64,000 bases of DNA from the NCBI GenBank assembly GCA_035221665.1, contig CM069148.1:49848001-49912000 (forward strand), in the 5' to 3' direction. The notes under the pieces are model-generated. The model did not search any database, was not told where the DNA came from, and saw only the letters and a list, made by a program, of their open reading frames with translations. Positions 1-64,000 of this stretch are shown here, one piece after another. The DNA is from Okamejei kenojei. Taxonomy: Eukaryota. The translations under genes were made by a program, and so were the position numbers. Position 1 is the first letter of the stretch. Each line of letters begins with the position of its first letter.

Positions 1-430
1 CAAAAATTCCGACTGACGTCACATTCAACTCGCAAGTCGGGTCCTTGGGTACACGCCGGCCCGCGGCCTTGCTCGGGGTCCTGGGGTCCACGTCCGCCCG
101 CGGCCCATTGGGAGGGTGCTGCTGCGGGCTTAGCCTGGCAACTGGGCCTGGGCTGGAGCTGGAGAGCGGGCCGAGCCCAGGGCTTGAGATGGGGCTGTGA
201 TCGGCGTCGAAAAAGAAGCCGCCGGTGGAACCGAGGACGAGCCGAGGTCAGGGACGAGCTCGGAGATGAAGTCGGGGCCTGGACTGGTGACCATGCGGCG
301 GCTGGGCTGACGGCTGCAGTCTACATCCAGGGCCGTGCTAAGTACAAGAACCTGGCCCTGCTCTATGACCTGGGTAGGTGCTGGGATAGGGAATGAGAGC
401 AACACCAAGCCTGACGGCACTCCACTTGCC

Positions 431-1024
431 ACTGCAGTGAAGAAAGCTAATGGAATGTTGGCCTTCATAATGAGGATTTCAGTATCGGAGTACAGTTTTG
501 GTCTCCTAATTTGAGGAAGGACATCCTTGTGATTGAGGCAGTGCAGCGTAGGTTCACGAGATTGATCCCTGGGATGGCAGGACTGTCATATGAAGAAAGA
601 TTGAAAGGACTAGGAGTTTAGAAGGATGAGGGGATGATTTTTTAGAAACATAAAATTATAAAAAGACAGTTCAAGCTAGATGCAGGAAAAATGTTCCCAA
701 TGTTGGGCGAGTCCAGAACCTGGGGCCACAGTCCTAGAATAAAGGGGAGGCCATTTAAAACTGCAGTTTGAAAGAACATTTTCACCCAGAGAGTTGTGAA
801 TTTGTGGAATTCCCTGCCACAGAAGGCAGTGGATGCCAGATCACTGGATGGATTGAAGAGAGAGTTAGATAGAGCTCTAGGGGCTAGTATAATCAAGGAG
901 TATGGGAAAAAGGCAGGCACGGGTTACTGATAGCGGACGATCAGCCATGATCACAATGAATGGCAGTGCTGGCTCGAAGGGCCGAATGGCCACCTCCTGC
1001 ACCTATTTTCTATGTTTCTATGTT
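431..1024 (+). mobile_element. CR1-type LINE 3' fragment (subfamily B, ctatgttt tail)
   Basis: Matches the 3' end of the element at 15350-16013 and ends in ctatgtttctatgttt. Confidence 0.9.
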
Positions 1025-1088
1025 TAGGTTACACGGCGGGACTTTAGGTGGCCATTGGCACCCGGGCAACCGTTAATTTTGAGCCCTG
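1025..1088 (-). mobile_element. Terminal fragment of a second hAT-like element
   Basis: Approximate reverse complement of 1362-1425, ending ...gagccctg. Confidence 0.7.
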
Positions 1089-1670
1089 CCAAGCAAATTA
1101 AACTACAAACTTGTATGTGTTTGGAGTGTGGGAAGAAATCCAAAGATCTCGGAGAAAACCCACACGGTCACGGGAAGAATGTACAAACTCTGTACAGACA
1201 GCAATGAATGGCGGTGCTGACTCAAATCGCCTCCTCTGCACCTATTTTCTGTGTTAATCTGGCCCTGGCTGCAATCACTGACATGTTTTTCCCCCATTTT
1301 AAGCCTTTATTAAAATACAGCTAGCCTTTAAACACAATGTTTTAAGCACAGTAGCGGTAGACAGGGCTCGAAATTAACGGTTGCCCGGGTGCCAATGACC
1401 ACCCAAAGTGCCCCCGGGCAACCTAAACGGTGACTCATTTTGCCCGGCTTGGCACCCAAATACTGGTTATTACCGGTAGACGCAAAAACACTGGAGTCAG
1501 TCAGCATCTCTAGAGTCTAGGAACTGACGTTTCGTGTGGGTGGCGGCTGTATTCCTCTAGTATCTTTAATTGCGAGGCAAAGATACTGGGAGCCAAAGAT
1601 ATCTTTGCTAGGAGTGGGGTGACGAGGGGTCGGAGCGAATGACGGGCCGCGTGCGACAGCGGCTTCAACG

Positions 1671-2167
1671 CCTCCCCCCCTCCTCCTCCCTCACCCCCTC
1701 ACCCCCCTCCACCTCACCCCTCCCTCCTCACCCCCCCTCCACCCCCCTCCCCCCCTCCTCACCCGCCTCCCCCCTCCACACCCCCCCTCACCCCCCCCCT
1801 CTTCACCCCTCCTCCTCCCCCCCACCCCCCTCCTCCTCACCCCCCCTCCTCATCCCCCTCCCTCCTCCCCCTCCACACCCCCCCTCTTCACCCCCCCTCC
1901 TCCCCCCGCCACCCCCTCCTCCTCACCCCCCTCCTCATCCCCCTCCCTCCTCCCCCTCCACACCCCCCTCTTCACCCCCCCTCCTCCCCCCGCCACCCCC
2001 TCCTCCTCACCCCGTCACCCCCTCCTCCTCATCCCCTCCTCCTCACCTCCCTCACCCCCCTCCCTACTCCCCCTCACCCCCTCTCTCCTCACACTCCACA
2101 CCCCCCCTCTCCTCCCCCACCTCACCCCCGCTCCTCACCCCCCCTTTCCCTCCCCCCCTCTCTCCTC
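1671..2167. repeat. C-rich low-complexity tract (cct/ccc/tcacc repeats)
   Basis: Direct inspection. It explains the poly-Pro ORF. Confidence 0.9.
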
Positions 2168-2749
2168 CTGCCCGGCGGAACGAGACCTCCCTCCTCCTGG
2201 CGTCGGCGTGTGAGACGGGGTGTTTGAAAGCGCCTTCATACGGATTTGCCATCCGCGGCTGCTATCGCCCTGATCGCTGCTTGCAATCCGCGAACAGCAC
2301 TTTCAAATCAACGCGTGTGTCGCGCCGTGGCCGGGAGGGAGCGAGGTCTCCTTCCGCCGTCTGAAGCAGCTGACAGATCCTACGGGACCGCCCGGCCCCG
2401 CACTTTGCTGTTGGCTGGAGGAGGGGAGGCGGTGGCGAGGAGTCGGCGGCACTTTGGCGTTGGACAGCGACGGCCAAGGCAGCGGGCGATGTTGTCCGAG
2501 GAGTGGGGACCTTCCTTCCTCCCCACCTCCTCTGCCCCTTCCCCCCCCCTCTCTCTCTCTTGTACGCCCCCCTCCACCCCTCTTATCTGGGACTCCTCCT
2601 CTCCATCCCGCACTGATCCCCACTCCCGCCTCTAATCAGTCCTCATTGACATCTCCTGTGCTCCCCCCCCAATCTATTTATCACCCTACCCACCTCGCAT
2701 TGATTCTCCTGCCCCCCCCCCCATCCATCCATCACCCCATAACTGGTCC

Positions 2750-3250
2750 CCCAATTCATCCTGTACTGACCCACCCTCCATTTACCCTGCACCAATCCCA
2801 CCATCCATCCTGTAGTGATCTCCCATTCGTTTTTTACTGATCTCCCATTCACCCTTTACTGATCCCCTCATTCATCCCGTACTGATCCCCCATTCATCCT
2901 ATACTGATCCCCTCATTCATACTGTAGTGATCCTCCATTCATCCTGCATAGACCCTCCGACCCACACTGTCCTGATCCCCCCCCTCATTCATTCTATACT
3001 GATCCCCCCCATTCATCCTGTGCTGCCTTCCCCCATCCATCCTGTACTGACCCCCCCCCCCATTCAAGAAGAATGGGGGGACCTGTGTGAAGAAGGGTCT
3101 CGACCCGAAACGTTGCTTATTTCCTTAGCTCCATAGATGCTGCCTCACACGCTGAATATCTCCAGCATTTTTGTCTATCCCGATTAATCCTGTACTGAAC
3201 CCCCATTCATCCTATACTGATCCCCACCATCCATCCCGTACTGACATCCC
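2750..3250. repeat. Degenerate ~20-23 bp minisatellite (cattcatcctgtactgatcccc), interrupted by a Penelope-end fragment at ~3085-3178
   Basis: Many imperfect copies of catcctgtactga. Confidence 0.7.
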
Positions 3251-4311
3251 CCGTGCTCTCCCCTCACAATTATACATACTCCAACCAGCACGTACTAATT
3301 TACCTGCCTCAATCCATCCAGTCCGCACCGATTGCCTTTTCACCCCCCCCCCCCCCCCCCCCCCCACCAACCACCATCGATCCGCCCCGCACTGATTCAC
3401 ACACCCCCTGACCCTATTGTGCTTCATGGTCTTCAGAGCGAACATTGACTATGTTTGATAGCGGAATGTAATCAAATGTGTTTTAATTCCCAATGTTATT
3501 ATTTGTTTTGACACCTTTAAACATATTACCAAAAGAACATTTGCTGCAGCTATGTCCTTTGGCCATGTCTTGTCAGTTAGTGTAATGTTTAACCTGTCAG
3601 ATGGGTATAGTCGGTTTTAACAGCTATTATCATAAAATGCCTTTAGAAATTTCCTTGCAACCTGTATATTTTGTTATGGATAAATTATGTGCGAAGCCAG
3701 AGTGTTTCTGTGCCAATAGTAATTTTCAGTCCTTCACAGAAAACATGCATCAATCTGCAGTGTGTATGGTTAAGCATATATGTTACCACGGTCCAGGAAT
3801 TATTGACACAGGTTGATCATACGCTGAATAATCCAACCACATTTTTGTTTGGAAGTGGAAAGACCTAATAGAAATTGCATTAATTGCAAAGTTGAGATAT
3901 TGTATTATAATTTTGCTGCATGTCATTGTGGTATATATCATGTCTTGATTGGTGAATATGTTTGTGAGTTATTTGAAGCAGAAATAATGTGTGAATGTGG
4001 ACAAAAGTGCTGGAGAAACTCAGCGGATGCGGCAGCACCTATGGAGCGAAGGAAATAGGCAACGTCTCAGACCAAAACCATTCTTCAGACCGATTTTCCA
4101 GCATCTGCAGTTCCTTCTTGAACATAATATGTGAATGCATCATTGGGCATAATTCCGACTGATAACTACGCACTTCGTCCAAGCACATTATCGCACGCGT
4201 CATGCAAACCGTCTTTAATGACCACCTAAACTGTCATTTGGCAACCTAAAAAGCTGTCAAGGTTGCCCGGCTGGCAACAGGGAAAAAAAGTTAAGCGAGA
4301 GCCCTGCTCTA

Positions 4312-4550
4312 CGGTAGAGTTGCTGCCTAACAGCGGCAGAAACCCGGATTCGATCCTGACGATGGGTGCTGTCTGTAGGGAATTTGTACGTTCTCCCCGT
4401 AACCATGTGGGTTTCCTCCTGGTGCTCCGGTTTTCAAAGACGTACAGGTTTGTAGGTTAATTGCCGTTTTAAATGTACAAATTGTCCCTAGTGTGTTTAG
4501 GGTTGTGTTAATGTGCAAGGTTTGCTGGTCAGTGCGGACTCGGTGGGCTG
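4312..4550 (+). mobile_element. tRNA-derived V-SINE (HE1-like)
   Basis: tRNA-like head (cggtagagttgctgcc...ggattcgatcc) plus V-domain-like core. Confidence 0.75.
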
Positions 4551-5094
4551 GACTCGCCAGCTTAGAGCTGGGCCAATATCAGACTCCAGCAATGACAGCA
4601 ACTCAGATATCTGGAGGTTTAAGAAACATCCACACACATTCAATGATAGAAAATATTTATTACATGCATCAAAAGTTAAAGAAGTTTACAAAATAGAACA
4701 TACATTCGATATTACAAATTATTTCAAAATACCATCTTATGCATATGCAAATAATATAATATTTAATTACTGTGTGAAATGAATAAAAATCTGTATGGCC
4801 AATTCTATAAAAAACTCTGACGTGATTGAGATTCCAGAAGCCACACTGATTGCAAAGATCTCCTGAGGCAGTGGTAGCTGGCAATCAAAGTCACTAAAGT
4901 AATGATTAACAGAGTAGACACAAAATGTTGGAGTAACTCTGGAGAGAAGGAATGGGTGACGTTTTGTGTCGAGACCCTTCTTTAGAATCGAAATTCAAGT
5001 TTCGATTTAAACTAGCATCTACAGTTCATTTCCACAAAACATAACGATTACCAGATTGACTGCTGCATCCTTGGTGCCCGTTACAAATTCACAA

Positions 5095-5430
5095 GATGTA
5101 GGAGCAAAATTAGGCCATTCGACCCATTGAGTGCCATTCAATCATGGGCGATCTCTGCCTCCTAATCCCATTTTCCTTGCTTCTCCCCATAATTCTTGAC
5201 ACCTGTTCTAATCAAGAATTTGTCTATCTATGCCTTAAACATATCCATTGATTTGGCCCCCCACAGCCCTCTGTGGCAATGACTAAAGAGGTTTCTCCTC
5301 ACCTCATTTCTAAAAGAGTGCCCTCTTGTCCTAGACTCCCCCACCAGTGGAAACATCCTCTCCACATCCACTATCTATGCCTTTCATTATTCTGTAAGTT
5401 TCAATGCGGTTCCCCCTTAACCTTCTAAAC
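5095..5430 (-). mobile_element. Old CR1 3' fragment
   Basis: Reverse complement of the CR1 3' UTR and ORF2 end (ttaggccattc...ccattcaatcatgg). Confidence 0.7.
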
Positions 5431-5701
5431 TTCTGTTACTAACTGGCTGTAACTGCAAATTCTGCAGCATTAACATTTAATTCCATCAGCCCCGATGCTA
5501 TTCCTAAAATATTCCAAACGTGGGAAAATACTGGGTTGGAGATTCAGGGAAATTATTAACTAAATCCCAGTGTCTGTTCAGATAACTCGCTTTGTACCAC
5601 AGTTTCTGGGTCATGGTACAAAGTGCCTTGTCTAAGCAGCCGAGGTGTTTAATTAATCATTATATAATAATTTAGTCTCTTGTGGCACCTAGTGTTAACA
5701 C

Positions 5702-5995
5702 AGGCACAGCTGGTAGAGCTGCTGCCTCTCAACGCCAAAGACCCAGATTTGATCCTGACCTAAGGTGCTGGCTGTGTGGAGTTTGCATGTTCTCCCTGTG
5801 ACTATGGGTTTACTCTGGGTGGCCTGGTTTCCTCTCACATCTCAAAGACGTGTGTATTTGTAGGTTAATTGGCCTCTGTACATTAGCCCTAGTGAGTGGG
5901 GAGTGGGTGTGAAAGTGGGACAAGATGGAATGAGTGTGATTGATGGTCGGCGTGGACTCAGTTGGCTGAAGGGCCTTTTTCATGATGTATCACTA
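5702..5995 (+). mobile_element. V-SINE
   Basis: Core tgtgtggagtttgcatgttctccc and LINE-like tail gaagggcc. Confidence 0.75.
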
Positions 5996-7583
5996 AAATA
6001 AACGAATGTGGACAGATCAGTGGTCTGTTCCTACGCTGTAACTCTAAAAACAAAATCGCTCTTTGCCCCCACTTCCCTTCACAATCTCGCATAACTCTTC
6101 AGATCAATGTGACTTTATATGACTTGCATAAAAATATATGCGGACCAAACTGGATTCATTTATCAATCAGAAGGGTAAAAAAGATATAAATACAATAGTA
6201 AACGTGAAGTTGACAATGCAGTATTTCATTCTCACATTAGACCATAAGATATTGTAGCAGAATTAGGCCAATGGGATAGGCCTATTATTCCCTCTCAACC
6301 CCATTCTCCCACTTTCTCCCTGTAACTCTTGACACCCTTACTGATCATTCACGTTATTCCCTTATCATGTATCTGTACTCTGTTGATGGCTCAATTGTAA
6401 CCATGTATAGTGTATCCGATGACTGGTCAGCATGCAACAAAGTTTTTCACTGTGCCTCGGTACATGTGACAATAAACTAAACTGAAGATATGCCTTATGA
6501 GTAAAATGCCTTATAATAATATATTACACATTATGAGTTAGTTTTCATAAGCATCAGAAAAGAACAACAATATTCTTGCAGTTTAAAATTCTTCCAAAAA
6601 ATGCTTTATCAATAAGCGAGTTCAGTATTCCAACCGCGCATGCCCAGGTCAATGGTCACTCTGCATAAACATTGCTGGAAGCAGTAGAGCTGTGTACAAA
6701 CAGACCTTCATTTCATCTGTTTTTTCCAGCTTTGATTCTTCTAGGTCAGAAAATGCTGCTTTCAAACTGTGAATTAGTTGTATTTGTTGTTCCTTTGTTA
6801 AAAGCTAAGACTATTTTATTGTTTTTATTGCTTTATGCTTTGGTGAGTGAGCGAGTTCGTGCTGCTTCGTGGAGTTGGGGTCGGGCCCGTGTCTCTGGCG
6901 CTGCGGGCACTGTTGAGTTGCTGCTGGGCCATCCCCGTCCCCGTCCCCGTCCCCTCCTGGGTGTCCCGTCCATGTCCGGGGGCGGCCGGAGGTGTCGGGC
7001 TGGGCTTGCAGCCTGCGCGGGGAAAAGGCGCTAGCTCCGGCTCGGTTCTGCTCCGGCTTCCGGGGGGGGCCGGGGCCGGGGACTGTCGGCCTACCTCTCT
7101 CCTTGTTCAGTGGTTGTCGGTTGGCAGGGGCCAAGCTCCGGTCATCAACGGAGATGCACACTGGCGACATCTCTGGAGATGTCCAGACCCGAAACTTCAC
7201 CCATTCCTTTTCTCCGGGGATGCTGCCTGTCCCAGCTGAGTTGCTGCAGCGCTTTACGTGTGTTCCCATTGATGACTGGTGCTCGGCTTTCACCGGTGCC
7301 AGGGGGCTTGGCCGGCGACTGCTGTCGGTCCCCGGCCCATCGGGGAGTTGCTCGGGAGTTGGAGCGTGGTTGGGCTGTAGCTGGCACTTCTTCTCCGCAC
7401 TGGCTGTGGGCCTGGTGTCCCGTCAGTGGTGTACGAGACTGGTGCCCCGTCGGTCGGAGGCTGTCGGTTGGCTCGACAAGACAGGCATAGTTGAGCTGGG
7501 GTTGCCGCTTCTTCTCCACGCTGGCTATGGGCCTGGGGCCACTGGTGTCGTCGGTCCAGGGTCGCTGGGGGGGGATGGGTCAC

Positions 7584-7617
<34 letters not shown>

Positions 7618-8036
7618 GGGGGAAATGGAATGGAATGTGAACGAGACAGGGGAGGGGGTCCAGTGGCGGTTATGCAGCGCTTGCGGTGCTGGGGACTCGG
7701 GTTCAATTTTGGTTGCGGATGAGGCGCGGGTCTGTATGCGCGCTCTCCCTCTCATCTGCGCCCTCCCACTCTCATCTGCCCCCTCTCTCTTGCTGTTACA
7801 CCCCGCTCTCCCGCTACCTGTTCTTTTGGGGGGGATGAGGAATTGACTATTTATGGGAGTCTCTCACAGATGAATGAGGCTGAAGAATTCCATTACTTTG
7901 AAATGAGCAGGATAGCGAAATTCGACTAAGAAACTATCATCGTTGTGTCCTATAATGTGACCACACGGCACCCCCGTTCTTCAGATTAAATATATTTTTA
8001 CACATAAATTATGAATAAAGATAAGAATTTATATAG

Positions 8037-8042
8037 TTTATT
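8037..8042 (-). promoter_or_regulatory. Candidate polyadenylation signal AATAAA of the Ig-domain gene
   Basis: tttatt on the + strand, about 95 nt downstream of the exon D stop. Confidence 0.5.
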
Positions 8043-8135
8043 CAGCCAACACTTTGTTCGCTTTTTCTTTATGACAAATGACCTTGGACAAATCCCATGA
8101 TTCCTTGTGTTTTTTGGAATACCGAACTCGCTTAT

Positions 8136-8437
8136 TCAACTTAATATCAAAGTGAAATATCTTACATGTTCTTCCATGTTAACATCAATGAAAACTTGGA
8201 TACAATTCTCATCTGTTTCCTTTGGTGTGTAAGTTAAAGTCGTAGTGAAACCAAATTCATTTTTAAATGTCGTGTTTGTAACATATCGATGTTCATCAAA
8301 AGGGTAAGTATCTTTGTACCAGATGATATGGGCTTGTTCTACGGCTGAGCCTCGAACATCACAGGACAGCATTACAGGCTGCCCAGCCTTAGGTTTCTCT
8401 GTACGGCATGTTATCTTTGAGACCACCTTCAACGCTT
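8136..8437 (-). CDS. Host gene terminal coding exon D: divergent Ig-like domain ending in a stop (EALKVV...MLSCDVRG...IIWYK...FTLILS*)
   Basis: Acceptor tatattccaacag, phase 1. LSC and WYK Ig motifs and TLTYTP..D resemble the other exons. TGA at 8138-8136. Confidence 0.8.
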
Positions 8438-8759
8438 CTGTTGGAATATAATTTATAATAAATAATGTAAAACCCATAATGACAGTCACTGGTTATTGAT
8501 ACTCATAATCAACTTATTTTAATCCAAACATAAGACCATAACACATAGGAGCAGAGTTAGGCCATTCAGCCCATTGAGTCCACTCCATCATCCAATCATG
8601 GCTCTCTCAATCCCAATCTCCTGCCTTCTCCCTGTAACCTTTTGATACCCTTGCGTATCACAAATCTATCAATCTCTGCTTTAAAAATACCCAATGACTT
8701 AGCCTCCACAGCCGTCTGTGGCAATAAATTCCACAGATTCACCAATTCCAATGTTTAAA

Positions 8760-9418
8760 GTAAATGACTATTGTCGCTAATATAACCAATGACCTGTCGT
8801 GGACCAACCACATTGATGCGGCTGCCAAGGCGGCTCACCAACACCTCTACTTCATGAGGAGATTTGGTATGTCACCTTGCAGACTTCTGCAGATGCACTG
8901 GAGAAAATATTTGGGAACTGCTCTGCTCAAGATCGCACAATATTGCAGAGAGATGGAGAGGTAGCCCAGTCCATCACACCGACTATCAACTCCATCTATA
9001 CTTCACACTGCCTCGGCAAAGCAGCCAACATAATCAAAGACATGTCCCACCCCGGTAATTCCTTTCTCTCCCTGCTTCTGTCATGGATTAGGTACAGAAG
9101 CTTGAAAGGACACACTACCACTCAGGAGCAGCTTCTTCCCCTCTGTTATCAGGTTTCTGAACAGTCCTTCCATAAGCTAGGGCACTGTCTGATTCACCTC
9201 TACCCTATCGTAGACATTGGACTTTGTCTCTGTAACTGATGGGCTACAATGCTGAGAACGATATCCTGCACTCTGTATCTTCCCCTTTACTCCATCTGTT
9301 TTATTTATGTTTCAACTGATTGTATATATATACGGTATATCTGATCTGCTTGGGTAGCATGCAAAAAAAAGCTTAATACTATACCTTGGTACACATGACA
9401 ATAATAAACCTAAACCAA
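8760..9418 (+). mobile_element. Rex1/Babar-type LINE 3' fragment
   Basis: Translation DLSWTNHI...AHQHLYF and IIKDMSHPG...RYRSL is similar to the 3' end of the element at 47127-49990. Confidence 0.7.
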
Positions 9419-9536
9419 TTTTTCCATCTAAATAGTTGCATTTGGGAGGATATGGAAAATCATGCATTTAGAATAACATATAATCTTCAAAAGATTCAGC
9501 ACAATCCTTCAAATAGCAGTTTCAGGACAAATTTGA

Positions 9537-9755
9537 GGCACAGCGCCAGAGACCCGGGTTCAATCCGGATTATGGGTGCTGTCTGTATGGAGTTCATACA
9601 TTCTCCCCGTGACCACGTGGATTTTATCCGGGTGCTCCTGTTTCCTCCCGCACTCCAAAGATGTGCACGTTTGTAGGTTAATTGCCTTCATGTAAATTGT
9701 CCCTAGAGTAACGGATAGAACTAGTGTACGGGTGTTTACTGGTCAGCGTAGACTT
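9537..9755 (+). mobile_element. V-SINE truncated by Tc1 insertion
   Basis: SINE head and core, ending at the TA before the Tc1 terminus. Confidence 0.7.
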
Positions 9756-9756
9756 A

Positions 9757-10124
9757 CAGTGGCTTGCAAAAATTTTCATACTCCTTGAACTTTTCCACAT
9801 TTTGTCACGTTACAATCACAAACGTAAATCTATTTTATTGGGATTTTATGTGATAGACCAACACAAAGTGGAGCATAATTGTGAAGTGGAAGGAAAATGA
9901 TACGTGGTTTTCAATTTTTTTTACAAATAAAAAACTGAAAAGTGTGGCGTGCAAGAGTATTCAGCCCCGTTTACTCTGATACCCCTAAATAAAATCTAGT
10001 GCAACCAATTGCCTTCAGAAGTCCCTGAATAAGGAATAGGTCCCTGAACCTAATTAGTAAGTAGAGTCCACTTGTGTGTAATCTAATCTCAGTATAAATA
10101 CAGCTGTTCTGTGAAGGCATCAGA
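9757..10124 (+). mobile_element. Tc1 5' terminal fragment (inverted repeat plus 5' UTR)
   Basis: TA|cagtggcttgcaaaa. Reverse complement of ~13950-14291, cut off by a CR1. Confidence 0.9.
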
Positions 10125-12240
10125 GTGCTGGACCTCCTGTTAGGAAGTGAGGCAGGACAGGTGACGGAGGTATGTGTTGGTGAGTACTTCGGGACCAGTG
10201 ATCACAATACCATTAGTTTCAATATAATTAAGGAGAGAGTCAGAACTGGACCTAGGGTGGAGATTTTTGATTGGAGAAAGGCTAACTTTGAGGGAATGAG
10301 TAAGGATTTTAAAGGAGTGAATTGGGACACTTTGTTTCATGGGAAGGAAGTAGAAGAGAAATGGAGGACATTTAAAGGGGAAATTGTAAGAATACAGAAT
10401 CTTTATGTCCCTGTTAGGTTGAAAGGAAATAGTAAAAATTGGAAAGAGCCATGGTTTTCAAGGGAAATTGGACACTTGTTTCGAAAAAAGAGAGATATCT
10501 ACAATAATTATGGAGGCATGGAGTAAATGAGGTGCTAGAGGAGTATGAAGAATGTAAAAATAATCTTAAGAAAGAAGTTAGGAAAGCTAAAAGAAGATAT
10601 GAGGTTGCTTTGGCAAGAAAGGTGAAAGTAAATCCAAAGGGTTTCTACAGCTATATTAATAGCAAAAGGATAACGAGGGATAAAATTGGACCATTAGAGA
10701 GACAGAATGGACAGCTATCTGCAGAGCCAAAAGAGATGGGGGAGATATTGAACAATTTTTCTTCGGTATTCACCAAGGAGAAGGATATTGAACTCTGTGA
10801 GGTAAGGGAAAAAAGTAGAGTAGCTATGGAAACTATGAGATTCAAAGAGGAGGAACACTTTTGAAAAATATAAAAGTGGATAAGTCTCCAGGTCCTGACA
10901 GGATATACCCTAGGACATGGAGGGAAGTTAGTGTAGAAATAGCAGGAGCTATGACAGAAATATTTCAAATGTCATTAGAAACGGGAATAGTGCCGGAGGA
11001 TTGGCGTACTGCGCACGTTGTTCCATTGTTTAAAAAGGGTTCAAAGAATAAACCTAGCAATTATAGACCTGTTAGTTTGACGTCAGTGGTGGGTAAATTA
11101 ATGGAAAGGATACTTAGAGATAATATATATAAGCATCTGGATAAACAGGGTCTGATCAGGAACAGTCAACATGGATTTGTGCCTGGAAGGTCATGTTTGA
11201 CAAACCTTCTTGAATTTTTTGAAGCGGTAACTAGGGAAATTGATGAGGGTAAAGCAGTGGATGTTGTCTATATGGATTTCAGTAAGGCCTTTGACAAGGT
11301 TCCCCATGGAAGGTTGGTTAAGAAGGTTCAATCTTTGGGTGTTAATGGCGGAGTAGCAAGATGGATTCAACAGTGGCTGAATGGGAGATGTCAGAGAGTA
11401 ATGGTGGATGGCTGTTTGGCAGGTTGGAAGCCGGTGACCAGTGGGGTGCCTCAGGGATCTGTGTTGTTTGTCAAATCAAAATAGGATGTACATGGTAAAT
11501 GGTAGGGAATTGAGGAATGCTGTGGAACAGAGAGATCTAGGAATAACTGTGCATAGTTCCCCGAAGGTGGAATCGCATTTAGATGGAGTGTTAAAGAAAG
11601 CCTTTGGTGTGCTGGCCTTTATAAATCAGAGCATTGAATATAGGAGTAGTGTTAAAATTGTACAAGGCATTGGTGAGACCAATTCTGGAGTATGGTGTAC
11701 AATTTTGGTCGCCTAATTATAGGAAGGATGTCAACAAAATAGAGAGTACAGAGGAGATTTACTAGAATGTTGCCTGGGATCCAGCAACTATGTTACAGAG
11801 AAAGGTTGAACAAGTTAGGTCTTTATTCTTTGGAGTGCAGAAGGTTAAGGGGGGACTTGATTGAGGTCTTTAAAATGATGAAAGGGATAGACAGAGTTGA
11901 CGTGGATAAGCTTTTCCCATTGAGGGTAGGGAAGATTCAAACAAGAGGGCATGACATGCGAATTAAGGGACGGAAGTTTAGGGGTAACGTGAGGGGGAAC
12001 ATCTTTATTCAGAGGGTGGTGGCTGTGTGGAATGAGCTTCCAGCAGAAGTGTTGGAGGCAGGATCGATTTTAACATTTAAAAGTAAAGTGGATAGGTATA
12101 TGGACGGGAAGGGAACGGAGGGGTATGGTCTGAGTGCAGGTAGATGGGACTAGGGGAAAACAAATGATCGGCACGGACTGGAAGGGCCGAGAGGGCCTGT
12201 ATCCGTGCTGTAATTGTTATATGGTTATATGGTTATATGG
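10125..12240 (+). mobile_element. CR1/HER1-type LINE, subfamily A (ttatatgg tail), 5'-truncated with internal deletions
   Basis: ORF2 fragments ([30 protein letters not shown]) and a (ttatatgg)n tail. Confidence 0.95.
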
Positions 12241-15200
12241 TCAAATCTGCAATTTGAGAAGGAGAACATTAAATCGGAAGTGGCAGTGATGCAGTTGAAC
12301 AAAGGGGACAATAAAGGCATGAGAGGGGACCTGGCCAAAGTAGACAGGAAAGGGATCCTAGCAGGAATGACGGTGGAACAGCAATGGCAGGAATTTCTGG
12401 GCATAATCCAGAAGACGCAGGATCAGAAAAGATGTATAACACAGCAAACAGTAGCTGGAAGCCAGAGTATTGGGTAACTTTCATAGGACAACAGAAGGAA
12501 ACAAAGCGGGCTGAAAAGATGAAGTATGAGGGGAAACTGGCCAGGAATATAAAGGAAAGTAAAAGCTTCTTTAGATATGTTAAGGGAAAAAGAGTAGCAA
12601 AGTCAAGTGTGGGTCCCTTGAAGGCAGACACGGGTGAAATTATTATGGGCAACAAGGAAATGGCAGAAGAGTTGAATACAGTGGCTTGCAAAAGTATTCA
12701 TACCCCTTGAACTTTTCCAAATTTTGTCACATTACAACCACAAATGTAAATGTATTTTATTGGGATTTTATGTGATAGACCAACACAAAGTGGTGCATAA
12801 TTGTGAAGAGGAAGGAAAATGATACATGGTTTCCAAATTTTATTACAAATAAAAATCTGAAAAGTGTGGCGTGCAAAAGTATTCATCCCCCCTGAGTCAA
12901 TACTTTGTAGAACCTCCTTTCGCTGCAATTACAGCTGCAAGTCTTTTGGGGTATGTCTCTGCCAGATTTGCACATCTAGAGACTGAAATATTTGCCCATT
13001 CTTCTTTGCAAATAGCTCAAGCTCAGTCAGATTGTATGGAGAGCGTCTGTGAACAGCAATTTTCAAGTCTTGCCAGAGATTCTCTATTGGATTTAGGTCT
13101 GGACTTTGACTGGGTAATTCTAACACATGAATATGCTTCGATCTAAACCATTCCATTGTAGTCTGGCTGTATATTTAGGGTTGTTGTCCTGCTGGAAGGT
13201 GAACCCCGCCCCAGTGTCAAGTCTTTTGCAGACTCTAACAGGTTTTCTTCCAAGATTGCCCTGTATTTGGCTCCATCCATCTTCCCATCAACTCTGACCA
13301 GCTTCCCTGTCCCTGCTGAAGAAAAGCATCCCCACAGCATGATGCTGCCACCACCATGTTTCACAGTGGGGATGGTGTGTTCAGGATGATGTGCAGTGTT
13401 AGTTTTCCGCCACACATAGCGTTTTGCATTTAGGCCAAAAACTTCAATTTTGGTCTCATGAGACCAGAGCACCTTCCTCCACATGTTTGCTGTGTCCCCC
13501 ACATGACTTGTGGCAAACTGCAAACGGGACTTCTTATCGCTTTGTTTCAACAATGGCTTTCTTCTTGCCACTCTGCCATAAAGGCCCGATTTGTGGAGTG
13601 CACGACTAATAGTTGTCCCGTGGACAGATTCTCCCACCTGAGCTGTGGATCCCTGCAGCTCCTCCAGAGTTACCATGGGCTTCTTGGCTGCTTCTCTGAT
13701 CAATGCTCTCCTTGCCCGGCCTGTCAGTTTAGGTGGATGGCCATGTCTTAGTAGGTCTGCAGTTGTGCCATACTCTTTCCATTCTCAGATGATGGATTGA
13801 ACAGTGCTCCGTGAGATGTTCAAAGCATGGGATATTTTTTTATAACCTAACCCTGCTTTATACTTCTCCACAACTTTATCCCTGACCTGTCTGGTGTGTT
13901 CCTTGGGCTTCATGATGCTGTTTGTTCACTAATGTTCTCCAACAAACCTCTGAGGCCTTCACAGAACAGCTGCATTTATACTGAGATTAGATTACACACA
14001 AGTGGACTCTATTTACTAATTAGGTGACTTCTGAAGGCAATTTGTTGCACTGGATTTTATTTAGGGGTATCAGAGTAAAGGGGGCTGAATACTTTTGCAC
14101 GCCACATTTTCAGTTTTTTATTTGTAAAAAAATTTGAAAACCATGTATCATGTTCCTTCCACTTTAAAATTATGCACCACTTTATGTTGGTCTATCACAT
14201 AAAATCCCAATAAAATACATTTACGTTTGTGGTTGTAACGTGACAAAATGTGGAAAAATTCAAAGGGTATGAATACTATTGCAAGCCACTGTAGGTGCTT
14301 CGGATCTTTCTTCACTAAGGAAGACACAAACAATCTCCCAGATGTACTGGAGGATCTAAGGAGGTAGAGGAACTGAAAGACATTTTCATTAGGCGAGAAA
14401 TAGTATTGGGCAGGCTAATGGGACTGAAGGGTGACAAATCCCCTGGGCCTGATGGTCTGCATCCCAGGGTCCTCAGGGAGGAGGCTCTAGAAATAGTGGA
14501 CACATTGGTGATCATTTTCCAATGTTCAATCGATTCAGGATCAGTTGCTGTGGATTGGAGGATAGCTAATGTTATCCCACTTTTCAAGAAAGGAGTGAGA
14601 GAGAAAACTGGGAATTACAGACCAGTTAGCCTGACTTCGGTGGTGGGAAAGATGCTGGAGTCAATTATTAAAGAGGTAATAATGGGGCATTTGGATAGCA
14701 GTAAAAGGATTAGTCCAAGTCAATATGGATTTATGAAAGGGAAATCATGCTTGACTAATCTTCTGGAATTTGTTGAGGATGTGACAAGTAAAATGAATGA
14801 AGGGATGCCAGTGGATGTAGTGTATCTAGACTGTCAGAAAGCCTTTGATAAGGTCCCGCACGGGAGACTGGTGACTAAAATTAGAGCACATGGTATTGGG
14901 GGTAGGGTGTTGACATGGATAGAAAATTGGTTGGCAGACCAGAAGCAAAGAGTAGGAGTGAACGGGTCCTTTTCAGAATGGCAGGCAGTGGCGAGTGGAG
15001 TGCCGCAAGGCTCGGTGTTGGGGCCGCAACTGTTTATCATATATATTAATGATTTGGAAGAGGGAATTAGGGAGCAACGCTAGCAAGTTTGCAGATGACA
15101 CAAAGCTGGGTGGCAGTGTGAACTGTGAAGGGGATGTTAGGAGGTAGCAGGGTGACCTGGACAGGATGTGTGAGTGGGCAGATGCGTGGCAGATACAGTA

Positions 15201-16013
15201 TAATATAGATAAATGTGAGGTTATCCACTTTGGCGGCAAAAACAAGGGGGCAGATTATTATCTCAATGGGGTTAGGTTAGGTAAGGGGGAGGTACAGCGA
15301 GACCTGGGTGTCCTTGTACACCGGTCACTGAAAGTTGGCGTGCAGGTCCAGCAGGCAGTGAAGAAAGCTAATGGAATGTTGATAACAAGAGGATTTCAGT
15401 ACAGGAGTAAAGAGGTTCTTCTGCAGTTGTATAGGGCTCTGGTGAGACCACATCTGGAGTATTGTGTACTGTTTTGGTCTCCTAATTTGAGGAAGGACAT
15501 CCTTGTGATTGGGGTAGTGCAGCGTAGGCTCACAAGATTGATCTCTGGGATGGCGGGACTGTCATATGAGGAAAGATTGAAAAGACTAGGCTCGTATGCA
15601 CTGGAGTTTAGAAGGATGAGGGGGAAATCTTATAGAAACATATAAAATTATAAAAGGACTGTACAAGCTAGATGCAGAAAAAATGTTTGCAATGTTGGGC
15701 GAGTCCAGAACCAGGGACCACAGTCTTAGAATAAAGGGGAGGTCATTTAAGACTGAGGTGAGAAAAAACTTTTTCACCCAGAGAGTTGTGAATTTATCGA
15801 ATTCCCTGCCACAGATGGCAGTGGAGGCCAAATCACTGGATGAATTTAAGAGAGAGTTAGATCTAGCCCTTGGGGCTAGTGGAGTCAAGGGATATGGGGA
15901 GAAGGCAAGCACGGGTTATTGATAGGGGACGATCAGCCATGATCACAATGAATGGCGGTGCTGGCTCGAAGGGCAGAATGGCCTCCTCCTGCACCTATTT
16001 TCTATGTTTCTAT
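12241..16013 (+). mobile_element. CR1-type LINE, subfamily B, interrupted by Tc1
   Basis: RT fragments at 14406-15922. Sequence is continuous across the Tc1 TA site (gttgaata|ggtgcttcgg). ctatgttt tail. Confidence 0.95.
12679..14291 (-). mobile_element. Full-length Tc1-family transposon (~1.6 kb) with an inactivated transposase
   Basis: TA target duplication at 12677-78 and 14292-93, and long inverted repeats starting cagtggcttgcaa. Transposase motifs GRVARRKP, KHGGGSIMLWG and SPDLNPIEN are present. The first catalytic Asp is changed (WSHETK) and there is a frameshift. Confidence 0.95.
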
Positions 16014-16141
16014 GCCGCCTGACCCACTGAGTTCCTCCAGCACTTTGTGTTTTGGAAACATTTGGATCATGTGTAATGATCTAAATTTCTATTTGAAGCA
16101 AACATTCAAAAGGCGGTAACTATTGAAATGAAGACTTTTAC

Positions 16142-16186
16142 CTTCATCGACTTCTTCATTGACAACATTTTCTACTTTGCCATTAT
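16142..16186 (-). CDS. Microexon m8 (45 nt): DNGKVENVVNEEVDE (Tyr lost)
   Basis: tttttattcttcag acceptor, G|gtaaaag donor, 45 nt, phase 1-1. The most diverged full-length copy, yet frame and splice sites are kept. Confidence 0.8.
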
Positions 16187-16535
16187 CTGAAGAATAAAAA
16201 TGAGCTGAATTAGTCAAATTAAATTGGCACTTACAAAGTCAGAGTATTAAAGACTTGGGCAGGAACATGGATAGGATTGGTTTAGAGGGATATGGGCCAA
16301 TCGCGGGCAGGTGGGACTAGCTTAGATGGGGCACCTTGGTTAACAAGGGCAAGTTGGGCCGAAGGGCCTATTTCCGTGATCTATGACTATGATTGTTTCA
16401 CCCAAGCAGAACAACAGAACATCCAAAATGATCTATTCTCAACATCTGTAAAAAAAACCCAAATTTATTCAACATGAAACTTTATTGTGAAAGAGACAAT
16501 CAAATAAATCCAGTGTAAAGTTTGAAAAGATAACG

Positions 16536-16796
16536 GGGGGCGCAGCGGTAGAGTTCCTGCCTCACAGCACCAGAGACCCGGGCTCATCCTGACCACGGGT
16601 GCTGTCTGTGTGGAGTTTGGACATTCCCGGTTTCTTCCCCCACTGCAGAGATGCAGATTTGGAGGTTAACTGGCATCAATAAAAATTATAAATTGTCCCT
16701 GGAGTATTGGATAGTGTTAGTGTGTGTGATCGTTGGTCGGTGCTGACTTGGTGGGTCCAAAGGGCCTGTTTCTGACCGCTATCTCTAAACTAAACA
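16536..16796 (+). mobile_element. V-SINE belonging to the microexon repeat unit (paralogs at ~21407-21700, 23128-23255, 32820-33118, 34552-34680, 44417-44718, 50066-50348)
   Basis: Head ggcgcagcggtagag...ccagagacccggg, core ctgtgtggagtttg, tail ctctaaactaaac. Confidence 0.8.
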
Positions 16797-16808
16797 TTCT
16801 TTCCAGAT

Positions 16809-19800
16809 ATGACATTGTGGGGATTACTGAGACGTGGTTGCAGTTGCCCGGATGTAGGGTGTAAGTTGCAACAAGAGTTAAAACTGGCATGTAACAAAGG
16901 TAATGCCACTGTGGTGATGGCGGATTTCAATATGCAGGTAGACTGCTAAAATCAGGTTGGCTCAGGACCCCAAGAAATAAAGTTTGTAGAATGCCTCCGA
17001 GATGGATTCTGAGAGCAGCTTGTAATGGAGCCGACCTGAGAAAAGGCAATTCTGGATTTAGTGTTGTCCAATGAACCAGATATGATAAGAGAACTCGAGG
17101 TAAAGGAACCGCTTGGAGGTAGTGATCATAATATGATTAGTGTTAATCTGCAATTTGAGAAGGAGAAGGTAAAATCGGAAGTGGCAGTGATGCAGTTGAA
17201 CAAAGGGGACTATGAAGGCATGAGAGGGGAGCTGGCCAAAGTAGACTGGAAAGGGGTCCTAGCAGGAATGATGGTGGAACAGCAATGGCAGCAATTTCTG
17301 GGCATAATCCGGAATCATTTCATTCAAAAAAGGAAGAAAGATTCTAAGGGGAGTAGGAGTCAACTGTGGCTGACAAGAGAAGTTAGGGATAGAATAAAAC
17401 TAAAAGAAAAGATGTATAACACAGCAAAGAGTGGCCGGAAGGCAGAGGATTGGGAAACTTTCATAGGACAACAGAAGGAAACAAAGCGGGCTGAAAAGAT
17501 GAAGTACAAGGGGAAGCTGGCCAGGAATATAAAGGACAGTAAAAGCTTCTTTAGATATGTTAAGGGAAAAAGAGTAGAAAAGTCAAATGTGGGTCCCTTG
17601 AAGGCAGACATGGGTTAAATTATTATAGGCAACAAGGAAATGGCAGAAGAGCTGAATAGGTACTTCGGATCCATCTTCACTAAGGAAGACACAGACAATC
17701 TCCCAGGGCTCGTCTAGGGAGGCTATTTGGGTGGAACTGAGAAGTGGGAACGGTGTAGCAACACTTTTAGGGGTGTATTATAGACTGCCAAATGGGGAGC
17801 GAGAATTGGAAGAGCAAATATGTAAGGAGATAGCAGATATTAGTAGTAAGCACAAGGTAGTGATTGTGGGAGATTTCAATTTTCCAAAAATAGACTGGGA
17901 AACACATTCTGTAAATGGGCTGGATGGTTTGGAGTTTGTAAAATGTATGCAGGATAGTTTTTTGCAGCATACATAGAGGTATCGACCAGAGAAGGGGCAG
18001 TGCTGGACCTCCTGTTAGGAAATGAGGCAGGTCAGGTGACGGAGGTATGCGTTGGTGAGCACTTCGGGACCAGTGATCACAATACCATTAGTTTCATATA
18101 ATTATGGAGAGAGAGTCAGCACTGGACCTAGGGTAGAGATTTTTGATTGGAGAAGGCTAACTTGAGGGAATGCGTAAGGATTTTAAAGGAGTGAATTGGG
18201 ACACTTTGTTTCATGGAAGGATGTAGAAGAGAAATGGAGGACATTTAAAGGGAAAATTGTAAGAGTACAGAATCTTTATGTCCCTGTTAGGTTGAAAGGA
18301 AATAGTAAAAAATTGGAAAGAGCCATGGTTTTTTCAAGGGAAATTGGACACTTGTTTCGAAAAAAGAGAGATATCTACAATAATTATAGGAGGCATGGAG
18401 TAAATGAGGTGCTAGAGGAGTATAAAGAATGTAAAAAGAATCTTAAGAAAGAAATTAGGAAGGCTAAAAGAAGATATGAGGTTGCTTTGGCAAGAAAGGT
18501 GAAAGTAAACCCAAAGGGTTTCTACACTATATTAATAGCAAAAGGATAACGAGGGATAAAATTGGACCATTAGAGAGCCAGAATGGACAGCTATTTGCAG
18601 AGCCAAAAGAGATAGGGGAGATATTGAACAATTTCTTTTCTTCGGTATTCACCAAGGAGAAGGATATTGAACTCTATGAGGTAAGGGAAAAAAGTAGAGT
18701 AGCTATGGAAACTATGAGATTCAAAGTGGAGGAAGTTCAATTGTTTAAAAAGGGTTCAAAGAATAAACCTAGCAATTATAGACCTGTTAGTTTGACGTCA
18801 GTGGTGGGCAAATTAATGGAAAGGATACTTAGAGATAATATATTTAAGCATCTGGATAAACAGGGTCTGATCAGGAACAGTCAACATGGATTTGTGCCTG
18901 GAAGGTCATGTTTGACAAACCTTCTTGAATTTTTTGAAGAGGTTACTAGGGAAATTGATGAGGGTAAAGCAGTGGATGTTTGTCTATATGGATTTCAGTA
19001 AGGCCTTTGATGAGTAATGGTGGATGGGCTGTTTGTCAGGTTGGAAGCCGGTGACCAGTGGGGTGCCTCAGGGATCTGTGTTGGGTCCACTGTTGTTTTG
19101 TCATGTACATCAATGATCTGGATGATGGGTGTGGAAAATTGGATAAGTAAGTATGCAGATGATATTAAGATAGGTGGTGTTGTGGATAATGAAGTAGATT
19201 TTCAAAATCCACAGAGAGATTTGGGCCATTTGGAAAAGTGGGCTGAAAGATGGCAGATGGAGTTTAATGCTGTTAAGTGTGAAGTGCTACATCTTGGCAG
19301 GATAAATCAAAATAGGATGTACTTGGTAAATGGTAGGGAATTGAGGAATGCTGTGGAACAGAGGGATCTAGGAATAACTGTGCATAGTTCCCTGAAGGTG
19401 GAATCACATGTAGATAGGGTGGTAAAGAAAGCTTTTGGTGTGCTGGCCTTTATAAATCAGAGCATTGAATATAGGAGTAGGGAAGTAATGTTAAAATTGT
19501 ACAAGGCATTGGTAAGACCAATTCTGGAGTATGGTGTACAATTTTGGTCGCCTAATTATAGGAAGGATGTCAACAAAATAGAGCGAGTACAGAGGAGATT
19601 TACTAGAATGTTGCCTGGGTTCCAGCAACTAAGTTACAGAGAAAGGTTGAACAAGTTAGGTCTTTATTCTTTGGAGCGCAGAAGGTTAAGGGGAGACTTG
19701 ATTGAGGTCTTTAAAATGATACAAAGGGATAGACAGAGTTGACGTGGATAAGCTTTTCCCATTGAGGGTAGGGAAGATTCAAACAAGAGGGCATGACATG

Positions 19801-20920
19801 AAAATTAATGGACAGAAGTTTAGGGGTAACATGAGGGGAAACTTCTTTACTCAGAGAGTGGTGGCTGTGTGAAATGAGCTTCCAGGAGAAGTGGTGGAGG
19901 CAGGATCGATTTTAACATTTAAAAGTTAAGTAGATAGGTATCATATGGACGGGAAGGGAATGGAGGGGTATGGTCTGATGGCAGGTAGATGGGACTAGGG
20001 GAAAATAAATGGTCGGTACGGACTGGAAGGGCTGTAATTGTTATATGGTTATGGGTGGCAGTGTGAACTGGGAAGAGGATGTTAGTAGGTTGCAGGCAGA
20101 CCTGGACAGGTTGAGTGAGTGGGCAGATGCGTGGCAGATGCAGTATAATATAGATAAATGTGAGGTTATCCACTTTGGAGGCAAAAACAAGGGGGCAGAT
20201 TACTATCTCAATGGGGTTAGGTTAGGTAAGGGGGAGCTACAGCGAGACCTGGGTGTCCTTGTACACCGGTCACTGAAAGTTGGCGTGCAGGTACAGCAGG
20301 CAATGAAGAAAGCTAATGGAATGTTGGCTTCTTAACAAGAGGATTTCAGTATAGGAGTAAAGAGGTTCTTCTGCAGTTGTATAGGGCTCTGGTGAGACCA
20401 CATCTGGAGAATTGTGTACAGTTTTGGTCTCCTAATTTGAGGAAGGACGTCCTTGTGATTGAGGCAGTGCAGTGTAGGTTCACAAGATTGAACCCTGGGA
20501 TGGCGAGACTGTCATATGAGGAAAGATTGAAAAGACTCGGCTTGTATTCACTGGAGTTTAGAAGGATGAGGGGGGATCTTATTGAAACATATAAAATTAT
20601 AAAAAGACTGGACAAGCTAGCTGAAGGAAAAATGTTCCCAATGTTGGGCGAGTCCAGAACCAGGGGACACAGTCTCAGTCATTTAAGACTGAGGAGAGAA
20701 AAAACTTTTTCACCCAGAGAGTTGTGAATTTATGGAAATTCCCTGCCACAGAGAGCAGTGGAGGCCAAATCACTGGATGGATTTAAGAGAGTTAGATAGA
20801 GCTCTAGGGGCTAGTGGAGTCAAGGGATATGGGGAGAAGGCAGGCACGGGTTATCGATAGAGGTCGATCAGCCATGATCACAATGAATGGCCTCCTCCTG
20901 CACCTATTTTCTATGTCTAT
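16809..20920 (+). mobile_element. Nested CR1 complex: subfamily B endonuclease part (16809-17708), subfamily A (17709-20052), subfamily B 3' part (20053-20920)
   Basis: ORF2 fragments (SDHN, GDFN, YADD), A tail at ~20040 and B tail at ~20910. Confidence 0.9.
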
Positions 20921-20995
20921 GATGTGTAATGATCTAAATTTCTATTTGAAGCAAACATTCAAAAGACAGTAACTATTGGAAATGAAAACTTTTAC

Positions 20996-21040
20996 CTTCA
21001 TCGACTTCTTCATTGACATCATTTACTATTTTGCCATAAT
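20996..21040 (-). CDS. Microexon m7 (45 nt): DYGKIVNDVNEEVDE
   Basis: ttattattctgcag acceptor, G|gtaaaag donor, 45 nt, phase 1-1. Confidence 0.8.
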
Positions 21041-21842
21041 CTGCAGAATAATAAGAGTTTAAACCTGACATTAGTCAAATCAAATTGCCACTTCCAAAGT
21101 CAGAGTATTAAACACTTGGGCAGGAACATGGATAGGATAGGTTTAGAGAGATATGGGCCGATCGTGGGCAGGTGGGACTAGTTTAGATGGGGCACCTTGG
21201 TTGACAAGGGCAAGTTGGGCCGAAGGGCCTTTTTCCGTGATCTTTGACCATTACTAAGTGTCTCACCAAGCAGATTTTCAACAGCTGAACATCCAAAATC
21301 ATCTATTGCCAACATCAGTAACAAATATAACTAGTTTATTCAACATGAAACTTTGTTGTGAAAGAAATAATCAAATAAATCTGGTGTAATGTTTGAAGAG
21401 ATAACGGGCGGCACAGTGGCGCAGCGGTAGAGTTGCTGCCTCACAGCACCAGAGACCCGGGCTCGATCCTGACCACGGGTGCTGTCGGTGTGGCGTTTCA
21501 ACGTTCCCCCTGTGACCACGTGGGGTTTCTCCGGATACCTCCCACACTCCAAAGACGTGCAGATTTTGAGGTTAATTGGCATTGGTAAAAATTATAAATT
21601 GTCCCTGGAGTATTGGATAGTGTTAGTGTGTGTGATCGTTGGTCGGTGCGGACTCGGTGGGCTAAAGGGCCCGTTTCTGAGCTCTATCTCTAAACTAAAC
21701 ATTCCCTCCAGATGCAGCCTGACCCACCGAGTTTCTCCAGCACTTTGTGTTTTGAAAACATTTGGATCATGTGTAATGATCTAACTTTCTACTTGAAGCA
21801 AACATTCAAAATACAGTAACTATTAGAAATGAAGACTTTTAC

Positions 21843-21887
21843 CTTTATCGACATTTTCATTGACATCATTTTCTATTTTACCATAAT
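21843..21887 (-). CDS. Microexon m6 (45 nt): DYGKIENDVNENVDK
   Basis: ttttattctgcag acceptor, G|gtaaaag donor, 45 nt, phase 1-1. Confidence 0.8.
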
Positions 21888-21920
21888 CTGCAGAATAAAA
21901 AAGAGCTTAATTAAACCTGA

Positions 21921-22789
21921 TGTTTGAGGAGGAACTGCAGATGCTGGAAAAACCGAAGGTAGACAAAAATGCTGGAGAAACTCAGCGGGTGAGGCTGCAT
22001 CTGTGGAGCGAAGGAATAGGGAACGTTTTGGTCAAGACCCTTCTTCACACTGATGTGGGGGGGTGGGGCGGGAAAATGAAGAGGCGGAGAGAGTAGGCTG
22101 TGGGAGAGCTGTGAAGGGGAGGGGAAGGAGGGCGAAAGCAAGGACTACCTGAACCAATTCACTGGTCAATTCGTCCCTTCCCACCCAAATCACCTCCCTC
22201 CTCTGGTACTTTCCCTTGCCACCACAGGAAATGCTACACATGTCGCTTTACCTCTCCCCCTCGACTCCATCCAAGGACCCAAGCAGTCTTTCCAGCTGAG
22301 GCAGAGGTTCACCTGCACCGCCTCCAACCTCATCTATTGCATCCGCTGTTTCAGGTGTCAACTACTCTATATCGGTGAGAGCAAGCGCAGGCTTGTCGAT
22401 CGCTTCGCCCAACACCTCCACTCAGTTCGCAATAACCAACCTGATATCCCGGTGGCTCAGCACTTCAACTCCCCCTCCCATTCCGAATACGACTTTTCTG
22501 TCCTGGGCCTCCTCCATGGCCAGAGAGAATTGGAGGAGCAGCACCTCATATTTCGCTTGGGTAGTTTACACCCCAGCGGTATGAACATTGACTTCTCCAA
22601 TTTTGGGTAGTCCTTGCTTTCACCCTCCTTCCCCTCCCAGCTGTCTCCACCTCTTCCTTTTTTTTCCCGCCACACACCCCCCCCCCCCCACATTTGTCTG
22701 AAGAAGGGTCTCGACCCGAAACGTCGCCTATTCATTCGCTCCATAGATGCTGCCTCACCCGCTGAGTTTCTCCAGCATTTTTGTCTCCC
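21921..22789 (+). mobile_element. Penelope-like element remnant with inverted terminal repeats and GIY-YIG fragment (paralogs ~33336-34213, ~44940-45840)
   Basis: 15-bp flanking duplication cttaattaaacctga at 21906-21920 and 22790-22804. Translates to FTCTASNLIYCIRC..C.LLYIGE..R.L..RF.QH. The two ends are inverted copies. Confidence 0.85.
22698..22725 (+). ncRNA. Minimal hammerhead ribozyme motif of a Penelope terminal repeat (identical cores at ~34119-34146 and ~45749-45776)
   Basis: CTGAAGA, stem II gggtc-tc-gaccc, GAAAC-GTC with palindromic ACGT as helix III. This matches the known minimal HHR form of Penelope-like elements. Confidence 0.7.
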
Positions 22790-23364
22790 CTTAATTAAAC
22801 CTGACATTAGTCAAATCAAATTGCCACTTCCAAAGTCAAAGTATTAAACACTTGGGTAGAAACATGGATAGGATAGGTTTAGAGGGATATGGGCCAATCG
22901 TGGGCAAGTGGGACTAGTTTAGATGGGGCACCCTGGTCGACAAGGGCAATTTGGGCCGAAGGGCCTTTTTCCATGATCTATGTCTCACCAAGCAGATTTT
23001 AAACAACTGAACATCCAAAATCATCTATTGTCAACATCAGTAACAAATATATCTAGTTTATTCAACATGAAACTTTGTTGTGAAAGTAATAATCAAATAA
23101 ATCTGGTGTAATGTTTGAAGAGCTAACGGGCAGCACAGTGGCGCAGCGGTAGAGTTGCTGCCTCACAGCACCAGAGACCCGGGCTCGATCCTGACCACTG
23201 TGGCTGTCTGTGTGGAGTTTGGACGATCCCCGTGACCACGCGGGGTTTCTCCGGAGTGCCGCAAAGCTCGGTGTTGGGGCCGCAACTGTTTACCATATAT
23301 ATTAATGATTTGGAAGAGGGAATTGGGAGCAACACTAGCATGTTTGCGGATGACACAGAGCTGG

Positions 23365-26057
23365 GTGTGTGAATAACGTTCCATTCGGAGAAGTGTTTTT
23401 TTTGGGAGGGGGGTTTTTGCGGAAGCCGCTGATTGGTGGGAAGTGGACTAGGGTAAGCAGCTGATTGGCAGTCAGATTTCAGCAATTTGTAGTGTACTTT
23501 GTATTGTGTTGATATTGTATACTGATATTGTATTCTGTGTAAGGGAGGGGGAGTATCAAGACCAAGGCAGTGTACTGGTGTGGATGTCAGATGTGGGAGG
23601 TCAGGGAATCTGATAGCCCTCCAGACGTCCCTATCTGCGCCAGGTGTGTCGATATAGGGCTCCTAAAGGACTGTGTTAGGAACCTGGAGCAGCAGCTCGA
23701 TGACCTCCGTCTCCTCAGGGAGAGTGAGGAGGTAATAGAGAGGAGCTCCAGGGAGGTAGTCACTCGCAGACCACAGGAGGCAGACAAGTGGGTCACAGTT
23801 AGGAAGGGCAAGGGGCAGAGGCAGGGGCTAGAGAGTACCTCTGTGACTGTACACCTGGAAAATAGGTACTCGTGTTTGAGTACGATTGGAGGGGACAGCC
23901 TACCTGGGGGCAGCAACAACGGCCGGTCCTCCGGCACAGAGACCGGCCCTGATGCTCAGAAGGGTAGCAAAAAGAGGAGGGCAATTGTAATAGGGGACTC
24001 TATAGTTAGGGGGTCGGATGGAAGATTCTGTGGACGCAGTCGGGAGACCCGGATGGTAGTTTGCCTCCCTGGTGCCAGGGTCTCAGATGTGTCAGAACGT
24101 GTCCAAAATATTATGAAAAGGGAGGAAGAAGAGCTTGATGTTGTGGTACACATAGGTACCAATGACATAGGCAGAAAAAGAGAAGAGGTCCTGAAAGGAG
24201 AATTTAGGGAGTTGGGGGGAAAGTTAAGGAGAAGGAACAAAAGGGTAACGATTTCAGGATTACTGCCTGTGCCACGTGACAGTGAGAGTAGGAATGAAAT
24301 GAGGTGGAGGATAAATGCGTGGCTGAGGGACTGGTGCAGTGGGCAGGGATTCAAGTTTCTTGATCACTGGGACCTCTTTTGGGGAAGGCATGATATGTAC
24401 AAAAAGGACGGGTTGCACTTGAACCCGAGGGGGACCAATATCCTTGCAGGGAGATTTGCCAAAGCTACTGGGGAGACTTTAAACTAGAAAGGCTGGGGGG
24501 AGGGACTCGGGTAGAGGGGGCTAGGGGACAGGGTGTGGGGCAAGAGATTAGTGATAATCTTTCAAAACTTTCAAAACTCTTTAGATTCTGGAGTAGTTCC
24601 TGAGGATTGGCGGGTAGCAAATGTAACCCCTCTTTTTAAGAAGGGAGGGAGAGAGAAAACGGGGAATTACAGACCAGTTAGTCTCACATCGGTAGTGGGG
24701 AAACTGCTAGAGTCAGTTATTAAAGATGGGATAGCAGCACATTTGGAAAGTGGTGAAATCATTGGACAAAGTCAGCATGGATTTACGAAAGGTAAATCAT
24801 GTCTGACGAATCTTGTGGAATTTTTCGAGGATGTAACTAGTAGCGTGGATAAGGGAGAACCAGTGGATGTGGTATATCTGGACTTCCAGAAGGCTTTCGA
24901 CAAGGTCCCACATAAGAGATTAGTATACAAACTTAAAGCATACGGTATTAGGGGTTCAGTATTGATGTGGATAGAGAACTGGCTGGCAAAGAGTAGGAGT
25001 AAACGGGTCCTTTTCACAATGGCAGGCAGTAACTAGTGGGGTACCGCAGGGCTCAGTGCTGGGACCCCAGCTATTTACAATATATATTAATGATCTGGAT
25101 GAGGGAATTGAAGGCAATATCTCCAAGTTTGCGGATGACACTAAGCTGGGGGGCAGTGTTCGCTGTGAGGAGGATGCTAGGAGACTGCAAGGTGACTTGG
25201 ATAGGCTGGGTGAGTGGGCAAATGTTTGGCAGATGCAGTATAATGTGGATAAATGTGAGGTTATCCACTTTGGTGGCAAAAACAGGAAAGCAGACTATTA
25301 TTTAAATGGTGGCCGATTAGGAAAAGGGGAGATGCAGCGAGACCTGGGTGTCATGGTACACCAGTCATTGAAAGTAGGCATGCAGGTGCAGCAGGCAGTG
25401 AAAAAAGCGAATGGTATGTTAGCTTTCATAGCAAAAGGATTTGAGTACAGGAGCAGGAGGATCTACTTCAGTTGTATAGGGTCTTGGTGAGACCACACCT
25501 GGAGTATTGCGTACAGTTTTGGTCTCCAAATCTGAGGAAGGACATTATTGCCATAGAGGGAGTGCAGAGAAGGTTCACCAGACTGATTCCTGGGATGTCA
25601 GTACTGTCTTATGAAGAAAGACTGGATAAGACTCGGTTTATACTCTCTGGAATTTAGGAGATTGAGAGGGGATCTTATAGAAACTTACAAAATTCTTAAG
25701 GGTTGGACAGGCTAGATGCAGGAAGATTGTTCCCGATGTTGGGGAAGTCCAGGACAAGGGGTCACAGCTTAAGGATAAGGGGGAAATCCTTTAAGACCGA
25801 GATGAGAAAGACTTTTTTCACACAGAGAGTGGTGAGTCTCTGGAACTCTCTGCCACAGAGGGTAGTTGAGGCCAGTTCATTGGCTATATTTAAGTTGGAT
25901 GTGGCCCTTGTGGCTAAGGGGATCAGAGGGTATGGAGAGAAGGCAGGTACGGGATACTGAGTTGGATGATCAGCCATGATCATATTGAATGGCGGTGCAG
26001 GCTCGAAGGGCTGAATGGCCTACTCCTGCACCTAATTTCTATGTTTCTATGTTTCTA
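23365..26057 (+). mobile_element. CR1-type LINE, subfamily C, with 5' UTR and ORF1, endonuclease region deleted, and RT remnant (paralog ~34790-37492)
   Basis: ORF1 is followed ~60 bp after its stop by a jump into RT at ~24546. FADD motif and ctatgttt tail. Confidence 0.9.
23570..24487 (+). CDS. CR1 ORF1p: CxxC..CxxC zinc finger, coiled coil and SGNH esterase domain
   Basis: Motifs CGCQMW...CARC, IVIGDSIVRG, HIGTNDIG and DGLHLN. Open for 305 codons; start codon uncertain. Confidence 0.8.
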   Translation: MYWCGCQMWEVRESDSPPDVPICARCVDIGLLKDCVRNLEQQLDDLRLLRESEEVIERSSREVVTRRPQEADKWVTVRKGKGQRQGLESTSVTVHLENRYSCLSTIGGDSLPGGSNNGRSSGTETGPDAQKGSKKRRAIVIGDSIVRGSDGRFCGRSRETRMVVCLPGARVSDVSERVQNIMKREEEELDVVVHIGTNDIGRKREEVLKGEFRELGGKLRRRNKRVTISGLLPVPRDSESRNEMRWRINAWLRDWCSGQGFKFLDHWDLFWGRHDMYKKDGLHLNPRGTNILAGRFAKATGETLN

Positions 26058-29000
26058 AGAGGCAGAGAAGGGAAGCACTCGGACACAAAATGTAGGCGAG
26101 AAAGAGGAAAAAGATAATAGACAGAGAATAAGGGATGGTGGGTTTCTAAAATGTGTATATTTTAATGCTAGGAGAATTGTAAGAAAGGTGGATGAACTCA
26201 GAGCCTGGATTGACACCTGGAAATATGATGTTGTGACAATCAGTGAAACATGGTTGCAGGAGGGCTGTGATTGGAAACTAAATATTCCAGGATTTTGTTG
26301 CTTCAGGTATGATAGAATTGGAGGGACCAGAGGTGGAGGTGTTGCATTGCTTGTCAGAGAGGAAATTACAGCAGTGCTTTGGCAGGATAGATTAGAGGGC
26401 TCATCTAGGGAGGCTATTTGGGTGGAACTGAGAAGTGGGAACGGTGTAGCAACACTTTTAGGGGTGTATTATAGACCGCCAAATGGTGAGCGAGAATTGG
26501 AAGAGCAAATATGTAAGGAGATAGCAGATATTAGTGGTAAGCACACGGTAGTGATTGTGGGAGATTTCAATTTTCCAAAAATAGACTGGGAAACACATTC
26601 TGTAAATGGGCTGGATGGTTTGGAGTTTATAAAATGTGTGCAGGATAGTTTTTTGCAGCAGTACAAAGAAGTATCGACCAGAGAAGGGTCAGTGCTGGAC
26701 CTCCTGTTAGGAAATGAGGCAGGTCAGGTGGCGGAGTATTGCGTTGGTGAGCACTTCGGGACAATGCCATTAGTTTCAATATAATTATGGAGTCAGAACT
26801 GGACCAAGGGTTGAGATTTTTGATTGGAGAAAAGCTAACTTTTGAGGGAATGCGTAAGGATTTTAAAGGAGTGAATTGGACACTTTGTTTCATGGGAAGG
26901 ATGTCGAAGAGAAATGGAAATTTAAAAGGGGAAATTGTAAGAGTACAGAATCTTTATGTCCCTGTTCGGTTGAAAGGAAATAGTGAAGATTGGAAAGAGC
27001 CATGTTTTCAAGGGAAATTGGACACTTGTTTCGAAAAAAGAGAGATATCTACAATAATTATAGGAGGCATGGAGTAAATTAGTGCTAGATGAGTATAAAA
27101 GAATGTAAAAAGAATCTTAAGAAAGAAATTAGAAAGCTAAAGCTATTCCCACTGGGTCTTTTCCCCATCCCCCCCCCCTACCATGTAACGCCTGCTCATC
27201 CCCACCCACACCACAGCCCCCATACCCCCCCCCCACCTCCCCAGACCACCATCCCACCCCCCTCACCACACATCGCTCCGTCCTCAATGCACTCACCTGC
27301 TTCCTCCGCCACAACCCCCATCCTTTTCGCCTGTTCACACATCCCCCCCCCGGACCCACCACGACTTAGAGCTCTTCTACCGTCACCTCCGCCTCACGGC
27401 GTTCTTCCAGGGGAAGAAGTCCTCGCCCCCCACTGATGAGTATTTAGATCCCTTTTCCTTGTCTCTCCCACGTACCCCCTCCACTTGGACCCACCCACGT
27501 AGCCTTCCGGCTCTAGAACTATTTAACCAGAACTGCCGTCGGGACATCAACCGCCTCAACTTCTCCACTCCCCTGTCCACACTCCAATCTCTCCAGCCCC
27601 GAACGTACTGCCAATCGACTCACTCCGTAACAACCCAGACTGGGTTATCAAACCCGCCGACAAGGAAGATGCCGTGGTAGTCTGGCGCGTCAATCTCTAC
27701 AAAGCGGAGGCCGCGCGCCTACTCTCGGACACCTCCTCCTACTTACCCCTGGACCATGATCCCACTGACGAACACCAGGCCACCATCTCGAGCACCGTAA
27801 CCGACTTCATCAGCTCCGGCTCCCTCCTCCCCCCCCCCCCCCCCCCCCCCCGAGCCTCCGACCTCATCGTTTCCCAGCCCCGCACGGCCCGATTTTACCT
27901 TCTCCCCAAAATCCACAAACCCGACTGCCCTGGCAAACCCATTTTCTCTGCCTGTTTCATGCCCCACTGAACACATTTCCTACATAACCTATGACGCCAT
28001 CCTATCCTCCTTTGTTAAATCCCTCCCCGCCTATGTTCAAGACACCTCAGAACCACTCTCCGTCGGTTCCGTGCATTCCATTCTCCAGGCCCCCATCCTC
28101 TTATCTTTACCATGGACGTCCAGTCACTCTACACCTCCATCCCCCACAACGACAGTCTCAAAGCCCTCCGGTTCTTCCTCGACCAGAGGAGCAACCCATA
28201 CCCGTCCACCGACACCCTCCTCCACCTAGCGGAGTTGGTCCTTACCCTCAATAACTTCTTTTGATTCCTCCCATTTCCTCCAAACACAAGGCGTAGCTAT
28301 GGGCACACCCATGGGCCCCAGCTACACTTGCCTCTTTGTTGGCTGCGTCGAACAATCCTTGTTCTCGGCGTACTAGGACCCCATCCCCGACCTCTGCCTC
28401 CGTTACATTGACGACTGCTTTGGTGTCACCTCCTGCACCCACGCACAACTGACTGACTTCGTCCATTTCACCACCAACTTCCATCCGGCACTCAAATACA
28501 CTTGGACCATTTCCGACATTTCGCTACCATTCCTTGACCTCACCATCTCTATTGCAGGTGATACACTCCTGACCGACATCCACATGCTGCTGCACCCGCT
28601 GAGTTTCTCCAGCCTTTTGTGTACCCAAGAAGATATGAGGTTGCTTTGGCAAGAAAGGTGAAAGTAAATCCAAAGGGTTTCTACACTATGATTAATAGCA
28701 AAAGGATAATGAGGGATAAAATTGGACCATTAGAGAGCCAGAATGGACACTATTTGCAGAGCCAAAAGAGATAGGGGAGATATTGAAACAATTTCTTTTT
28801 CTTCGGTATTCACCAAGGAGAAGGGATATTGAACTCTATGAGGTACGGGAAAAAAGTAGAGTAGCTAATGGAAACTATGATATTCAAAGTGGAGGAAGTT
28901 CCATTGTTTAAAAAGGGTTCAAAGAATAAACCTAGCAATTATAGACCTGTTAGTTTGACGTCAATGGTGGGCAAATTAATGGAAAGGATACTTAGAGGAG

Positions 29001-29890
29001 GGAGATAATATATTAAGCATCTGGATAAACAGGTCTGATCAGGAACAGTCAACATGGATTTTGTGCCCGGAAGGTCATGTTTGACAAACCTTCTTGAATT
29101 TTTTGAAGAGGTTACTAGGGAAATTGATGAGGGTAAAGCAGTGGATGTTGTCTATATGGATTTCAGTAAGGCCTTTGACAAGGTTCCCCATGGAAGGTTG
29201 GTTAAGAAGTTTCAATCTTTGGGTGTTATATGCGGAGTAGCAAGATGGATTCAACATGGCTGAATGGGAGATGTCAGAGAGTAATGTGGATGGCTGTTTG
29301 TCAGGGTTGTAAGCCGTGGACCAGTGGGGTGCCTCAGGGATCTGTGTTGGGTCCACTGTTTGTTTTGTCATGTACATCAATGATCTGGATGATGGGGTTG
29401 AAATTGGATAAGTAAGTATGCAGATGATATTAAGATAGGTGGTGTTGTGGATAATGAAGTAGATTTTCAAAATCCACAGAGATATTTGGGCCATTTGGAA
29501 AAGTGGGCTGAAAGATGGCAGATGGAGTTTAATGCTGTTAAGTGTGAAGTGCTACATCTTGGCAGGATAAATCAAAATAGGATGTACTTGGGAGGGAATT
29601 GAGGAATGCTGTGGAACAGAGGGATCTAGGAATAACTGTGCATAGTTCCCTTGAAGGTGGAAATCACATGTAAGATAGGGTGGTAAAAGAAAGCTTTTGG
29701 TGTGCTGGCCTTTATAAATCAGAGCATTGAATATAGGAGTAGGGAAGTAATGTTAAAATTGTACAAGGCATTGGTAAGACCAATTCTGGAGTATGGTTTA
29801 CAATTTTGGTCGCCTAATTATAGGAAGGATGTCAACAAAATAGATCACAATGAATGGCCTCCTCCTGCACCTATTTTCTATGTCTATGAT
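26058..29890 (+). mobile_element. CR1 subfamily A (from ORF2 start), interrupted by a Penelope RT fragment and fused by deletion to a subfamily B tail (paralog ~37493-41418)
   Basis: YFNARR..K.DEL, SETWL and GDFN endonuclease motifs. Junction aaatag|atcacaatg at ~29843. Confidence 0.9.
27142..28626 (+). mobile_element. Penelope-like element RT fragment (paralog ~38592-40165)
   Basis: Motifs FYLLPKIHK, DVQSLYTSIP, GVAMGTPMGPSY and RYIDD. Inserted in the CR1 at ..gctaa|aagaagatatgagg. Confidence 0.85.
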
Positions 29891-29940
29891 GTGTAATGAT
29901 CTAAATTTCTATTTGAAGCAAACATTCAAAAGACAGTAAC

Positions 29941-32369
29941 AGGATTTTTTGGAATGTATGCGGGATAGTTATCTAAATCAACATGTAGAGGAACCAACGA
30001 GAGAGCAGGCTATTTTAGACTGGGTTTTGAGTAATGAGGAAGGGGTAATTAGCCGTCTTGTTGTACGTGCCCCCTTGGGCAAGAGTGACCATAATATGGT
30101 TGAGTTCTTCATTAGGATGGAGAGTGACATTGTTAATTCAGAAACAATGGTTCTGAACTTAAAGAAAGGTAACTTTGAGGGTATGAGACGTGAATTGGCC
30201 AAGATTGACTGCAATTAATTCTAAAAATAGGGTTGACTGGATATACAATGGAAGACATTTAAAGACTGCATGGATGAACTACTAAAAAAATTGTTCAACC
30301 CAGCTTTGGCAAAAGAATAAATCGGGGAAGGTAGTTGCATCCGTGATAACAAGGTGAATCAGGGAATAGTATCAAAGCAAAGGATGATGCGTACAAAGTA
30401 GCCAGAAAAAGCAGCATACCAGAGGACTGGAGAAATTCAGAGACCAGCAGAGGAGGACAAAGGCTTAATTAGGGAAAGGAAAAATAGATTATGAAAAGAA
30501 AACTGGCAGGGAACATAAAAACTGAACGTGCAAAAGATTTTTATAGAAATGTGAAGAGAAAGAGGTTAGTAAAACAAATGTAGGTCCCCTTGCAGTCAGA
30601 AACGGTGGTTGATCATGGGAACAAGGGATATGGCGGACCAATTGAATAACTAACTTTGGTTCCGTCTTCACTAAGGAAGACATAAATAATCTACCTGAAA
30701 TAGCAGGGGACTGTGGGTCAAAGGAGGAATTGAGTGAAATCCAGGTCAGTCGGAAGATGTGTTGGGTAAATTGAATAGAGTATTAAAGGCCGATAATTCC
30801 CCAGGCCAGATAGGCTGCATCCCATAGTACTAAAGAAGTAGCTCAGGAAATAGTGGATGCATATAGTGATAATCTTTTTTCAAAGACTCTTTAGATTCTG
30901 GAGTATTCCTGAGGATTGGCGGGTAGCAAATGTAACCCCTCTTTTTAAGAAGGTAGGGAGAGAAAAACGGGAATTACAGACCAGTTAGTCTAACATCGGT
31001 AGTGGGGAAACTGCTAGAGTCATTATTAAAGATGGGATAGCAGCACATTTGGGAAAGTGGTGAAATCATTGGACAAAGTCAGCATGGATATTACAAAAAG
31101 GTAAATCATGTCTGACGAATCTTGTGGAATTTTTCGAGATGTAACTATCGCGAGATAAGGGAGAACCAGTGGATGTGGTATATCTGGACTTCCAGAGCTT
31201 CGACAAGTCCCACATAAGAGATTAGTATACCAAACTTAAAGCATATTACGGTATTAGGGGTTCAGTATTGATGTGGAAGAGAACTGGCTGCAAACAGAAC
31301 AAAGAGTAGAGAAGTAAACGATCCTTTTCACAATGCAGGCAGTAACCTATGGGGTTACCGCAGGGCTCAGTGCGGGACCCCAGCTATTTACAATATATAT
31401 TAATGATCTGGATGAGGGAATTGAAGGCAATATCTCCATGTTTGCGATTGACACTAGCTGGGGGCAGTGTTCGCTGTGAGGAGATGCAGGAGACTGCAAG
31501 GAGAGACTTGGATAGGCTGGGTGAGTGGCAATGTTTGGCAGATGCAGTATAATGTGATAAATGTGAGGTTATCCACTTTCCGTGGCAAAAAACAGAAAGC
31601 AGGACTATATTTAAATGGTGGCCGATTAGGAAAAGGGGAGATGCAGCGAGACCTGGTGTCATGGGTACACCAGTCATTGAAAAAAAGTAGCATGCAGGTG
31701 CAGCAGGCAGTGAAAAAAAGCGAATGTATGTTAGCTTTCATAGCAAAAGATTTGAGTACAGGAATCAGGGAGGTTCTACTTCAGTGTACAGGGTCTTGGT
31801 GAACCACACCTGGAGTATTGCGTGCAGTTTTGGTCTCCAAATCTGAGGAAGACATTATTGCCATATAGGGAGTGCAGAGAAGTTCACCAGACTGATTCCC
31901 GGATGTCAGGACTGTCTTATGAGAAAGACTGGATAGACTCGGTTTATAACTCCTCTGGAATTTAGGAGATTAAGAGGGATCTTATAGAAACTTACAAAAT
32001 TCTTAAGGGGTTGGACAGCTAGATGCAGGAAAGATTGTTCCCGATGTGGGGAAGGTCCAGGACAAGGGGTCACAGCTTAAGGATAAGGGTGAAATCCTTT
32101 AAGACCGAGATGAGAAAGACTTTCTTCACACAGAGAGTGGTGAGTCTCTGGAACTCTCTGCCACAGAGGGTAGTTGAGGCCAGTTCATTGGCTATATTTA
32201 AGAGTGAGTTGGATGTGGCCCTTGTGGCTAAGGGGATCAGAGGGTATGGAGAGAAGGCAGGTACGGGATACTGAGTTGGATGATCAGCCATGATCATATT
32301 GAATGGCGGTGCAGGCTCGAAGGGCTGAATGGCCTACTCCTGCACCTAGTTTCTATGTTTCTATGTTTC
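29941..32369 (+). mobile_element. CR1 subfamily C, 5'-truncated, inserted ~25 bp from the m5 donor (paralog ~41471-43957)
   Basis: Splits cagtaac|tattgg, which is uninterrupted at 20967-20980. RT fragments and ctatgttt tail. Confidence 0.9.
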
Positions 32370-32395
32370 TAACTATTGGAAATGAAAACTTTTAC

Positions 32396-32440
32396 CTTCA
32401 TCGACTTCTTCATTGACATCATTTACTATTTTGCCATAAT
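32396..32440 (-). CDS. Microexon m5 (45 nt): DYGKIVNDVNEEVDE
   Basis: ttctgcag acceptor, G|gtaaaag donor, 45 nt, identical to m7. Confidence 0.72.
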
Positions 32441-33258
32441 CTGCAGAATAATAAGAGTTTAAATCTGACATTAGTCAAATCAAATTGCCACTTCCAAAGT
32501 CAGAGTATTAAACACTTGGGCAGGAACATGGATAGGATAGGTTTAGAGAGATATGGGCCGATCGTGGGCAGGTGGGACTAGTTTAGATGGGGCACCTTGG
32601 TTGACAAGGGCAAGTTGGGCCGAAGGGCCTTTTTCCCGTGATCTTTGAACCATTACCTAAGTTGTCTCACCAAGCAGAATTTTCAACAGCTGAACATCCA
32701 AAATCATCTATTGCCAACATCAGTAACAAATATAACTAGTTTATTCAACATGAAAACTTTGTTGTGAAAGAAATAATCAAATAAATCTGGTGTAAATGTT
32801 TGAAGAGAATAACGGGACCAGGCACAGTGGCGCAGCGGTAGAGTTGCTGCCTCACAGCACCAGAGACCCCGGGCTCGATCCTGACCACGGAGTGCTGCGG
32901 TGTGGCGTTTCAACAACGTTCCCCTGTGACTACCACGTGGGTTTCTCCGATACCTCCCACACTCCAAAGAGACGTGCAGATTTTGAGGTTAATTGGCATT
33001 GTAAAAATTATAAATTGTCCCTGGAGTATATGGATAGTGTTAGTGTGTGTGATCGTTGGTTGTGCGGACTCGGTGGGCTAAAGGGGCCCGTTTCTGAGCT
33101 CTATCTCTAAACTAAACATTCCCTCCAGAAAGCAGCCTGACCCACCGAGTTTTCTCCACACTTTGTGTTTTGAAAACATTTGGATCATGTGTAATGATCT
33201 AACTTCTACTTGAAGCAAACATTCAAAATACATAACTATTAGAAATGAAGACTTTTAC

Positions 33259-33303
33259 CTTTATCGACATTTTCATTGACATCATTTACTATTTTACCAT
33301 AAT
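33259..33303 (-). CDS. Microexon m4 (45 nt): DYGKIVNDVNENVDK
   Basis: ttctgcag acceptor, G|gtaaaag donor, 45 nt, phase 1-1, open frame. Confidence 0.72.
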
Positions 33304-36300
33304 CTGCAGAATAAAAAAGAGCTTAATTAAACCTGATGTTTGAGGAGGAACTGCAGATGCTGGAAAAAACCGAAGTAGACAAAAATGCTGGAGAACTCAG
33401 CGGGTGAGGCTGCATCTGTGGAGCGAAGGAATAGGGAACGTTTTGGTCAAGACCCTTCTTCACACTGATGTGGGGGGTGGGGCGGAAAATGAAGAGGCGG
33501 AGAGAGTAGGCTGTGGGAGAGCTGTGAAGGGGAGGGGAAGGAGGGCGAAAGCAAGGACTACCTGAACCAATTCACAGGTCAATTCGTCCCTTCCCACCCA
33601 AATCACCTCCCTCCTCTGGTACTTTCCCTTGCCACCACAGATAAATGCTACACATGTCGCTTTATAAAACTCTCCCCCTTGACTCCATCCAAGGACCCAA
33701 GCAAGTCTTTCCAGCTGAGGCAGAGGTTCACCTGCACCGCCTCCAACCTCATCTATTGCATCCGCTGTTTCAGGTGTCAACTACTCTATAATCGGTTGAG
33801 AGCAAGCGCAGGCTTGTCGATTCGCTTCGCCCAACACCTCCACTCAGTTCGCAATAACCAACCTGAATCCCGGTGGCTCAGCACTTCAACTCCTCCTCCC
33901 TTCCGAATACGACTTTTCTGTCCTTGGCCTCCTCCATGGCCAGAGAGAATTGGAGAGCAGCACCTCATATTTCGCTTGGGTAGTTTACACCCCAGCGGTA
34001 TGAACATTGACTTCTCCAATTTTGGGGTAGATCCTTGCTTTCACCCTCCTTCCCCTCCCCAGCTGCCTCCACCTCTTCCTTTTTTTTTCCCGCCACACAC
34101 CCCCCCCCCCACATTTGTCTGAAGAAGGGTCTCGACCCGAAACGTCGCCTATTATCATTCGCTCCATAGATGCTGCCTCATCACCGCTGAGTTTCTCCAC
34201 ATTTTTGTCTCCCCTTAATTAAACCTGACATTAGTCAAATCAAATTGCCACTTCCAAAGTCAAAGTATTAAACACTTGGGTAGAAACATGGATAGGATAG
34301 GTTTAGAGGGATATGGGCCAATCGTGGGCAAGTGGGACTAGTTTAGATGGGGCACCCTGGTCGACAAGGGCAATTTGGGCCGAAGGGCCTTTTTCCATGA
34401 TCTATGTCTCACCAAGCAGATTTTAAACAACTGAACATCCAAAATCATCTATTGTCAACATCAGTAACAAATATATCTAGTTTATTCAACATGAAACTTT
34501 GTTGTGAAAGTAATAATCAAATAAATCTGGTGTAATGTTTGAAGAGCTAACGGGCAGCACAGTGGCGCAGCGGTAGAGTTGCTGCCTCACAGCACCAGAG
34601 ACCCGGGCTCGATCCTGACCACTGTGGCTGTCTGTGTGGAGTTTGGACGATCCCCGTGACCACGCGGGGTTTCTCCGGAGTGCCGCAAAGCTCGGTGTTG
34701 GGCCGCAACTGTTTACCATATATATTAATGATTTGGAAAGAGGGAATTGGGAGCAACACTAGCATGTTTGCGGATGACACAGAGCTGGGTGTGTGAATAA
34801 CGTTCCATTCGGAGAAGTGTTTTTTTTTGGGAGGGGGGTTTTTGCGGAAGCCGCTGATTGGTGGGAAGTGGACTAAGGGTAAGCAGCTGATTGGCAGTCA
34901 GATTTTGCAGCAATTTGTAGTGTACTTTGTATTGTGTTGATATTGTATACTGATATTGTATTCTGTGTAAGGGAGGGGGAGTATCAAGACCAAGGCAGTG
35001 TACTGGGTGTGGATTGTCAGATGTGGGAGGTCAGGGAATCTGATAGCCCTCCAGACCGTCCTATCTGCGCCAGGTGGTCGATATAGGGCTCCTAAAGGAC
35101 TGTGTTAGGAACCTGGAGCAGCAGCTCGATGACCTCCGTCTCCTCAGGGAGAGTGAGGAGGTAATAGAGAGGAGCTCCAGGGAGGTAGTCACTCGCAGAC
35201 CACAGGAGGCAGACAAGTGGGTCACAGTTAGGAAGGGCAAGGGGCAGAGGCAGGGGGCTAGAGAGTACCTCTGTGACTGTACACCTGGAAAATAGGTACT
35301 CGTGTTTGAGTACGATTGGAGGGGACAGCCTACCTGGGGGCAGCAACAACGGCCGGTCCTCCGGCACAGAGACCGGCCCTGATGCTCAGAAGGGTAGCAA
35401 AAAGAGGAGGGCAATTGTAATAGGGGACTCTATAGTTAGGGGTCGGATGGAAGATTCTGTGGACGCAGTCGGGAGACCCGGATGGTAGTTTGCCTCCCTG
35501 GTGCCAGGGTCTCAGATGTGTCAGAACGTGTCCAAAATATTATGAAAAGGGAGAAGAAGAGCTTGATGTTGTGGTACACATAGGTACCAATGACATAGGC
35601 AGAAAAAGAGAAGAGGTCCTGAAAGGAGAATTTAGGGAGTTGGGGGGAAAGTTAAGGAGAAAGGAACAAAAGGGTAACGATTTCAATTACTGCCTGTGCC
35701 ACGTGACAGTGAGAGTAGGAATGAAATGAGGTGGAGGATAAATGCGTGGCTGAGGGACTGGTTGCAGTGGGCAGGGATTCAAGTTTCTTGATCACTGGAC
35801 CTCTTTTGGGAAGGCATGATATGTACAAAAAAGGACGGTTGCACTTGAACCCGAGGGGGACCAATATCCTTGCAGGGAGATTTGCCAAAGCTACTGGGGA
35901 GACTTTAAACTAGAAAGGCTGGGGGGAGGGACTCGGGTAGAGGGGGCTAGGGGACAGGGTGTGGGGCAAGAGATTAGTGATAATCTTTCAAAACTTTCAA
36001 AACTCTTTAGATTCTGGAGTAGTTCCTGAGGATTGGCGGGTAGCAAATGTAACCCCTCTTTTTAAGAAGGAGGGAGAGAGAAAACGGGGAATTACAGACC
36101 ATTAGTCTCACATCGGTAGTGGGAAACTGCTAGAGTCAGTTTATTAAAGATGGGATAGCAGCACATTTGGAAAGTGGTGAAATCATTGGACAAAGTCAGC
36201 ATGGATTTACGAAAGGTAAAATCATGTCTGACGAATCTTGTGGAATTTTTCGAGGATGTAAACTAGTAGCGTGGATAAGGGAGAACCAGTGGATGTGGTA

Positions 36301-39300
36301 TATCTGGACTTCCAGAAGGCTTTCGACAAGGGTCCCACATAAGAGATTAGTATACAAACTTAAAGCATACGGTATTAGGGGTTCAGTATTGATGTGGATA
36401 GAGAACTGGCTGGCAAAGAGTAGGAGTAAACGGGTCCTTTTCACAATGGCAGGCAGTAACTAGTGGGGTACCCCCCCGCAGGGCTCAGTGCTGGGACCCC
36501 CAGCTATTTTACAAATATATATTAATGATCTGGATGAGGGAATGAAGGCAATATCTCCAAGTTTGCGGATGACACTAAGCTGGGGGGCAGTGTTCGCTGT
36601 GAGGAGGATGCTAGGAGACTGCAAGGTGACTTGGATAGGCTGGGTGAGTGGGCAAATGTTTGGCAGATGCAGTATAATGTGGATAAATGTGAGGGTTATC
36701 CACTTTGGGTGGCAAAACAGGAAAGCAGACTATTATTTAAATGGTGGCCGATTAGGAAAAGGGGAGATGCAGCGAGACCTGTTGTGGCATGGTACACCAG
36801 TCATTGAAAGTAGGCATGCAGGTGCAGCAGGCAGTGAAAAAAGCGAATGGTATGTTAGCTTTCATAGCAAAAGGATTTGAGTACAGGACAGGGAGGTTCT
36901 ACTTCAGTTGTATAGGGTCTTGGTGAGACCACACCTGGAGTATTGCGTACAGTTTTGGTCTCCAAATCTGAGGAAGGACATTATTGCCATAGAGGGAGTG
37001 CAGAGAAGGTTCACCAACTGATTCCTGGGATGTCAGGACTGTCTTATGAAGAAAGACTGGATAGACTCGGTTTATACTCTCTGAATTTAGGAGATTGAGA
37101 GGGATCTTATAGAAACTTACAAAATTCTTAAGGGGTTGGACAGGCTAGATGCAGGAAGATTGTTCCCCGATGTTGGGAAGTCCAGGACAAGGGGTCACAG
37201 CTTAAGGATAAGGGGGAAATCCTTTAAGACCGAGATGAGAAAGACTTTTTTCACACAGAGAGTGGTGAGTCTCTGGAACTCTCTGCCACAGAGGGTAGTT
37301 GAGGCCAGTTCATTGGCTATATTTTAAGTTGGATGTGGCCCTTGTGGCAAGGGGATCAGAGGGTATGGAGAGAAGGCAGGTACGGGATACTGAGTTGGAT
37401 GATCAGCCATGATCATATTGAATGGCGGTGCAGGCTCGAAGGGCTGAATGGCCTACTCCTGCACCTAATTTCTAATGTTTCTAATGTTTTCTAAGAGGCA
37501 GAGAAGGGAAGCACTCGGACACAAAATGTAGGCGAGAAAGAGGAAAAAGATAATAGACAGAGAATAAGGGATGGTGGGTTTCTAAATGTGTATATTTTAA
37601 TGCTAGGAGAATTGTAAGAAAGGTGGATGAACTCAGAGCCTGGATTGACCACCTGGAAATATGATGTTGTGAGAATCAAGTGAAACATGGTTGCAGGAGG
37701 GCTGTGATTGGAAACTAAATATTCCAGGATTTTGTTGCTTCAGGTATGATAGAAATTGGAGGGACCAAGAGTGGAGGTGTTGCATTGATTGTCAGAGAGG
37801 AAATTACAGCAGTGCTTTGGCAGATAGATTAGAGGGCTCATCTAGGGAGGCTATTTGGGTGGAACTGAGAAGTGGGAACGGTGTAGCAACACTTTTAGGG
37901 TGTATTATAGACCGCCAAATGGTGAGCGAGAAATTGGAAGAGCAAATATGTAAGAGAGAAAGCAGATATTAGTGGTAAGCACACGGTAGTGATTGTGGGA
38001 GATTTCAATTTTCCAAAAATAGACTGGGAAACCACATTCTGTAAATGGGCTGGATGGTTTGGAGTTTATAAAATGTGTGCAGGATAGTTTTTTGCAGCAG
38101 TACAAAGAAGTATCGACCAGAGAAGGGTCAGTGCTGGACCTCCTGTTAGGAAATGAGGCAGGTCAGGTGGCGGAGTTATTGCGTTGGTGAGCACTTCGGG
38201 ACCAGTGATCACAATGCCATTAGTTTCAATATAATTATGGAGTCAGAACTGGACCAAGGGTTGAGATTTTTGATTGGAGAAAAGCTAACTTTGAGGGAAT
38301 GCGTAAGGATTTTAAAGGAGTGAATTGGGACACTTTGTTTCATGGGAAGGATGTAGAAGAGAAATGGAAATTTAAAGGGGAAATTGTAAGAGTACAGAAT
38401 CTTTATGTCCCTGTTCGGTTGAAAGGAAATAGTGAAAATTGGAAAGAGCCATGGTTTTCAAGGGAAATTGGACACTTGTTTCGAAAAAAGAGAGATATCT
38501 ACAATAATTATAGGAGGCATGGAGTAAATTAGGTGCTAGATGATTATAAAGAATGTAAAAAGAATCTTAAGAAAGAAATTAGAAAGGCTAAAGCTATTCC
38601 ACTGGGTCTTCCCCATCCCCCCCCTACCATGTAACCCCATGCTCTTCCCCACCCACACCACAGCCCCCCATACCCCCCACCCCCCTGACCACCATCCACC
38701 CCCCCCACCCACACATCGCTCCGTCCTCAATGCACTCACCTGCTCTTCCTCCGACCTTTTCGCCTGTTCACCATCCCCCCGGACCTCTCCTCCTCTCTTG
38801 ACACCGAACGGTCTGTCCTCAGCAGAGGTCTTACTTTGTCCCCCTCCGTCCCCACCTCAATGAGCTTCCCCGCGCCCACCACGACTTAGAGCTCTTCTAC
38901 CGTCACCTCCGCCTCACGGCGGTCTTCCAGGGGAAGAAGTCCTCGCCCCCCACTGATGAGCCCTTTTCCTGTCTCCCACGTACCCCCTCCACTTGGACCC
39001 ACCCACGTAGCCTTCCGGCTCTTAGAACTATTTATCCAGAACTGCGGGCCGTCGGGACATCATCCGCCTCAACTTCTCCACTCCCCTGTCCTCACCTCCA
39101 ATCTCTCCAGCCCCGAACGTACTGCCATCAACTCACTCCGTAACAACCCAGACTGGGTTTATCAAACCCGCCGACAAGGAAGGTGCCGTGGTAGTCAGGC
39201 GCGTCATTCTCTACAAAGCGGAGGCCGCGCGCCTACTCTCGTACACCTCCTCCTACTTACCCCTGGACCATGATCCCACTGACGAACACCAGGCCACCAT

Positions 39301-42300
39301 CTCGAGCACACGTAACCGACTTCATCAGCTCCGGCTCCTCCCCCCACCCCCCCCCCCCCCCCGAGCCGAGCCTACCCCCCCCCCCCACCGACCCCCCCCC
39401 CCCCCCCGATCATCGTTTCCCAGCCCCGCACGGCCCGATTTTACCTTCTCCCCAAAATCCACAAACCGACTGCCCTGGGCAAACCCATTGTCTCTGCCTG
39501 TTCATGCCCCACTGAACACATTGTCTACATACCTTGACGCCATCCTATCCTCCTCTTGTTTAAATCCCCCCGCCTATGTTCAAGACACCTCAGACACTCT
39601 CCGTCGGTTCCGTGCATTCCATATCTCCAGGCCCCCATCCTCTTATCTTTACCATGGACGTCCAGTCACTCTACACCTCCATCCCCCAAACGACAGTCTC
39701 AAAGCCTACCGGTTCTTCCTCGACAGAGGAGCAACCCATACCCGTCCACCGACACCATCCTCCACCAGCGGAGTTGGTCCCTTACCCTCAATAACTTCTT
39801 TTGATTCTCCATTTCCTCAAACACAAGCGTAGCTATGGGCACACCATGGGCCCAGCTACACTTGCCTCTTTGTTGGCTGCGTCGAACAATCCTTGTTCTC
39901 GGCGTACTAGGACCCCATCCCAGACTCTGCCTCCGTTACATTGTGACGACTGCTTTGGTGTCACCTCCTGCACCCACGCGCACAACTGACTGACTTCATC
40001 CATTTCACCACCAAACTTCCATCCGGCACTCAAATACACTTGGACCATTTCCGACATTTCGCTACCATTCCTTGACCTCACCATCTCTATTGCAGGTGAT
40101 ACACTCCTGACCGACATCCACATGCTGCTGCACCCGCTGAGTTTCTCCAGCCTTTTGTGTACCCAAGAAGATATGAGGTTGCTTTGGCAAGAAAGGTGAA
40201 AGTAAATCCAAAGGGTTTCTACACTATATTAATAGCAAAAGGATAACGAGGGATAAAATTGGACCATTAGAGAGCCAGAATGGACAGCTATTTGCAGAGC
40301 CAAAAGAGATAGGGGAGATATTGAACAATTTCTTTTCTTCGGTATTCACCAAGGAGAAGGATATTGAACTCTATGAGGTAAGGGAAAAAAGTAGAGTAGC
40401 TATGGAAACTATGAGATTCAAAGTGGAGGAAGTTCCATTGTTTAAAAAGGGTTCAAAGAATAAACCTAGCAATTATAGACCTGTTAGTTTGACGTCAATG
40501 GTGGGCAAATTAATGGAAAGGATACTTAGAGATAATATATTTAAGCATCTGGATAAACAGGGTCTGATCAGGAACAGTCAACATGGATTTGTGCCGGAAG
40601 GTCATGTTTGACAAACCTTCTTGAATTTTTTGAAGAGGTTACTAGGGAAAAATTATGAGGTTAAAGCAGTGGATGTTGTCTATATGGATTTCAGTAAGGC
40701 CTTTGACAAGGTTCCCCATGGAAGGTTGGTAAGAAGTTTCAATCTTTGGTGTTAATGGCGGAGAAGTAGCAAGATGGATTCAACAGTGGCTGAATTGGAG
40801 ATTTTGTCAAGAGTAATGGTGGATGGCTGTTTGTCAGGTTGTAAGCCGGTGACAGTGGGGTTGCCTCAGGGATCTGTGTTGGGTCCACTGGTTGTTTGTC
40901 ATGTACATCACTGATCTGGATGATGGGGTTGAAAATGGATAAGTAAGTATGCAGATGATATTAAGATAGGTGGTGTAGTTGGATAATGAAGTAGATTTTC
41001 AAATCCACAGAGATATTTGGGCCATTTGGAAAAGTGGCCTGAAAGATGGCAGATGGAGTTTAATGCTGATTAAGTGTGAAGTGCTACATCTTGGCAGGAT
41101 CAATCAATAATAGGATGTACTTGGAGGGAATTGAGGAATGCTGTGGAACAGAGGGATCTAGGAATAACTGTGCATAGTTCCCTGAAGGTGGAATCACATG
41201 TAGATAGGGTGGTAAAGAAAGCTTTTGGTGTGCTGGCCTTTATAAATCAGAGCATTGAATATAGATAGGGAAGGTAAATGTTAAAATTGTAACAAGGCAT
41301 TGGTAAGACCAATTCTGGTGATATGGTTTACAATTTTGGTCGCCTAATTATAGGAAGGATGTCAACAAAATAGATCACAATGAATGGCCTCCTCCTGCAC
41401 CTATTTTCTATGTCTATGATGTGTAATGATCTAAATTTCTATTTGAAGCAAACATTCAAAAGACAGTAAACAGATTTTTTTGAATGTATGCGGGGATAGT
41501 TATCTAAATCAACATGTAGAGAACCAACGAGAGAGCAGGCTATTTTAGACTGGTTTTGAGTAATGAGGAAGGGGTAATTAGCCGATCTTGTTGTACGTGC
41601 CCCCTTGTGGCAAGTGCAGTGACCATAATATGGTTGAGTTCTTCATCATAGGATGGAGAGTGACATTGTTAATTCAGAAACAATGGTTCTGAACTTAAAG
41701 AAAGGTAACTTTGAGGGTATGAGAGACGGTCGAATTGGCCAAGATTGACTGGCAATTAATTCTAAAAGGGTTGACGGTGGATATACAATGGAAGACATTT
41801 AAAGACTGCATGGATGAACTACAAAAATTGTTCATCCCAGTTTTGGCAAAAGAATAAATCGGGGAAGGTAGTGCATCCGTGATAACAAGGGAAATCAGGG
41901 GATAGTATCAAAGCAAAGGATTGATGCGTACAAAGTAGCCAGAAAAAGCAGCATACCAGAGGACTGGGAGAAATTCAGAGACCAGCAGAGGAGGACAAAG
42001 GGCTTAATTAGGAAAGGGAAAAATAGATTATGAAAGAAAACTGCAGGGAACATAAAAACTGACTGCAAAAAAGTTTTTATAGATATGTGAGAGAAAGAGT
42101 TAGTTAAAACAAATGTAGGTCCCTTGCAGTCAGAAACGGTGAGTTGATTCATGGGGAACAAGGATATGGCGGACCAATTGATAAACTACTTTGGTTCCGT
42201 CTTCACTAAGAGAAGACATAAATAATCTACCTAAATAGCAGGGGACTGTGGGTCAAAGGAGGAATTGAGTGAAATCCAGGTCAGTCGGGAAGTGGTGTTG

Positions 42301-43988
42301 GTAAATTGAATAGATTAAAGGCCGATACATCCCCAGGCCAGATAGCTGCATCCAGAGTATCTAAAGGAAGTAGCTCAGAAATAGTGGATGCATTAGTGAT
42401 AATCTTTCAAAAACTCTTTAGATTCTGGAGTAGTTTCCTGAAGGATTGGCGTTGGTAGCAAATGTAGACCCCACTCTTTTTAAGAAGGGGAGGGAGAGAG
42501 AAAACGGGAATTACAGACCAGTTAGTCTAACATCGGGTAGTGGGGAAACTGCTAGAGTCAGTATTAAAGATGGTGATAGCAGCACATTTGGAAAGTGGTG
42601 AAATCATTGGACAAAGTCAGCATGGATTTACAAAAGTAAATCATGTCTGACGAATCTTGTGGAATTTTTTCGAGGATGTAACTAGTAGCGTGGATAAGGG
42701 AGGAGAACCAGTGGATGTGTTAACTGGACTTCCAGAAGGCTTTCGACAAGTGGTCCCACATAAGAGATTAGTATACAAACTTAAAAGCATAGCGGTATTA
42801 GGGGTTCAGTATGATGTGGATAGAGAACTGGCAGGCAAACAGGAAGCAAAGAGTAGGAGTAAACGGATCCTTTTCACAATGGCAGGCAGTAACTAGTGGG
42901 GTACCGCAGGTCAGTGCTGGGGACCCCAGCTATTTACAATAATATTAATGATCTGGATGAGGGAATTGAAGGCAATATCTCCAACTAGTTTGCGGATGAC
43001 ACTAAGACTGGGGGGCAGTGTTCGCTGTGAGGAGGATGCTAGGAGCACTGCAAGGTGATTGGATAGCTGGGTGAGTGGGCAATTGTTTGGCAGATGCAGT
43101 ATATGTGGATAAATTGAGGTTTTATCCACTTTCGTGGGCAAAAGAACAGGAAAGCAGGGATATTATTTAAATGGTGGGCTCGATTAGGAAAAGGGGAGAG
43201 AGAGATGCAGCGAGATGGGTGTCATGGTACACCAGTCATGAAAGTAGGCAAGCAGGTTGCAGAGGCAGCTGAAAAAAGCGAATTTAAATTGGTATGTTAG
43301 CTTTCATAGCAAAAGGCTTTGAGTACAGGGCGGCGAGGGTTCTACTTTCAGTGTACAGGGTCTTGGTGATTGAGACCACACCTGGAGTGTATTGCGGGCA
43401 GTCTTTGGTCTCCCAATCTGAGTGACGGACATTATTGCCATAGAGGGAGTGCAGAGAAGGTTCACCAGACTGATTCCTGGGATGTCAGGACTGTCTTATG
43501 TAAGAAAGACTGGATTGACTCGTGTTTATACTCTCTGGAATTAGGAGATTAAGAGGGGGATTTATAGGAAACTTACAAAATTCTTAAGGGGTTGGTGAAG
43601 GCTAGATGCAGGAAGATTGTTCACGATGTTTGGAGGAAGAAAGTCCAGGACTAAGGGGTCACCAGTCTTAAGGATACGGGGAAATCTTTAAGACCGTGAT
43701 GAGAAAGGATTTCTCACATGAGAGTGGTGAGGTCTCTGGAACTCTCTCGCCACAGAGGGTAGTGAGGCCAGTTCATTGGCTATATTTAAGAGTGAGTTGG
43801 ATGTGGCCCTGTGATAAGGGGTCAGAGGTATGGAGAGAAGGCAGGTTAGAGGATACTGAGTTGGATGATCAGCTCATGATCATATTGAATGCGGTGCAGG
43901 CTCGAAGGGTCTGAATGGCCTACTCCTGCACTTAGCTTTCTATGTTTCTATGTTTACTAACTATTGGACGTAATGAAACTTTCTGGAC

Positions 43989-44034
43989 CATTCTTCGACT
44001 TCTTCATTGACATCATTTACTATTTTGCATTAAT
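43989..44034 (-). CDS. Microexon m3 (degraded or error-laden copy of the DYGKIVNDVNEEVDE type)
   Basis: Clear homology to m5/m7 with an intact acceptor, but several indels and a scrambled donor context. Either a pseudo-exon or sequencing error. Confidence 0.4.
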
Positions 44035-44862
44035 CTGCAGAATAATAAGAGTTTAACCTGACATTAGGTCAACATCAAATGCCACTTCCAAAGTCAGAGT
44101 ATTAAACACTTGGGCAGCGGAACATGGATAGGATTTCGGATAGGTTTAGAGAGATATGGGCCGATAGTGGGCAGGTGGGACTAGTTTAGATGGGGGGCAC
44201 CTTGGTTGGGACAAGGCAAGTTGGGCCGAAGGGCCTTTTTCCGTGATCTTTGAACCATTACTAAGTGTTCACCAAGCAGATTTTCAACAGCTGAACATCC
44301 AAAATCATCTATTGCCAACATCAGTAACAAATATAACTAGTTTATTCATACATGAAACTTTTGTTTGTGAAAGAAATAATCAAATAAATCTGGTGTAATG
44401 TTTGAAGAGATTAACGGGCGGCACAGTGGCGCAGCGGTGTAGAGTTGCTGCCTCACAGCACCAGAGACCCGGGCTCGATCCTGACACGGGTGCTGTCGGT
44501 TGTGTGGCGTTTCAACGTTCCCCTGTGACCCACGTGGGGTTTCTCCGGATACCTCCCTCACTCCAAAGACGTGCAGATTTTGAGGTTAATTTGGCATTGG
44601 TAAAAATTAATAATTTGTCCCTGGAGTATTGGATAGTGTTAGTGTGTGTGATCGTTGGTCGGTGCGGACTCGAGTGGGCTAAAGGGCCCGTTTCTGAGCT
44701 CTATCTCTAAACTAAAACATTCCCTCAGATGCAGCCTGACCACCGAGTTTCTCCAGCACTTTGTGTTTTTGAAATCATTTGGATCATGTGTAATGATCTA
44801 ACTTTTCTACTTGAAGGCAAACATTCAAAATACAGTAACTATTAGAAATGAAGGACTTTTAC

Positions 44863-44909
44863 CTTTATCGGACATTTTTCATTGACATCATTTTCTATTT
44901 TACCATAAT
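44863..44909 (-). CDS. Microexon m2 (47 nt as assembled, probably 45 nt): DYGKIENDVNENVDK-type
   Basis: Identical to m6 except for two one-base homopolymer extensions. Splice sites are intact. It lies in the noisy region. Confidence 0.55.
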
Positions 44910-45893
44910 CTGCAGAATAAAAAGAGCTTAATTAAACTGATTGTTGGAGGAGGAACTGCAGATGCTGGAAAAAACCGATCCCTCCAGGTAGACAAAAATG
45001 CTAGTGAAACTCAGCGGGGTGAGGCTGCATTCTGTGGAGCGAGCGAATAGGGAACGGTTTTGGTCAAGACCTTCTTCACACTGATGTGGGGGGGTGGGGC
45101 GGGAAAATGAAGAGGCGGAGAGAGTAGGCTGTGGGAGAGCTGTGAAGGGGGAGGGGAAGGAGGGCGAAAGCAAGGACTACCCTGAACCAATTCACTGGTC
45201 AATTCGTCCCTTCCCACCCAAATCACCCCCTCCTCTGGTACTTTCCCTTGCCACCACAGGAAATGCTACACATGTCGCTTTACCTCTCCCCCTCGACTCC
45301 ATCCAAGGACCCAAGCAGTCTTTCCAGCTGAGGCAGAGGTTCACCTGCACCGCCCTCCAATCTCATCTATTGCATCCGCTGTTTTCAGGTGTCAACTACT
45401 CTATATCGGTGAGGGCAAGCGCAGGCTTGTCGATCGCTTCGCCCAACACCTCCACTCAGTTCGCAATAACCAACCTGATATACCGGTGGCTCAGCACTTC
45501 AACTCCCCCTCCCATTCCGAATCCGACTTTTCTGTCCTGGGCCTCCTCCATGGCCAGAGAGAATTGGAGGAGCAGCACCTCATATTGCGCTTGGGTAGTT
45601 TACACCCCAGCGGTATGAACATTGACTTCTCCAATTTTGGGTAGTCCTTGCTTTCACCCTCCTTCCCCTCCTAGCTGTTCCACAGCCTACTGTCTCCACC
45701 TCTTCCTTTTTTCCCCCGCCACACCCCCCCCCCCCCCCCCACCTTTGTCTGAAGAAGGGTCTCGACCCGAAACGTCGCCTATTCATTCGCTCCATAGATG
45801 CTGCCTCACCCGCTGAGTTTCTCCAGCATTTTTGTCTCCCCTTAATTAAACCTGACATTAGTCAAATCAAATTGCCACATCCTAAGTCAAAGT

Positions 45894-46893
45894 CCTTTCA
45901 TTTCAAGAGTTACAACAAATTTATGGACTACACACTAAAGAATATTTTAGATATTTACAAATCAGAAATTATGTTTCTGCAAATACACAAGAACTTAGAA
46001 ATAGAAAGACAGAAATTCTAGATGAATGCTTAAATAAACATCCAAATACGGGAAAAATGAATTCATATATATACAATATTCTATTGGAAAGTGATGTTCC
46101 ATCAACAGAAATATATAGACAGTCTTGGGAAAATGAACTAGGCCAAATTATAAGGCCAGAACTAATGGATATTGAAAGTTTTACAACATATACTTCATTG
46201 TTCGTTAAATGCTAAACATTCCCTTATACAGTTTAAAATACTACATAGATTACATTATTCAAATCTAAATTACATAACATCTTTCCAAAAGTATCCCCAT
46301 ATGTGATAAATGTCAACATTCAGAAGCAAATTTATCACAACTCATTTACTAACTGTATAAAAATTACAAAATTCTGGATATAAATATTTAAGATAATTTC
46401 GAATGTTGTCAATATAATTCTGACTCCTGATCCAAAGTTAATAATACTTGGAATACTAGAAACAGACCAGCTAGTAACAATGAATCAAAGAATTTTTATT
46501 GACTACGGTTTAATAATTGGGAAAAAATTAATATTTAAAATTTTGGAAAGGCCCTACATCCCCAACAATCAAAATGTGGAACACAGAAATGTCGGAGAGA
46601 CTTCATCTGGAGAGATTGAGGCTTGTCTTAATGGACAGGTTAGATCTCTTCAGAGAGATTTGGTCTCCATTTATCAAGTATTTACAGGGTCATAATGGTT
46701 CGGCACGAGGGCTTGACTGAGACCTGAATATTAGAATGGATGAAGAAACATATAATAAATCATGACTATATCTCCAACGACGGATTAATGATTAATACTC
46801 CATTCACCATCATACTTCTTACACTCTTTTTCTCTATTTTTTCCTACTTTTATTAAAAAAAAAGTAAAATAAAAAAACAAAACAAAAAAACAT
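45894..46893 (+). mobile_element. L1-clade LINE 3' fragment with A-rich tail
   Basis: 9-bp TSD agtcaaagt at 45885-45893 and 46894-46902. AT-rich ORF2 C-terminal remnant (QFKILHRLHY, CDKC). Confidence 0.8.
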
Positions 46894-47126
46894 AGTCAAA
46901 GTATTAAACACTTGGGTAGAAACATGGATAGGATAGGTTCAGAGGGATATGGGCCAATCGTGGGCAAGTGGGACTAGTTTAGATGGGGCACCTTGGTCGA
47001 CAAGGGCAATTTGGGCCGAAGGGCCTTTTTCCATGATCTATGACTAAGTGTCTCACCAAGCAGATTTTAAACAACTGAACATCCAAAATCATCTATTGTC
47101 AACATCAGTAACAAATATATCTAGTT

Positions 47127-49990
47127 CAATTCAATTCAATTCAAATTTAATGTCATTGCACAGATACAAGTATGGGTACAACGAAATGCAGTTTAGTGTC
47201 AATACGTAGTGATAGCAATGTTTAGATAAATGCAGATAAATAAATACAGATGTGGGAATCTATCGGCGGGACTCCGAGTTCAGCAGTGCGATGGTGTTAT
47301 TGTAGAAGCTACTCCTCATCCTGCTGGTGCGGGACCTGAGGCTCCTGTACCGCCTCCCCGATGGTAGGAGGGCAAACAGTCCATGGTTAGGGTGGGAGGG
47401 GTCCTTGATGATCTTCCCAGCCCGTCTCAGACACCGTTTCCGGTGGAGGGCATCCAAAGCAGGGAGCGGGCACCGATGATGTGCTGGGCGGTTTTCACCA
47501 AACCCGTTGTAGTGCCTTCCACTCTGCTACGGTGTGCAACTGCTGTACCATTACCGTAAAGCAGGTGGTCAGGATGCTTTTGATGGTACAGCGGTAGAAA
47601 GTTGGTCAGGATCTGGGGGGACAGGTGGGCTTTTTTGAGCTCCTCAGGAAATAAAGGCGCTGCTGCGCCTTTTTGACCAGCTTGGAGGTGTTGAGGGACC
47701 AGGACAGATCCTCCGAGATGTGTACCCGAGGAATTTGTAGTTGGAGACCGCTCCACCTCAGTCCCGTTTATATGGATGGGGGTGTGTCTGCCCCCTCTGT
47801 TCTTCCTGAAGTCGACAATGATCTCCTTCGTCTTTTGGGAGTTTAAGGACGAGGTTGTTATTGGCACACCAGGTTGTCAGGTGCTGGACCTCCTCCCTGT
47901 AGGCTGACTCGTTGTTATCGCTGATCAGTCCTACCACCGTGGTGTCGTCGGCAAATTTTATGATGGCGTTGGAGCTAAACTTAGGGATGCAGTCATGGGT
48001 GAAGAGAGAGTAGAGGAGAGGACTGAGCACACAGCCTTGTGGCACGCCAGTGTTCAGTGTTATAGTGGAGGAGGTGAGGTTGTTGATCCTAACAGACTGG
48101 AGTCTGTTAGTGAGGAAATCCAGTGTCCAATTGCAGAGGGAAGTGGAGATGCCAAGACCGCTGAGTTTGGTGATCAAGCTAGCGGGTATGACAGTGTTAA
48201 AGGCGGAACTGAAGTCGATGAACAGCAGCCTGATGTAGGTGTTATTGCTGTCCAGGTGGGTCAGGGCAGAGTGTAGGGCCGCAGATATGGCGTCTTCTGT
48301 TGACCTATTGGTCCGGGAGGCAAACTGATGGGGGTCCAGTGTGGGGGGGAGGCTGGCTTTGAGGTGGAGCCAAGATCAGCCGCTCGAAGCACTTGGCGAT
48401 GACAGGGGTGAGTGCCACTGGCCGGGAAATCATTGAGACTCCCTGTCGCTGATTGTTTGGGCACTGGCACAATGGTAGATGTCTTGAGGAAAGTGGGGAC
48501 GACACCCTGGGCCAGTGACAGATTGAAGATGTCAGTGAGGACCAGGATAGTTGTCCAGCACATGCCCTGAGCACCCGCCCGGGGATGCCATCGGGGCGCG
48601 GCAGCTTTGTGCTCATTCACCTTGCTCAGTGCATCCTGAACAGCAGAGGTGGAGAGACTGAGGGGTTGTTCATGCGGGGGTGGAGCACCTTTGATGGCAG
48701 TAGTTTTGTTCTCCCGGTCGAAGCGGGCGTAGAAATAGTTTAGCTCGTCAGGAAGGGAGGCATTGTCTGGGGGGGGAGTGTTAACTTTATGGTGATCGGC
48801 AATGGATTTGATTCCTTGCCACATGCGCCTGGGGTCAGAGTTATTTCGGAAATGCTCCTCAATCCGCCGTTTGTGATTAAGTTTAGCATTCCTGATTCCC
48901 TTTTTCAGATTGGCCTTGGATGAGCTGTAACCCTCAGCATCTCCAGATTTAAAAGCGGCGTCGCGAGCCTTCAGCAGGAGTCTGACCTCCCTGTTCATCC
49001 ACGGCTTCTGGTTTGGGAAGGTCCTTATTACTTTGTGTGTAGTGACGTTGTCCGTGCAGAATTTTATGTAGTCCAGAACGGTTGAGGTGTATGAGTTAAT
49101 GTCCACATGGGAGTTGAAGGTGGCCTGGGTGGCAAACAGACTCCAGTCTGTTTGCTGAAACTGTTCCTGTAAGACAGAGACAGCCCCCTCAGGCCAGACC
49201 TTCACTGACCTCACGGAAGGTTTCACACGTCTGATCAGAGGTGTGTATTTGGGGAGCAGGAACAGAGAGAGGTGGTCAGACTGTCCCAGGTGGGGGAGGG
49301 GGAGGGCTTTGTATGCATCAGCAATGTTGGTGAATACTAGGTCCAGAGTCTTGTTACCTCTGGTTGGGCAGGAGACATGTTGGTGGAATCTGGGGAGTAC
49401 AGTTTTGAGGTTAGAGTGGTTGAAATCACCTGCAGCAATAAAAAGCCGCTGTTCTATCGGCCCTGAAGACAGTGCGCCCCCTCCAGCTCGATGGCGTTGT
49501 CCGGGATGTTGTCGGTGAGCCATGTTTCGGTGAGACCATGGCGTTGCAGTCGGCGATCCGTTTGTGTGTGGTGATCCGCAGCCGCAGTTTCGTCGATCTT
49601 ACTCACCAGGGACCGGACATTCGCAAGGAAAATGCTGGGCAGAGCTGGCTGGTGCGGGTTTGATCTCAGCCTCGCTCGACAGCCTCCGCGCTTCCCACGT
49701 CTCTGCTTGCGGTCCCTGCGCCGCCTCCGGGCACTTCCTGTCGGGAGAGCTGGCCCGCTAGACCCCGGTGTCCTGGCGATCTCCGGCGGCAGTTGAAAGT
49801 CGCTTCTGCGGCTTGTTACATGCAGACGGCCGAGCTCCAGTAGCTCCTGACGGCCGTACAGAGTCTTCGCTCGAGTGCTCCGGGCGAAAACTAGGTTAAT
49901 TATTAACAGGACTAAAAAAAAATTGCTAAAACTACGGAGACACAGAGCCTCGCGTTGTGCACGCGACGCCATCTTGGATGATCTCATCCA
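47127..49990 (-). mobile_element. Near full-length Rex1/Babar-type LINE with an internal endonuclease deletion and frameshifts
   Basis: 5' end ccaagatggcg. Motifs [40 protein letters not shown] and FADD. (ttgaa)n tail and flanking tagtt duplication. Confidence 0.85.
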
Positions 49991-50400
49991 TAGTTTATTC
50001 AACATGAAACTTTGTTGTGAAAGTAATAATCAAATAAATCTGGTGTAATGTTTGAAGAGCTAACGGGCAGCACAGTGGCGCAGCGGTAGAGTTGCTGCCT
50101 CACAGCACCAGAGACCCGGGCTCGATCCTGACCACTGTGGCTGTCTGTGTGGAGTTTGGACGATCCCCGTGACCACGTGGGGTTTCTCCGGATTCTCCGG
50201 ATAACTCCCACATTCCAAAGTTTAATTGGCATCGGTAAAAATTATAAATTGTCCCTGGAGTATTGGATAGCGTTAGTGTGTGGTGATCGTTGGTCGGTGC
50301 GGACTCGGTAGGCCAACGGGCCTGTTTATGAGCTCTCTCTAAAGTAAACATTACTTCCAGATTCAGCCTGAGCCACCGAGTTCCTCCAGCACTTTGTGTT

Positions 50401-53400
50401 GTTTATTTATTTATTTTTTAAATAATTTTTATTAGAAGTCATATACAATAGGGTACATTAAGAGTAATACAATACATTTCATATACAACTGTTTTTGAAT
50501 TTAATAATAAAAAAGTAATATAAGCAAAAAGAGAGAAAAAGAAAGTTAGGTAAGGTGGTGAAAGTGATAGTTCGTGAAAAGTACAAGAAAAAGAGAGAAA
50601 CAAGAGATATAAAATTAAAAAATAAAAGGAAGATAAAGTGGAAGGGATATACCTACTTTGTATCTTTGCGCACCCCTGTTCTGAAACAGTTTATTTTCAG
50701 GATTATGTTGCACCATATGCTTGTAATAAATCGATAAAGGGAGACCAAATCTTTAAGAATTGGTCTGATTTGCCAGCTTGGACGAATCTCATATCTTCTA
50801 GGTCCAATTCAGACATGTTTGAAATCCACATTTTAAGCGTTGGTGTTGGTGCATTTTTACAGAATGTTAATATAAGTTTTTTTGCCATTATTAAGCCATA
50901 GTTAAGGAAACTCTCTTGGAACGAAGCTCAAAGCTGGTCTCCATTGTTCCAAAGATAATCAATTCTGCATTGGAGTTAATTTCTGTTTTAAATACTTTTG
51001 TAAATATTTTCGAAAATTTCATTCCAAAATTTGTGAAGTTTTATGCAAAGGACAAAAGAGTGTGCTATAGTTGCATCTTGAGATAAGCATTTATCACAGA
51101 TGGGCGAGACATTTAGAAATATTTTATTCAATTTCGTTTTTGAGTAATATAATCTATGTAATATTTATGTACATATAGCAAATATTTATCCCATCTGTCT
51201 TTCGGGATAGTTATAGATAATTCTTGTTCCCAGTCTCTTCCGATTGCATCAGATGGTGGTATCTCTATGTTTAAAATAATATTATACAAATATGATATTA
51301 AATTAGTAGAATCTGCCTTTCTGTTCATAGCTTCATCTAGTATATCTGAAGTCAAAGTTTTATGTTCTTTTGTATGTGTTTTCAAGTAGTCACGGATTTG
51401 AAGATATTTAAAGTACTGATTACTTTTCAGGTTATATTTAAGTTGTAGTTGTTGGAATGATAAAAGATTTCCCATTTCATACATTTCTCCTTTAATTCCT
51501 ATTCTTTCCCAGTGTCTAAACGTTTTATCGATAGTAGATGGTTTAAACAACGATTAACAATAGGAGAGAGACGTGATAGATTTCTTAATTTATCTATTTT
51601 GACACCTGGAAATATGATGTTGTGGCAATCAGTGAAACATGGTTGCAGGAGGGCTGTGATTGGAAACTAAATATTCCAGGATTTCATTGCTTCAGGTGTG
51701 ATAGAATTGGAGGGACCAAAGGGGGAGGTGTTGCATTGCTTGTCAGTGAAGATATTACAGCAGTGCTTTGGCAGGATAGATTAGAGGGTTCGTCTAGGCA
51801 GGCTATTTGGGTGGAACTGAGAAGTGGGAACGGTGTAGCAACACTTTTAGGGGTGTATTATAGTCCGCCAAATGGGGAGCGTGAATTGGAAGAGCAAATA
51901 TGTAAGGAGATAGCAGATATTAGTAGTAAGCACAAGGTAGTGATTGTGGGAGATTTCAATTTTCCAAAAATAGACTGGGAAACACATTCTGTAAATGGGC
52001 TGGATGGTTTGGAGTTTGTAAAATGTGTGCAGGATAGTTTTTTGCAGCAGTACATAGAGATATCGACCAGAGAAGGGGCAGTGCTGGACCTCCTGTTAGG
52101 AAATGAGGCAGGGCAGGTGACGGAGGTATGCGTTGGTGAGCACTTCGGGACCAGTGATCACAATACCATTAGTTTCAATATAATTATGGAGAGAGTCAGA
52201 ACTGGACCTAGGATGGAGATTTTTGATTGGAGAAAGGCTAACTTTGAGGGAATGCGTAAGGATTTTAAAGGAGTGAATTGGGACACTTTGTTTCATGGGA
52301 AGGATGTAGAAGAGAAATGGAGGACATTTAAAGGGGAAATTGTAAGAGTACAGAATCTTTATGTCCCTGTTAGGTTGAAAGGAAATAGAAAATTGGAAAG
52401 AGCCATGGTTTTCAAGGGAAATTGGACACTTGTTTCGAAAAAAGAGAGATCTCTACAATAATTATAGGAGGCATGGAGTAAATGAGGTGCTAGAGGAGTA
52501 TAAAGAATGTAAAAAGAATCTTAAGAAAGAAATTAGGAAGGCTAAAAGAAGATATGAGGTTGCTTTGGCAAGAAAGGTGACAGTAAACCCAAAGGGTTTC
52601 CACAGCTATATTAATAGAAAAAGGATAACGAGGGATAAAATTGGACCATTAGAGAACCATAATGGACAGCTATCTGCAGAGCCAAAAGAGATGGGGGAGA
52701 TATTGAACAATTTCTTTTCTTCGGTATTCACCAAGGAGAAGGATATTGAACTCGGTGAGTTAAGGGGAAAGAGTAGAGTAGCTATGGAAACTATGAGATT
52801 CAAAGAGGAGGAAGTACTGACACTTTTGAAAAATATAAAAGTGGATAAGTCTCCAGGTCCTGACAGGATATTCCCTAGGACATTGAGGGAAGTTAGTGTA
52901 GAAATAGCAGGAGCTATGACAGAAATATTTCAAATGTCATTAGAAACGGGAATAGTGCCGGAGGATTGGCGTACTGCGCATGTTGTTCCATTGTTTAAAA
53001 AGGGTTCAAAGAATAAACCTAGCAATTATAGACCTATTAGTTTGACGTCAGTGGTGGGCAAATTAATGGAAAGGATACTTAGAGATAATATATATAAGCA
53101 TCTGGATAAATAGGGTCTGATCAGGAACAGTCAACATGGATTTGTGCCTGGAAGGTCATGTTTGACAAACCTTCTTGAATTTTTTGAAGCGGTAACTAGG
53201 GAAATTGATGAGGGTAAAGCAGTGGATGTTGTCTATATGGATTTCAGTAAGGCCTTTGACAAGGTTCCCCATGGAAGGTTTGTTAAGAAGTTTCAATCTT
53301 TGGGTGTTAATGGCGGAGTAGCAAGATGGATTCAACAGTGGCTGAATGGGAGATGTCAGAGAGTAAATGTGGATGGCTGTTTGTCAGGTTGGAAGCCGGT

Positions 53401-54859
53401 GACCAGTGGGGTGCCTCAGGGATCTGTGTTGGGTCCACTGTTGTTTGTCATGTACATCAATGATCTGGATGATGGGGTGGAAAATTGGATAAGTAAGTAT
53501 GCAGATGATACTAAGATAGGTGGTGTTGTGGATAATGAAGTAGATTTTCAAAGTCTACAGAGAGATTTGGGCCATTTGGAAAAGTGGGCTGAAAGATGGC
53601 AGATGGAGTTTAATGCTGATAAGTGTGAAGCGCTACATCTTGGCAGGACAAATCAAAATAGGACGTACATGGTAAATGGTAGGGAATTGAGGAATGCTGT
53701 GGAACAGAGGGATCTAGGAATAACTGTGCATAGTTCCCTGAAGGTGGAATCGCATGTAGATAGGGTGGTAAAGAAAGCCTTTGGTGTGCTGGCCTTTATA
53801 AATCAGAGCATTGAATATAGGAGTAGGGAAGTAATGTTAAAATTGTACAAGGCATTGGTAAGACCAATTCTGGAGTATGGTGTACAATTTTGGTCGCCTA
53901 GTTATAGGAAGGATATCAACAAAATAGAGAGAGTACAGAGGAGATTTACTAGAATGTTGCCAGGGTTCCAGCAACTATGTTACAGAGAAAGGTTGAACAA
54001 GTTAGGTCTTTATTCTTTGGAGCGCAGAAGGTTAAGGGGGGACTTGATTGAGGTCTTTAAAATGATGAAAGGGATAGACAGAGTTGACGTGGATACGTTT
54101 TTCCCATTGAGGGTAGGGAAGATTCAAACAAGAGGGCATGACATGAGAATTAAGGGACAGAGGTTTCGGGGTAACGTGAGGGGGAACTTCTTTACTCAGA
54201 GGGTGGTGGCTGTGTGGAATGAGCTTCCAGCAGAAGTCGTGGAGGCAGGATCGATTTTAACATTTAAGAGTAAAGTGGTATATAGGTATATAGACGTGAA
54301 GGGAATGGAGGGGTATGGTCTGAGTGCAGGTAGATGGGACTAGGGGAAAACAAATGGTCGGCACGGACTGGAAGGGCCGAGAGGGCCTGTTTCCGTGCTT
54401 TAATTGTTATATGGTTATATGGTTAATTTGAAAGTTAATTTTATTTGTTTCCACGTTCGTATTGTACGATGAATAATTGGATTTTCCTTGTATATTATTA
54501 TTCAGTTTTATCGGTGAGAGAAGGATCACTCCTATATTAAAAGGAGAGCAGTCCTCTCTCTCCATTGCTATCCAATCTATCTGCTGGGCAGAATTGTCCA
54601 ACAAATACTTATAGTCCCATATGAAATTTGTGATATCAGAGTCAAGTTACAAAAAAAAAAAATTAGGTCATTATATTGGTATTGATTGAAATAGATATAA
54701 GATTTGTGGCAGAAAAATCATTTTTATGACACTTATTCTGCCTATTAAAGACATCGGTAGTGTTTTCCAAAATTTAATCATAGCATTTAATTTGGTAAGT
54801 AAGGGCATATAGTTTGATTGAATAAAGATTTATATTTTCTAGTAATTGAATACCCAGAT
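50401..54859 (-). mobile_element. L1-clade LINE 3' portion, interrupted by a CR1
   Basis: 10-bp TSD actttgtgtt at 50391-50400 and 54860-54869. T-rich tail on + at 50401-50430. ORF2 C-terminal remnants at 51128-51550 and 50703-50888. Confidence 0.85.
51600..54424 (+). mobile_element. CR1 subfamily A with nearly complete ORF2 (APE endonuclease plus RT)
   Basis: ORFs 51622-52461, 52430-53113 and 53144-54343 are separated by one frameshift and one stop. YADD motif and ttatatgg tail. Confidence 0.95.
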
Positions 54860-54960
54860 ACTTTGTGTTTTGAAAACATTTGGATCATGTGTAATGATCT
54901 AAATTTCTACTTGAAGCAAACATTCAAAATACAGTAACTATTGGAAATGAAGACTTTTAC

Positions 54961-54993
54961 CTTTATCGACATCATTTTCTATTTTGCCATAAC
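54961..54993 (-). CDS. Microexon m1 (33 nt): GYGKIENDVDK
   Basis: Minus strand reads ttttattctgcag|GTTATGGCAAAATAGAAAATGATGTCGATAAAG|gtaaaag. Phase 1-1, in frame with exon C. Confidence 0.8.
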
Positions 54994-55039
54994 CTGCAGA
55001 ATAAAAAAAGAGCTTAATTAAACCTGATGTTCTGGATTC

Positions 55040-55500
55040 AGTCCTGGGTTCGATCCCGACCTCGGGTGCAGTCTGCGTGGAGTTTGCATGTTCTCCCTGT
55101 GATCACGTGGGTTTCCTCCCACATCCCAAAGACGTATAGGTTTGTACGTCTATTTTCCTTGTATTTACAGAGGTATTGGCCCTCTGTAAATTGTCCCTAG
55201 TGTGTAGGGAGTGGATGAGAAAGTGGGATAACATAGAAGTAGTGTGAACGGGTGACTGATGGCCGGCGTGGACTCGGTGGGCCGAAGGGCCTGTTTCAAT
55301 GCTGTATCAACCAATGTAGAAATGTAGTGCAACATATAAATATAAAATATAAAAGGTTTTTTCCGGGTGCTCCGGTTTCTTCCCAAGCTCCAAAGGTTAG
55401 TCGGTTAATCGGCTGCAGTCCCCAGTGTAGGATAGTGCTATGGTACGGGGTGATCGCTGGTCGGCACAGACTCGGTGACCCGACGGGCCTGTTTCCTGTA
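55040..55500 (+). mobile_element. Two V-SINE fragments
   Basis: gggttcgatccc B-box, V core and gggccgaagggcctgttt tails. Confidence 0.7.
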
Positions 55501-56170
55501 CAAAGAATAGTACACTACAGGGACTGTCCCTTCGGCCCACAATGTCTGTGCTGAACTTGACGCATTGATAAACTAGTCTCCTTTGCCTGCATGTGATCCA
55601 TATTCCTCCATTCCCTGTGCCTAAAATATTCAAAAGCTTCATGAACGCTGCTATTGTACCTCCATGTTCCAGGTACCCATGTAGCAAACTTGCCCTGCAC
55701 ATCACCGTTAACTTAGCCCACCTCACTTTTAAAGCTATACCCTCTAGTCTTTGACATTTCCACCCTGGGGAAAAAGGTTTTGACTGTCTACCCCATTATT
55801 ATTTTATATACTTCTATCAGGTCTCCCTTCAGACTCTGGCGTTCCAGAGAAAACAATTCAAGTTTGTCCAACCTCTCCCTTTAGCAGAAACCCACTAAAC
55901 TAAGCAACATTTTGATAAAAAAAGACACAAAATGCTGGAGTAACTCAGTGGGACAGGCAGCATCTCTGGAGAGAAGGACTGAACAAGGGTCTCCATCCGA
56001 AATGTCACCCATTCCTTCTCTCCAGAGATGGAGTTACTCCAGTATTTTGGGTCTATCTTCGGTTTAAACCAGCACCTGCAGTTCCTTCCTTTGATAAACC
56101 TCTTCTGCGTCTTTTCTACATCCGTCTTATGATATGATGTGGCTGCAGATTTTACTGCAACAATATTCAC

Positions 56171-56503
56171 CTTTTAATTTTAAAGTGTAACTGGTAGCGA
56201 TGGCGGTGCTTGAAGTTTCAGAATGAAGGACTTTCATCTTAAATTCTTTTCCATGATCATCAGCAGCTGGTGTGAATTTCCACTTGGATGAACATGAATA
56301 GGAACCATTCTCTGTGTCCAGTTCAATTGGTCCCAGAGTAATTCCTGCTTTGAATAGATCTTCGATTTTTTCAAATTCTTTGAACCAGAATATTGAATTT
56401 CCTTCAGGATAGAACCCGTAAGCTTTGCAGGAGAGTGTTACTTCCTTTCCCATTTCGGGGCAAAGTGGATCGACCTCAATTGCTGTAAGCTTTGGCAATG
56501 AAG
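56171..56503 (-). CDS. Host gene internal exon C: Ig C1-set domain lacking the F-strand Cys (ASLPKL...LSCKAYGFYP...IFW...GSYSCSS...EFKMKVLH)
   Basis: Acceptor cccttttctccag and donor G|gtgaat flank 333 nt, phase 1-1. C1 motifs are present, but Met replaces the second canonical Cys. Confidence 0.9.
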
Positions 56504-56659
56504 CTGGAGAAAAGGGGAAAAAAAGGTTAATCTGAACGTGTAATTTAAAGAACACTAGAATTCAGAGAAATATTAACAAAAAATTGAGAAAACAAGGGAT
56601 GAAACATTGAAAGTTCTGAGGAACCATCTGGGTCTTTCTATCTGTTTTGTACCACAAAA

Positions 56660-57912
56660 CGCAGATAGATAAGGTGGTCAAAAGGGTCATTGGCCCATTG
56701 GCCTTCATCAGTCAAAGTATTGAGTATAGAAGTTGGGAGGTCATGCAGTTGTATAAGACGCAAGTCGTGCAGTTGGTGAGGCCACATTTTGAGTATTGTG
56801 TTCTGTTCTGGGCACCATGTGATATTAAAGATATTGTCAAGCTTGAAAGGATTCAGAGAAGATTTATGAGGATGTTGCCAGGACTAGAGGGTCTGAGCTA
56901 TAGGGAGAGGTTGATTAGGCTGGGACTCTATTCCTTGGAGTGCAGATGCTGGGCCCGTTGCTGTTTGTCATCTATATCAATGATTTAGAGGAGAACACAT
57001 AGTAAGATTAACAAGTTTGCAGATGATACTAAAGTTGGTGGTTTTGCAGATACTGAAGATGGTAGCAGGTTGTTGATCGATTGGCCAGGTGGGCTGAGGA
57101 TTGGTTGACGGAATTTAATACGGAGAAATGTGAGTTGTTGCATTTTGGGAAGTATAACATGAGCAGGACCAAAACAGTGAATGGTCGGGCTCTGAGAAGT
57201 GTTGTAGAGCAGAGGTGTCTAGGAGTTCAGGTGCAAGGTTACTTGAAGGTGGTCGCAGGTAGATTGTGTGGTCAAAAAGGCTTTTGACACATTGGCCTTC
57301 ATTAGTCAGAGTATTGAATATAGAAGTTGGTAGGTCATGTTGCAATTGTATACAAGTTGGTGAAGCCGCATTTAGAGTATTGTGTTCTGTTCTGGGCACC
57401 AGGTTACAAGAAAAATGTTGGCAAGTTGGAAAGGGTACACAGAAGGTTTACGAGGACGTTGCCACAACTAGAGGGTCTGAGCTATAGGGAGATATTGAGC
57501 AGGCTGGGACTTTATTCCTTGGAGTGCAGGAGGATGAGGGGGATCTTATCGAGATGTATAAAATCAAGAGAGGAATAGATCGGGTAGATGCACAGAGTTT
57601 CTTGCCCAGAGTGGGGGAATCGAGGTCCAGAGGACCTAGGTTCAAGGTGAAGGGGAAAAGTTTTAATAGGAATCTGAGGGGTAACCTTTTCACACAAAGG
57701 ATGGTGGGTGTGTGGCACAAGCTGCCAGAGGAGGTAGTTGCGGCCGGTACTAATGCAACGTTTAAGAAACAATTGTACAAGTACATGGATGGGACAGGTT
57801 TGGAGGGATATGGACCATACGCGACTGGCGGGACCAGTGTGGCTGGGACATGTTGGCCGGTGTGCTCAAGTTGGGCCAAAGAGCCTCTTTCCACACTGTA
57901 TCACTCTATGAC
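56660..57912 (+). mobile_element. Older rearranged CR1 ORF2 3' fragments
   Basis: LVRPHFEYC, FADD and YRERL..LGLYSLE motifs, with a ctatga tail. Confidence 0.8.
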
Positions 57913-57982
57913 TCTATCTCATGGAATGGCTTTTCAAGAGTCAAGAGAGTGATTGTCATATATACCAAAATGGAAAGGCTTA

Positions 57983-58476
57983 AGGGGCTGTCCCACTGCG
58001 GCGACCTAATCTGCGAGTTTAGACAAGTTTGTTCGACATGTGGTCCTAGGAGGTCCTATGAGTTCACTGGAACTCTCCTTCATGCTCGAGGGAAGTTCCA
58101 GAATACTCGCGGCCTCAGCTAGGTTGCGGAAATTTTTTCAGCATGTTCAAAAATGTGCCGCGAGTATAATTTGGTCGGCATGCTTCTTAACTCGTAGTGC
58201 AGTGGAGTGGACTTGTTATTTAGTTACAGGCAGTCGAGGGCAGCCCTTCGCTGACCGGGCATTTTGATTGGCTCATTGGAGTTTTTCAGACTAGGGAAAA
58301 CCGACTGGTAGGTTAAATGCATGCTAAACTTTATTATAATTCTTAAAAGTGTCTCCACTCCTTCTCCCCCTCCGTGCTCTCTAAAGGACTTACCGTACGC
58401 TATGCAGCGTCCTTTACCTGCCTCTTCATCGCGGGTGTGAATTTCAGACAGCGCTCCCCGCTTTCCCTGGCCCCCG

Positions 58477-58520
<44 letters not shown>

Positions 58521-58625
58521 ACAGTCGATCCAGCTCGAGGTTTCCCAGGCGAGTGCCCTCGAGCATGAAGGTCGAAGGCACTCTTCTTAACTCGCGGATT
58601 AGGTCGCTGTAGTGGGCCAGCCCCT
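57983..58625. mobile_element. PIF/Harbinger-type MITE containing a (GT)n microsatellite (~58478-58519)
   Basis: ~37-bp imperfect TIRs aggggctgtcccactgcggcgacctaatctgcgagtt / aactcgcggattaggtcgctgtagtgggccagcccct, flanked by TTA on both sides. Confidence 0.75.
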
Positions 58626-58737
58626 TTACTGTATCTGCAGCAGCATAACGGGTCCGTAAACCCAGTACTCAATAAGTAAACAAAACAACAAACATCAATA
58701 TTTGAGATTTCACTCTAAATACCAGAGGTGCACACAA

Positions 58738-58825
58738 ATAGCCACACACACATAGCCACACACACACATAGCCACACACATGCACATAGCCACACATAGC
58801 CACAAAAAGCCACACGCACACATAC
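58738..58825. repeat. (cacatagcca)/(ca)n compound microsatellite
   Basis: Direct inspection. Confidence 0.8.
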
Positions 58826-59369
58826 AGATTAATCTGTCTGAAGAAGGCTTCTGACCCACAAAGTCCCCTGTCCATTCCCTCCACAGATGCTGTGTGACAT
58901 GTTGGGTTACTCAAGCACTTTGTGTTTCACTTTTCAATGACTGTGGATAAAAATAATACATTAGATAAATTTAGTGGTTTTCTCTGGAACGGCAGTGATT
59001 GTGAGGAGACCTGATAGAGGTACATTATATCGGGAGAGGCATAGATAGGGTAGACAGTCAGAGCCTGTGTCTGGGAAAAAAAAGGATAGAAAAATCAAAT
59101 ACTAGAGGCCTTAGTTTTAAGGTGAGAGGGGCAAATTTTAAAGATGTGTGGGTCCATTTTTTTAATATAGAAGGGGGTGAGTGTCTGGAACGCATTACTG
59201 GGTATGGTGGTTGAGGCAGAAAGGATAGTGGCATTTAATAGACTTTGGATAGGCACATGGATATGGAGGGATATGGATTATGTGCATGCAGATGAGTGGG
59301 CCAGACATTGTGGGTCGAGCGGTTGTGCCATACTGTTCTACGTTCTATATCATTAGATAATTCATACGT

Positions 59370-59730
59370 TCATAAGTTATAGGAGCATAATTAGGCCATT
59401 CAGCCCATCTAGTCTACTTTGCCATTCAATCATAGTTGATCTATCTTTCCCTCTCAACCCAATTCTGCTGCCTTCTCCCCATAACCCCCGACACCCGTAC
59501 TAATCCACCATCCGTACTAATGAAGAATCTGCCAATCTCCGCTTTAAAAATATCCATTGATTTGACCTTCACCACCATTGGTGGCAATGAATTCCACAGA
59601 TTCACCACCCTCTGACTAAATAAATTCCTCCTCATCTCCTTCCTAAAGGTATGTGCTTTTATTCTGAGGCTGTGGCCACTGGTCCTCGACTTTCCCACTG
59701 GTGGAAACATCCTCTCCACTTTAACTCTAT
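59370..59730 (-). mobile_element. CR1 3' fragment (similar minus-strand fragments at ~60510-60915 and ~8530-8745)
   Basis: Translation FSQRVVNLWNSLP plus the 3' UTR. Confidence 0.75.
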
Positions 59731-59806
59731 CCATAATAAATTACCAACTGAAGACTGTTTAAGAAGTTCAGATGAAAGCAGTCTTGGCTTAAACGTTGTT
59801 ACATAC

Positions 59807-60115
59807 CCATTTCACCTGCAACCCAATCAGTGTGCAATGGCTCAGTCAGGCTGAGATGGGACACTTGGCATGTATATTTGGCTGTTGCCCCAGCCCTGGT
59901 GGGGACTATCTCCACGTCACTTGCCACATTATAGAGACCATCCTGACCAATTATTGGCTCAGCAACTTTGAAATTTTGCAACGTCTCTTCATTTTTCAGC
60001 CATTTCACTGTGATGTCTCTGGGGTAAAACGCATTTATTTGACAGCTTATCGTCATGGGTACACCAGCAATTATCTTCTCTGCTTTGCACTTTATTAAGT
60101 CCACTTTTGGAATGG
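59807..60115 (-). CDS. Host gene internal exon B: canonical Ig C1-set domain (AIPKV...ISCQINAFYPRDITVKW...DGLYNV...YTCQVSH)
   Basis: Acceptor ttttttatttcag and donor G|gtatgt flank 309 nt, phase 1-1. FYP, W and YTCxVxH motifs resemble tapasin/B7-H6/SIRP/MHC-type C1 domains. An alternative in-frame donor G|gtgaaa would end the exon at 59816. Confidence 0.92.
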
Positions 60116-61010
60116 CTGAAATAAAAAACAAGACTTCAAACACAAGCCAAGATAGCAAGGCCCCGACCCAAAACGTCACCCATCCTTTTCTCCAGAGATG
60201 CTGCCTGACCCGCTGAGTTACTCCAGCACATTGTGCCTATCTTTGGTATAAACCAGCGTCTGCAGTTCCTTGTTTCTATATTCAAACACAAGCAGTTTCG
60301 CAAAACTATGGATTAGATGTTTGGCTTTTCCATGATCAATGGCCAGAAACGCAATCACCCATGTTTTTGAAAACTATGAAAAAGACACATATAATTTTTG
60401 AAAAATGAATTACTTCATTAACCCCAATACAATTGTATCCTATTATTGTTTTTGTTTTTTTTTCAAAACAATTCTAAATCATTCCCCTTGTAAAAGGCAG
60501 TATAGAAGGCAGTATTAGGCCATTCAGTCCATCGACTCAATTCCGCCATTCAATCATGGTAGATCTATTTTCCCTCTCAACCCCATTCTCCTGCCTTCTC
60601 CCCATAACCTTTCACACTATTACTAATCAAGAACCTATAAATCCCAACTTTGAAAAACCCAATTGGCTTCCACAGCTGTCTGTAGCAATGAACTCCACCG
60701 AGTCACCAACCTCTGACTAAAGAAATTCCTCCTCATCTCCATTCTAAAGGTACATCCTTTTACTCTGAGCCTGGTCCTGGAGTCTCACATTAGTGGAAAC
60801 ATCTTTTCTACATCCACTCTATCCAGGCCTTTCATTATTCAGTAAGTTTCATTGAGATCCCCCCCTCGTCCTCCTAAACTCCAGCGAGTACAGACCCAGA
60901 GCCTTCAAACGCACTGCGTACATTAATGGTTGTGGTATGATATTTAAGACAAATAAGTAGGCACTCTGCATCCTCTGTCAATGCAAGGCTTAGATGGAAG
61001 TATTATATAC

Positions 61011-61388
61011 CTGCAATCATTAACTTGATTTCTCTCTCCTGGTCACTGGTGCCGCTGTGATGTACTTTACATGTGTAAAGCGAGTCTTGATCTTGCTGTA
61101 TATCAGGCACTATCTCAAGTTCACTAGTGATGCTGTAGGATTCATCATCATGCTTCATCTCACTGATGTAATGTTTATATGTGGACATCTCCCCGTCACC
61201 ACCGTGAATAATTGTCCTGTTGTCCTCCTCCATTCGAACTATTTCTTCCGCCTCCATGTTCTTTCTCTTTCGTTGCCACGTGATACGTAAAGGCCTTGGT
61301 TTAAACCCAGTGACTGAACAGATCAAAGATGCAGATTTATTGTGAATGATGCAAGAGGGTTTGAAGATGTTTAAAACCTTGGGTGGCA
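61011..61388 (-). CDS. Host gene internal exon A: Ig C1-set domain with a long acidic insertion (VPPKV...LICSVTGFKP...ITW...LYTCKVHH)
   Basis: Acceptor ttttattttctcaaag and donor G|gtatat flank 378 nt, phase 1-1. The translation has B-strand Cys, GFxP, C-strand Trp and YxCxVxH, the C1-set signature. Confidence 0.9.
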
Positions 61389-61514
61389 CTTTGAGAAAAT
61401 AAAACAAACAAATCAACTAGTTGAAATTCACAAAAGCAAGATAATATTACATTACTGTGTGAATTATCCATGACTGAATCGACTGATGAGAGAATCTCCT
61501 AAAAGAGTTAAGGT

Positions 61515-64000
61515 CAAGTCAAGGTGGGCAGAGGAAGGGGGGTAGCTCTGCTGGTGAGGGATGGAATTCAGTCCCTTGCGAGGGAAGACATAGGGACTGA
61601 TGAGGTAGAGTCACTGTGGATTGAGTTGAGGAATTAGGCAAGAAGACACTAATTGGTGTTATTTACAGACCCCCAAATAGTAGCCTGGATGTAGGGTATA
61701 AGTTGTAGCAGGATTTAAAACTGGCATGTAACAAAGGTAATGTCACTGTGGTTATGGGGGATTTCAATATACAGGTAGACTGGGAAAATCGGCTTGGTTC
61801 AGGACCCAAAGAAAGAGAGTTTGTAGAATGTTTTATGGGAAGGATATAGAAGAGAAATGGAGGACATTTAAAGGGTAAATTGTAAGAGTACAGAATCTTT
61901 ATGTCCCTGTTAGGTTGAAAGGAAATAGTAAAAATTGGAAAGAGCCATGGTTTTCAAGGGAAATTGGACACTTGTTTCGAAAAAAGAGAGATATCTACAA
62001 TAATTATACGAGGCATGGAGTAAATGAGGTGCTAGAGGAGTACAAAGAATGTAAAAAGAATCTTAAAGAAATTAGGAAGGCTAAAAGAAGATATGAGGTT
62101 GCTTTGGCAAGAAAGGTGAAAGTAAATCCAAAGGTTTTCTACAGCTATATTAATAGCAAAAGGATAACGAGGGATAAAATTGGACCATTAGAGAGCCAGA
62201 ATGGACAGCTATCTGCAGAGCCAAAAGAGATAGGGGAGATATTGAACAATTTATTTTCTTCGGTATTCACCAAGGAGAAGGATATTGAACTCTGTGAGGT
62301 AAGGGAAAAAAGTAGAGCAGCTATGGAAACTATGAGATTCAAAGAGGAGGAAGTACTGACGCTTTTGAAAAATATAAAAGTGCATAAGTCTCCAGGTCCT
62401 GACAGGATATTCCCTAGGACATTGAGGGAAGTTAGTGTAGAAATAGCAGGAGCTATGACAGAAATATTTCAAATGTCATTAGAAACTGGAACAGTGCCGG
62501 AGGATTGGCGTATTGCGCATGTTGTCCCATTGTTTAAAAAAGGGTTCAAAGAATAAACCTAGCAATTATAGACCTGTTAGTTTGACGTCAGTGGTGGGCA
62601 AATTAATCGAAAGGATACTTAGAGACAATATATAAGCATCTGGATAAACGGGGTCTGATCAGGAACAGTCAACATGGATTTGTGCCTGGAAGGTCATGTT
62701 TGACAAACCTTCTTGAATTTTTTGAAGCGGTTACTAGGGAAATTGATGAGGGTAAAGCAGTGGATGTTGTCTATATGGATTTCAGTAAGGCCTTTGACAA
62801 GGTTCCCCATGGAAGGTTGGTTAAGAAGGTTCAATCTTTGGGTGTTAATGGCAGAGTAGCAAGGTGGATTCAACAGTGGCTGAATGGGAGATGTCAGAGA
62901 GTAATGGTGGATGGCTGTTTGTCAGGTTGGAAGCCGGTGACCAGTGGGGTGCCTCAGGGATCTGTGTTGGGTCCACTGTTGTTTGTCATGTACATCAATG
63001 ATCTGGATGATGGGGTGGAAAATTGGATAAGTAAGTATGCAGATGATACTAAGATAGGTGGTGATGTGGATGATGAAGTAGATTTTCAAAGTCTACAGAG
63101 GGATTTGGGCCATTTGGAAAAGTGGGCTGAAAGATGGCAGATGGAGTTTAATGCTGATAAGTGTGAAGTGCTACATCTTGGCAGCACAAATCAAAATAGG
63201 ACGTACATGGTAAATGGTAGGGAATTGAGGAATGCTGTGGAACAGAGAGATCTAAGAATAACTGTGCATAGTTCCCTGAAGGTGGAATCGCATGTAGATA
63301 GGGTGGTAAAGAAAGCCTTTGGTGTGCTGGCCTTTATAAATCAGAGCATTGAATATAGGAGTAGGGAAGTAATGTTAAAATTGTACAAGGCATTGGTAAG
63401 ACCAATTCTGGAGAATGGTGTACAATTTTGGTCGCCTAATTATAGGAAGGATGTCAACAAAATAGAGAGAGTATAGAGGAGATTTACTAGAATGTTGCCT
63501 GGGTTCCAGCAACTATGTTACAGAGAAAGGTTGAACAAGTTAGGTCTTTATTCTTTGGAGCGCAGAAGGTTAAAGGGGGGGGACTTGATTGAGGTCTTTA
63601 AAATGATGAAAGGGATAGACAGAGTTGACGTGGATACGCTTTTCCCATTGCGGGTAGGGTAGATTCAAACAAGAGGGCATGACATGAGAATTAAGGGACA
63701 GAAGTTTAGGGGTAACGTGAGGGGGAACCTCTTTACTCAGGGGATGGTGGCTGTGTGGAATGAGATTCCAGCAGAAGTGGTGGAGGCAGGATCGATTTTA
63801 ACATTTAAAAGTAAAGTGGATAGGTATATGGACGGGAAGGGAATGGATAGGTATGGTCTGAGTGCAGGTAGATGGGACTAGGGGAAAACAAATGGTCAGC
63901 ACGGACTGGAAGGGCCGAGAGGGCCTGTTTCCGTGCTGTAATTGTTATATGGTTATATGTTATATGGTTATAAGACACAAACAATCTCCCATATGTACTA
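61515..64000 (+). mobile_element. Nested CR1 complex: subfamily B endonuclease part (to ~61830), subfamily A (~61831-63971), then subfamily B resuming
   Basis: GGGVALLV, YRPP and GDFN motifs, then A-type RT (YADD) and ttatatgg tail, then aagacacaaacaatctccc as at 14321. Confidence 0.9.

Follow-up and report, generated by a model that had tools for sequence, protein, structure and literature searches.

A probable B7-H6-like immunoglobulin superfamily gene in the skate Okamejei kenojei with a candidate hinge of tandem microexons

Introduction

B7-H6 and NKp30, its receptor, belong to the oldest pairs of natural-killer ligand and receptor; the most ancient animals in which they occur are cartilaginous fish. 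Human B7-H6 (NCR3LG1; PDB 3PV6, 4ZSO and 6YJP) is composed of a V-C1 head, where the constant domain is of the C1 type, followed by a transmembrane (TM) segment and a cytoplasmic tail. The SIRPs carry a V head directly on two C1 domains, end in a C-terminal TM segment and have no microexon linker.

The hinge of human IGHG3 is encoded by two to five tandemly duplicated exons which give 32, 47, 62 or 77 residues (PMC8674132). This hinge is rich in proline and cysteine and carries disulfide bonds. The repeat measures about 200 bp, and differences in hinge length come from the allele and not from splicing. In elasmobranchs, UrIg2 (PDB 9DMX) is a multi-C1 gene whose structure is plastic between species and which grows by duplicating pairs of adjacent exons; batoid-specific short 'hinge' exons have been reported for it (PMC12227049). 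UrIg2 has a VJ-type head, a C-terminal TM segment and proline-rich hinge exons, unlike the skate gene described here.

C1-set exons and the terminal exon

The window, which is the whole stretch of 64,000 nucleotides analysed from Okamejei kenojei, contains no N runs, and sequence searches were run exon by exon with each exon taken separately. Three exons encoding C1-set Ig domains were found on the minus strand, namely exon A (61388-61011, 378 nt, phase 1-1), exon B (60115-59807, 309 nt) and exon C (56503-56171, 333 nt). These score 51, 59.6 and 30.5 bits respectively against Pfam C1-set (PF07654), where the gathering threshold is 21 bits. The B- and F-strand cysteines, the C-strand tryptophan and the Y-x-C-x-V-x-H motif are all present in exon A (YTCKVHH) and exon B (YTCQVSH). 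In addition, exon A has an acidic insert and a conserved N-R-T sequon. Exon C lacks the second canonical cysteine, that of the F strand (FKMKVLH). The last domain is encoded by exon D (8437-8136, minus strand), which ends in ...TLILS with its stop codon at 8138-8136, and a poly(A) signal AATAAA was observed 93 nt past this stop on the same strand (8042-8037). Exon D scores 17.2 bits, below the cut-off, and has neither the Y-x-C-x-V-x-H motif nor a conserved canonical cysteine; it is considered Ig-like, and AlphaFold2 predicts an Ig sandwich for it with a pLDDT of 82.

An earlier reading of this DNA by a model (the sequence-only reading) had joined minus-strand exons into the order C1-C1-C1-microexons-Ig-stop, and this order was recovered here, with exons A to C passing the Pfam check that it had suggested. 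Its donor site for exon B was placed 9 nt short. The translation of exon B ends in ...WVAGEM where orthologues read WVAGE(I/M)ASLP, and both the RNA contigs and the orthologues show that the donor is at 59807 (GTATGT).

The microexon array and its duplication

Eight microexons of 33-47 nt were found on the minus strand across 39 kb of LINE and Tc1 debris between exons C and D, with a spacing between units of up to ~10.5 kb. Six of them are intact, with AG...GTAAAAG sites, polypyrimidine tracts that have been kept, phase 1-1 and a length of 33 or 45 nt. The shortest of these is m1 (54993-54961, 33 nt), which reads (G)YGKIENDVDK. The other five are 45 nt each, where m4 (33303-33259) reads (D)YGKIVNDVNENVDK, m5 (32440-32396) reads (D)YGKIVNDVNEEVDE, m6 (21887-21843) reads (D)YGKIENDVNENVDK, m7 (21040-20996) has the same sequence as m5 and m8 (16186-16142) reads (D)NGKVENVVNEEVDE. 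The remaining two are broken as assembled: the frame of m2 (44909-44863, 47 nt) is interrupted by two single-base insertions, and m3 (44034-~43989) is degraded, with an in-frame TAA and a weak donor (GTCCAG). The peptide motif was observed to occur seven times in the window, always on the minus strand and always between exons C and D, and an eighth, degraded copy was picked up by blastn. The 60 nt downstream of the microexons are 87-97% conserved among copies, with m5 left out as its flank is interrupted, and the microexons themselves are 82-91% conserved. All units at this locus are acidic, with a net charge of -1 to -5 each and no proline or cysteine. An EF-hand-like calcium loop was considered for the repeat and, when checked by eye, did not fit.

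A tandem segmental duplication was found at 20970-45893, which comprises 2.2 copies of a unit of ~11.4-11.5 kb (20970-32370, 32370-43958 and a partial third copy at 43958-45893). Each copy carries two microexons together with LINE fragments. In a self-megablast of the window, the copies align with an offset of 11400 (97% identity) and of 11545 (92% identity). ORFs in this interval contain RVT_1 and GDSL esterase domains, and a Tc1-type transposase domain is located at 13143-13703, outside the duplication and inside the 39 kb. Over 6.4 kb of one copy comparison, 38 mismatches stand against 124 gap openings, of which 107 are single-base; the second comparison, over 5.2 kb, shows 122 mismatches and 216 gap openings. 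The position of m2 is in the third, indel-rich copy. Since the copies of the host stretch differ mainly by 1-bp indels, the defects of m2 and m3 point to assembly noise. The array grew as a unit with two microexons, today 11.4 kb in length, was duplicated in tandem.

These results agree with the sequence-only reading in that six of the eight microexons have AG/GT sites, lengths divisible by three and phase 1-1, that the other two lie in an error-rich region and that the whole is scattered over 39 kb of transposons. Its count of eight units stands as far as seven motif copies and a degraded eighth are present, but m3 contains a stop as assembled and the number remains uncertain, as it depends on the 11.4 kb duplication with its mostly single-base-indel differences.

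Orthologues in other elasmobranchs

The gene appears to be the orthologue of LOC116984368 of Amblyraja radiata. Exons A to D were matched in the same order by tblastn against A. radiata at 94.5, 77, 89 and 83% identity, where the match of exon A covers residues 668-795 of XP_032894415. The RefSeq orthologues of two further skates, LOC129705966 (Leucoraja erinacea) and LOC144602191 (Rhinoraja longicauda), show 72-93% identity per exon. Exon D shares 82-83% identity with the orthologues of the three skates, compared with 51-63% for those of sawfish, electric ray and shark, and the C-terminus (...LILS and stop here) is conserved in all orthologues with the family form (L/M/F)(I/K/Q/M)L(S/H). RefSeq already lists orthologues, each as an 'uncharacterized protein', for Amblyraja, Leucoraja, Rhinoraja, Hemitrygon, Hypanus, Pristis, Narcine, Heptranchias and Cetorhinus.

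The orthologue group has in common three C1 domains, a linker of 15-aa units, a terminal Ig domain and the shared unit DYGK.END..., whereas the number and sequence of the units vary by species. In the batoid models the last C1 domain directly precedes the units and the terminal Ig domain directly follows them. Units of 15-16 aa number four in Amblyraja, six in Leucoraja, eight in Rhinoraja and four each in Hemitrygon and Hypanus, and m8 is the orthologue of the last linker unit, DNGKVENDVSEEVN(E/K), in Amblyraja and Leucoraja. Isoforms that differ by whole units, all of them computed models, are found in four batoids (Amblyraja, Leucoraja, Rhinoraja and Hemitrygon). At the array position, one linker of ~20 aa is found in sharks, sawfish and electric ray, so the microexon arrays are lineage-specific expansions. 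We noticed that the charge of the linker is not conserved, being acidic in skates and neutral or basic in stingrays, while the repeat step is conserved between the two groups. This combination favours a role in length or flexibility. Each of the Rhinoraja units contains one cysteine.

In the three other skates, exon C is separated from the array by one or two additional C1 exons. A search of the window for these exons gave only paralogous matches to exons A to C. Because they are absent here, the locus differs from the skate models that support it, or could be a paralogue.

At the start of the orthologues are a V-C1 head that resembles B7-H6 and a TM exon, which are followed by four to six more Ig domains, the microexon hinge and the terminal Ig domain. 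The best solved-structure matches to the head of one orthologue (P0155) are 6YJP, 4ZSO and 3PV6, all human B7-H6, with an E value of ~3e-32. As judged from these models, the window would hold only the 3' half of a larger B7-H6-like gene, where the head exons lie beyond the window end. The description of the gene as hidden in the sequence-only reading is not retained, as it appears to be part of this larger gene and the RefSeq models of its orthologues already contain alternatively spliced linker units. Its proposal of an uncharacterised immune-type protein with a modular spacer is right about the immunoglobulin superfamily (IgSF) membership and the phase-1 microexon spacer, but the orthologues already have RefSeq entries. 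It did not recognise the architecture from any named gene, and our literature search found no paper on the gene family and no named or published gene with such an architecture. The design is already present in automatic models of related rays, which are unnamed and unpublished.

Transcript evidence and alternative explanations

RNA contigs X1, X4 and X11 align over 59807-60122 (exon B), and X11, which is from the same organism, shows 0-1 mismatches. In X1 and X4 a single contig splices exon B (59807) directly to position 56503 of exon C. All three contigs cover exon C, continue for 58-153 nt past it and never enter the intron. The first two nucleotides past exon C are GT, which fits m1 and neither exon D (AA) nor m2-m8 (AT). 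RNA contigs of 2.5 kb reach >1.7 kb upstream of exon B. No microexon occurs among the contig pieces listed, all of which are longer than a microexon. A protein search with exon C alone returned no short proteins and no transcript-derived ORF from Okamejei kenojei. We infer that all units are used in this species.

The locus is, with good confidence, read as the 3' half of an elasmobranch B7-H6-like IgSF gene with C1 exons, a phase 1-1 microexon hinge and a terminal Ig-like exon. Demonstrated parts of this reading are the anatomy of the exons, their orthology, the occurrence of these units in models from other species, and the duplication. Behind the three C1-set exons comes a series of phase 1-1 cassette microexons of 45 nt, each of which would add 15 residues of low-complexity acidic peptide, and the conserved terminal Ig-like exon with its stop codon closes the gene. 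Jointly, the microexons may act as a flexible hinge, or as a tether that links the C1 rod with the terminal domain, with a presumed spacer function. As every unit is symmetric, with phase 1-1 and a length that is a multiple of 3 nt, the hinge length could be adjusted in 15-residue steps, by exon skipping within an animal and, between species, by tandem duplication of the two-microexon genomic unit. Here, insertions of retroelements have enlarged this unit to 11.4 kb, and it is seen in 2.2 copies.

It could be argued that most of the microexons are dead relics in a transposon-filled intron and that transcripts use only m1 and/or m8 or join exon C directly to exon D, given that the units are separated by repeat-filled introns of up to ~10.5 kb, that m2 and m3 are broken and that no microexon-bearing contig is among the pieces listed. 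We regard this as improbable. Six units retain their frame, AG/GTAAAAG sites and polypyrimidine tracts, the flanks of the microexons are conserved, the orthologue models include all units, with skips that affect no more than one or two at a time, and the continuation past exon C opens with GT and not with the AA of exon D. The count of the units is a separate matter, and there is an appreciable chance, though we do not favour it, that the gene is true and the number of eight is an artefact of a mis-counted or poorly polished 11.4 kb unit, with fewer or more units in the true array and m2 and m3 intact in the animal. The dominance of 1-bp indels among the copy differences is a pattern typical of long-read consensus error, copy 1 has longer ORFs of retroelements than copy 2 does, and the third copy is partial. 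Nevertheless, several copies are to be expected, as related skates have four to eight units in pairs, and the assembly agrees with the RNA contigs in exons B and C (0-1 mismatches in X11).

The boundaries of the gene were also considered. In topological terms, it is hard to see why a TM exon should interrupt a chain of Ig domains with disulfide bonds. Moreover, an alignment of ten orthologues shows little or no variation in the canonical cysteine pairs and one N-x-T sequon of the C-terminal half, as would suit an extracellular position. The C1 exons might then form, together with the linker and exon D, a separate gene for a secreted protein that has a leader of its own, in which case the RefSeq models would represent read-through fusions. 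Such an arrangement seems to us hardly likely, since the models of each of nine species link the head to the tail in frame, isoform X6 of Hemitrygon drops only the 38-aa TM exon and retains both halves, and the 2.5 kb RNA contigs extend well upstream of exon B. Furthermore, no leader exon was seen at 61389-64000, which is mostly LINE. For the B7-H6-like gene, a wider reading can be put forward tentatively, and we consider it rather doubtful as a whole. A membrane-anchored product and large secreted forms might be made from one gene by skipping of the mid-gene TM exon, while combinatorial use of the 45-nt cassettes would set, in steps of 15 residues, how far the conserved terminal Ig domain reaches; the arrays might expand independently, with concerted evolution, in skates and stingrays, and possibly co-evolve with NKp30-like receptors.

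Comparison with known systems

The V-C1 head of human B7-H6 is akin to that of the orthologues, but they do not share its overall architecture, because Ig domains, a linker and a terminal Ig domain come after their TM exon. The linker is best read as a variable-length hinge which would be analogous to the human IgG3 hinge exons. In both, short tandem-duplicated exons lie between C1-set exons and add fixed steps of 15 residues with a variable copy number; the likeness is one of analogy and not of homology. Unlike the IgG3 hinge, the hinge at this locus is acidic and without proline or cysteine, its units are up to ~10.5 kb apart, and the models suggest exon skipping.

If this reading is correct, a conserved elasmobranch gene couples a B7-H6-like head and a C1 rod with an evolvable exon-built hinge and a unique terminal domain, and it would be an unstudied member of the B7-H6/NKp30 system. 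It would also offer a natural example of a spacer whose length is tuned by duplicating and skipping symmetric microexons, at which human IgG3 arrived independently. For annotation, the lesson is that motif and phase together can recover 45-nt exons that are up to ~10.5 kb apart in repeat-rich introns.

Membership of UrIg2 was raised by a match to PDB 9DMX and was ruled out, as this structure scores below many IgG, IgM and SIRP chains. It was matched by exon B with an E value of 5e-17 and by exon A with 1.5e-5, no better than IgG and IgM constant domains. After B7-H6, the next-best solved matches to the tandem C1 domains were SIRP-alpha and SIRP-gamma (PDB 2WNG and 4I2X), with E values of 3e-19 and 5e-18.

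Exon organization of the window

An earlier sequence-only reading had described three C1 domains, a microexon linker and a terminal Ig domain in one gene, and this exon array was confirmed with small corrections as four Ig-type exons (A, B, C and D) and eight microexons (m1-m8, in gene order), all on the minus strand. The exon limits of A-D were set by reading splice sites, and no N runs occur in the 64,000-nt window. Exons A (61388-61011), B (60115-59807) and C (56503-56171) are all in phase 1 and match Pfam C1-set with 51, 59.6 and 30.5 bits respectively, where the cut-off is 21 bits. Exon D (8437-8136) is also in phase 1 and terminates in TGA, with an AATAAA 93 nt past the stop, and its Ig match lies below the Pfam cut-off. 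In an AlphaFold2 model with ten orthologues as the alignment, exon D folds as an Ig sandwich of six strands (mean pLDDT 82). The top Foldseek matches of this model are to generic domains of the C1 and I-set types (MHC class II alpha2, HLA-DM, beta2-microglobulin and NCAM), none of them with E <0.001. A cysteine in the A-strand region of exon D (KITC, residue 10; 8139-8435) is invariant in 11 of 11 sequences, unlike the canonical B-strand cysteine, and may be an interchain or interdomain bond partner. Downstream of the 3' end of the gene, GC-rich, proline-codon-rich low-complexity stretches at 1639-2840 and 6800-7850 (GC 0.51-0.56) may represent a CpG island or the promoter of the next gene.

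The repeat peptide pattern was matched seven times in the window, every match lying on the minus strand in the interval from exon C to exon D, and an eighth, degraded copy was recovered by blastn with one copy and its flanks as the query. Six of the eight, m1 (54993-54961, 33 nt) and m4-m8 (45 nt each), share the context ...TTATTCT(G/T)CAG / exon / GTAAAAG... and phase 1-1, in agreement with the AG/GT sites and lengths divisible by three that had been read for them. Two extra single bases are present in m2 (44909-44863, 47 nt), and m3 (44034-~43989) has lost one base, which creates an in-frame TAA, and has a weak donor. The peptide of every intact unit is acidic (net charge -1 to -5). Among copies other than recent duplicates, exon identity is 82-91%, and the 60 nt downstream are 87-97% identical where uninterrupted compared with just 62-80% for the 60 nt upstream. 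This downstream conservation fits an intronic element that helps to define such small exons, but it could also be a mere trace of duplication history.

Tandem duplication and assembly quality

Self-comparison showed a tandem duplication with a unit of 11.4-11.5 kb, consisting of two copies (20970-32370 and 32370-43958) and a partial third (43958-45893). In every copy, an 'a' and a 'b' microexon are separated by about 0.8 kb, and the remainder of the unit is repeat-derived. ORFs within the 39 kb from m1 to m8 include a LINE reverse transcriptase, a Tc1-type transposase and a GDSL esterase domain, a type present in some LINE ORF1 proteins. The retroelement ORFs are in more pieces in the second copy than in the first. 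Between copies, gap openings exceed mismatches, 124 against 38 over 6.4 kb and 216 against 122 over 5.2 kb, and the majority of the gaps are single bases. Because substitutions predominate in true divergence, these differences indicate that at least one copy contains consensus errors and that the stretch at 20970-45893 is poorly polished. This agrees with the earlier placement of m2 and m3 in an error-rich region, and their defects and the exact copy number are therefore not to be taken at face value.

Identity of the gene

With exon B as the query against 1.84 billion representatives, a HMMER search gave a single outstanding match (E 9e-75), the uncharacterized protein LOC116984368 of Amblyraja radiata. 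In tblastn, the longest A. radiata isoform of this locus matched all four exons, in order from A to D, with 94.5, 77, 89 and 83% identity. The corresponding values were 93, 77, 82 and 82% for the Leucoraja erinacea orthologue and 84, 72, 78 and 82% for that of Rhinoraja longicauda, and orthologues from a sawfish, an electric ray and a shark were 50-68% identical to the window exons. The protein of this skate itself was absent from the databases searched.

The orthologues far exceed the part in the window in length, with the order signal peptide, one or two V-C1 units, TM exon, degenerate Ig, domains A, B and C, linker and terminal domain. Among solved structures, human B7-H6/NCR3LG1 is the top match of their head (E about 3e-32), and SIRP-alpha is the next-best for the C1 pair. 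The window therefore contains no more than the 3' half of the gene; no head exon and no leader exon were found at 61389-64000, which is mostly LINE. One or two further C1 exons lie between exon C and the array in Amblyraja, Leucoraja and Rhinoraja, and no remnant of them was found in the window, where the intron (54994-56170) is just 1.2 kb. The first interpretation is partly right: the gene is not a hidden one but a member of an already modelled elasmobranch family of unusual architecture, which is unstudied; no paper on the family was found in the literature searched.

Use of the microexons

Four runs were aligned to 54900-60200, and spliced contigs were obtained although no run is recorded as RNA. 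A single contig in each of runs X1 and X4 (2522 and 2529 nt, respectively) spans 60122-59807 and then directly 56503-56169, which proves the B-C splice junction. The exon B donor is therefore at 59807 and not at 59816, as had been read. The contigs use GTATGT at 59806 as the donor, which lies 9 nt downstream of the previously chosen GTGAAA. Contigs of a third run, X11, break off right at the junction of B and C, as they could if both donors were used or the site were heterozygous. X11 differs from the window by 0-1 mismatches; the X1 and X4 contigs, which carry the label of the same organism, differ from it at about 3% of the positions in exon C and 1.6% of those in exon B, as high allelic polymorphism or transcripts of a neighbouring paralogue would produce.

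Past exon C, the contigs continue with non-intronic sequence (153 nt in X1 and X4, 58 nt in X11). Since the alignment runs 2 nt beyond the exon C end in all three, the letters that follow are GT, which matches m1 and not exon D (AA) or m2-m8 (AT). An unassembled exon starting with GT would explain the continuation equally well, and no aligned contig piece is listed for m1 among the runs against 54900-60200. We infer microexon use in this skate, and the linker units of other species are the strongest support for the splicing model proposed from the sequence.

In A. radiata, for example, there are four or three 15-aa units (DYGKKENDVNE(D/K)(A/V)DE ... DNGKVENDVSEEVNE) in isoforms X1, X2 and X3, and the difference between these isoforms is exactly one unit. 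Six units are present in L. erinacea, one or two of which are missing from some isoforms, and R. longicauda has eight, 16- and 15-aa units alternating in pairs, with isoforms set apart by one unit or by a single junction residue. The stingray linker consists of four neutral units of 15 aa, with unit-skipping isoforms in Hemitrygon, and a second Hypanus gene has three basic repeats (32 aa). All orthologues compared keep the terminal domain together with its C-terminus. Linker repeats are closer to those of their own species than to those of others, and m8 is the counterpart of the last unit in Amblyraja and Leucoraja. In a sawfish, an electric ray and two sharks, one linker of about 20 aa occupies the same position. 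The short linker is therefore ancestral, and the skate and stingray arrays grew independently of each other, typically by pairs of units.

Topology and proposed hinge

Among the ten aligned orthologues, domains A and B retain canonical cysteines that are invariant or nearly so, and an N-x-T sequon is conserved in exon A, which argues that the C-terminal half would be extracellular and makes cytoplasmic Ig domains doubtful. The TM exon lies mid-protein in the orthologues, and one Hemitrygon akajei RefSeq isoform skips this 38-aa exon in frame. In models that contain the TM exon as well as the tail, splice events that never occur in one transcript may have been joined.

The microexons are symmetric cassettes between Ig exons of equal phase, and any subset of them therefore preserves the frame. 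The unit peptide is of low complexity, without Pro, Cys or hydrophobic runs, and the linker charge varies across lineages while the 15-aa step persists; these features suggest a flexible hinge or tether in which length would count more than chemistry. The closest functional analogue of this proposed hinge is that of human IgG3, where CH1 and CH2 are separated by 2-5 duplicated exons and the hinge measures 32, 47, 62 or 77 aa (PMC8674132). UrIg2, an elasmobranch gene with several C1 domains, a plastic structure and 'hinge' exons in batoids (PMC12227049), is a parallel; it was rejected as a relative on match scores. In R. longicauda, every unit has Cys in place of the Tyr of the other skates (a TAT/TGT change), which gives eight hinge cysteines and makes interchain disulfides possible.
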